Positions 1 to 64,000 of a DNA stretch of 64,000 nt are shown here, one piece after another (position 1 is the first letter of the stretch; every line of letters starts with the position of its first letter). The stretch covers positions 20,234,629-20,298,628 of the forward strand of contig NC_081391.1 of NCBI RefSeq assembly GCF_030684315.1, in the 5' to 3' direction. This stretch comes from Stegostoma tigrinum (taxonomy: Eukaryota). The notes under the pieces are model-generated. The model made no database searches and had not been told where the DNA came from. It saw only the letters and a list, made by a program, of their open reading frames with translations. The translations under genes and the position numbers were made by a program.

Positions 1-398
1 AGAACAGGTTGAGGCAGTAGAGTTCAGAACTAGAGATCATAATTTATCAAGGTGAAGGTCATTTTTTTGATGACCTTTGGTGAGAAGCTTGGATTTTGAT
101 CCTGCATTGTCTTCTCCAACTGTGACTGCCATTTGAGTGTAGGGGAAAGGTGGCACAACCCCTCAGAAGGGAGGGAATTGGCATGGGAGCTAGTGTTGCA
201 ACTTGCACTAAACACCTCAGTAGCCATTACTTCCCAGATCTCATGAGAAGGAACACAACCCCAACCCCCATGCTAGAAACAGGAATTTTATCCTCAACCC
301 AAGTGAGGTCAGAGACCCTGTCACCAAAAGCCCTTCGTCACTGAATGCCAGTTGAGACAAAAATCCATTGACTTCAGTAACATAATCATCATGGATGA

Positions 399-599
399 TG
401 AAGTGCAAAGCTTGATGAACACAGCAGGCCAAGCAGAATCTCAGGAGCACAAAAGCTGATGTTTCAGGCCTAGACCCTTCATCAGGGCCCAAGATGTCAG
501 CTGTGGAGCACCTAAGATGCTGCTTGGCCTGCTGTGTTCGTCCAGCTTCACACTTCATCACCTTGGATTCTCCAGCATCTGCAGTTCCCATTATCTCTG
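399..599. mobile_element. Penelope-like terminal (pLTR) fragment arranged as an inverted repeat, in intron 1 of ferritin A
   Basis: Arm gatgaacacagcaggccaagcag...gctgatgtttcaggcc is followed by its reverse complement (gggcccaagatgtcagc...ctgcttggcctgctgtgttc), ending cagttcccattatctctg. This matches the termini of the Penelope elements at 18431 and 37454. It is flanked by an 11-bp direct repeat atcatggatga (388-398, 603-613). Confidence 0.8.
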
Positions 600-1080
600 A
601 CTATCATGGATGAACCTAGCATGAAGGCCAACACAACAGGAATATGCTCATTTAGATACAGGTAGAAAAGGGCTCAGTTGGTTTCACTAATGAAACACCC
701 AATTAGCTTTAAAATCAATTCTAAGAAAGTTTGTTCAGGTTTATGCATTATGAAAGTCATCCACAGGAAAACATAAGGAATCTTGGATTTAGTTCCAACA
801 TAAACCACTTCAGAATAAAACCAATGTTACAGAATATAAAGCAAATCAGTTAACAAGGCAACCAAGAATGCTTAAATCACTCAAGTGGATGAGTTTGAAA
901 GAAAGAGGCAAAACATTCAAAAGCTAATTTGTTGACTTAACATATAGTTTTAAAAAGTTAACTGAAACACATGGGGCATCAACATGACTGACATATTGCC
1001 CAGCCCAGACAACCTCAGTGGGGCAGAGTGGAATGAGAGGCAGGAAAAAAAAAAATGACCTTCAAAATCACTAGGCTCAC

Positions 1081-1182
1081 CATGGAGAGATAAACATAGG
1101 AGGAATAGAGCTCCAGGTTGATCTGCTTGTTAACAGCATCCTCACAGTCCTTGTGGTAGTTCTGACACACTTGGGAGGCCAT
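1081..1182 (-). CDS. Ferritin M/heavy-chain-B-like copy A, exon 1 only (rest of gene lies outside the window)
   Basis: ATG at 1182-1180 gives [34 protein letters not shown], followed by a GTGAG donor. It is the duplicate of gene H exon 1 (43381-43482). Confidence 0.9.
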
Positions 1183-1249
1183 CTTCACTATTCCTGCTCA
1201 CTTTCACCTGGGCAACTCCAGAACTAAGCCTCTCAGCCACAAGCTCTTG

Positions 1250-1394
1250 GATTTAACCTCCTGGAACATCCTGCACTCAACCAGGGAATGACATCACCAA
1301 TGATGATTGACAATCCCTGATAGCCAATCAGGCATCTCCATGAGTGCAGGAGCCAATGAAGGGCATGGGGTGGAATGAGATCCCCAGAGCCAAT
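1250..1394 (-). promoter_or_regulatory. Proximal promoter of ferritin A (TATA-like, TGACATCA, four inverted CCAAT boxes)
   Basis: Degenerate TATA (TTAAATC) at 1250-1256; agggaatgacatcaccaatga block; CCAAT on the + strand at 1297, 1324, 1353 and 1390. The same block recurs upstream of the paralogs. Confidence 0.65.
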
Positions 1395-2321
1395 CAGAGC
1401 TTTGGAACTGAGGCATATTTGGAACATTCAGTGATTGTCGCTGACGAACAGGAGGTGGATGTTCTGCCCTGTCCTGCCACCCAATTGTGTCAAGCCTGGT
1501 CTGTTGCTTCCTTACGCTCTTCCTACATTGGTCCTGTGTTCCTGTCACACCATGAACGAACAAACATCCAACTGTCTCACATCTGAGCAGTTTATTTGTT
1601 CCCAATATTTCTGGGAAAAAGATTGCAGAGTTCTGAATCCTTTTCCTGAGGAAATGATTCCTGGCACCTGCCCTGGATGGCCACAGCATAATGATGGCAT
1701 TGTACTCCTTGGTCACGCTAAAATAATTTCTCTCCCTCTGGCTCCTCAAACCCGATTGTTATTTTCCAAACTTCAATTGTAGTCAGCCCTAAATCTTCAT
1801 TACCCAAGTGAATGCAAGTACACTCTTTGCAAATTGTCCTCACAATTTAAGCCTGTTAGTCCTGGGATCGTTCTGGTGAATGCACACTGTAGCGCGACGA
1901 TGGTGTTGTTGCTGTGCTAGTCACAGAGAGGCTCGGATTAACACCACGAGGGCAATAAGTGCTGACCTTAGTCAGCAATGCCCTCGTCCCATGAATGAAC
2001 TGAAGAAAACTATCATTGATTGCCTTGGAAATCAATCTGGTTCACTGATATCTTTCAGGGAAGGAAATGGACTCCACGGCCTGTATATGACTACAGACCC
2101 ACAGCAATATCACTGACTCCTAACTTGCGTCTGAGATGGTCAGAAACCTTTTAATTCAAGGGCAGTGAGAGAGGAGCGACGGGGCTTGGTCTTGCCAGTG
2201 ACATTCTCCTCCATGAAATCATTTCAAAAACACTTGCTCCAAGGCCGATATATCAGAACGGAATACTGTTCTCCAGGTGGGGTTCACCCTACACTTTCCA
2301 CCAGTGTAGCACAACCTTTCT

Positions 2322-2627
2322 GGTGGCTCGGTGATTAGTACTACTGCCCCGGAGCGCCGCAGACCTGGGTTCAATCCCATCTTCGAGTGGCCGTTTGTGC
2401 ATTCTCCCTGGGGCTGTGTGGGTCCCCTTCAGAAGCTCTGGGTTCTTCCCACAGTCTAAAGACGTGCACAACAGGTGGACTGGCCGTGCTATGTTGCCTT
2501 TAGCAAGCAGGCTAGGTGGGTTAGCCATGGGGAAATGTGGGGTTAGAAGGATGGGGTGGGCCTGGGTGCAATGCTCGTCAGAGGATCAGTGTGGGCTGAA
2601 TGGCCTAGTTCCACACTGTAGGGATTC
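2322..2627 (+). mobile_element. tRNA-derived V-SINE (HE1-like)
   Basis: A-box-like gtggctcggtgattag and B-box gggttcaatccc; V-domain-like ttcttcccacagtctaaagacgtgca...ggtggactggccgtgcta; CR1-like 3' tail gggctgaatggcct...acactgtagggattc. Confidence 0.75.
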
Positions 2628-3185
2628 ACTGATTTATATTCCAGCTCCACTGCCTTGCAATGAACATTAAAATGCAATTAGCATTTTAAAAACATCTCAT
2701 TTACTCTCTACAAGTTGTTAATAATTTCTGCACGCAGATCCCCAAACACACTCTGCGCCTATTTAGCTCCTCGCACTACACTATTTCAGAACACACTGAT
2801 GTGTGTGTCTTGGTCTGAAGTACTCTTCCTCAGATTAAATTCTACTGGTCAATATTGTCTATTTGCTTTATTAGTGCCATCTGGTTCTGCGTGGCAGAGG
2901 CAGGTTTATTATTGGCAGTGTTCAAGAGGCACTGGGTAATTAAACAGGAACAACTTGCCAGTTTATAGGGAAAGGCAGAAGATTCACAGAAAGGGTAAAG
3001 TGCTCAGAGACCGAGTGCAAATGAGACAGTCTGATGGGCCGTCTTCTACAGTATGATAATGCTGTTGCGCTTCCATCAGGATGAGCTGGCTCACCTCCTC
3101 GGGAAACATGAAGACAACCAATGTGAATGAATTAACTACCACTAGATCAAGGGCAGACTTTGAGACAAACCAAGACATCAGTTGT

Positions 3186-4520
3186 TGGTAAAGTGTTGGA
3201 AAATGTTCCAAGAGATAGGATTTATAATCATCTAGAAAAGAATAATTTGATCAGGGATAGTCAGCACGGTTTTGTGAAGGGTAGGTCGTGCCTCACAATC
3301 CTTATTGCGTTCTTTGAGAAGATGACCAAACACATAGATGAGAGTAAACCGGTTGATGTGGTGTATATGGTTTTCAGCAATGCTTTCGATAAGGTTCCCC
3401 ACATTAGGCTATTTACAAAATGCGGAGGAAAGGAATTGTGGGAGATATAGCAGTTTGGATCAGAAATTGGCTTGCTGAAAGAAGACAGGGTGGTGGTTGA
3501 TGGGAAATGTTCATCCTGGAGACCAGTTACTAGTGGTGTACCACAAGGGTCGGTGTTGGGTCCACTGCTGTTTGTCATTTTTATAAACGGCCTGGATGAG
3601 GGCGTAGATGGATGGGTTAGTAAATTTGCAGACGACACTAAGGTCGTTGGAGTTGTGGATAGTGACAAAGGATGTTGTAGGTTATAGAGACATAGATAGG
3701 TAAGCTGCAGAGCTGGGCTGAGAGGTGGCAAATGGAGTTTAATGCGGACAAGCGTGAGGTGATGCACTTTGGTAGAAGCAACCGGAATGCAAAGTACTGG
3801 GCTAATGGTAACATTCTTGGTAGTGTAGATGAGCAGAGAGATCTCGGTGTCCATGTACACAGATCCTTGAAAGTTGCCACCCAGGTTGACAGCGTTGTTA
3901 AGAAGGCATACAGTGTTTTAGCTTTTATTAATAGAGGGATCGAGTTCCGGAACCAAGAGGTTATGCTGCAGCTGTACAAAACTCTGGTGCGGCCGCACTT
4001 TGAGTATTGCATACAGTTCTGGTCACTGCATTATAAGAAAGATGTGGAAGCTTTGGAAAGGGTGCAGAGGAGATTTACTAGGATGTTGCCTGGTATGGAA
4101 GGAAGGTCTTACGAGGAAAGGCTGAGGGGCTTGAGGCTGTTTTCGTTAGAGAGAAGCAGGTTGAGAGGTGACTTAACTGAGACATAAGATAATCAGAGGG
4201 TTAGATAGGGTGGATAGCGAGAGCCTTTTTCCTAGGATGGTGACAGCGAGCATGAGGGGGCATAGCTTTAAATTGAGGGGTGAAAGATATAGGACAGATG
4301 TCAGAGGTAGTTTCTTTACTCAGAGAGTAGTAAGGGTATGGAACGCTTTGCCTGCAACGGAAGTAGATTCGCCAACTTTAAGTACATTTAAGTCGTTGTT
4401 TGACAAGCATATGGACGTACATGGAATAGTGTAGGTTAGATGGGCTTCAGATTGGTATGACATGTCGGCACAACAGAGGGCCAAAGGGCCTGTACTGTGC
4501 CATAATTTTCTATGTTCTAT
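3186..4520 (+). mobile_element. 5'-truncated CR1 LINE (ORF2 reverse transcriptase C-terminal part, disrupted)
   Basis: ORF pieces [47 protein letters not shown] and FFTQRVVRVWNALP lie in different frames. The 3' tail is ttttctatgttctat. Confidence 0.95.
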
Positions 4521-5225
4521 AAACATCTATCCCACGAGCTCCAGATTTAACCAGGAGCTGAAAAAAAAAACCAAACCCCATCCTCTCCAAGTCTGCTATT
4601 AGAAGGTCAGAGTAGAAGCTGATATCTTTTTATATCGGCTCACTAAAGCCTTAATTTAGGGAGGGTGGGGGTCTTAGCCTTTCTAAAAGAGAAATGACTT
4701 GCTGCCTGCCAGATGTAGTGTAAGGGAAGTCAGGTACTGAGCAAAAAAACCCGAAATAGATGCTTCAAATGTGGGAAGCCTCTGAACATCTAAGGGATGA
4801 GTCAAGCTTTCCTCAAAAAGTAAATAGACACCACAAGAGTGCTTTTGACCTCTGGCTTTGAGAGATGATTTCAATATTTTATCAGTACTGCTGCAACATT
4901 TTGCTGAAGATAAACTTGGTTGCTCGTACTGCTGCAAACAAGGGGCAATTGCCCCATATATAGCCAAATGCTTGTCCACTCACTGACTCCAAGTATCTTT
5001 GGACAGTCATCCCTGTTGACATTATCCAGCTGGTCCAAGGAATTGGACCAAAGTCAGCAAACCATATCCAAGTTGTTGGGAATGGACAAAATCCTTGGAA
5101 GATATTGGATAGGCTTTGGGCTGCAGAATTACAGAAAGCTAGACAGCTTTGGTTCAATGATTTTTATTTCATATTCCAGTACAAGCAAAAGAGAATGCAA
5201 GGACCAAGTGATTGTAAAATCCCAC

Positions 5226-7397
<2,172 letters not shown>

Positions 7398-7462
7398 CTT
7401 CACACCTAATTACAAAAAGCAAACCCAAACAACAGCCTAACCCCACCTCCCATGAGCTCTAG

Positions 7463-7611
7463 TATATATGTAAATGGGAATCTGCATTCCAACAGGAAGT
7501 TATCACCAATAGTGCTTGGCTATTAGGGATTTCCAATCAGCAGGCTCCCATGAATACAGGCATTAATTAGGGAGAGGTGCTGGGGGGAGCTATGTACAAA
7601 GCAGAGCCAAT
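7463..7611 (-). promoter_or_regulatory. Proximal promoter of ferritin B
   Basis: TATATA at 7463-7468, 65 nt upstream of the ATG; CCAAT on the + strand at 7506, 7533 and 7607. Confidence 0.55.
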
Positions 7612-9970
7612 CGGAGCAGTGGGAAACCAGCAGGTTTCAACAGTTTGGGCCATGGGAACAGGAGGAGACCATTCAGCCCCTCAAACCTATTTCAGTATTT
7701 AATTAGATCTTGGCTGGTCTGCTTCTCAGTTCCATATAAACTACCTTCTTCCATAAAGCGGAATCATAGAATCCCATCACAAATTCACCAAAGATCCTCA
7801 GCTGGCACCTTCCAAGCAGATGACCATTTCCATCTAGACAGACAAGGGCAGCAGACACGTGAGACCACCACCAACTTCAAGCTCCCCTCCGAGCCACTCA
7901 CCATCCCGACTTGGAAATATGTTGGCGTGCCTTCAGTGTCTCTGGGTGGAAATCCTGGAATTCCCTCTGTACGGCCATCGGGGTCGACATGGACTGCAGC
8001 GGTTCATGAAGGCAGCTGAACCCCACCTTCTCAAGGGGAATCTAGCAATGTACAACAAATGCTGGCCCAACCCATGACTGCCCTTGTCCCGCAAGTGAAT
8101 ACTCAAAAAAATTACAGTGCCGGAGGAGGCACTGAGTGTAGATAGGTCAGCACAGACCTGATGTCTATGGCCCGAATGTCGATCTCTTTGTAATCCAGAC
8201 AGTTCTGTGCCTGTCCACCAGCTCTTGCAATTTCTGCAGATGGATCCCATAACCTTATGGTCATCACCAATTCTGTTCCCCGAATTTCACCGTTTAGCTA
8301 ATTTCTCTTTCTTGTTCCGAAGTGCATGGCCTCACTCTTCCTCACATTGAGGCCTGCCTGCTGCTGTTTGCTCATTCATTTCAACAATGGCTTGTTGCAA
8401 ACTTTCTGGTCCCATCCACACCATCCACTTTGTCGCTTAACTTTGTTTTGTCAGGAAATTTGGACATATATCTCTCGAGTCCTTCATCTACGTCAATCTG
8501 TCAATGTGAAACTGAAGCCCATGTGGAGATCCCTGGGAGTGAGAGTCAAATTTTGTCAATCAAAGTTGGCAGCCATTCTGTCAGCCACCTTCCCCCTTCC
8601 CAATTCCCAACCCATGTCCAACAGTAACTTCCTATTGTACGCGCATGCATTTTTCCTAATTATGTCATGGATACTCGTCATTGTTGGAATTGATTTTAGT
8701 TGCTTTGACTGTTCTCAAACTGATAGCATCAGTCCTCCAGGTCAGAGCTCCCCAGTTCACCTTAGGGTTTGACGAGTTTGTAAATGAATATTTCTCCCTG
8801 TACATGATGTCGAATTAAATGACATCTGAAGGTTTGAAGCATCTCTCATCTGATCCAGAAGAGGTCAGGGACACTGACACTGATCACAGCAGTTGAGGAT
8901 ATTACCCTGCACGAGATAGCCTGCAGCAAATCTGCAAATCAACCAGTCCCACTGGGAAAACAATGTCTCACTTCTGCACCCCTGCCCTCCTCAGGACTGA
9001 CTCTGAGCACTGCAGTATATGGAAAATCACTGTTCAGTTAGTTTGCGACATCCAGGGTAAGCACCAGGATTCCTTACTCATTTAATTGCATGCTTGTGAC
9101 AAAAAAAAATGGGAGCCAGCGTCCACGTGGCGGACTCCCAGTGCAATGGCCACCTACCTCTGTACAACAGAGACTCTATCACTGGTGTGTCTCGCAAGCC
9201 AGCCGGCAAGCAGGCTGTTGTTTGGATAATGAGTGCTTTCCTGAAGTTTGGCAGAGGGCACAGTTGTTTGTCATAAACTCAGCTGTGTTAGCTGTTAATT
9301 GCCAGTGCCGAGGGCAGAAAGTAAAAGGAAGCATCAGCCCACCCACTATTAAACTTGGGGGAAAAAAAAAAGAGAGTTTTCTAACCACGTGCCAGCAGAA
9401 TGTATTTCACATGTGCACCAACTACTTTGCTGAGATGCTCAAGTCACACGTAGGCCAGATCAGGTAATGGTAGCAGATTTCACTCCTCATGAAAGATTAG
9501 TCAAACAGAAGAATGGTAGATATGCAAAACTGTCAGATAGTAAACTGCCCTGATACACCGGCTGTCTCTTTAGGTCTTTAAGGATTCTGCAAGCTCTCAG
9601 CTCACATTTGGAAGAAAGTTGAGCACTGGCTGCCAAACCTCAGTAAAGTAAGGAACTGCAAAAGCATGTTTAAGAGAAGTGTTGTGTAGTGACAGCATCG
9701 CTAGACCAGGGTGGTCAGATTTGAGCCCCACCTGAGAGGTGATTAACATCCAAAAATGAATTGATTATCAGAGGGTTCAACTGTGTCAAAAGGTGACAGA
9801 AGCACCTGCCATACAACCTAGATATGATGGATCTGAACAAAAATCAGTTATTCAATTTCACTAAAAGTGTTTCTTCATTATGGAGATTTTATTTTCCAAT
9901 TCAACAAGGGTAGATAAAGTTTCTAAAAGACTAATCCATTTACAGCACTGATGGGATTCTAAAATCCCAC

Positions 9971-12286
<2,316 letters not shown>

Positions 12287-12353
12287 TGTCACTATTCCTG
12301 CTCACTATCACCGAGACAGCTCTCATATCAAGTCTTTGTACCACAAGCTCCAG

Positions 12354-12480
12354 TATTTATACTCCTGGGACATCCTATGTTCAACGAGGGAATGACATCA
12401 CCAATGATGACTGACATTCCCTGAAAGCCAATTAGGAATCTCCCATGAATTTAGCCCCGCCTCTGCCCTCCCACCAATTA
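12354..12480 (-). promoter_or_regulatory. Proximal promoter of ferritin C
   Basis: TATAAATA at 12361-12354; TGACATCA next to CCAAT (12401); further CCAAT at 12428 and ~12475; GC box ccccgcc at ~12455. Confidence 0.7.
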
Positions 12481-12769
12481 GAGAGAGGGTGTGGGTGTAT
12501 TCGGCAGAGCTGATCAGAGGTGCAGATTGTTGTCAAGTCTGGATGGTTATTCTGTGATTGGATCAGCAGTCGGTCATTTAGAATCTCCAATCTGCTGGAA
12601 CTCTCTATCGGGCCATGGTTAGTTTGAAAAATAAAACTAGATTTGGATTTGGAAAGCTTTTCTTTTTAAACTAAGCTTGTTGTGACCAACTGCAAGAGGT
12701 GCTCAATGAAGGAGAATCAGTTTCTGATCATGTTCTGCTGGGATATTGGAGAGAAAGGTCGGAGATTGG

Positions 12770-13560
12770 TGGTAGTTCCTAGAAATTTGTAACAGAAACA
12801 AACAGGACAAAGACAGGAAAGATGTTTCTGATGACCAATGCGCCCAGAACCAAGGGTCACTGTCTAAGGATATAGAGTAGACTGTTTGGGATTGAGATGA
12901 GGAGAAATGTCTTCAGCCATACAGTGGGGAGTCTGTTGTATTGTCTGGGACAGGAAACAGTTGAGGCCAAAAGACTGAAGGTTTTGAAGAGTTAGATGTA
13001 GCTGATCGGGCTATGGGGATCAAAGGGTATGGAGAGAGAGTGTGAAGATGGTACGGAGTTAAGGGATTACCCATCATCATATGGAATGTCAGAGCAGGCT
13101 GGAAGGGCTGTATCAAAATGGTTCATAATTTTGAACATTTCAATCAGGTCATCTTTTAATCGTCTCTGCTCCAAGGAGATAAGGCCAATTTTTAAAATCT
13201 TTCCTGGTATCATTCCAGCAAATCTCCTTTGCACCATGTCCAGGGCTTTAATGCCCTCCCTTTGAAACAGTGCCCAGAATTGAACACAATACTCTAATGC
13301 GGTCTGACCAATGGTGTGTAGTGGTGTAGCGTTACTACCTTGGTTTTATACTCCATGGCTCTCCTTAAAAACACAAGATTCCTATAAGCCTTCTTCATGA
13401 CTGTTTCATCTTGCCTGGCCACCTTCAGGGAATTGTAGTTTTAAATCCTGAGGGCTCCCTGCTCCTGTACTCACCTTGACGTTGTTCCATTGTACCTGTA
13501 TTATCTCTTCATGTCTCCATGTTTCTTCGACCAAAATGCATTTCTTGCATTTTTTTGTGT
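12770..13560. mobile_element. Old CR1 LINE relics (+ strand 3' end, then a - strand ORF2 piece)
   Basis: Degenerate similarity to the CR1 copies at 3186 and 29921 (ccagaaccaagggtcac..., gatgaggagaaatgtcttcagcc, cccagaattgaacacaatactc). Paralogous relics at ~29010-29790 and ~57090-57880. Confidence 0.6.
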
Positions 13561-14619
13561 TGAAATTATAAAGTGATTGCCAACATCAAATCTTACCCAA
13601 TAAAAATCAAGAGATGCTAATTTTGAAGTCTTCAACTGACACCGGACATGTGTGTGTGTCCACTACCCACTATCCTTTCTGTGAAGAGGCTGTTTCTGAC
13701 ATTATCCTGGGCCGTTTAGCACTAATTTGAAGATTCTATATCCGTTCCATACCTTAAGTCCTAGAAGACCCATTGAGAAGAAACAATTCCTCTGAATCTA
13801 CCCTGTCAAGTCCATTAATGGTCTTAAAACTTTCAAGTACTGCCATCTCTTAACCTTCCATACTGAGGGACTCGGGCAAGCTGCCATCATCATTTAACCA
13901 GCTCTTTATCTCTGAGTTGATTCTGGAAATTCTCGGCTGCACCATCTTCAGGCCCAACCTGCCGAAAATGAGATCTCCAGGGATGGTTGAACCAGAACTT
14001 GACAATTTCATAAAAAACTCCACCCAGAGGTGTTCAAATCCCTTAGAGATCAGGACTGACATTGAATTAATTTCTTTGTTCAGTGTTTTTATATCTCGTC
14101 TCTAGTTTCAATACATTTCTGTCCACTTGTCTCAGTTTCATTTTGATCATTAGTTTTGACAACCCAGCAGAAGATGTCCCCATTTCTAAAACACTCTGGC
14201 TCACCTTTCTTGGTCAGGAGTGGATAACTTCGCACTTCCCCTTATTGAACTGTATCAGCCAGTCTTCCCCACTCCATGGAAGTTTGAAACATTCCACTGT
14301 CATGATAAAGTGCCACTTGATGTAATGCCATCAGCAAATATTTGAATTGTGGCTGTCCATTTCTTCATCTCGAACACTTATAATCCAAGGAAAATTTAAG
14401 GCCCCAGTTTCTCTCCTTGGGGAAAGTAATCACATCTTGCTTTTTCTTTTATTACCTCATGGGATGAAGGTGTTGTTGGCTGGCCCAGCATTTATTGTAC
14501 TTCCCTAATTATTATTGTCTTCTTGAATTGCTGTTGTCCATTTGGTGCAGGGAGATCCATAATGCCATTTTGGACAGAATTCCAGGATTCAGATGGTATG
14601 ACTGTAGATTGAGTTTTGC

Positions 14620-14830
14620 CTCATGAGCTTCATTGAGTATTTTGAAGATTTGATGTAGAGCAATGATGAGGGCAGAGTGGTGGGCGTGATCTACATGGAC
14701 TGCAATGAAGCGTTTGACAATGTTGCTCATAGTAAGCTGTTTAGCAAAGTGAGATCACATGGAATCCAGGGAGAATTATCCATTTGGATACAGAAATGGC
14801 TCAAAAGTGGAAGGCACAGGGTGCCGGTAG
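14620..14830 (+). mobile_element. CR1 reverse transcriptase fragment, truncated by a Penelope insertion
   Basis: VGVIYMDCNEAFDNVAHSKLFSKVRSHGIQGELSIWIQKWL resembles the CR1 motif DVVYMDFSKAFDKVPH. Paralogs at 31954 and 58999. Confidence 0.75.
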
Positions 14831-14832
14831 AG

Positions 14833-15560
14833 GCAACAAAGTGTGGAGCCGGAGGAACACAGCAGGCCAGGCAGCATCAGAGGAGCAGAAAAGCTGATGT
14901 TTCGGGTTGAGACCCTTGAGAAATTGGGAGGGGGAGGGGAAGCTCAGAAATAAGGAGGAGGGGTGGGACTGGGGATGGTAGGTGGGATGGTGATGGGTGA
15001 GTGCAGATAGGGAGTGGTCAGTGAGGTGGGAGAGAAGGCCAAGGAGGTGGGGATTGGTCATGGGATGAGGACACTTTGAAGTTAATAAGGTTAATAAGGT
15101 CCACATTTAGTGTCTTGGGCTATAAGCTCCCAAGGCAGAATATGAGGTGCTACTCCTCTAGTTTGAGGATGACATTGGTGTGATACTGGAGGATGCCCAA
15201 GATGGACAGGTCAGCCATGGAGTGGGAGGGGGGGGTGGAAGTTAAAACATTTTGTGATTGGAAAGTGTTGTTGTTTGTTGCTCATTGAGCGCAGATGCTC
15301 CAGAGAAACTGTCTCCCTCATGGTGGCTACATTGGGTGCAGCCGATACAATAGACCAACTTGAAACAGGTGCAGGTGATCTGTGTCTGATGCCGAAGGTT
15401 TGTTAGTTTTTATTTTGAATGGAGACACGGGGTGGATGTGGTGGTGGGGCGAGGGGGTCAGGGAATGGTGTAGCTGTTCCTGCAGTTGCAGGGAACAGGG
15501 CTGGGGTTAATGGGGAGTACAGAGTGGATGAGTGAGTGGCAGGGACACCAGCGTAGAGGT
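14833..15560 (-). mobile_element. Degenerate, internally deleted Penelope-like element
   Basis: Terminus aaagtgtggagccggaggaacacagcaggcc...gctgatgtttcgggttgagaccctt, followed by sequence homologous to the GIY-YIG region of 18431-19775. Confidence 0.7.
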
Positions 15561-15832
15561 ACTGTGGTGTCCACAGTAAGAGGGGCTATGCCTGCTTCTG
15601 TCGGATATGTGGAACAGTCCCTCTTCTGCTGCTCCACTGGCACTATCCCCTACCTTTTCCTTACTCAAAGATTGAAAGTAAATAGCCAGCTACATTGCTG
15701 TGTGGGTGGTGAGTCAGCTGTCGGCCAACTGCTTTCCTTCCCTGAAAGGGTTAGAAAAGTTTAGAACTGCTGAGAGTTGGTCTTTCTGCAAATTAAGTGA
15801 AGTGTCTCTTCTACTCTGACCCGCCCCAACCG

Positions 15833-15897
15833 AAGCCGAGATGCTATGAAGGGAACTCTGCAGATAAAGAAGGTGAACCAGAGTCTCCCGGATCCCC
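15833..15897 (+). pseudogene. Inverted (+ strand) relic of ferritin exon 3
   Basis: gatgctatgaagggaactctgcagataaagaaggtgaaccagagtctcccggatc aligns to sense exon 3 gaggcaatgcagagagctctgcagatggagaaggatgtgaaccagagtctgctggatc. Confidence 0.7.
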
Positions 15898-16837
15898 TTG
15901 TCTACAAATGTAGCTTTAATTGCACCAGCTGTCCTCAGCAGTTGATTGCTGGAGCAAGAACAGGGACTATGCCACGTTTGTCCCACACGCGACAAGGTGG
16001 GCATTGAGGATAGGAGACACTGTTACAGGAGAGAGCAGATTCCTCACTCAGTCTCCTACAGTGGAGACTTGTTAGAAAATCCAATTCCTTAGCTTGGGAA
16101 ACGAGAACAGTGGTGTATTGCTTGCCCAAAGAAGCATGGAGAAAAAGCAACTTGCATGCCAGATGCTATTGCTGTTACAGTCTTATTAAGGAATATTTTG
16201 AATGCTTAGATTCTACCAGTAAAGTTAACAGAATATTACTGGCAAAACTGAGGCCTGGCAGCACCTGGAGACAGACTTCAGTTGTGGAGTCACCAGGCTC
16301 AACCATTAACTGGTTTAATCAACACACATCCAGAGTTTCACCTGCACCTACCCCGCCACCCCGCAAACCCCAGCAATTTCTATTTTGTTTGATCCCAGCT
16401 TTTAGGAAAGTTGGAGCATTGCTCGGGACAGGGCACCAGTTAAGTGGCTAACAGTTAGATAGAGTGGAGCAATTTTGGTGAAGCTATTCACGAGAGACTA
16501 CTCTTACAGAATTGTCACAGTGAGGACAAGACAGATAGTGAGCATTGCGAACAAGCCAAAAGCTTAACAGTTGTGATTTCCGCAACAATTACTCACTTCA
16601 AAAATTCTCCTGGCTCTGGATTCAGAAACTGAACAAAAATTGCCAGGGCAAGCATCGATTCAATGCAGAGAGCAAAAAGCCGAAGGGACTGAATAATCAG
16701 ATAATAAACAGCCAAATAAATGAAGCAGTCACTCAAAGTCGTCAGATACATGGGCAATGTTTTCATTGACTTTTTTGTGCACTCTGCACTTGCACTAGAA
16801 CACCAGTGTGCAACAGATGGAGTTGTTGAATCCCCAT

Positions 16838-16982
16838 TCAGCTCAGGCTGAGCCTCTCAAACAGATACTCTCCTTTGCCCTTCTGAGGGGCTCCCAGTCT
16901 CTTCAGGTTGGTGATGTGATCTCCCAGCTTTTTGATCATCTTCACTTGCTCATCCAAGTAGTGCCTCTCCAGGAAGTCACAG
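16838..16982 (-). pseudogene. Ferritin copy D, exon 4 only (2-nt deletion; exons 1-3 lost)
   Basis: [46 protein letters not shown]; gaagtcacagct versus gaagtcacacagct in intact copies. The upstream intron runs into a Penelope fragment at 17297. Confidence 0.9.
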
Positions 16983-17296
16983 CTGGAAGACAAGACAAGT
17001 TAGTTGAGTCCATTGAAGACATTTGGAAGTGACCCTCAATTCAGATCTAACAAATCACTGCCAAGTTGAGGGAGAGGGGCACTCTGGTGATTCATTTGGA
17101 CTGTTGTAGATTTAACAGTCTGCAGGAGGCAGTTATGAGACAATTGTATTCCCCCTCCCCCCAGGAGTAGACAAACAGATCACTTTCAGGTTAGAAACAT
17201 TCATCTTTCCTGTAATTTGAAAGTCATCCTGGTAGTTTGTTGCTCTGAAGGCCATCAGCCCTACATGCTGAATTTAGCAGTGGATGGCAAGGAAGC

Positions 17297-17725
17297 ACAC
17301 AACCAGCCCAGCTCTTCCCCTCCCCCCACTGCACCACACAACCAGTCCAACCTGTCTCTGTCTCCCTAACCTGTTCTTCCTCTCACCCATCCCTTCCTCC
17401 CACCCCAAGCCACACCTCCATCTCCTACCTACCAACCTCATCCCACCTCCTTGACCTGTCCATCTACCCTGGACTGACCTATCCCCTCCCCACATCCCCA
17501 CCTATACTCTCCTCTCCACCTATCTTCTTTTCTCTCCATCTTCGGTCCGCCTCCCCCTCTCTCCCTATTTATTCCAGTTCCCTCCCCCCATCCCCCTCTC
17601 TGATGAAGGCTCCAGGCCCGAAACGACAGCTTTTGTGCTCTTGAGATGCTGCTGGGCCTGCTGTGTTCATCCAGCCTCACATTTTATTATCTTGGATTCT
17701 GCAGCATCTGCAGTTCCCATTATCA
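17297..17725 (+). mobile_element. Penelope 3'-terminal fragment with a degenerate hammerhead core
   Basis: Reverse complement of the 18431 terminus, ending ctgcagttcccattatca. Contains ctgatgaaggctccaggcccgaaacgac at 17600-17627. Confidence 0.85.
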
Positions 17726-17819
17726 CTGTTTTGTTGTCCAGCCGGCTTGGGGGGAAACTGAGCACGTTCTGGCCTTTTTAATTCGGCTTTCATATCTGCC
17801 CACTGCCACACGGTTATTA

Positions 17820-20230
17820 CGGTGCTGATGGTGACCATTCGGCCCATCGTATCCACCACCAACTCGCTGAGCGTTTCACCTCTTGCCATTCTCCTGCACT
17901 GTCCCTGTAATCTCCATGTTATTCCCTTTCAGATATCAGTCCTATTCCCTTTTGAATGCGTGAATTGAACCTGCCTCCAACACACTCTCGGACTATACAT
18001 TTCACACCCTATCCACTCGCTGTGTTGGAAGGTTTTTATTTTCGCAGATCACTTCAGCTTCTTTTGCCAATTTTAAACCTGTGCCGTCTTGCACCTGACC
18101 CTTTCACAAATGGGAACATCGTGCCACTGTTTGTTCTTTCTGGATCCGTATTTGAGCCATTTGCTTTCCAGAGAGAAGAGTTCCAGCTTCTCCAATATAT
18201 CCTCACACCTGAAATTCCTCATTCCTGGAGCCATTCCAGGAAGCCTCCTCTGCACTGTCTCCAGTACGTCCACTCTTTCCTTCAGTGTGATGTGCAGAAT
18301 GAGACACAGTATTCCTGTTGGAGTCAAACTTAAGCAGCTTCAGCATAATCACCTTGCTCTTGTACACTTGCCCCTACTAATAAAGCTCAGGGCACTGCGA
18401 GCTTTGTAAACGATTCTCTTAAACAGTCCTCAGAGATAATGGGAACTGCAGGTGCTGGAGAATCTGAGATAACAAAGTGTAGAGCTGGATGAACACAGCA
18501 GGTCATGCAGCATTTGGGCCTAGACCCTTCATCAGAAAAGGGAGATGGGGAGAGAATTCTGAAATAAATAGGGAGAGGGGTAGGCGGACTGAAGAAGAAT
18601 AGAGGAGAAGGTAGGTGGAGAGGAAAGTATGGGTGGGGAGGTAGGGAGGGGGTAGGTCAGTCCGGGGAGGATGGACAGGTCAAAGGGGCCAGGTGAGGTT
18701 AGTAGGTAGGAAATGGAGGTGTGGCTTGAGGTAGGAGGAGGGGCTAGGTGAGAGGAAGAACAGGTTATGGAGGCTGGGACGAGCTGGGCTGGTTTTGGGA
18801 TGCAGTGGGAGGAGGGGAGATTTTGAAGCTGGTCAAATCCACATTGATACCATTGGGCTGCAGAGTTCCCAAGCGGAATATGAGTTGCTGTTCCTGCAAC
18901 CTATGGGTGGCATCATTATGGCACTGCAGGAGGACCAGGATGGACATGTTGTCTCAGGAATGGGAGGGGGGAGTTGAAATGGTGCACGACTGGGAGGCGC
19001 AGTTGTTTACTGCGATCTGAGCGTAGGTGTTCTGCAAAGTGGTCCCAAGCCTCTGCTGCATTTCCCCAATGTAGCAGAAGCTACACCGTGTACAGCAGAT
19101 GCAGCATACCACATGGGCGGATGTGCAGGTGAACATCTCTTTGATGTGGAAAGTCATCTTGGGGCCTGGGATCGGGGTAAGGGAGGTGGTGTGGGGGCAG
19201 GTGCAGCACTTCCTGCGGTTGTAGCAGAAAGTGCTGGGTGTGGTGGGTTTGGACGGGAGTGTGGAGCAGACAAGGACGTCGCAGAGAGAATGGTCTCTCC
19301 GAAAGCAGACAATGGTGGGGATAGAAAAATGTCTTTGGTGGTGGAGTTAGATTGTAGATGGCAGAAGTTTCGGAGGACGATGCGTTATATCCAGAGGTTA
19401 GTGGGGTGGTATGTGAGGACTAGGGGGATCCTCTCGGGGAAGTTATTGCGAGGGTGGTGTGTGAGGGATGAGTTGTGGGAAATGCGGGAGACACGATTGA
19501 GGACATTCTCGCCCACTGCAAGGGGGAAGTGGCGGTCCTGTAAGAACGAGGACATCTGGGATGTGCAGGAGTGGTATGCCTCTCCTTGGAGGAGATGGGG
19601 CAGAGGCAAAGGAATTGGGAATAGGGGATGGAGTTTTTGCAGGAAGGTGGGTCGGTTGAGGCGTATTGCAGGTAGCTGTGGGAGTCGGTGGGCTCGAAAT
19701 GGACATCGGTTTGTAGGTGGTAGCCTGAGATGGAGACAGAAAGTCCAGGAAGGTGAGGGATGTGTTGGAGATGGTCCTTCCACCTTCAATGATGTAATGC
19801 AAATACACCATACAGTTCACTCACTCCTGCACCCTCTTTAGAAATGCACCTTTTATTTTGTATTGTCTCTACATGCTTTTCCCACTTTGAACTTCATCTG
19901 CCACTCGATTGCCGATTCCACCAATATGTCTGTGCCCTTTTGAGGTTCGACACCATGGTCCTCACTCTTATTTTCTTATCATGTACAAACTCTGAAATTG
20001 CATCCCTTATACCAGGCTGTATGTCATTAGCTAAGTTTAGAAAAGCCTGGCTCCTCCCCATAACCCATGGAACTCCACTACAAACCACCCCCTCATCCAA
20101 AGAGCATCCATTGGCATCACTTATGTTTCCAGTAATGCAGCCAACTCCATATCCCTGTCACTGCGCTGCCGTTCATTACAGGGGCTTGAACATTGTGTGG
20201 CACTGTATTATATGTCTTTAGGAAGCCCAC
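17820..20230 (-). mobile_element. Old CR1 LINE relic interrupted by a Penelope insertion
   Basis: Minus-strand ORF VDVLETVQRRLPGMAPGMRNFRCEDILEKLELFSLE (18073-18327). CR1 sequence resumes after ~19775, with GVVCSGVPWVMG (a decayed [10 protein letters not shown]) at 19894-20100. Confidence 0.7.
18431..19775 (-). mobile_element. Penelope-like retroelement, 5'-truncated (RT thumb, Cys linker, GIY-YIG endonuclease, pLTR)
   Basis: Frameshifted pieces TSLTFLD, RIPLVLTYHPT, FTCTSAHVVCCICCTRCSFCYIGE and RLQEQQLIFRLGTLQPNGIN. The terminus reads cagagataatgggaactgca on the + strand. Confidence 0.92.
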
Positions 20231-21463
20231 GTAGACCACACGAACAACAGCCCTCTCGCCTATCTCCTCAAAATACTTGTGCTAGATAGTTGAAAGTGAT
20301 TTTCCTTTTGAGGAGATCTGGCATGGATCTCAAAAAAGATTCATATTCATCCATGTATCTATTACGCAATTTTCAACTCATCTCCATTACTTCCTATCTT
20401 CCACTCCCCAGCATCACTCATGGAAATGCCAGGCGTCTACTCCATCACTTATCCCATTTGGAAACTGAATGAAAAGCTGATGCAAAAGGACAATGCATCG
20501 AGAAGTTGTTGCCTCTTCTCAGTGTTCATAATTTATTGCAGCTACTAATTTCCAATTTCAAAACAATTTCTCACACAGATTTAAAAGATCCACTCCCCAC
20601 CCAAGTCCCCTAACCTGCCATTTCCACATACATGCTGTATATGTTGCTTGCCTTCTATTGAAGGAGAGCTTAACAATGTTGGAGCTGAAAGAGTTTGCAA
20701 ATAAGACCTCTCCTCCTCAGCAATTTCTGTACCCTATTCCCCTGCTGAGAGCTTCACTTCAGACAAACAAGAGGAAAATAAGTGACCCAACCAATGATTG
20801 GCTGCTGTGAACATGAAGCTATTGGGAGGTATGGAAGGGTAGGAGGGAATAAGTAGTAATGAGAAATCAGGGGGAAAGAGGGGGGTGGTGTTGAAGAAGA
20901 AAGAAGGAAGACAAAAAAATGCTTTGAATCCAACTCTGCTTCCTTTAAATCATTCATCTGCTAACCCTCAGTCCCCAAAAGAAACAAAACAAGTCCACAA
21001 GCTGCAGATGGGGGCAGCCTTTGCAGTCGGCAAACTTCGAAAGAGTTCACTTGACCCTTGCTGCTGTTGGAAGGAGGGCAGAGGAAGCACCTAGTGTCTA
21101 ATGTCGTCCGGAGAATAAAGTCATGTCACTAAGTGGTACACACCTGGAAGGCTAATGTAACGCTAAAAGGAAAGGGGAAACGCCTCGTTTACAAATTTGC
21201 CATGAATAAAACGTACGTTCCATATGTGCATGAAATTTATGCTACCTTTAGAGGAAGATATAGAAGTGTGTGAAATTTCTATTGTGGATTTTTTCAGTCA
21301 AGTTACCTGGTTAGCTGTTGGTAATTTAGGTCGTTTAAAAAAACAAAGATCCAAAATCCAGTTCCACAAAGACTTGTATTTCCATTTGGAATGGCAGACA
21401 GAAAAAGGTAAAGTGGGCATCAGAATTAAGTCACAAATGGACCAATTTCTTCTATAACCCCAC

Positions 21464-23650
21464 TCAGCTCAGTGAGAGCCTGTCAAACAGGTACTCTCCC
21501 ATGCCATTGTCAGGGGCTCCCAGTCTCTTCAGGTTGGTGATGTAATCTCCCAGCTTCTTGATCATCTTCACTTGCTCATCCAGGTAGTGCCTCTCCAGGA
21601 AGTCACACAGCTGGAACAAGGAGCCAGAATGTAATGTTAGAGCAGACACATCAACAATCACACCATTGCGCTTTTGCAGTGATATAAGTGTGAATAAGTG
21701 CTGGTATTTGAGAGCAGCTTGCTCTCCAGAAACAATGAACAGACTGGAATAGCTTTATTTGCAACTTTGCAAATGCAGAAATGGTGACAGAAACCTGAGT
21801 TTACCCACCAGGGATCAAACTGCCATTTCACAGAATTGGGTGGAAGTTCTAAACACTTACGCCTCTCACCAAGTCAGCAAAGCACATATCAGTGACTGAC
21901 ATCTATGTTCAGGATGGCTGCTGCTCTCAAACACTGGGACAATAGCAAGCCTATGCTTGTAGAACAGGAATAGCAGATTCCCATGTCACCTTGAGCTCCC
22001 TCGAGACATGCATCCCATCAGGAACTCACATGAGGGTCCGTGTGGCTAGAGGCGAGTTTGTGCAGATCCAGCAGACTCTGGTTCACATCCTTCTCCATCC
22101 GCAGAGCTCTCTGCATTGCCTCCAGACCATTGCCCCACTCATCCTGCTCTGGCTTCTGGAGGGAGAAGACAGTCATTAGTGAGGTTAGAAGGTCCAAGAC
22201 TCGTACAAAGGCAAGAAAATGAAGACATGTGGTAATCTGTGCCATATCCAAACCAAGGATTAATAACAATTCACAATTCACAGAAGGTCATGGAGACCAT
22301 TATCAGACATTTGATCCATCATTAAGAACTGCTGACAGATCAGGGCTAAAGACTGAAACATTTGGATGAAGTTACCTGTATTCAGGCTAGTCTACAGTAA
22401 TGTATCAGTCTAAACTGTCATTGGGGCAAGTTCAGTGCTAAAACCCTTTCATTCTGATTTGTTGATCTTTCAGAAAAGGAAAGAATTAGCAAAACCAACT
22501 CACATCAAGCAGAGACTTTCTATCAAGACACCTCACTCATCTCAACACAAGATGTACAGGGGAGTCTGGGACACCAAGGCCATTGCACAAGCAAGAAACA
22601 ACACAATTTGCATTTACTACAAGAGATAGACCCCAACCTTGATGTCCTGCAGGAGAACACGGCCACCACGTTTATTCTGGAATGCCATCAGTTTCTCAGC
22701 ATGTTCCTGTTCCTCATGGGACTGCTCCTTGAAGAACTCTGCAAAGTGACGGAGGGCAACATCATCCCGGTCAAAGTAAGAGAACTGTAAGCAGAAGGGA
22801 ACAGAAGGCAAGACTAAAATTTCATCACCAGCTTAAAGAGTAAAATAGTAACCTATTTAACAACTGACTGTATCACAAGTCACTTAACAAATAAACAGGT
22901 GACAATTGATCACAGCATTGATGTTACACATCATCTCCAGACAAACATTCCTCTCCTCCTTCCCCCACCACCCTACTCAAGTCAGCAACACTAGCTCCTC
23001 CCCCAAAAGGAACCCAATAATTAGAGACTAAAATATAATCTAATACTGTAATTGCTTCATGGAAACATCCAGTATTAAACATGGACATGAACATTAGACT
23101 TTTCCTGACACCATACACTTCAGAACATAAAAGACAGAGGAGGATGCTAACCAATTGTGCAGTAAGGCTCAGCAGTTAGCACTACTGCCACACAGTGCCA
23201 GGGACCAGGGTTTGATTAAAACTGTGCATGTGAAGTTCACACATTCTCTCCAAAGATGTGGGTTTCCTTTCACTGCCCATATATGCTAAATTGCCCATAG
23301 TGGCCAGGGCAGGGTCACAAGGGGACAGTAGGTGGGAGTGCTCTTGAGATGGACTCAATTGGACAAGTGACCTATATCTACATTATGCAGATGCTAATGA
23401 TTATGATACCCAGCCAAAGAGAACCACTCTCAGAAGGAGTAATTTAGATTTCAACACTCTGCTTATTAAAGAGGAGAACTTCTAGGTCTTATCAGATTTA
23501 CATTTAAATGCATTGTCTCATTTTACAATGCAGACAATCAAGCCTCACCATGGAGAGGTAAACATAAGAGGAATAGAGCTCCAGGTTGATCTGCTTGTTA
23601 ACAGCATCCTCACAGTCCTTGTGATAGTTCTGGCACACTTGGGAAGCCAT
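21464..23650 (-). CDS. Ferritin M/heavy-chain-B-like subunit, copy E (173 aa, intact)
   Basis: Exons 23549-23650, 22638-22784, 22030-22155 and 21464-21610, GT-AG, open frame. Motifs [15 protein letters not shown] and LGDYITNL...FDRLSLS*. Confidence 0.93.
23160..23400 (+). mobile_element. Degenerate V-SINE in intron 1 of ferritin E
   Basis: ggctcagcagttagcactactgccacacagtgccagggaccagggtttgatt...atgctaaattgcccatagtg is homologous to the SINE at 2322. Confidence 0.6.
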
Positions 23651-23717
23651 CTTCACTACTCCTGCTCACTATCACCTCAACACCTCCAGAACTGAACTCC
23701 TTTCCGACGAACTCTTT

Positions 23718-23850
23718 TCTTTATACTCCTGGGTCATCCTGCAATCAACCAGGGAATGACACCACCAATGATGACAGCCAATGAGGAATTGGCATGCATC
23801 CAGGCACCAATGAGGGGAATGGGGTGGAGTGAGATACTCAGAGCCAATCA
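23718..23850 (-). promoter_or_regulatory. Proximal promoter of ferritin E
   Basis: TATAAAGA at 23725-23718; agggaatgacaccaccaatg; further CCAAT boxes at ~23778, ~23807 and ~23844. Confidence 0.65.
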
Positions 23851-25233
23851 GTTTTGAAATGGCAGCAAATCTGTGATTGGTCCCAGGAGCTGAAGGAAGC
23901 CTGAAGGTGACTGGGGGCCAAAAGCAATGTGTTGACTTTTATCTTGCTTCTGGAATGGGGTCAGGCCACTCGGCCTAACAGCAATTATGAATGGATATCA
24001 GTGGTTGGCATCATGAGCAACAGCCATATTCTATGAAATGACTGAAACAAAACTCACTCCAGGGCCAAAATCAGAGTAATATACTCCACATATAGTATAT
24101 TCTGTACTGCATACAATATTGACATAGCCTGTACATTCTAGTCTTCTCCCTCCATCGAGATGATGACTAAACTGCTGTGAGCCTTTTCAGTTCAATTTTG
24201 CTGCAGACTGTGAGTTTTTAAGTCATTTCTACACATGGTTTCCTAACTCTGTGCTTTTCTTCAGTTCCTAGCTCTGTTGCTTTGAAAAAACTCTCATTTA
24301 TCTTGGTGCAAGTTTGCTTTTCCTCACATGTTATTGATGTTGTTGATAATATTCTGCCTGTTTATGGTACTATCGTGCCAACTAATAGAATGCCATCAGG
24401 AAGCGTGAGAGAGATCTCTATTCTTTTGTCAATGTCACATGGAAATATATGGACGTCAGAGGACCCTGTGGGGAAGAGACAGAAACATCGAAACCTAGAA
24501 CACAAGGGCAGGCGGAGGCCATTCAGCCGTTTGAGCCTGCTCCACCATTCTATATGATCATGGCTGATCCCAGCAAACCCAACAGTGTGTTCCTGCTTTC
24601 CCTCCATATCGTTCGATCCCTTTAGCCCCAAGCACTAGATCCAACAATTTGAAATCAATGCTTTGGTCTCAACTGTGTACCGTGGTTGCAGATTCCACAG
24701 GCTCTCCCACTGTCTTGGTGAAGAAATGTAATAGCCCATCCATGACACCAGGTTACACACAAATTGCCGATCGACAGTCAGATACCGACCTGTTTCGGAG
24801 AGTCCACAGTCAGTGTGTATCAGTTTGCTGTTTGGGATGATAAGTATTTTGACTAAGTAACACATGCATTTCTGCATTGACTGGAGATTAATGAAGCTTA
24901 GGGCTTGACGAGTAAAGTTGCCAGCAGCAAGGAATCAGATGTCGCCCTGGCCAAAGATGTTTCACAGTTAGTGTCTGCGAAATGATTAGAACTTTCGGCA
25001 ATCCTGGTGGGTTGATGCCAATCTTATATGTAAACACCTGACTTACACACTGTCCCCCACGCCCTTGCAGAGTGAGCCTGAAGCAGATTTGTCCCAGACC
25101 CTGAATGCGGTAACAAGGTCCTTCCTGATCTGTTACTACTTAACATTGCAGCTGACAGAGACAGATGGGGATCAAGAGCAGAGGAAACATTCAACTGTGT
25201 TCTGAAGCGTCACCGTACTTGAAATGCTTACTC

Positions 25234-25237
<4 letters not shown>

Positions 25238-25272
<35 letters not shown>
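25238..25272. repeat. (TC)n microsatellite
   Basis: About 17 perfect TC units. Confidence 0.95.
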
Positions 25273-25274
<2 letters not shown>

Positions 25275-26409
25275 GGATGCTAGCGGACTAGCTGAGTTTC
25301 TCCTATAACCTGTTTTGTCTCCAGGTTGTCAACATCCACAAATCTTCAGTCCCACTTGCAACGCTTGGGAATTCCCAACAGATCCGAACAAAGACTGTAG
25401 TCACAAGCTAATGACATTATCATTAAATGGTGAATGCAGAAAGTCACCTATGAATTATACTGCAACTTTGCATTCATTTCAGCTACTTTGGAACTAGTCT
25501 AACGATGACCACAAAGCTGTTGTTGGAGAAAGCCCACCTTATCGACTCATGTCCTTGACCGATAGAGTGAGGATATGGAGTTAGGCCAGTAAAAGGAAGC
25601 AGCTTGTATTCTACAAGAGAAACCCAGTAGAAGAGAAACCTGGGTCCCCTCAGGCATGAATTGAGCAAAGCTCCGATTGAGATATTAAGCATTTCCCTTT
25701 GCTTTTATGACCAAAGGATCAGAGTGTGGAGGCTGATACAGCGGCAAGAGTATCGCACACTGTGCCCCTAAGAATAACGTAATTCAAACTCTCCTGAGAG
25801 TAAGCTGGAATTTTTGAAAATGAAAAAAAGGCACTCTTTCATCTCCCTCATTTAAACTCTTACTTGCTAAGGTTTCAGAAGGATGTGCGTAGCTCTGATT
25901 GTTGAGCAAGATATGCAAGCAGATTGTCCAGTTAGAGCCTTGTGGCTCAAGTTAAGGGATACCCTAGCCAGTTTATGGCAAAGGAGAGGTTTAACCTCCG
26001 GCACAGGTCATGCACTAGCATTCGTTAGGCTGGAATGCAGTGGCTACTGAATGAAAAGAAAGCTGAACCAATTAAAGGAAGAGACAGATGTGCAGTCAGG
26101 TTTTCAGGAGCTGAGAAAAAGGCAGATGCACTAGTGGTGTGGAAGGAAAACCTGCAGGATTGTATTAAATGGCAGACAGGAGTCAAGGAAGCTGATGGCC
26201 TACATTCAGACCCCTGCCTTGTACTTCACTGTAGCCACATCACGGGGGAGGTGGGGGGGAAAAGGTAAATGTTTGATGATCAGTCTAGGAATTAGTTACA
26301 CAGGAGAACGTAGTTGAGTGAATATTTTATTTCCACATGCAGCAATAGAGAAACCGATACAAATAATTCTGCTTTCATGTACAATAGTGAAGCAATTCCA
26401 AACTGCCAC

Positions 26410-28536
<2,127 letters not shown>

Positions 28537-28603
28537 CTTCACTATTCCTGCTCACTATCACCTAGACAACTCTAGCACTAATCCTTTGTACTACAATCTC
28601 TGG

Positions 28604-28730
28604 TATTTATACTCCTGGGACATTCTACGCTCAACGAGGGAATGACATCACCAATGATGACTGACATTCCCTGAAAGCCAATTCGGAATCTCCCATGAAT
28701 TTAGCCCCGCCTCTGCCCTCCCACCAATTA
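28604..28730 (-). promoter_or_regulatory. Proximal promoter of ferritin F
   Basis: TATAAATA at 28611-28604. The TGACATCA-CCAAT block and GC box are nearly identical to those of gene C. Confidence 0.7.
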
Positions 28731-29920
28731 GAGAGAGGGTGTGGGTGTATTCGGCAGAGCTGATCAGAGGTGCAGATTGTTGTCAAGTCTGGATGGTTAT
28801 TCTGTGATTGGATCAGCAGTCGGTCATTTAGAATCTCCAATCTGCTGGAACTCTCTATCGGGTCATGGTTAGTTTGAACAAAAAACTAGATTTGGATTTG
28901 GAAAGCTTTTCTTTTTAAACTAAGCTTGTTGTGATCAACTGCAAGAGGTGCTCAATGAAGGAGAATCAGTTTCTGCTGGGATATTGGAGAGAAAGGTCGG
29001 AGATTGGTGGTAGTTCCTAGAAATTTGTAACAGAAACAAACAGGACAAAGACAGGAAGGATGTTTCTGATGACCAATGCGCCCAGAACCAAGGGTCACTG
29101 TCTAAGGATATAGAGTAGTCTGTTTGGGATTGAGTTGAGGAGAAATGTCTTCAGCCAGACAGTGGGGAGTCTGTTGTATTCTCTGGGACAAGAAACAGTT
29201 GAGGCCAAAATACTGAAGGTTTTGAAGAGTTAGATGTAGCTGATAGGGCTATGGGGATCAAAGGGTATGGAGAGAGAGTGTGAAGATGGTACTGAGTTAA
29301 GGGATTACCCATGATCATGTGGGATGCCAGAGCAGGCTGGAAAGGCTGTATCAAAATGGTTCATAATTTTGAACATTTCAATCAGGTCATCTTTTAATCG
29401 TCTCTGCTCCAAGGAGATAAGGCCAATTTTTAAAATCTTTCCTGGTATCATTCCAGCAAATCTCCTTTGCACAGTGTCCAGGGCTTTAATGCCCTCCCTT
29501 ACAAACAGTGCCCAGAATTGAACACAATACTCTAATGTGGTCTGACCAATGGTGTGTAGTGGTGTAGCGTTACTTCTTTGCTTTTATACTCTCGGGCTCT
29601 CCTTAAAAACACAAGGTTCCTATAAGCCTTCTTCATGACTGTTTCATCTTGCCTGGCCACCTTCAGGGAATTGTAGTTTTAAATCCTGAGGGCTCTCTGC
29701 TCCTGTACTCACCTTGACGTTGTTCCATTGAACCTGTATTATCTCTTCATGTCTCCATGTTTCTTCTACCAAACTGCATTTCTTGCATTTTTTTGTGTTG
29801 AAATTATAAAGTGATTGCCAACATCAAATCTTACCCAATAAAAATCAAATGATCCTAATTCTGAAGTCTTCAAATGACCCCCCCCGCCCCCCCGCCCCGC
29901 CTGTGTGTGTGTGTCCACTA

Positions 29921-31003
29921 TATGATGCAAAGAGTAGTGATAAACGGGTCCCCTTCGGAATGGCAGGCAGTGACCAGTGGGGTACCACAAGGTTCGGTGC
30001 TGGGACCACAGCTGTTTACGATATATATGAATGATATAGACGAAGACATTAAAAGTAGTATTAGCAAATTTGCTGATGACACAAAGTTGGGTGGCAGTGT
30101 GTAATGTGAGGAGGATGTTATGAGAACACAGGGTGACTTGAACAGACGAGGTGAGTGGACGGATGCATAGCAGACGCAGTTTAATGTGGATAAATGTGTG
30201 GTTATACACTTTGGTGGCAGGAACAGGAAGGCAGATTACTATCTCAATGGAGTCAAGTTAGGTAAAGGGCAAGTACAACGAGATCTAGGTGTTCTTGTAC
30301 ATCAGTCAATGAAAGTAAGCATGCAGGTACAGCAGGCAGTGAAGAAAGCTAATGGCATGCTTGCCTTCATAACAAGAGGAATTGAGTATAGGAGCAAAGA
30401 GGTCTTTTTGCAGCTGTACAGGGCCCTGGTGAGACCGCACCTGGAGTATTGTGTGCAGTTTTGGTCTCCAAATTTGAGGAAGGATGTTCTTGCTATTGAG
30501 GGAGTGCAGCGTAGGTTCACAAGGGCAATTCCCAGAATGGCGGGACTATCATATGTTAAAAGATTGGAGCGACTGGGCTTGTATACACTTGAGTTTAGAA
30601 GGATGAGAAGGAATCTGATTGAGGCGTATAAGATTATTAAGGGATTGGACACTCTGGAGGCAGGAAGCATGTTTCTGCTGATGGGTGAGTCCAGAACTAG
30701 AGGACACAGTTTAAACATCAGGGGAAGGCCATTTAGAGCAGAGTTGAGGAAAAACGTCTTCACCCAGAGAGTGGTGGATATATGGAATGCTCTTCCCCAG
30801 AAGGCAGTGGAGGCCAAGTCTCTGGATACTTACTAGAAAGAGATAGATAGAACTCTTAAAGGTAGTGGGATCAAGGGTTATGGGGATAAGGCTGGAACAG
30901 GATACTGATTGTGGATGATCAGCCATGATCATAATGAATGGTGGTGCTGGCTCGAAGGGCCGAATGGCCTACTCCAGCACCTATTGTCTATTGTCTACTG
31001 TCT
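29921..31003 (+). mobile_element. Younger 5'-truncated CR1 LINE insertion
   Basis: [13 protein letters not shown] and [11 protein letters not shown], plus a 216-aa open C-terminal ORF2 stretch (30186-30836); 3' tail (ctattgt)n. The empty site is visible in the paralog at ~13665. Confidence 0.95.
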
Positions 31004-32164
31004 GTCCCTTCTGTGAAGAGGCTGTTTCTGACATTATCCTGGACAGTTTAGCTTTAATTTGAAGATTCTATTTCCAATCCATACGCTCAGCCCTAGATGA
31101 CCCATTGAGACGAAACAATTCCTCTCAATCTACCCTGTCAAATCCACTAATGCTCTTAAAACTTCCAAATACCGCCGGCTCTTAACCTTCCATACTGAGG
31201 GACTCGGGCAAGCTGCCATCATCATTTAACCAGCTCTTTATCTCTGAGTTGATTCTGGAAATTCTCGGCTGCACCATCTTTAGGCCCAACCTGCCAAAAA
31301 TGATATACCAGAGATGGTTGAACCAGAACTTGACAATTTCATAAAAAACCTCCACCCAGAGGTGTGCAAATCCCTTAGAGATCAGGACTGACATTGAATT
31401 AATTTCTTTGTTCAGTGTGTTTATATCTCGTCTCTAGTTTCAATACATTTCTGTCCACTTGTCTCAGTTTTATTTTGATCATTAGTTTTGACAACCCAGC
31501 AGAAGATGCCCCATTTCTAAAACACTCTGACTCATCTTTCTTGGTCAGGAGTGGATAACTTCATACTTCCCCTTATTGAACTGTATCAGCCATTCTTCCC
31601 CACTCCATGGAAGTTTGAAACATTCTACTGTCATGATAAAGTGCCACTTGATGTAATGCCATCAGCAAATATTTGAATTGTGGCTGTCCATTTCTTCATC
31701 TGTAACATTTATAATCCAAGGAAAAGCTAAGGCCCCAGTTTCTCTCCTTGGGGAAAGTAATGACATCTTGCTTTCTCTTTTATTACCTCATGGGGTGAAC
31801 GTTTTGTTGGCTGGCCCAGCATTTATTGCATTTCCCTAATTATTATTGTCTTCTTGAATTGCTGTTGTCCATTTGGTGCAGGGAGATCCATAATGCCATT
31901 TTGGACAGAATTCCAGGATTCAGATGGTATGACTGTAGATTGAGTTTTGCCTCATGAGCTTCATTGAGTATTTTGAAGAAGTGATGAAGAGCAATGATGA
32001 GGGCAGAGTGGTGGGCGTGATCTACATGGACTGCAACGAAGCGTTTTACAATGTTGCTCATAGTAAGCTGTTTAGCAAAGTGAGATCACATGGAATCCAT
32101 GGAGAATTATCCATTTGGATACAGAAATGGCTCAAAGGTGGAGGGCAAAGGGTTCCGGTAGAGG

Positions 32165-32900
32165 CAACAAAGTGCGGAGCTGGAGGAACATAGCAGGCCA
32201 GGCAGCATCAGAGGAGCAGGAAAGCTGTTGTTTCGGGTTGAGACCCTTCTACCGAAATTGGGAGGGGAGGGGAAGCTCAGAAATAAAGAGGAGGGGTGGG
32301 ACTGGGAAGGTAGATGGGATGGTGATGGGTGAGTGCAGATAGGGGGTAGTCAGGAATGGCCAGTGAGGTGGGGGGGATGCAGATAGGTGGGAGAGAAGAT
32401 GGACAGGTCAAAGAGGTGGGGATGAGAGGGAGAGAGGGGATTGGTCATGGGGTGAGGAGATTTTGAAGTTAATAAGGTCCACATTTAGTGTCGTGGGCTG
32501 TAAGCTCCCAAGGCAGAATATGAGGTGCTTCTCTTCCAGTTTGAGGATGACATTGGTGTGATACTGGAGGATGCCCAAAATGGACAGGTCATCCAGGAAT
32601 GGGAGCGGGAGGGAAGTTAAAACATTTTGCGATTGGAAAACGTTGTTTTTTGTTGCACATTGAACACAGATGCTCTAGAAAAACTGTCTCCCTCATGTAG
32701 CGGAGGCCACATTGGGTGCAGCCGATACAACAGACCAACTTGAAACATGTGCAGGTTATCCCTGTCTGATGTCGAAGGTTTGTTTGTTTTTCTTTTGTTT
32801 TGAATGGAGACACGTGGGAGGCGGTTAGGTGTAGCTGTTCCTACAGTTGTAGGGAACCGGGCTGGGGTTAATGGCGAGTACAGAGTGGATGAGGGAGTGG
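32165..32900 (-). mobile_element. Degenerate Penelope-like element (paralog of 14833)
   Basis: ORF ITCTCFKLVCCIGCTQCGLRYMRET is a GIY-YIG remnant; terminus aaagtgcggagctggaggaacatagcaggcc. Confidence 0.75.
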
Positions 32901-33237
32901 CAGGGATACCAGCGGAGAGGTACTGGGGTGTCCATAGTAAGAGGGGCTATGCCTGCTTCTGTCAGTTATGTGGAACAGTCCCTCTTCTGCTGCTACACTG
33001 GCATTATCCCGTACCTCTTCCTTACTCATAGATTGACAGTAAATAGCCAGCTACATTGCTGTGTGGGTGGTGAGTCAGCTGTCAGCCAACTGCTTTCCTT
33101 CCCTGAAAGGGTTAGAAAAACGTAGGACTGCTGAGAGTTGGCCTTTCAGCAAATTAAGTGAAGTGTCTCTTTTCTCTTCCACTCTTTCCCCGTCCTTTCG
33201 ATCTCCTCTCTTCCCCCCTCCCTCCACCCCCTGCCCG

Positions 33238-33307
33238 AAGCCTGGATGCAATGCAGGGAACTCTGCAGAGAGAGAAGAAGGTGAACCAGAGTCTATTGGA
33301 TCTCCAT
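33238..33307 (+). pseudogene. Inverted (+ strand) relic of ferritin exon 3, best-preserved copy
   Basis: Translates [22 protein letters not shown] versus [22 protein letters not shown], and is preceded by a long pyrimidine tract (33165-33235). Confidence 0.85.
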
Positions 33308-34199
33308 GTCTGCAAATGTAGCTTTAATTGCACCAGCTGTCCCCAGCAGTTGATTGCTGGAGCCAGAACAGGAACTATGCCACGTTTGTCCCACAAGCTA
33401 CAAGGTGGGCATTGAGGATAGGAGACACTGTTACAGGAGAGAGCAGATTCCTCATTCAGTCTCCTACAGTGGAGACTTGTTAGAAAATCCAATTCCTTAG
33501 CTTGGGAAACTAGAACAGTGGTGTCTTGCTTGTTCAAAGAAGCATGCCAAAAAAATGCAATGCACGTGCCAGATGCTATTGCTGTTCCTTTTTTATTAAC
33601 AAAGTATTTTTTAAATGCTTGGATTCTGCTAACCAAGTTAAGTGAAGGTTACTAGCAAAACTGAGGTCTGGCAGCACCTGTGGATAGACTTCAGTTGAGG
33701 AGTCACCAGACTCAACCATTAATTGGTGTATCAACACGTGCAGAGTGCCACCTGCCCCCCTGACTCTAGCCGTTTGTATTGTGTTTGATCCCAGCTTTTA
33801 GGAAAGTTGGAGCATTGCTAGGGACAGGGCACCAGTTAAGTGGCTAACAGTTAGAATGGAGCAATTTTGGTGAAGCTGTTGCCTGGAGACTGCTCTTACA
33901 GAACTGTCACCGTGAGCACTGCTTAAAAGCCAAAAGCTTAACAGTTTGATTTCCACAACAATTACTCATTTAAAAAAATCTTTTGACTTTGGATTCAGAA
34001 ACTGAACAAAAATTGCCAGGGCAAGCATTGATTCAATGCAGAGAGCAAAAAGCCAAAGCGATTTAATAATCAGGTAATAAGCAGCCAAATAAGTGTAGTC
34101 AGATACATGGGCAATGTTTTCATTTTGTGCAGAGTGTGCAAAAAAAAAGTCATTCACTAGAACACCAGTGTACAACAAATGGAGTTGTTGAATCCTCAT

Positions 34200-35958
34200 T
34201 CAGCTCAGGCTGAGCCTGTCAAACAGATACTCTCCTTTGCCCTTCTGAGGGGCTCCCAGTCTCTTCAGGTTGGTGATGTTATCTCCCAGCTTCCTGATCA
34301 TCTTCACTTGCTCATCCAAGTAGTGCCTCTCCAGGAAGTCACAGCTGGAAGACAAGACAAGTTAGTGGAATCCACTGAAGACATTTGGAAGTGACCCTCA
34401 ATTCAGATTTAACAAATCAATACCATGTTGAGGGAGAGGGGCACTCTGGTGATGCGTTTGGACTGTTGTAGATTTAACAGTCTGCAGGAGGCAGTTATGA
34501 GACAATTGTATTCCCCCTCCCCACAAGAGTACACAAACAGATCACTTTCAGGTTGGAAACATTCATCTTTCCTGGAATTTGAAAGTCATCCTGGTAGTTT
34601 GTTGTTCGAAAGGCCATCAGCCCTACATGCTGAATTTAGCAGTGAAAGGCAAGGAAGCTTATTGGAGAGAAAGTGAGGAACTCACATGAGGGTCTGTGTG
34701 GCCAGAGGAGAGATTGTGCAGATCCAGCAAACTCTGGTTCACATCCTTCTCCTTCTGCAGAGCTCCCTGCCTTGCCTCCAGATCATTGACCATGGTCAGT
34801 CTTCTGAAGCGGCAGCGTGGGGGTGGATGGCAAGAGACAAGACACATCACTTAAAATGCAAGAAACCAGTGAAAAAAGCAACAAGACCTCCATCTCATTA
34901 GGAGAGTGTATAACAGCTAAGAGATTATATCCAAAGCATTAAAATGCTATAATATTCAGGGCTTAAAAAGCCTTCTTCAGGACAAAATGACATTTCATTA
35001 AACCCAATCTTGATGTCCTACAAGAGGAGCATGCACCCACATTCTGGAATGCCATCAGTTTCTCAGCTGTTCCCATTCCTTCGAGGAACAGTGCCATGAG
35101 AACTCAAAGTGACACAGGACAACATCTTCCCAGTCAAAAGTGAAAGGATTGTAAACAGGGAAACCCATTGGGGTTTGTTGTTAAAGATCCTTCTCTACTT
35201 GAAATGCTTCTTCAGTCAGGCCTGCAGGTTCTGGAAGGGAAAGCCTCCCTTGTAAATCACAACAAAAACAACACCATAATAGATTGAGGTGTAGTTTCTT
35301 GCCTTGTGAAGCAGGAGGGAAGGAAAAGGATCATCTTCCTACAAGTTGGGTCTTGAATATTTCATACTTGACACAAAATATTAAGTATTAAAATAAAACC
35401 TCATCATTCCAAAAGGCCATATGGGTAGGGAAAATGGCTCAGCTTCAGCAAGGAAACCTTCCAACACAGAACAGGATTCTCAGCTCTGGAGTGAACTAGC
35501 AAAGTTTATTAGTGAAGTATTGACAGCAAATAGAACTCAGGATTGTGACAGTGTTCCTCCCTCTGGGATGGAGGTCCAGGGTCGCATACGCTCTAGAGGT
35601 CAGACATATTATCTCTAGACAGATTAACACTATTCAATAGAATAAATCCAATTACATTGTACAGAAAAACACGCACAGACTTCCCAGGTCATACATCAGG
35701 ATCAAACCATTAAAAGATTATTCACTTCTCAAGGTCAGGGAAAGGCCACAGAAGATTCTAAAATATGAATTGAATGATGCAGAGAGACCCTACACCCACA
35801 ATACATTGAGGCCACAGCTTGAAATCTGAAATAAATCCAGAGAACACCACTGTCACCATGGAGAGGTAAACATGGGAGAAAGAAAGCACCAGGGTGATCT
35901 GCTTGTTAACAACATCCTCACAGGCCTTGTGATGGTTCTGCCACACTTGGGATGGCAT
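34200..35958 (-). pseudogene. Ferritin copy G, decayed 4-exon pseudogene
   Basis: Exon 1 at 35857-35958 (MPSQVWQNHHKACEDVVNKQITLVLSFSHVYLSM; E27 ligand lost). Exon 2 at ~35009-35148 has indels, a TAG and broken splice sites. Exon 3 at 34686-34803 is shortened. Exon 4 at 34200-34344 has a 2-nt deletion. Confidence 0.92.
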
Positions 35959-36025
35959 CTTCGCTATTGCTGCTCACAATCACTTGGACAACTCTAGAAC
36001 TGAGTCTCCCTCCAACAAGCTCTTG

Positions 36026-36185
36026 TATTTATACTCCAGAGACCATCCTGCACCAACCAGGGAATGACATCACTAACAATGATTGACAATCTCTGACAGC
36101 CAATCAGGAATCTGCAAGAACCCAGTCACCAATGAACAGAGGAGGAGGAGAGTGGGGCAATGTGCTGAGACCCAGAGTCAATCAG
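36026..36185 (-). promoter_or_regulatory. Retained promoter of pseudogene G
   Basis: TATAAATA at 36033-36026; agggaatgacatcac; CCAAT at ~36100 and ~36129. Confidence 0.55.
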
Positions 36186-37453
36186 AGATTTGGGTAACAG
36201 TCAGGTTGAGATTATTATTCTGTGATAACGAGAGCACTCAGCCTCTCAAACCTGTCCCCTAATTCAACTGGATCGGTGCGAGTCTGAGTCTTCATTTAAT
36301 ACCTTTGCCTGGGTTCTGCATCGCATCATATTGTGAACTAGCACAGCTCAACAAATCAGTTTCGAAATGTCCAATTGACTTGCAGAACTTTGGGAGTGAT
36401 ACTGTAATGTTTGAGATTAAGCATCATCACTGATTACCATAGCTTTGATCTGAAGATTATTCCCCCTTTTCCAGGATTACTTCGCCACAGGAAACAGTAC
36501 ATTGTCTAACGGCACGATTAGATCCATTAATAATCCAAAGTACCTGGATAATATTCGTTCTCGAGTCTTCCACACTTTGCAAGGACAAGGCTAGTTGATG
36601 TAAACTGTATTCATAACGTAACCAGCTTGGGGCTGAGAAAATGCTGGTGAATCTGTGCTAAGGTTCCTCAAATAACCCTGTCAGAGCTCAGCACAGCGCT
36701 CCAAATGTGCTCTGATGCCACTTCTATGCTGTTGTATTACAACACATGCTGTTTTGTTGTCCAGCCGGCTTGGGGGGAAACTGAGCACGTTCTGGCCTTT
36801 TTAATTCGGCTTTCATATCTGCCCACTGCCACACGGTTATTACGGTGCTGATGGCGACCATTCAGCCCATCGTATCCACCACCAACTCGCTGAGCGTTTC
36901 ACCTCTTGCCATTCTCCTGCACTGTCCCTGTAATCTCCATGTTATTCCCTTTCAGATATCAGTCCTATTCCCTTTTGAATGCGTGAATTGAACCTGCCTC
37001 CAACACACTCTCGGACTATACATTTCACACCCTATCCACTCGCTGTGTTGGAAGGTTTTTATTTTCGCAGATCACTTCAGCTTCTTTTGCCAATTTTAAA
37101 CCTGTGCCTTCTTGCACCTGACCCTTTCACAAATGGGAACATCGTGCCCCTGTTTGTTCTTTCTGGATCCGAATTTGAGCCGTTTGCTTTCCAGAGAGAA
37201 AAGTCCCAGCTTCTCCAATATATCCTCACACCTGAAATTCCTCATTCCTGTTGCCATTCCAGTCAGCCTCTTCTGCACTCTCTCCTATACCTACACTCTT
37301 TCCTTCAGTGTGATGTGCAGATCGAGACACAGTATTCCTGTTGGAGTCAAACTTAAGCAGGTTCAGCATAATCACCTTGCTCTTGTACACTTGTCCCTAC
37401 TAATAAAGCTCAGGGCACAGGGTGCTTTATTAACCATTCTCTTGAATAGCCCT

Positions 37454-38815
37454 CAGAGATAATGGGAACTGCAGATGCTGGAGAATCCGAGAAAACAAAG
37501 TGTAGAGCTGGATGAACACAGCAGGTCAAGCAGCATCTTAGGAGCACAAAAGCTGACGTTTTGGGCCTAGACCCTTCATCAGCAAAGGGGGATGGGGAAA
37601 GAATTCTGAAATAAATAGGGAGAGGGGTAGGCGGACCGAAGATGTATGAAGGAGAAGGTAGGTGGAGAGGAGAGTATGGGTGGGGAGGTAGGGAGGGGAT
37701 AGGTCAGTCCGGGGAGGATGGACAGGTCAAAGGGGCCAGGTGAGGTTAGTAGGTAGGAAATGGAGGTGTGGCTTGAGGTGGGAGGAGGGTCTAGGTGAGA
37801 GGAAGAACAGGTTAAGGAGGCTGGGATGAGCTGGGCTGGTTTTGGGATGCAGTGGGAGGAGCGGAGATTTTGAAGCTGGTGAAAGCCACATTGATACCAT
37901 TGGGCTGCAGAGTTCCCAAGTGGAATATGAGTTGCTGTTCCTGCAACCTACGGGTGGCATCATTATGGCACTGCAGGAGGACCAGGATGGACATGTTGTC
38001 ACAGGAACGGCGGGGGGAGTTGAAATGGTGCACGACTGGGAGGTGCAGTTGTTTACTGCAAACTGAGCATCGGTGTTCTGCAAAGCGGTCCCCAAGCCTC
38101 CGCTGTGTTTCCCCAATGTAGAGGAAGCCACGCCGTGTACAGCAGATGTAGTGTACCACATTGGCAGATGTGCAGGTGAACATCTGTTTGATGTGGAAAG
38201 TCATCCTGGGGCCTGGGATGGGGGTGAGGGAGGTGGTGTGGGGGCAGGGGTAGCACTTCCTGCGGTTGTAGCAGAAAGTGCTGGGTTTGGATGGGAGTGT
38301 GGAGCGAACAAGGACATCGCGGAGAGAGTGGTCTCTCCGAAAGCAGACAATGGTGGGATCGAAAAATGTCTTTGGTGGTGGAGATGGATTGTAGATGGCA
38401 GAAGTGTCGGAGGACGATGCATTATATCCAGAGGCTAGTGGGGTGGTATGTGAGGACTAGGGGGATCCTCTTGGGGAAGTTATTGCGAGGGTAGTGTGTG
38501 AGGGATGAGTTGTGGGAAATGCGGGAGACACGATTGAGGACATTCTCGCCCACTGCAAAGGGGGAAGTGGCGGTCCTGTAAGAACGAGGACATCTGGGAT
38601 GTGCAGGAGTGGAATGCCTCTCCTTGGAGCAGATGGGGGAAGAGGGAAAGGAATTGGGAATCGGGCATGGAGTTTTTGCAGGAAGGTGGGTTGGAGGAGG
38701 CGTATCACAGGTAGCTGTGGGAGTTGGTGGGCTCGAAATGGACATCGGTTTGTAGGTGGTTGCCTGTGATGGAGACAGAAGGTCCAGGAAGGTGAGGGAC
38801 GTGTTGGAGATGGTC
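37454..38815 (-). mobile_element. Penelope-like retroelement (paralog of 18431), nested in an old CR1
   Basis: A 130-aa open GIY-YIG ORF at 37812-38204: NVVHYICCTRRGFLYIGETQRRLGDRFAEH...RRLQEQQLIFHLGTLQPNGIN. Confidence 0.93.
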
Positions 38816-40514
38816 CTTCCACCTTCAATGCTGTAATGCAAATACACCATGCACTTCACTCACTCCTGCACCCTCTTTAGAAATGCACCTTTTATTTTGT
38901 ATTGTCTCTACATGCTTTTCCCACCATTTTTTCTGTTTTGAACTTCATCTGCCACTTGCTTGCCGATTTCACTGATATCGGTGCCCTTTTGAGGTTCTAC
39001 ACCATGGTCCTCACTCGAAGTTACTTATCATGTACAAACTCTGAAATTGCATCCTTTATACCAGGATATAAGTCATTACTTTACTTTTGTAAAGCCTGGC
39101 TCCTCCCCATAACCCGTGGAACTCCACTACAAGCCATCCCCCTCGTCCAAAGAGCATCCATTAGCATCACTTATGTTTCCAGTAACGCAGCCAACTCCAT
39201 ATCCCTGTCACTGCGCTGCCATTGATTACAGGGGCTTGAACATTGTGTGGCACTGTATTATATGTCTTTAGGAAGCCCACGTAGACCACACGAACAACAG
39301 CCCTCTCGCCTATCTCCTCAAAATACTTGTGCTAGATAGCTAAAAGTGATTTTCCTTTTGAGGAGATCTGGCATGGATCTCAAAAAAGATTCATATTCAT
39401 CCATGTAACTATTATGCAATTTTCTACTCATCTCCATTACTTCCTGTCTTCCACTCCCCAACATCACTCATGGAAATGACAGGCATCTACTCCTTCACTT
39501 ATCCCATTTGGAAACTGAATGAAAAGCTGATGCAAAAGGACAATGCATCTAGAAGTTGTTGCCTCTTCTCAGTGTTCATAATTTATTGCAGCTACTAATT
39601 TCCAATTTCAAAACAATTTCTCACACAGATTTAAAAGATCCACTCCCCATACAAGTCCCCTAACCTGCCATTTCCACATACATGCTGTACGTGTTGCTGG
39701 GCTTCTATTCAAGCAGAGCTTCACAATGTTGGAGCTGTAAGAGTTTGCAAATAGGACCTCTCCTCAGCAATTTCTGTACCCTGTTCCCCTACTGAGAGCT
39801 TCACTTCAGACAAACAAGAGGTAAAGAAGTGACCCAAACAATGATTGGCTGCTGTGTATATAAAGCTATTGGGAGGCATGAAAGGGTAGGAGGAGATAAG
39901 TAGTAGTTGAGGGGGGAAGAGGTGGTGGGGTACAGTGTTGAAGAAGAAAGGCAGAAAAGCTTGGAATCCAACTCTGCCTCCTTTTATTATTCATCTGCTA
40001 AACCTCAGTCCCCAAAAAAGCAGAACAAATCCACAAGCTGCAGCTGGGAGGTTGGGGCAGCCCTTGCCGTCTGCAAACTTAGAAAGAGTTCACTTGACCC
40101 TTGCTGCTGTTGGAAGAAGGGCAGATGAGGACAGAGGAAGCACCTAGTGTCTAAAGTCATCCAGAGAGGAAAGTCATGTCACTAAGTGGTACACACCTGG
40201 AAGGCTAATGTAACACTAAAAAGGAAAGGGGAAACACCTCATTTACAAGTTTGCCATGAAAAATGTATGTTCCATATGTACATAAAATTTATGCTACCTT
40301 TGGAGGAAGATATCGAAGTGAGTGAAATTTCTATTGTGGATTTTTTCAGTCAAGTTTCCTGGTTAGCTGTTGGTAATTTAGTTAGCTTAAAAAACAAAGA
40401 TCCAAAATCCAGTTCCACAAAGACTTGTATTTCCATTTGGAATGGCAGACAGAAAAAGGCAAAGTGGTCATCAGAATTAGGTCAGGAATGGATAAATTTC
40501 TTCCATAACCCCAT

Positions 40515-43482
<2,968 letters not shown>

Positions 43483-43549
43483 CTTCACTATTCCTGCTCA
43501 CTTTCACCTGGGCAACTCCAGAACTAAGCCTCTCAGCCACAAGCTCTTG

Positions 43550-43694
43550 TATTTAACCTCCTGGAACATCCTGCACTCAACCAGGGAATGACATCACCAA
43601 TGATGATTGACAATCCCTGATAGCCAATCAGGCATCTCCATGAGTGCAGGAGCCAATGAAGGGCATGGGGTGGAATGAGATCCCCAGAGCCAAT
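43550..43694 (-). promoter_or_regulatory. Proximal promoter of ferritin H
   Basis: TTAAATA at 43556-43550; TGACATCA; CCAAT at 43597, 43624, 43653 and 43690. Confidence 0.65.
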
Positions 43695-44621
43695 CAGAGC
43701 TTTGGAACTGAGGCATATTTGGAACATTCAGTGATTGTCGCTGACGAACAGGAGGTGGATGTTCTGCCCTGTCCTGCCACCCAATTGTGTCAAGCCTGGT
43801 CTGTTGCTTCCTTACGCTCTTCCTACATTGGTCCTGTGTTCCTGTCACACCATGAACGAACAAACATCCAACTGTCTCACATCTGAGCAGTTTATTTGTT
43901 CCCAATATTTCTGGGAAAAAGATTGCAGAGTTCTGAATCCTTTTCCTGAGGAAATGATTCCTGGCACCTGCCCTGGATGGCCACAGCATAATGATGGCAT
44001 TGTACTCCTTGGTCACGCTAAAATAATTTCTCTCCCTCTGGCTCCTCAAACCCGATTGTTATTTTCCAAACTTCAATTGTAGTCAGCCCTAAATCTTCAT
44101 TACCCAAGTGAATGCAAGTACACTCTTTGCAAATTGTCCTCACAATTTAAGCCTGTTAGTCCTGGGATCGTTCTGGTGAATGCACACTGTAGCGCGACGA
44201 TGGTGTTGTTGCTGTGCTAGTCACAGAGAGGCTCGGATTAACACCACGAGGGCAATAAGTGCTGACCTTAGTCAGCAATGCCCTCGTCCCATGAATGAAC
44301 TGAAGAAAACTATCATTGATTGCCTTGGAAATCAATCTGGTTCACTGATATCTTTCAGGGAAGGAAATGGACTCCACGGCCTGTATATGACTACAGACCC
44401 ACAGCAATATCACTGACTCCTAACTTGCGTCTGAGATGGTCAGAAACCTTTTAATTCAAGGGCAGTGAGAGAGGAGCGACGGGGCTTGGTCTTGCCAGTG
44501 ACATTCTCCTCCATGAAATCATTTCAAAAACACTTGCTCCAAGGCCGATATATCAGAACTGAATACTGTTCTCCAGGTGGGGTTCACCCTACACTTTCCA
44601 CCAGTGTAGCACAACCTTTCT

Positions 44622-44927
44622 GGTGGCTCGGTGATTAGTACTACTGCCCCGGAGCGCCGCAGACCTGGGTTCAATCCCATCTTCGAGTGGCCGTTTGTGC
44701 ATTCTCCCTGGGGCTGTGTGGGTCCCCTTCAGAAGCTCTGGGTTCTTCCCACAGTCTAAAGACGTGCACAACAGGTGGACTGGCCGTGCTATGTTGCCTT
44801 TAGCAAGCAGGCTAGGTGGGTTAGCCATGGGGAAATGTGGGGTTAGAAGGATGGGGTGGGCCTGGGTGCAATGCTCGTCAGAGGATCAGTGTGGGCTGAA
44901 TGGCCTAGTTCCACACTGTAGGGATTC
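44622..44927 (+). mobile_element. V-SINE (duplicate of 2322-2627)
   Basis: Same sequence at an offset of 42300. Confidence 0.75.
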
Positions 44928-45485
44928 ACTGATTTATATTCCAGCTCCACTGCCTTGCAATGAACATTAAAATGCAATTAGCATTTTAAAAACATCTCAT
45001 TTACTCTCTACAAGTTGTTAATAATTTCTGCACGCAGATCCCCAAACACACTCTGCGCCTATTTAGCTCCTCGCACTACACTATTTCAGAACACACTGAT
45101 GTGTGTGTCTTGGTCTGAAGTACTCTTCCTCAGATTAAATTCTACTGGTCAATATTGTCTATTTGCTTTATTAGTGCCATCTGGTTCTGTGTGGCAGAGG
45201 CAGGTTTATTATTGGCAGTGTTCAAGAGGCACTGGGTAATTAAACAGGAACAACTTGCCAGTTTATAGGGAAAGGCAGAAGATTCACAGAAAGGGTAAAG
45301 TGCTCAGAGACCGAGTGCAAATGAGACAGTCTGATGGGCCGTCTTCTACAGTATGATAATGCTGTTGCGCTTCCATCAGGATGAGCTGGCTCACCTCCTC
45401 GGGAAACATGAAGACAACCAATGTGAATGAATTAACTACCACTAGATCAAGGGCAGACTTTGAGACAAACCAAGACATCAGTTGT

Positions 45486-46811
45486 TGGTAAAGTGTTGGA
45501 AAATGTTCCAAGAGATAGGATTTATAATCATCTAGAAAAGAATAATTTGATCAGGGATAGTCAGCACGGTTTTGTGAAGGGTAGGTCGTGCCTCACAATC
45601 CTTATTGCGTTCTTTGAGAAGATGACCAAACACATAGATGAGAGTAAACCGGTTGATGTGGTGTATATGGTTTTCAGCAATGCTTTCGATAAGGTTCCCC
45701 ACATTAGGCTATTTACAAAATGCGGAGGAATGGAATTGTGGGAGATATAGCAGTTTGGATCGGAAATTGGCTTGCTGAAAGAAGACAGGGTGGTGGTTGA
45801 TGGGAAATGTTCATCCTGGAGACCAGTTACTAGTGGTGTACCACAAGGGTCGGTGTTGGGTCCACTGCTGTTTGTCATTTTTATAAACGGCCTGGATGAG
45901 GGCGTAGATGGATGGGTTAGTAAATTTGCAGACGACACTAAGGTCGTTGGAGTTGTGGATAGTGACAAAGGATGTTGTAGGTTATAGAGACATAGATAGG
46001 TAAGCTGCAGAGCTGGGCTGAGAGGTGGCAAATGGAGTTTAATGCGGACAAGCGTGAGGTGATGCACTTTGGTAGAAGCAACCGGAATGCAAAGTACTGG
46101 GCTAATGGTAACATTCTTGGTAGTGTAGATGAGCAGAGAGATCTCGGTGTCCATGTACACAGATCCTTGAAAGTTGCCACCCAGGTTGACAAGAAGGCAT
46201 ACAGTGTTTTAGCTTTTATTAATAGAGGGATCGAGTTCCGGAACCAAGAGGTTATGCTGCAGCTGTACAAAACTCTGGTGCGGCCGCACTTTGAGTATTG
46301 CATACAGTTCTGGTCACTGCATTATAAGAAAGATGTGGAAGCTTTGGAAAGGGTGCAGAGGAGATTTACTAGGATGTTGCCTGGTATGGAAGGAAGGTCT
46401 TACGAGGAAAGGCTGAGGGACTTGAGGCTGTTTTCGTTAGAGAGAAGCAGGTTGAGAGGTGACTTAACTGAGACATAAGATAATCAGAGGGTTAGATAGG
46501 GTGGATAGCGAGAGCCTTTTTCCTAGGATGGTGACAGCGAGCATGAGGGGGCATAGCTTTAAATTGAGGGGTGAAAGATATAGGACAGATGTCAGAGGTA
46601 GTTTCTTTACTCAGAGAGTAGTAAGGGTATGGAACGCTTTGCCTGCAACGGAAGTAGATTCGCCAACTTTAAGTACATTTAAGTCGTTGTTTGACAAGCA
46701 TATGGACGTACATGGAATAGTGTAGGTTAGATGGGCTTCAGATTGGTATGACATGTCGGCACAACAGAGGGCCAAAGGGCCTGTACTGTGCCATAATTTT
46801 CTATGTTCTAT
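45486..46811 (+). mobile_element. 5'-truncated CR1 LINE (duplicate of 3186-4520)
   Basis: Same RT motifs, with a 9-nt deletion (QVDKKA versus QVDSVVKKA). Confidence 0.95.
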
Positions 46812-47518
46812 AAACATCTATCCCACGAGCTCCAGATTTAACCAGGAGCTGAAAAAAAAAAACCAAACCCCATCCTCTCCAAGTCTGCTATTAGAAGGTC
46901 AGAGTAGAAGCTGATATCTTTTTATATCAGCTCACTAAAGCCTTAATTTAGGGAGGGTGGGGGTCTTAGCCTTTCTAAAAGAGAAATGACTTGCTGCCTG
47001 CCAGATGTAGTGTAAGGGAAGTCAGGTACTGAGCAAAAAAAACCCTAAATAGATGCTTCAAATGTGGGAAGCCTCTGAACATCTATGGGATGAGTCAAGC
47101 TTTCCTCAAAAAGTAAATAGACACCACAAGAGTGCTATTGACCTCTGGCTTTGAGAGATGATTTCAATATTTTATCAGTACTGCTGCAACATTTTGCTGA
47201 AGATAAACTTGGTTGCTCGTACTGCTGCAAACAAGGGGCAATTGCCCCATATATAGCCAAATGCTTGTCCACTCACTGACTCCAAGTATCTTTGGACATT
47301 CATCCCTGTTGACATTATCCAGCTGGTCCAAGGAATTGGACCAAAGTCAGCAAACCATATCCAAGTTGTTGGGAATGGACAAAATCCTTGGGAGATATTG
47401 GATAGGCTTTGGGCTGCAGAATTACAGAAAGCTAGACAGCTTTGGTTCAATGATTTTTATTTCATATTCCAGTACAAGCAAAAGAGAATGCAAGGACCAA
47501 GTGATTGTAAAATCCCAC

Positions 47519-49691
<2,173 letters not shown>

Positions 49692-50679
49692 CTTCACACC
49701 TACTTACAAAAAGCAAACCCAAACAACAGCCTAACCCCACCTCCCACCATTTCTAGTATTTATGTGAATGGGAATCTGCATTCCAACAGGAAGTTATCAC
49801 CAATAGTGCTTGGCTATTAGGGATTTCCAATCAGCAGGCTCCCATGAATACAGGCATTAATTAGGGAGAGGTGCTGGGGGGAGCTATGTACAAAGCAGAG
49901 CCAATCGGAGCAGTGGGAAACCAGCAGGTTTCAACAGTTTGGGCCATGGGAACAGGAGGAGACCATTCAGCCCCTCAAACCTATTTCAGTATTTAATTAG
50001 ATCTTGGCTGGTCTGCTTCTCAGTTCCATATAAACTACCTTCTTCCATAAAGCGGAATCATAGAATCCCATCACAAATTCACCAAAGATCCTCAGATTGC
50101 ACCTTCCAAGCAGATGACCATTTCCATCCAGACAGACAAGGGCAGCAGACACGTGAGACCACCACCAACTTCAAGCTCCCCTCCGAGCCACTCACCATCC
50201 CGACTTGGAAATATGTTGGCGTGCCTTCAGTGTCTCTGGGTGGAAATCCTGGAATTCCCTCTGTACGGCCATCGGGGTCGACATGGACTGCTGCGGTTCA
50301 TGAAGGCAGCTGAACCCCACCTTCTCAAGGGGAATCTAGCAATGTACAACAAATGCTGGCCCAACCCATGACTGCCCTTGTCCCGCAAGTGAATACTCAA
50401 AAAAATTACAGTGCCGTAGGAGGCCATTTGGCCAATTGTGCTGCACCAGATCCATTGTGCTCATCTCTTGCCATGTCCCTGCACATCACCACGATCCCAA
50501 AAGAAAACCCAATGCTCTCTTCAAAGCTTCAATTGTATGTGCCCTCCCCACGTCTCCAGGCAGCACATTGCGCATACTCTCCACATTCTGTGTAAAAATG
50601 TTTTTTTTTCTCACTTCACCCTTGCTTTGTTTGCACATCACTTTAACTATCCCCTCACGTATCTACTTTTTAAAATTTG

Positions 50680-51022
50680 TTGACGGGTTGAGGGCATTGC
50701 TGACTAGGCAGCATTTATTGCCCATCCCTAATTGCCCAGAGGGCAGTTAAGGGTCAACCACATTGCTGTGGGTTTGGAGTCTCATGTTGGCCATTTGGCA
50801 GTTTGGTAAATGGCGGTTTTTTTCCCTAAAGGACATTAGAGGACCAGATGGATTTTTCCAGCAATTGACAATGGACTCATGGTCATCGTTAGATTCTTAA
50901 ACTCCAGATATTTATTGAAATCAAATTCCACCATTTACCATGGTGGGATTTGAACCAGGGTCCGCAGAACATGATCTGGGTCTCTAGATTAACAGTCCAC
51001 AATCATACCACGGGGCCATCGC
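50680..51022 (-). mobile_element. tRNA-derived SINE relic
   Basis: Reverse-strand tRNA-like head (gggatttgaaccagggtcc...accacggggccatc) and tail cagcatttattgcccatccctaattgccc, which recurs degenerately at ~14485 and ~51375. Confidence 0.5.
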
Positions 51023-52873
51023 CAAGTAGAAAATAAATGGGTTACTTAACAACAGCCAAGAATCTTGGATTTGAATGTTCAATTTATTCCCAAGGTTTTG
51101 GCAGAGCAGGGTTTAGATTTCCAGCATTGTGTGTGTGAGGAGCACCGTCCCTAATGGATGAGCTCGAACCTTTAGGTTATGCTGCTGTCTACACCGACTT
51201 CCTCTTGTCCGAAAATATCACACCCGAGAACATCGTTTTTCTCTCGTTGACTCTATCAAATCAATTAATCAGCTTCAAATCTTAATAATAATTCTTCCTT
51301 GTTCTTCTACACTCACAGGAACTTGAGGTTTTAAAAAATGTTGTTTTGGGATGTTGGCATCACTGGCGGGGTGTGTATTTATTGCCCATCCCTAGTTTCC
51401 TCTTGAGAAGGTGGTGGTGAGTTGCCTTTGTGAACAGTTGCAATGTCCATCTGGTGCAGATAGACTCAGATTGCCCCTAAGGAGAGAATTCCAGAAATCT
51501 GACTGATTTAACACTGCAGTGACACTGAAGGGACGGTAATATATTTCCAAGCCAGGATGGTGGATGGCTTGGAGGGGAACCTGCAGGGGGTGGTGTTCCC
51601 ACGTATCTACTGCCCTTGTCTGAGCAGATGGAAGTGGATGTGGCTTTGGAAGGAGCTGTCAAAATACCTGAATTTCATCTTCAATGCAAATTGCCTTCAT
51701 TGTTTAACCCTTTCGACCTGTTGTCATCCTGTGCTGCATTCCCTCACAGACTCATAGATCGAGACCTGAATACAGTATCATAGATATGCACTCACTGGCA
51801 TTTAATAAATGGTAGCAGAACTGTCCGATCAATAACATGGGGGCATCATTTTAAGGTGAAGAGCAGTAGGTTTAGAGGGGATTTGCCAAAAACATTTTTC
51901 ACCCAGATGGTGTGATGGGAATCTGGAATGCACTGTGTGGGAGGGTAGTAGAGATGGGAAACATCACAACTTTTGAAACGTACATGGATGGGCACTTGAA
52001 GTGTCATTACACTCAAGGCTATAGGTGAAGTGCTAGAAAGTGAGATGAGTGTAGACAGGTCAGCACAGACCTGATGTCTATGGCCCGAATGTCGATCTCT
52101 TTGTAATCCAGACAATTCTGTGCCTGTCCACCAGCTCTTGCAATTTCTGCAGATGGATCCCATAACCTTATGGTCACCACCAATTCTGTTCCCCGAATGT
52201 CACAGTTTAGCTAATTTCTCTTTCTTGTTCCGAAGTGCATGGCCTCACTCTTCCTCACATTGAGGCCTGCCTGCTGTTGTTTGCTCATTCATTTCAACAA
52301 TGGCTTGTTGCAAACTTTCAGGTCCCATCCACACCATCCACTTTGTCGCTTAACTTTGTTTTGTCAGGAAATTTGGACATATATCTCTCGAGTCCTTCAT
52401 CTACGTCAATCTGTCAATGTGAAACTGAAGCCCAAGTGGAGATCCCTGGGAGTGAGAGTCAAATTTTGTCAATCAAAGTTGGCAGCCATTCTGTCAGCCA
52501 CCTTCCCCCTTCCCAATTCCCACCCCATGTCCAACAGTAACTTCCTATTGTACGCGCATGCATTTTTCCTAATTATGTCATGGATACTCGTCATTGTTGG
52601 AATTGATTTTAGTTGCTTTGACTGTTCTCAAACTGATAGCATCAGTCCTCCAGGTCAGAGCTCCCCAATTCACCTTAGGGTTTGACGAGTTTGTAAATGA
52701 ATATTTCTCCCTGTACATGATGTCGAATTAAATGACATCTGAAGGTTTGAAGCATCTCTCATCTGGTCCAGAAGAGGTCAGGGACACTGACACTGATCAC
52801 AGCAGTTGAGGATATTACCCTGCACGAGATAGCCTGCAGCAAATCTGCAAATCAACCAGTCCCACTGGGAAAA

Positions 52874-52969
52874 CAGAGATAATGGGAACTGCAGATGCTG
52901 GAGAATCCAGGATAACAAAGTGTGGAGCTGGATGAACACAGCAGGCCCAGCAACATCTCAGGAGCACAA
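52874..52969 (-). mobile_element. Very short Penelope terminal insertion
   Basis: cagagataatgggaactgcagatgctggagaatcc...ggagcacaa, flanked by the imperfect direct repeat cactgggaaaac / cactgggggaaac. Confidence 0.75.
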
Positions 52970-54299
52970 CACTGGGGGAAACAGACAGGATGCCTCTATC
53001 GGAATCCTATCACTCCCATTGCTGTTAAGTTTCATGTAAAGCTTTATCCGATCAAGCTCAGGAGCTCTATCATCCATTCCTTCTTCTGTAAGGAAGTTGT
53101 CTGTTGGATTTCTCTCAGATTTGAGAAAAAAAATATGAAAAGCAGTATTAATCTCAGGACGAGAATCAATTCTTTTGGTATTTCCTGACACCAGAAAATA
53201 TAGTCCTTTCAATTTAGAGTGCAGGAAATTGTTGAACAAATTGCAGCACGAGAATCTATGTCCAGTACCAGATTTAAGTCCTGCTTGATAATGTCTCACT
53301 TCTGCACCCCTGCCCTCCTCAGGACTGACTCTGAGCACTGCAGTATATGGAAAATGACTATTCAGTTAGTTTGCGACATCCAGGGTAAGCACCAGGATTC
53401 CTTACTCATTTAATTGCATGCTTGTGACAAAAAAAAATGGGAGCCAGCGTCCACGTGGCGGACTCCCAGTGCAATGGCCACCTACCTCTGTACAACAGAG
53501 ACTCTATCACTGGTGTGTCTCGCAAGCCAGCCGGCAAGCAGGCTGTTGTTTGGATAATGAGTGCTTTCCTGAAGTTTGGCAGTGGGCACTGTTGTTTGTC
53601 ATAAACTCAGCTGTGTTAGCTGTTAATTGCCAGTGCCGAGGGCAGAAAGTAAAAGGAAGCATCAGCCCACCCACTATTAAACTTGGGGAAAAAAAAAAAG
53701 AAGAGTTTTCTAACCACGTGCCAGCAGAATGTATTTCACATGTGCACCAACTACATTGCTGAGATACTCGAGTCACACGTAGGCCAGATCAGGTAATGGT
53801 AGCAGATTTCACTCCTCAAGAAAGATGAGTCAAACAGAAGAATGGTAGATATGCAAAACTGTCAGATAGTAAACTGCCCTGATACACCGGCTGTCTCTTT
53901 AGGTCTTTAAGGATTCTGCAAGCTCTCAGCTCACATTTGGAAGAAAGTTGAGCACTGGCTGCCAAACCTCAGTAAAGTAAGGAACTGCAAAAGCATGTTT
54001 AAGAGAAGTGTTGTGTAGTGACAGCATCGCTAGACCAGGGTGGTCAGATTTGAGCCCCACCTGAGAGGTGATTAACATCCAAAAATGAATTGATTAGCAG
54101 AGGGTTCAACTGTGTCAAAAGGTGACAGAAGCACCTGCCATACAACCTAGATATGATGGATCTGAACAAAAATCAGTTATTCAATTTCACTAAAAGTGTT
54201 TCTTCATTATGGAGATTTTATTTTCCAATTCAACAAGGGTAGATAAAGTTTCTAAAAGACTAATCCATTGACAGCACTGATGGGATTCTAAAATCCCAC

Positions 54300-56620
<2,321 letters not shown>

Positions 56621-59156
56621 TGTCACTATTCCTGCTCACTATCACCGAGACAGCTCTCATATCAAGTCTTTGTACCACAAGCTCCAGTATTTATACTCCT
56701 GGGACATCCTATGTTCAACGAGGGAATGACATCACCAATGATGACTGACATTCCCTGAAAGCCAATTAGGAATCTCCCATGAATTTAGCCCCGCCTCTGC
56801 CCTCCCACCAATTAGAGAGAGGGTGTGGGTGTATGAGGCAGAGCTGATCAGAGGTGCAGATTGTTGTCAAGTCTGGATGGTTATTCTGTGATTGGATCAG
56901 CAGTCGGTCATTTAGAATCTCCAATCTGCTGGAACTCTCTATCGGGTCATGGTTAGTTTGAACAGAAAACTAGATTTGGATTTGGAAAGCTTTTCTTTTT
57001 AAACTAAGCTTGTTGTGACCAACTGCAGGAGGTGCTCAATGAAGGAGAATCAGTTTCTGCTGGGATCTTGGAGAGAAAGGTCGGAGATTGGTGGTAGTTC
57101 CTAGAAATTTGTAACAGAAACAAACAGGACAAAGACAGGAAGGATGTTTCTGGTGACCAATGCGCCCAGAACCAAGGGTCACTGTCTCAGGATACAGAGT
57201 AGTCTGTTTGGGATTGAGATGAGGAGAAATGTCTTCAGCCATACAGTGGGGAGTCTGTTGTATTGTCTGGGACAGGAAACAGTTGAGGCCAAAAGACTGA
57301 AGGTTTTGAAGAGTTAGATGTAGCTGATCGGGCTATGGGGATCAAAGGGTATGGAGAGAGAGTGTGAAGATGGTACGGAGTTAAGGGATTACCCATCATC
57401 ATATGGAATGTCAGAGCAGGCTGGAAGGGCTGTATCAAAATGGTTCATAATTTTGAACATTTCAATCAGGTCATCTTTTAATCGTCTCTGCTCCAAGGAG
57501 ATAAGGCCAATTTTTAAAATCTTTCCTGGTATCATTCCAGCAAATCTCCTTTGCACCATGTCCAGGGCTTTAATGCCCTCCCTTTGAAACAGTGCCCAGA
57601 ATTGAACACAATACTCTAATGCGGTCTGACCAATGGTGTGTAGTGGTGTAGCGTTACTACCTTGGTTTTATACTCCATGGCTCTCCTTAAAAACACAAGA
57701 TTCCTATAAGCCTTCTTCATGACTGTTTCATCTTGCCTGGCCACCTTCAGGGAATTGTAGTTTTAAATCCTGAGGGCTCCCTGCTCCTGTACTCACCTTG
57801 ACGTTGTTCCATTGTACCTGTATTATCTCTTCATGTCTCCATGTTTCTTCGACCAAAATGCATTTCTTGCATTTTTTTGTGTTGAAATTATAAAGTGATT
57901 GCCAACATCAAATCTTACCCAATAAAAATCAAGAGATGCTAATTTTGAAGTCTTCAACTGACACCGGACATGTGTGTGTGTCCACTACCCACTATCCTTT
58001 CTGTGAAGAGGCTGTTTCTGACATTATCCTGGGCAGTTTAGCACTAATTTGAAGATTCTATATCCGTTCCATACCTTAAGTCCTAGAAGACCCATTGAGA
58101 AGAAACAATTCCTCTGAATCTACCCTGTCAAGTCCATTAATGGTCTTAAAACTTTCAAGTACTGCCATCTCTTAACCTTCCATACTGAGGGACTCGGGCA
58201 AGCTGCCATCATCATTTAACCAGCTCTTTATCTCTGAGTTGATTCTGGAAATTCTCTGCTGCACCATCTTCAGGCCCAACCTGCCGAAAATGAGATCTCC
58301 AGGGATGGTTGAACCAGAACTTGACAATTTCATAAAAAACTCCACCCAGAGGTGTGCAAATCCCTTAGAGATCAGGACTGACATTGAATTAATTTCTTTG
58401 TTCAGTGTTTTTATATCTCGTCTCTAGTTTCAATACATTTCTGTCCACTTGTCTCAGTTTCATTTTGATCATTAGTTTTGACAACCCAGCAGAAGATGTC
58501 CCCATTTCTAAAACACTCTGGCTCACCTTTCTTGGTCAGGAGTGGATAACTTCGCACTTCCCCTTATTGAACTGTATCAGCCAGTCTTCCCCACTCCATG
58601 GAAGTTTGAAACATTCCACTGTCATGATAAAGTGCCACTTGATGTAATGCCATCAGCAAATATTTGAATTGTGGCTGTCCATTTCTTCATCTCGAACACT
58701 TATAATCCAAGGAAAATTTAAGGCCCCAGTTTCTCTCCTTGGGGAAAGTAATCACATCTTGCTTTTTCTTTTATTACCTCATGGGATGAAGGTGTTGTTG
58801 GCTGGCCCAGCATTTATTGTACTTCCCTAATTATTATTGTCTTCTTGAATTGCTGTTGTCCATTTGGTGCAGGGAGATCCATAATGCCATTTTGGACAGA
58901 ATTCCAGGATTCAGATGGTATGACTGTAGATTGAGTTTTGCCTCATGAGCTTCATTGAGTATTTTGAAGATTTGATGTAGAGCAATGATGAGGGCAGAGT
59001 GGTGGGCGTGATCTACATGGACTGCAATGAAGCGTTTGACAATGTTGCTCATAGTAAGCTGTTTAGCAAAGTGAGATCACATGGAATCCAGGGAGAATTA
59101 TCCATTTGGATACAGAAATGGCTCAAAAGTGGAAGGCACAGGGTGCCGGTAGAGGC

Positions 59157-59880
59157 AACAAAGTGTGGAGCCGGAGGAACACAGCAGGCCAGGCAGCATC
59201 AGAGGAGCAGAAAAGCTGATGTTTCGGGTCGAGACCCTTGAGAAATTGGGAGGGGGAGGGGAAGCTCAGAAATAAGGAGGAGGGGTGGGACTGGGGATGG
59301 TAGGTGGGATGGTGATGGGTGAGTGCAGATAGGGAGTGGTCAGTGAGGTGGGAGAGAAGGCCAAGGAGGTGGGGATTGGTCATGGGATGAGGACACTTTG
59401 AAGTTAATAAGGTTAATAAGGTCCACATTTAGTGTCTTGGGCTATAAGCTCCCAAGGCAGAATATGAGGTGCTACTCCTCTAGTTTGAGGATGACATTGG
59501 TGTGATACTGGAGGATGCCCAAGATGGACAGGTCAGCCATGGAGTGGGAGGGGGGGGTGGAAGTTAAAACATTTTGTGATTGGAAAGTGTTGTTGTTTGT
59601 TGCTCATTGAGCGCAGATGCTCCAGAGAAACTGTCTCCCTCATGGTGGCTACATTGGGTGCAGCCGATACAATAGACCAACTTGAAACAGGTGCAGGTGA
59701 TCTGTGTCTGATGCCGAAGGTTTGTTAGTTTTTATTTTGAATGGAGACACGGGGTGGATGTGGTGGTGGGGCGAGGGGGTCAGGGAATGGTGTAGCTGTT
59801 CCTGCAGTTGCAGGGAACAGGGCTGGGGTTAATGGGGAGTACAGAGTGGATGAGTGAGTGGCAGGGACACCAGCGTAGAG
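59157..59880 (-). mobile_element. Degenerate Penelope-like element (duplicate of 14833)
   Basis: Near-identical to 14833-15560. Confidence 0.7.
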
Positions 59881-60154
59881 GTACTGTGGTGTCCACAGTA
59901 AGAGGGGCTATGCCTGCTTCTGTCGGATATGTGGAACAGTCCCTCTTCTGCTGCTCCACTGGCACTATCCCCTACCTTTTCCTTACTCAAAGATTGAAAG
60001 TAAATAGCCAGCTACATTGCTGTGTGGGTGGTGAGTCAGCTGTCGGCCAACTGCTTTCCTTCCCTGAAAGGGTTAGAAAAGTTTAGAACTGCTGAGAGTT
60101 GGTCTTTCTGCAAATTAAGTGAAGTGTCTCTTCTACTCTGACCCGCCCCAACCG

Positions 60155-60219
60155 AAGCCGAGATGCTATGAAGGGAACTCTGCAGATAAAGAAGGTGAAC
60201 CAGAGTCTCCCGGATCCCC
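60155..60219 (+). pseudogene. Inverted relic of ferritin exon 3 (duplicate of 15833)
   Basis: Same sequence as 15833-15897. Confidence 0.7.
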
Positions 60220-61159
60220 TTGTCTACAAATGTAGCTTTAATTGCACCAGCTGTCCTCAGCAGTTGATTGCTGGAGCAAGAACAGGGACTATGCCACGTT
60301 TGTCCCACACGCGACAAGGTGGGCATTGAGGATAGGAGACACTGTTACAGGAGAGAGCAGATTCCTCACTCAGTCTCCTACAGTGGAGACTTGTTAGAAA
60401 ATCCAATTCCTTAGCTTGGGAAACGAGAACAGTGGTGTATTGCTTGCCCAAAGAAGCATGGAGAAAAAGCAACTTGCATGCCAGATGCTATTGCTGTTAC
60501 AGTCTTATTAAGGAATATTTTGAATGCTTAGATTCTACCAGTAAAGTTAACAGAATATTACTGGCAAAACTGAGGCCTGGCAGCACCTGGAGACAGACTT
60601 CAGTTGTGGAGTCACCAGGCTCAACCATTAACTGGTTTAATCAACACACATCCAGAGTTTCACCTGCACCTACCCCGCCACCCCGCAAACCCCAGCAATT
60701 TCTATTTTGTTTGATCCCAGCTTTTAGGAAAGTTGGAGCATTGCTCGGGACAGGGCACCAGTTAAGTGGCTAACAGTTAGATAGAGTGGAGCAATTTTGG
60801 TGAAGCTATTCACGAGAGACTACTCTTACAGAATTGTCACAGTGAGGACAAGACAGATAGTGAGCATTGCGAACAAGCCAAAAGCTTAACAGTTGTGATT
60901 TCCGCAACAATTACTCACTTCAAAAATTCTCCTGGCTCTGGATTCAGAAACTGAACAAAAATTGCCAGGGCAAGCATCGATTCAATGCAGAGAGCAAAAA
61001 GCCGAAGGGACTGAATAATCAGATAATAAACAGCCAAATAAATGAAGCAGTCACTCAAAGTCGTCAGATACATGGGCAATGTTTTCATTGACTTTTTTGT
61101 GCACTCTGCACTTGCACTAGAACACCAGTGTGCAACAGATGGAGTTGTTGAATCCCCAT

Positions 61160-61304
61160 TCAGCTCAGGCTGAGCCTCTCAAACAGATACTCTCCTTTGC
61201 CCTTCTGAGGGGCTCCCAGTCTCTTCAGGTTGGTGATGTGATCTCCCAGCTTCTTGATCATCTTCACTTGCTCATCCAAGTAGTGCCTCTCCAGGAAGTC
61301 ACAG
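61160..61304 (-). pseudogene. Ferritin copy K, exon 4 only (duplicate of D)
   Basis: Same 2-nt deletion and the same Penelope junction (61619) as D. Confidence 0.9.
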
Positions 61305-61618
61305 CTGGAAGACAAGACAAGTTAGTTGAGTCCATTGAAGACATTTGGAAGTGACCCTCAATTCAGATCTAACAAATCACTGCCAAGTTGAGGGAGAGGG
61401 GCACTCTGGTGATTCATTTGGACTGTTGTAGATTTAACAGTCTGCAGGAGGCAGTTATGAGACAATTGTATTCCCCCTCCCCCCAGGATTAGACAAACAG
61501 ATCACTTTCAGGTTAGAAACATTCATCTTTCCTGTAATTTGAAAGTCATCCTGGTAGTTTGTTGCTCTGAAGGCCATCAGCCCTACATGCTGAATTTAGC
61601 AGTGGATGGCAAGGAAGC

Positions 61619-62048
61619 AAACAACCAGCCCAGCTCTTCCCCTCCCCCCACTGCACCACACAACCAGTCCAACCTGTCTCTGCCTCCCTAACCTGTTCTT
61701 CCTCTCACCCATCCCTTCCTCCCACCCCAAGCCACACCTCCATCTCCTACCTACCAACCTCATCCCACCTCCTTGACCTGTCCATCTACCCTGGACTGAC
61801 CTATCCCCTTCCCCACATCCCCACCTGTACTCTCCTCTCCACCTATCACCTTTTCTCTCCATCTTCGGTCCGCCTCCCCCTCTCTCCCTATTTATTCCAG
61901 AACCCTCCCCCCATCCCCCTCTCTGATGAAGGGTCCAGGCCCGAAACGTCAGCTTTTGTGCTCCTGAGATGCTGCTGGGCCTGCTGTGTTCATCCAGCCT
62001 CACATTTTATTATCTTGGATTCTGCAGCATCTGCAGTTCCCATTATCA
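61619..62048 (+). mobile_element. Penelope 3'-terminal fragment (duplicate of 17297-17725)
   Basis: Same junctions as 17297-17725. Confidence 0.85.
61923..61950 (+). ncRNA. Minimal hammerhead ribozyme motif in a Penelope pLTR
   Basis: CTGATGA-A-GGGT-CCAG-GCCC-GAAAC-GTC: conserved core boxes, a 4-bp stem II, a palindromic ACGT stem III and a GUC site. Stem I is only ~2 bp, so activity is unproven. Confidence 0.6.
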
Positions 62049-62753
62049 CTGTTTTGTTGTCCAGCCGGCTTGGGGGGAAACTGAGCACGTTCTGGCCTTT
62101 TTAATTCGGCTTTCATATCTGCCCACTGCCACACGGTTATTACGGTGCTGATGGTGACCATTCGGCCCATCGTATCCACCACCAACTCGCTGAGCGTTTC
62201 ACCTCTTGCCATTCTCCTGCACTGTCCCTGTAATCTCCATGTTATTCCCTTTCAGATATCAGTCCTATTCCCTTTTGAATGCGTGAATTGAACCTGCCTC
62301 CAACACACTCTCGGACTATACATTTCACACCCTATCCACTCGCTGTGTTGGAAGGTTTTTATTTTCGCAGATCACTTCAGCTTCTTTTGCCAATTTTAAA
62401 CCTGTGCCTTCTTGCTCCTGACCCTTTCACAAATGGGAACATCGTGCCACTGTTTGTTCTTTCTGGATCCGTATTTGAGCCATTTGCTTTCCAGAGAGAA
62501 GAGTTCCAGCTTCTCCAATATATCCTCACACCTGAAATTCCTCATTCCTGGAGCCATTCCAGGAAGCCTCCTCTGCACTGTCTCCAGTACGTCCACACTT
62601 TCCTTCAGTGTGATGTGCAGAATGAGACACAGTGTTCCTGTTGGAGTCAAACTTAAGCAGGTTCAGCATAATCACCTTGCTCTTGTACACTTGCCCCTAC
62701 TAATAAAGCTCAGGGCACTGCGAGCTTTGTAAACGATTCTCTTAAACAGTCCT

Positions 62754-64000
62754 CAGAGATAATGGGAACTGCAGGTGCTGGAGAATCTGAGATAACAAAG
62801 TGTAGAGCTGGATGAACACAGCAGGTCATGCAGCATTTGGGCCTAGACCCTTCATCAGAAAAGGGAGATGGGGAGAGAATTCTGAAATAAATAGGGAGAG
62901 GGGTAGGCGGACTGAAGAAGAATAGAGGAGAAGGTAGGTGGAGAGGAAAGTATGGGTGGGGAGGTAGGGAGGGGATAGGTCAGTCCGGGGAGGATGGACA
63001 GGTCAAAGGGGCCAGGTGAGGTTAGTAGGTAGGAAATGGAGGTGTGGCTTGAGGTAGGAGGAGGGGCTAGGTGAGAGGAAGAACAGGTTATGGAGGCTGG
63101 GACGAGCTGGGCTGGTTTTGGGATGCAGTGGGAGGAGGGGAGATTTTGAAGCTGGTCAAATCCACATTGATACCATTGGGCTGCAGAGTTCCCAAGCGGA
63201 ATATGAGTTGCTGTTCCTGCAACCTATGGGTGGCATCATTATGGCACTGCAGGAGGACCAGGATGGACATGTTGTCTCAGGAATGGGAGGGGGGAGTTGA
63301 AATGGTGCACGACTGGGAGGTGCAGTTGTTTACTGCGATCTGAGCGTAGGTGTTCTGCAAAGTGGTCCCAAGCCTCTGCTGCATTTCCCAAATGTAGCGG
63401 AAGCTACACCGTGTACAGCAGATGCAGTATACCACATTGGCGGATGTGCAGGTGAACATCTCTTTGGTGTGGAAAGTCATCTTGGGGCCTGGGATCGGGG
63501 TAAGGGAGGAGGTGTGGGGGCAGGTGCAGCACTTCCTGCGGTTGTAGCAGAAAGTGCTGGGTGTGGTGGGTTTGGACGGGAGTGTGGAGCAGACAAGGAC
63601 GTCGCAGAGAGAATGGTCTCTCCGAAAGCAGACAATGGTGGGGATAGAAAAATGTCTTTGGTAGTGGAGTTAGATTGTAGATGGCAGAAGTTTCGGAGGA
63701 CGATGCGTTATATCCAGAGGTTAGTGGTGTGGTATGTGAGGACTAGGGGATCCTCTCGGGGAAGTTATTGCGAGGGAGGTGTGTGAGGGATGAGTTGTGG
63801 GAAATGCGGGAGACACGATTGTGGACATTCTCGCCCACTGCAAGGGGGAAGTGGCGGTCCTGTAAGAACGAGGACATCTGGGATGTGCAGGAGTGGTATG
63901 CCTCTCCTTGGAGGAGATGGGGCAGAGGCAAAGGAATTGGGAATAGGGGATGGAGTTTTTGCAGGAAGGTGGGTCGGTTGAGGCGTATTACAGGTAGCTG
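62754..64000 (-). mobile_element. Penelope-like retroelement (duplicate of 18431), runs off the window
   Basis: NVVYCICCTRCSFRYIWE and RLQEQQLIFRLGTLQPNGIN; same terminus as 18431. Confidence 0.92.

Follow-up and report, generated by a model that had tools for sequence, protein, structure and literature searches.

In this study, we analysed a 64-kb window of the zebra shark (Stegostoma tigrinum) genome, meaning the whole stretch of 64,000 nucleotides, and found 11 ferritin loci, every one on the minus strand, spanning 1081..61304. Considering all the results below, the window is probably a slice of an old, shark-wide cluster that forms a separate ferritin lineage, is free of iron-responsive elements (IREs), is driven by gene dosage, likely serves the oocyte and evolves by gene conversion together with crossing-over. 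The array itself is not new, since it corresponds in the zebra shark to a cluster published for other sharks. What is added here is the separate lineage, the lack of an IRE, the changed NCOA4 site and the probable conversion; the lineage, IRE and conversion results may already have been published elsewhere.

A first-pass annotation had reported 11 co-oriented minus-strand loci in this span, and all 11 were recovered. Its division into five intact, one edge-truncated and five pseudogene loci agreed with our counts, with the refinement that L4 and L11 are exon-4-only relics; the classes are five intact 173-aa genes, one edge-cut gene, three broken four-exon copies and two exon-4 relics. The four-exon structure that it gave to all loci was seen at 8/11 and does not extend to L1 (edge-cut) or to L4 and L11 (exon 4 only). 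All five intact genes have a 522-nt CDS in exons of 102/147/126/147 nt, encode 173 aa and have GT-AG introns. An origin of the loci as processed pseudogenes was ruled out, because introns are present. The loci are as follows:

L1, 1081..1182, minus strand: truncated by the window edge, with only exon 1 (1182-1081) inside; by the repeat alignment, a twin of L8
L2, 5226..7397, minus strand: four-exon pseudogene with a +1 frameshift in exon 2 and a divergent promoter
L3, 9971..12286, minus strand: intact; exons 12286-12185, 11304-11158, 10662-10537, 10117-9971
L4, 16838..16981, minus strand: exon-4-only relic, a truncated duplicate of the L7 3' end
L5, 21464..23650, minus strand: intact; exons 23650-23549, 22784-22638, 22155-22030, 21610-21464
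L6, 26410..28536, minus strand: intact; exons 28536-28435, 27538-27392, 26928-26803, 26556-26410
L7, 34200..35958, minus strand: decayed four-exon pseudogene with exon 2 indels and lost splice sites
L8, 40515..43482, minus strand: intact; exons 43482-43381, 42167-42021, 41849-41724, 40661-40515
L9, 47519..49691, minus strand: pseudogene, twin of L2, with the L2 exon 2 frameshift and an extra stop in exon 1
L10, 54300..56620, minus strand: intact; twin of L3
L11, 61160..61303, minus strand: exon-4-only relic, twin of L4, a truncated duplicate of the L7 3' end

The loci lie in a 42.3-kb higher-order repeat. Seven loci per unit and a repeat open at both edges had been claimed before, and this was borne out, with L1-L7 in one unit and both window edges reached. 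Positions 1-19678 and 42299-64000 are 99.3% identical: of 19,656 aligned columns, 142 are substitutions (0.72%), and there are 14 indels, among them an insertion of 1,619 bp (near 50425) and one of 415 bp (near 52875) in unit 2. Older duplications are nested within unit 1:

1..42298, no strand: repeat unit 1, seven loci (L1-L7)
42299..64000, no strand: incomplete repeat unit 2, differing from unit 1 by 0.72%
10530-13643 with 26796-29881: older internal duplication in unit 1, 88.6%
13670-17296 with 31002-34658: older internal duplication in unit 1, 86.7%
17726-21618 with 36749-40669: older internal duplication in unit 1, 91.7%

A repeat of this kind could be a false duplication, with two haplotypes assembled in tandem and L8-L11 recounting L1-L4. 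The 0.72% divergence between units does come close to what separates the window from DNA run X1 across L5-L6 (25 differing letters in about 4,570 bases, from eight X1 pieces). However, the units are set apart by the 1,619- and 415-bp insertions and by a unit-specific stop codon, and RefSeq places many near-identical array proteins on one 26.87-Mb contig, which makes an assembly error rather unlikely. The seven loci of a unit differ in their introns, so they are no collapse artefacts and stay real either way. The summed depth of X1 was about 240-1,400 over exons and about 30 in the flanks, a sum that does not equal copy number.

The intact products match Pfam PF00210 (131-132 bits, cutoff 24.5; E about 1e-38), and PDB ferritins match the window proteins at E 1e-80 to 1e-88, the best match being bullfrog M ferritin (1mfr family; E about 1e-87). 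The L3 product is 100% identical to P0193 (RefSeq Stegostoma tigrinum XP_059496502.1) and the L8 product to P0126 (XP_059496699.1), which bears out the shark origin proposed in the first-pass annotation. The window proteins share 69-71% identity with pig FTH1 and 73-74% with that of the zebra shark. The ferroxidase residues E24, Y31, E58, E59, H62, E104 and Q138 are present in 5/5 window proteins, and the same seven are kept in 63-67 of 67 array-type rows. The acidic nucleation residues E54 and E61 are also present, and H115, C127, D128 and E131 of the three-fold channel are conserved in the array. The ferroxidase residues other than Y31 are numbered according to PMC4117605. Judged by these residues, the array genes encode subunits with an intact ferroxidase centre, and 24-mer assembly and iron mineralisation, expected traits of the family, are putative for them. 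Position 141 is Met in 64/67 array rows and Ala, Ser or Asp in other ferritins. Because they begin MASQ or MVSQ and, by inspection, have no hydrophobic leader, the array proteins look cytosolic rather than secreted. W60 in L3 and L10 is an odd single-copy substitution.

Trees were built from 37 and 46 rows of our choice under LG+G4 without a mixture model, with fragments and fused models excluded. The comparison with vertebrate chains proposed in the first-pass annotation was thereby carried out: in the 46-row tree, the array lineage, including shark, ray and chimaera members, had 97/95 support, apart from an FTH1 clade (98/95) that holds P0354 (zebra shark FTH1), P0302 and P0280 and leaves the window genes outside. 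That annotation had passed over both the separate lineage and the absent IRE, which our analysis adds. Nor did the trees put the array within the bony-vertebrate M clade. A sister position to the H clade was compatible with the data (AU p 0.28; 37-row tree), as was grouping with M/L chains (AU p 0.15), on an unresolved backbone and with no mammalian FTL row in the tree. The zebra shark FTH1 gene (P0354) sits on a contig of 64.4 Mb and the array on the 26.87-Mb contig; an array-lineage gene shares its contig with the ordinary non-H gene in both Heterodontus (contig of 39.0 Mb) and Pristis (20.2 Mb). By phylogeny and position, the window genes are a separate cartilaginous-fish ferritin lineage and not FTH1 copies, and this lineage was probably derived from the M/L locus. 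It resembles teleost and amphibian ferritin M in its four exons, ferroxidase centre and E54 and E61, and differs from it in Met141, in not being placed within the bony-vertebrate M clade and in the IRE, which salmon M mRNAs carry.

On the zebra shark 26.87-Mb contig, RefSeq holds at least 32 distinct Stegostoma ferritin sequences. The RefSeq names, such as "ferritin heavy/middle subunit-like", are assigned automatically, vary between heavy, middle and oocyte isoform, and do not follow the lineage. At least 11 shark species from several orders have array-type proteins, which fall into 90%-identity clusters of 69-180 members. This breadth, together with conserved promoters and a conserved catalytic centre, argues against a largely neutral amplification of an unstable tandem locus in which few copies matter. 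Many pseudogenes, dN/dS values of up to 0.56 and the odd W60 in L3 and L10 would suit such an account, which we nevertheless judge very unlikely.

Coding exons were 91-100% identical in the 10 pairs among L2, L3, L5, L6 and L8, whereas introns of the same pairs aligned locally over no more than 39 nt in 25/30 comparisons and at 83-90% in 5/30. Ungapped identity was 0.87-0.88 over the first 6 bases of the introns and dropped to 0.26-0.31 past base 15, and the 3' UTR match ended about 10 nt past the stop codon. L5 is a mosaic, with introns 2-3 of L3 type and a 3' flank of L8 type. Exon 4 of L3 is the same as that of L6 (0 differences), yet one site off its recent twin L10, and exon 4 of the L2 pseudogene is 1-2 changes from L3, L6, L8 and L10 beside an unalignable intron 3 and 3' flank. 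The four-gamete test was failed by 17/91 informative-site pairs among 6 sequences, where repeated mutation could also cause failures. The exon/intron contrast points to exon-limited gene conversion as the likely mechanism. Conversion templated by cDNA was ranked lower, because the 3' UTR match ends early and no intron loss is seen in the window.

Birth-and-death evolution, which the first-pass annotation had invoked, agrees with the nested duplications and with 5/11 broken loci; it is not sufficient alone, because near-identical exons lie beside unalignable introns, so that conversion and unequal crossing-over are also needed. If birth-and-death and purifying selection were the full explanation, exon likeness would be due to selection alone, and dN/dS below 1 (0.17-0.56 in nine non-twin pairs of intact genes) would be in keeping with it. 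However, four-fold degenerate sites between genes are only 5-16% different (3/58 to 10/61) although most introns are unalignable, exon 4 of the pseudogene L2 is within 1-2 changes of that of L3, L6, L8 and L10 although intron 3 and the 3' flank cannot be aligned, and the genes are mosaic in intron type, all of which makes selection without conversion quite unlikely. Constraint on single copies is relaxed, because L3 and L10 have three replacement (amino-acid) differences and no silent one, and dN/dS is around 0.5 in some pairs. In the process that we favour, unequal crossing-over would turn the array over and give rise to nested duplications, chimeric genes and pseudogenes, and ectopic gene conversion confined to conserved coding exons would keep the proteins alike within the species.

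A TATA-like box lies at -73/-75 in 9/9 loci with exon 1, GTTAAA occupying the position in L8. Three to six CCAAT boxes stand ahead of the ATG, five or six within 400 bp in the five intact genes, against a background of 0.69 per 250 bp in the whole window. The mapped boxes are:

12356..12361, minus strand: TATAAA at -75 of L3, with five CCAAT/ATTGG boxes up to 305 bp upstream of the ATG
23720..23725, minus strand: TATAAA at -75 of L5, with six CCAAT/ATTGG boxes upstream
28606..28611, minus strand: TATAAA at -75 of L6, with five CCAAT/ATTGG boxes

Rfam at its gathering cutoff gave no IRE match in the entire 64 kb. The IRE family was absent among the five Rfam matches to E=5 in 21000-45000 and among the seven with E up to 10 near the start of L6 (28400-29600), and our own stem-loop scan found four sites, none in a 5' leader. 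MIR856 and other Rfam E-value matches were well under gathering scores and were attributed to chance or to hairpins in repeats. In salmon, the H and M mRNAs contain IREs. The array leader, which the TATA box alone predicts to be about 45 nt long, would have none, and the array mRNAs may be independent of IRP, provided that no further IRE-bearing exon lies upstream. In the proposed mechanism, TATA and multi-CCAAT promoters would give mRNAs with this short IRE-free leader and, because of it, output would be set by gene dosage and transcription rather than by IRP and iron. Contigs of run X5 left the region ahead of the predicted start bare (bins 23940-24447 and 28766-29000), but contigs cannot reveal a start.

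In zebra shark run X5, each of the three L6 introns is skipped precisely by contig joints whose ends are CT..AC, and because of these splice joints we infer that X5, which is not on record as RNA, is RNA. Where the first-pass annotation had allowed that no intact copy might be expressed, L6 thus gave spliced transcripts. Alignments to the window numbered 39,522 for X5, 11 records for X16 and 87 for X17, the latter two sharing the X5 study code. Fits in two places were found for 16,086/39,522 X5 contigs, most of them short, so the signal is not attributable to each intact copy. The contigs of all three runs show presence and not absence, and have no bearing on tissue restriction. Runs X6-X12 contained only 0.05 of the sequence words.

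In the Greenland shark, 155 "FTL" and 179 "FTH1" copies were reported, the largest cluster having 104 and 118; the cluster is common to the great white shark, conserved between distant sharks, and the main one is expressed specifically in the ovary (bioRxiv 10.1101/2024.09.09.611499). The zebra shark array, with 11 loci in 64 kb, resembles these large tandem clusters and is likely orthologous to that of the Greenland shark. The Greenland shark copies are labelled FTH1 and FTL, whereas the window genes fall outside the FTH1 clade. The dosage-amplified, expressed family of the first-pass annotation is upheld by the spliced X5 transcripts, and its guess at the oocyte fits the ovary-specific cluster. 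By analogy with that one preprint sentence on another species, the array may be active in the zebra shark ovary or oocyte, where its ferritin would most likely stock the growing oocyte as an iron store and oxidative buffer for a large yolky egg.

A high-output role outside the germline, in gut, gill or skin epithelium, in immune cells or in general ROS defence, has a precedent in hadal snailfish fthl27, and X5 is a run without a stated tissue. We consider such a role unlikely, because the Greenland shark preprint, our one source of tissue data on a shark ferritin cluster, reports ovary-specific expression, and because zebrafish follicles and other vertebrate ovary libraries are rich in ferritin transcripts (PMC1488847). 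The snailfish gene has 14 mostly tandem copies that are high in most tissues, and its overexpression lowers ROS (PMC10746142). Like other teleost fthl expansions, it is a ferritin gene amplified in tandem with high expression; with 14 recent, broadly expressed copies, it would be an independent event in another lineage.

NCOA4 docks on A19, N22 and R23, according to PMC11076521. In array rows, A19 is D in 58/67 and R23 is K in 64/67, with N22 kept; in other vertebrate rows, A is found in 35/36 and R in 36/36, and shark FTH1 itself has Ser at the N22 position. Two NCOA4 docking residues are changed lineage-wide in these alignments, and array ferritin may escape NCOA4. A putative partner subfamily on the chromosome of the array has E59K in 5/5 rows and Q138E in 4/5. 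More tentatively, and on balance doubtfully, a third cartilaginous-fish ferritin lineage dating back to the chimaera-shark split could be free of both IRP repression and NCOA4 (A19D and R23K, with less ferritinophagy), and could work with a ferroxidase-deficient partner as a degradation-resistant oocyte ferritin encoded by hundreds of converted genes.

In literature outside subscription journals and bioRxiv supplements, the shark cluster is described only in the Greenland shark preprint. Its account is one paragraph in which the genes are labelled FTH1 and FTL, where sequence suggests otherwise, and "IRE" and "gene conversion" have no occurrences in the main text as searched. The zebra shark genome paper (PMC10620051) has no occurrence of "ferritin" in its search listing. 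No match pairing fth1b with shark was found in the literature outside subscription journals. A second Greenland shark genome paper reportedly describes an FTH1b expansion. If our reading is true, shark eggs would be a natural test of IRE-free, turnover-resistant ferritin in a vertebrate, with a bearing on the iron supply of large yolky eggs. Longevity readings of shark ferritin expansions are affected as well, the expansion being shark-wide and including small, short-lived species, and the sharp exon/intron contrast offers a clean case for studies of ectopic gene conversion. Egg-associated ferritin isoforms are also known as the yolk ferritins of Schistosoma and Lymnaea, and Schistosoma ferritin mRNAs are without IREs, according to works cited in PMC1488847, the latter by its title. 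The invertebrate yolk ferritins are unrelated in origin, and the shark proteins differ in looking cytosolic and not secreted.

The window is a segment of an already known shark ferritin cluster, and the first-pass annotation, which had described it as a tandem ferritin array, was correct that it is a real part of one. Its locus counts were also borne out: a search of the window with the four exons of one copy mapped 11 minus-strand ferritin loci (L1-L11, numbered by position), with all four exons visible at 8 of them. L3, L5, L6, L8 and L10 hold GT-AG spliced frames of 522 nt, encoding 173 aa.

Other ferritin loci of the window (minus strand)
L1: exon 1 at the window edge
L2, L9: +1 frameshift in exon 2 common to both, with an additional stop in L9
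L7: decayed copy
L4, L11: exon-4 relics, whose source is the 3' end of L7

Self-comparison of the window resolved a direct repeat of ~99.1% identity (1-8130 with 42299-50424, and 8962-19678 with 53290-64000) and older internal duplications at 87-92% identity. Between unit 1 (1-42298) and the partial unit 2 (from 42299), 142 of 19,656 alignment columns carry substitutions (0.72%), and there are 14 indels. Because this divergence is close to the difference between DNA run X1 and the window, unit 2 might be a second haplotype assembled in tandem, which we consider improbable; the seven loci within one unit are distinct and real, whichever the origin of the repeat. X1 covered 30 of the 30 bins of 21400-29000, with ~0.5% differences among the 8 pieces listed, so the L5-L6 region is present in DNA sequenced under the same species label, from a sample possibly not independent of the assembly. 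One X1 contig (depth 5.9) carried an exon 2-exon 3 junction (window 22155/27392), possibly derived from a processed retrocopy at another genomic site.

Other features of the window
15840-15894, 33242-33306 and 60162-60216, plus strand: inverted, decayed ferritin exon 3 fragments, ~0.9 kb downstream of L4, L7 and L11
37815-38456, minus strand: decayed element with ~410-bp inverted repeats in the self-comparison and relatives at 17316-19838 and 61638-63783, all presumably Penelope-like
3696-4184, 30171-30833 and 45996-46475, plus strand: fragments that we take to resemble the C-terminus of CR1/L2-type LINE reverse transcriptase

The exon 3 fragments are an old inverted partial duplicate, copied along in later duplications. 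The element at 37815-38456 gave a weak GIY-YIG match in Pfam (E 4.5e-4, below the cutoff), and the copy at 17316 is the site of the L4 truncation point. Two of the LINE-like fragments were put to Pfam, with zero matches.

The L3 and L8 products are identical (100%) to XP_059496502.1 and XP_059496699.1, RefSeq Stegostoma tigrinum proteins from a 26.87-Mb contig that carries at least 32 distinct ferritin sequences. Array-type proteins were found in carpet sharks, catsharks, one houndshark, lamniforms, horn shark, sevengill and sawshark, and their 90%-identity clusters have up to 180 members. The array is a known kind of object, since the Greenland shark genome preprint reports 155 copies of FTL and 179 of FTH1, arranged in clusters that show synteny with white shark, the largest with ovary-specific expression (10.1101/2024.09.09.611499). 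Outside the window, RefSeq models of 261-267 aa (database proteins P0002, P0003, P0005, P0216, P0221 and relatives) have the exon order 1-2-3-2-3-4, which recurs in several shark species in a 54-member cluster; they are either true exon-duplicated genes or gene-model fusions of adjacent copies. A 90-aa ferritin fragment labelled 'Salmonella enterica' (P0217) clusters with the shark array proteins and is probably contamination or a mislabelled record.

Exon identity among L2, L3, L5, L6 and L8 was 91-100%, and dS between intact non-twin genes was 0.06-0.18. In 25 of the 30 intron comparisons there was no local alignment longer than 39 nt, and the other five showed 83-90% identity; in the 25 pair-introns, picked as non-aligning, identity reached background by ~15 nt from the splice sites. 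L5 is a mosaic with introns 2-3 of L3 type and a 3' flank of L8 type, and L6 has a promoter and introns 1-2 of L3 type with an intron 3 of its own type. L3 and L6 are identical in exon 4, yet L3 differs there from L10, its 99% twin across the repeat. The simplest reading would be unequal crossing-over and gene conversion, with exons as the homology, added to birth and death. The dN/dS values (0.17-0.56) show selection that is purifying but relaxed.

In an LG+G4 tree of 46 hand-chosen rows, the window genes grouped with further array proteins of sharks, three proteins from batoids and one from a chimaera (97/95), apart from an FTH1 clade (98/95) to which the FTH1 sequences of zebra shark, skate and chimaera belong. 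Identity of the window proteins is 73-74% to zebra shark FTH1, which lies on a different contig from the array, and 69-71% to pig FTH1. The tree rejected neither an H nor an M/L origin of the array lineage (AU p 0.28 and 0.15); in Heterodontus and Pristis an array-lineage gene shares a contig with an ordinary non-H gene, which favours derivation from M/L. In a quick tree with many unsettled forks, the array clade sorted mostly by order or species. Turtles, frogs and lampreys also have large ferritin clusters of 14-50 members (P0337, P0343, P0261, P0244), with members read only for lamprey, a hint that ferritin genes expanded in parallel in other vertebrates that lay eggs.

The ferroxidase ligands of salmon H and M chains (E24, E58, E59, H62, E104, Q138; PMC4117605) are kept in 5/5 window proteins, as are the nucleation residues E54 and E61, and no signal peptide was visible in these proteins. 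Among P0328, P0334, P0314 and P0323, skate lineage members lack some ligands (H62 to Q, E58 to D), and sawfish and chimaera members are also altered. Array-wide changes are M141 (64/67 rows), D15 (58/67) and K19 (64/67). D15 and K19 align to A19 and R23 of human FTH1, where A19Y and R23A abolished NCOA4 binding (PMC11076521); 36 other vertebrate rows have Arg in 36 and Ala in 35 at these respective R23 and A19 positions. Weaker NCOA4 binding by the array proteins is a prediction only, because R-to-K is conservative and absent from the substitutions in the available text of that study, and shark FTH1 itself differs at N22.

A second amplified subfamily lies on the same zebra shark contig, outside the window (P0115, P0177, P0178, P0181, P0305, P0329, P0330, P0332). 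It lacks ferroxidase ligands, since it carries E59K (5/5) and mostly Q138E (4/5), and in this deficiency it resembles the mammalian L chain. The FTL count of the preprint may refer to this subfamily (10.1101/2024.09.09.611499).

A TATA-like hexamer lies at -73 to -75 in 9/9 loci having exon 1, which would imply a 5' leader of ~45 nt, and within 400 bp each of the five intact genes carries 5-6 CCAAT boxes (window background 0.69 per 250 bp). Salmon H and M mRNAs carry IREs (PMC4117605). Rfam found zero IREs at gathering level in the full 64 kb and none at relaxed E-values in two sub-regions, and a stem-loop scan gave 4 sites, 0 of them within a leader. Judged from sequence, translation of the array genes is probably not IRP-gated, so that output would track copy number and transcription. 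L3 (12326) and L10 (56660), minus strand, have an out-of-frame ATG 40 nt upstream of the start codon, near the predicted cap. AATAAA occurs 60-81 nt past the stop in L2, L3, L6, L9 and L10; the 3' flanks of L5 and L8 (beyond 21464-21610 and 40515-40661) have AATACA, not AATAAA, at the expected position.

The most likely reading, which we hold with reasonable confidence, is an iron-independent, high-dosage oocyte ferritin. More tentatively, and rather doubtfully, the array may represent a third cartilaginous-fish ferritin lineage uncoupled from both IRE and NCOA4, with a ferroxidase-deficient partner, forming a degradation-resistant oocyte ferritin from hundreds of conversion-homogenised genes. 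A literature search did not find the separate lineage, missing IRE, altered NCOA4 site or exon-limited homogenisation in print, and these features yield testable predictions.

Four runs, none with an RNA label on record, were aligned to 21400-29000. Run X5 (39,522 contigs) holds spliced RNA of the array, tissue unstated: among the 15 joints listed of 126, the three L6 introns (246, 463 and 896 nt; CT..AC ends) are skipped exactly. Single copies could not be ranked, because 16,086 X5 contigs fit two places. One X5 joint (26928/28435, 5 contigs) runs from exon 1 to exon 3, an in-frame skip of the 147-nt exon 2.

What the first reader, a model, noticed from the sequence alone, without database searches (positions are those of the whole stretch)
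12286..12361. Every ferritin copy appears to lack an iron-responsive element
Seen: in A, B, C, E, F, G, H and J a TATA-like box lies only ~65-70 nt upstream of the ATG, implying a ~40-45 nt leader. None of these leaders contains CAGTG. The nearest matches (TAGTGA, twice in ggtgaTAGTGAgcaggaaTAGTGA) have no complementary 5-bp stem. Known: vertebrate H, L and most fish M ferritin mRNAs carry a 5'-UTR IRE (C bulge + CAGUGN loop) bound by IRP1/2. Inference: this amplified family has escaped IRP translational repression, so output would be set by copy number and transcription rather than by cellular iron. This is the best candidate here for an undescribed regulatory system.
Basis: partly seen in the sequence, partly recalled or inferred. 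Interest (0 to 1): 0.8.

Follow-up and report, generated by a model that had tools for sequence, protein, structure and literature searches.

The report
Shark ferritin arrays without iron switch
A shark carries hundreds of tandem copies of iron-storage ferritin genes that lack the RNA switch which normally blocks ferritin production when iron is scarce, while two single-copy ferritin genes keep it; this fits an ovary-specialised storage ferritin like those known from snails.

Summary
The window is part of a 1.6-Mb tandem ferritin array in a shark genome, with a second 1.1-Mb array on the same contig. None of 115 array copies examined has a canonical or variant IRE within 300 nt of the ATG. The same scans find textbook IREs in two single-copy ferritin genes. 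TATA and initiator spacing, plus one apparently RNA-derived run with spliced joints and zero cover upstream of the TATA box, point to a leader of about 43 nt (a weak hint). Array 1 keeps the ferroxidase centre; array 2 carries L-chain substitutions. The two share a homologous promoter, are under purifying selection, and have relatives across sharks (array 1 also rays). The expansion and its ovary-specific expression are already reported for the Greenland shark, and IRE-less gonadal ferritins are known from snails. My 10 literature searches did not find the IRE loss reported for sharks. Best reading: an ovary-expressed storage ferritin uncoupled from IRP repression. It is loss of a known control, not a new regulatory system. 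Iron-independence and copy-number control remain untested.

The parts
12286..12361 (-). TATA box (12361-12354) and IRE-less G/U-rich leader; inferred start near 12329 (about 32 nt after the first T of TATA), leader about 43 nt
   Evidence: Sequence; TATA-initiator spacing in other copies; run X1 cover reaches at least 12318 and is zero from 12362; leader folds no better than shuffles, z -0.02
12393..12478 (-). Proximal promoter: TGATGTCA element (12400-12393) and three inverted CCAAT boxes (12401-12405, 12428-12432, 12474-12478), homologous between the two arrays
12185..12286 (-). Ferritin exon 1 of the focal copy
11158..11304 (-). Exon 2 (ferroxidase EExxH motif intact)
   Evidence: spliced joint 10662-11158 in X1
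10537..10662 (-). Exon 3
9971..10117 (-). Exon 4 with stop; 173-aa protein, no signal peptide-like extension; AATAAA at 9893-9888
1081..1257 (-). Exon 1 and promoter of a copy cut by the window edge (ATG 1182), no IRE
5229..7470 (-). Copy with ATG 7397; frameshift in exon 2; no IRE
21467..23725 (-). Intact copy, ATG 23650, no IRE
26413..28611 (-). Intact copy, ATG 28536, no IRE
34203..36033 (-). Degenerate copy, ATG 35958, exon 2 not detected, no IRE
40518..43557 (-). Intact copy, ATG 43482, no IRE
47522..49764 (-). Broken copy, ATG 49691, early stop and exon-2 frameshift, no IRE
54303..56695 (-). Intact copy, ATG 56620, 99% twin of the focal copy, no IRE
16841..16981 (-). Orphan exon 4 (a twin lies at 61163-61303)

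Best explanation
This is one unit of an old elasmobranch ferritin family, amplified into two tandem arrays and specialised for the ovary. A shared CCAAT-rich TATA promoter drives a short-leader mRNA with no IRE, so IRP1/2 cannot block its translation and ferritin can be made on a developmental schedule rather than on demand from the labile iron pool. Array 1 supplies ferroxidase-competent subunits and array 2 supplies L-type subunits, probably assembling into cytosolic storage shells that load or buffer iron for large yolky eggs. Somatic iron sensing stays with the two IRE-bearing single-copy genes. Shown here: IRE absence, retained IREs in two single-copy genes, array structure, residues, promoter homology, purifying selection. 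Hinted: short leader and transcription. Borrowed from another shark: ovary specificity. Inferred only: IRP independence in cells, co-assembly, egg provisioning.
For: 0 of 115 array copies with a canonical or variant IRE within 300 nt, 0 canonical within 1 kb, both controls found. Rfam: no IRE in 474 kb of array DNA, control found, none in 18 array loci at E up to 10. Genome-wide pattern: only the two control genes match exactly, and none of 13 one-mismatch hits lies on C50 or C216. Initiator-like A at +30 to +35 from TATA in 29 of 50 distinct array-1 promoters, 2.6% in shuffles, held while TATA-ATG distance varies from 55 to 77. Run X1: exon-exon joints, introns covered, zero depth at 12362-12845 where runs X2 and X5 go on. 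Ferroxidase positions intact in 39 of 39 array-1 proteins; E62K and Q141E equivalents in 12 of 12 array-2 proteins, K also in 9 of 9 tetrapod L chains. dN/dS 0.33, 0.24 and 0.24. Promoter alignment score 62 against 44 +/- 5 shuffled; leaders 31 against 27 +/- 3. Greenland shark cluster is ovary-specific (10.1101/2024.09.09.611499). Snail yolk ferritin lacks an IRE (PMC10799875).
Against: No tissue data for this species: X1's library is not on record, it is one run of contigs from one study, and the tool counts even two such studies as a weak hint. Only 115 of roughly 300 or more copies were read, and they include near-duplicates (65 and 18 distinct leaders). IRE status in other sharks was not testable. 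A permissive scan gave 6 of 95 array-1 copies a weak 4-of-5 hairpin with a non-canonical loop. 18 of 57 and 6 of 18 four-exon models fail the intact test. The arrays-as-sisters branch is unsupported in the protein tree (80/19). No oocyte-type CPE in 3' UTRs and no E-box enrichment in array-1 promoters.
Confidence: 0.62

Rival explanations
1. The IRE was lost passively when an ancestral copy acquired a tissue-specific promoter; amplification reflects birth-and-death turnover or dosage for a general antioxidant role (stress, immune or embryonic), and IRE loss has no special link to egg iron loading.
For: Leaders are not conserved between arrays; about a third of copies are broken; single-copy genes X and Y beside the array also lack an IRE; tandem ferritin expansion tied to ROS resistance in hadal snailfish (PMC10746142).
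Against: The orthologous-looking cluster is ovary-specific in the Greenland shark; both a catalytic and an L-type array are maintained under purifying selection across sharks.
Confidence: 0.2
2. The arrays remain iron-responsive by another route (transcription, a non-canonical IRP contact, or protein turnover), so the missing IRE does not mean iron-independent output.
For: Established knowledge that ferritin is also controlled by transcription and degradation (PMC7760355); IRPs tolerate some loop changes (10.1101/524991); a conserved TGATGTCA promoter element of unknown factor.
Against: No ARE- or MRE-like enrichment in array promoters (motifs recalled); IRP binding needs a stable 5-bp upper stem, absent here.
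Confidence: 0.12
3. The real transcripts start further upstream or use a non-coding first exon with an IRE, so the absence is an artefact of guessing the start from a TATA box.
For: No direct start mapping; 78 joints and 405 loose ends were not shown; three GU-rich CAGTG stems lie about 1.27 kb upstream of three array-1 copies and one 2.36 kb upstream of an array-2 copy.
Against: Zero X1 depth upstream of TATA while introns 1-3 are covered; no Rfam IRE anywhere in 474 kb of contiguous array DNA; conserved TATA-initiator spacing.
Confidence: 0.04

Closest known systems
Greenland and white shark ferritin clusters (bioRxiv 10.1101/2024.09.09.611499; passages read)
   Same: Hundreds of ferritin copies in a few clusters, called ancient, ovary-specific expression of the largest cluster. 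Very probably the same family (inferred; Carcharodon proteins fall in both array clades).
   Different: The preprint labels them FTH1 and FTL and its main text has no word beginning 'iron', so no IRE analysis. Here they form clades apart from true H and from the IRE-bearing single-copy gene Z.
Snail yolk ferritin (Lymnaea, Biomphalaria; PMC10799875 passage) and Schistosoma ferritins (title in a reference list only)
   Same: Gonad-linked ferritin without a 5' IRE beside classic soma ferritins.
   Different: Snail yolk ferritin is one gene, secreted (signal peptide) with a 42-aa insertion. The shark proteins are 173-176 aa, have neither, and are encoded by hundreds of genes.
Mammalian FTMT and FTHL17 (PMC7760355 passages)
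   Same: FTMT is not under IRE/IRP control; FTHL17 is a germline, multi-copy (six in mouse) ferritin.
   Different: FTMT is an intronless, TATA-less mitochondrial gene; FTHL17 lacks ferroxidase activity. The arrays keep the 4-exon structure and TATA, and array 1 keeps the centre. FTHL17's IRE status was not stated in the passages read.
Teleost M ferritin and fthl27 tandem expansion (PMC4117605, PMC10746142 passages)
   Same: 4-exon genes with ferroxidase centre; best solved relatives of exon 2 are M ferritins; tandem amplification (14 copies in hadal snailfish).
   Different: Salmon H1, H2, M1-M3 all carry IREs. The shark arrays do not group with teleost M and are about tenfold larger. IRE status of fthl27 was not found.

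Membership tests
IRE-regulated vertebrate ferritin mRNA | CAGWGH apical loop in the 5' UTR | tested here: not met
   No canonical loop with stem in 115 of 115 copies; bare CAGTG within 110 nt of ATG in 16 of 95 and 1 of 20, none with a stem
IRE-regulated vertebrate ferritin mRNA | 5-bp upper stem with bulged C and lower stem | tested here: not met
   controls H and Z meet it
IRE-regulated vertebrate ferritin mRNA | IRP1/2 binding and iron-dependent translation | not testable with these tools
   needs EMSA or reporter
Ferroxidase-competent (H/M-type) ferritin | E27, Y34, E61, E62, H65, E107, Q141 equivalents (numbering recalled) | tested here: met
   39 of 39 intact array-1 proteins
L-type ferritin (array 2) | Broken ferroxidase centre (K at 62, E at 141) | tested here: met
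   12 of 12 array-2 proteins; K62 in 6 of 6 other-shark array-2 relatives, E141 in 1 of 6
Orthologue of tetrapod FTL | Supported clade with tetrapod L chains and conserved synteny | tested here: inconclusive
   Arrays plus L grouped at 38/79; arrays plus Z not rejected, p-AU 0.346. A RUVBL-family gene lies 1.4 Mb from array 1 but no glycogen synthase was found on C50
Orthologue of FTH1 | Groups with vertebrate H chains, next to a bestrophin gene (synteny recalled) | tested here: not met
   The single C20 gene fills this place; the arrays do not
Snail-type yolk ferritin | Signal peptide and 42-aa insertion | tested here: not met
   173-176 aa proteins without extension or insertion
Snail-type yolk ferritin | No IRE in the 5' UTR | tested here: met
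Ovary-specific shark ferritin cluster | Ovary-restricted expression | not testable with these tools
   No run on record as RNA or with a tissue label

The most novel reading that the evidence does not exclude
Since before sharks and rays split, elasmobranchs have run a second, germline ferritin system beside the IRP-controlled one: two co-regulated IRE-less arrays, one catalytic and one L-type, that build heteropolymer shells in the oocyte regardless of labile iron, scale output by gene dosage, and resist NCOA4 ferritinophagy (Lys in place of the FTH1 R23 equivalent in 51 of 51 intact copies), giving a vertebrate counterpart of invertebrate yolk ferritin.
Probability: 0.25. Interest if true: 0.72.

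Novelty: new variant of a known kind. Interest (0 to 1): 0.5.

Why it matters
The 5' IRE is treated as a hallmark of cytosolic vertebrate ferritins and is even used to screen for genuine ferritin genes (PMC4117605). Here the great majority of a vertebrate's ferritin genes appear to lack it while staying transcribed and under purifying selection. That gives the published but unexplained shark ferritin expansion a testable regulatory logic, suggests convergence with snail yolk ferritin, and corrects the FTH1/FTL labels given to these clusters. It is a loss of control, so the surprise is moderate.

Tried and rejected
No RNA holder was listed for the gene; X1 is taken as RNA only from its spliced joints, and its depths were not used to rank expression. 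Replacement of the IRE by cytoplasmic polyadenylation elements: rejected; 0 of 12 array-2 and 5 of 39 array-1 3' regions had a CPE-like motif, and in those five no nearby hexamer was found. E-box oocyte signature: not enriched in array 1 (0.22 against 0.26), enriched in array 2 (0.84 against 0.19) but those copies are close kin. ARE and MRE motifs: not enriched. A conserved leader structure replacing the IRE: not supported. TAGTGA as a variant IRE loop: rejected for want of a stem. Resolving the arrays' parent gene by tree or synteny: unresolved. The genome-wide Rfam search scored only 82 of about 1.5 million candidates, so it is not exhaustive, and the two-mismatch list was cut before C50. 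About 60 further leaders that I wanted were not read. Earlier scan findings: none. PMC13193013 (passages) was irrelevant. No complex or structure prediction was run, because ferritin subunits would pass by likeness to solved structures.

Full report
Observation. The finding marks the promoter and leader of a four-exon ferritin gene on the minus strand (ATG 12286; exons 12286-12185, 11304-11158, 10662-10537, 10117-9971; 173 aa). TATAAATA lies at 12361-12354, 68 nt before the ATG, and the leader holds two TAGTGA and no CAGTG. The window has nine exon-1 copies and two orphan exon 4s. Five of the eight copies lying wholly in the window are intact. Rfam finds nothing in the window. The focal leader folds no better than shuffles (z -0.02), whereas the two control leaders fold into the classic IRE hairpin.

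Genomic setting. The window is G000:C50:20234629-20298628 of a 3.2-Gb genome. The closest named proteins are from the zebra shark Stegostoma tigrinum and other carpet sharks. Exon-1 searches, each capped at 150 rows from 420 and 412 candidates, show array 1 at C50 19.95-21.56 Mb, further copies on C216, and array 2 at C50 12.99-14.07 Mb. Densities in the blocks read (60 exon-1s in 464 kb; 18 in 173 kb) extrapolate to about 200 and 110 copies; this is an estimate, not a count. Beside array 1 lie three single-copy ferritins, X, Y and Z. A fourth, on C20 next to a bestrophin gene, groups with vertebrate H chains.

The IRE test. RF00037 on the genome gave two hits, upstream of H and Z (43.7 and 42.6 bits), though only 82 candidates were scored. 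A pattern from those IREs matches exactly only there, and none of 13 one-mismatch hits is on C50 or C216. I modelled 119 exon-1s from the window and fetched DNA: 95 array 1, 20 array 2 and four singles, with at least 1,048 nt upstream for every array copy. A stem-loop grammar found a canonical IRE in H and Z and in 0 of 115 array copies within 1 kb. Variant loops (list recalled) gave 0 of 115 within 300 nt and 7 copies within 1 kb. Rfam at gathering score found no IRE in 474 kb of array DNA and did find the control; at E up to 10 it found none in 18 array loci. Against this: a permissive scan gave 6 of 95 array-1 copies a 4-of-5 hairpin with a non-canonical loop, and four CAGTG stems rich in GU pairs lie 1.3-2.4 kb upstream of four copies. 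The 115 include near-duplicates (65 and 18 distinct leaders). X and Y have no canonical IRE either. Three aconitase-family genes are present, consistent with IRP1, IRP2 and ACO2; with two near-identical IREs retained, the IRP system looks intact (inference).

Where the transcript starts. In 29 of 50 distinct array-1 promoters an initiator-like motif has its A at +30 to +35 from the TATA T (2.6% in shuffles), and this spacing holds while the TATA-ATG distance varies from 55 to 77 nt (the copies are kin, so these are not independent). The focal copy itself lacks the motif. Run X1, whose library is not on record, shows exon-exon joints, covers all three introns (depth 549 or more), reaches at least 12318, and has zero depth over 12362-12845, where runs X2 and X5 continue. 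Covered introns with an empty upstream region argue against DNA carry-over and against an upstream intron. It is one run of contigs with truncated tables, so it is a weak hint, not a mapped start.

What the family is. Of four-exon models, 39 of 57 in array 1 and 12 of 18 in array 2 have canonical splice sites and a full ORF under fixed exon lengths. Array 1 keeps all seven ferroxidase positions (39 of 39). Array 2 has Lys at the E62 equivalent and Glu at Q141 (12 of 12); Lys is also in 9 of 9 tetrapod L chains and 6 of 6 array-2 relatives from other sharks. dN/dS is 0.33 within array 1, 0.24 within array 2 and 0.24 between them at dS 0.68. In a 36-row tree, array 1 is a clade with galeomorph and squalomorph sharks and a ray (97/98), and array 2 a clade with Heptranchias, Mustelus, Carcharodon and Chiloscyllium (99/99). 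Z has its own orthologues (100/99). Arrays as sisters (80/19) and arrays with tetrapod L (38/79) are unsupported, and arrays with Z is not rejected (an 80-row quick tree agrees). The promoters give separate evidence of common origin: the 130 nt above TATA align between arrays at 62 against 44 +/- 5 for shuffles, around a shared TGATGTCATT core and CCAAT boxes (3.6 and 2.6 per 400 nt against about 0.85), while the sequence after TATA does not (31 against 27 +/- 3). X scores in between (49 and 54). So the promoter is constrained and the leader is not. All 51 intact copies have Lys where H, Z, X and Y have the Arg matching FTH1 R23, whose Ala mutant fails to reach lysosomes (PMC11216947, one passage). 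Lys is a mild change and occurs in two cyprinid ferritins too, so this is only a lead.

How it most likely works. Transcription from the shared promoter in the ovary (borrowed from the Greenland shark) gives a short, weakly structured, IRE-less mRNA that IRPs cannot repress (inferred). Catalytic and L-type subunits are made in bulk, lack a signal peptide, and probably co-assemble in the cytosol as a store or buffer for the egg (inferred). H and Z continue to track cellular iron. Confidence 0.62. Since salmon H and M mRNAs, mammalian FTH1 and FTL, and H and Z here all carry IREs, absence in the arrays is most simply a loss; one loss before the arrays split is suggested by the shared promoter, but other sharks' leaders could not be read.

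Comparison with what is known. The expansion is published: 155 'FTL' and 179 'FTH1' copies in the Greenland shark, shared with the white shark, with ovary-specific expression (10.1101/2024.09.09.611499; passages; its supplements are closed and may bear on this). Snail yolk ferritin lacks an IRE but is secreted and has an insertion (PMC10799875; passage). Schistosome ferritins without IREs and ferritin in amphibian eggs were seen only as a discussion sentence and reference titles (PMC1488847). FTMT is IRP-independent and FTHL17 is a germline multi-copy ferritin (PMC7760355; passages). Hadal snailfish has 14 fthl27 copies (PMC10746142; passages). IRE features follow 10.1101/524991 (passages). 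Ten searches of the open library (listings and abstract starts only, apart from the papers named) showed no report of IRE loss in shark ferritin arrays; subscription papers are not covered.

Verdict. Real, genome-wide and well controlled as a sequence observation. It is a new variant of a known kind, an IRE-less and probably gonadal ferritin, unusual for its scale and two-subunit design. It is not a new regulatory system, and iron-independence is untested. Interest 0.5.

Noticed in passing
G000:C50:21591.5-21601.9 kb, + strand (L068, L069): Gene Y is a four-exon ferritin with an in-frame N-terminal extension of about 55 aa, rich in Arg, Leu, Gly and Ser and free of acidic residues, a GC-rich TATA-less promoter and no canonical IRE. 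A similar extension precedes its 80%-identical relative inside the horn shark model P0003. Candidate intron-containing mitochondrial ferritin, unlike the intronless mammalian FTMT.
   Followed up: partly
G000:C50:21580354-21570741, - strand (L066, L067): Gene X is an intact single-copy ferritin with a degenerate ferroxidase centre (Lys at E61, Gln at H65 equivalents), a TATA box at -124 and no IRE.
   Followed up: partly
G000:C50:12.99-14.07 Mb (L105-L122): Second ferritin array, L-type, about 7 Mb from the window, with longer U/A-rich IRE-less leaders and a conserved 133-nt 3' UTR.
   Followed up: yes
window 1-8130 vs 42299-50424 and 8962-19678 vs 53290-64000: Higher-order duplication with a period of 42-44 kb at 99% identity, including pseudogenes and retroelement fragments.
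   Followed up: no
G000:C50:19953.6-19986.6 kb (L079-L082): A run of 32,993 N near the left end of array 1; contig C216 carries at least 27 array-type exon-1s and may belong there or be an alternative haplotype.
   Followed up: no
window 12271-12269 (codon 6 of exon 1): Cys at residue 6 in 37 of 39 intact array-1 proteins where H, Z, X and Y have Arg and array 2 has Ser.
   Followed up: no
G000:C50:20.41-20.47 Mb (L124-L129): Array 1 switches orientation several times and has paired exon-1s 391 and 452 nt apart (20419240/20419631; 20864019/20864471), suggesting inversions and promoter-exon-1 duplications.
   Followed up: no
proteins P0102, P0109: Turtle ferritin clusters with 26 and 21 member sequences appear among the hits; they group with amphibian ferritins, not the shark arrays, and may be a separate expansion worth an IRE check.
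   Followed up: no
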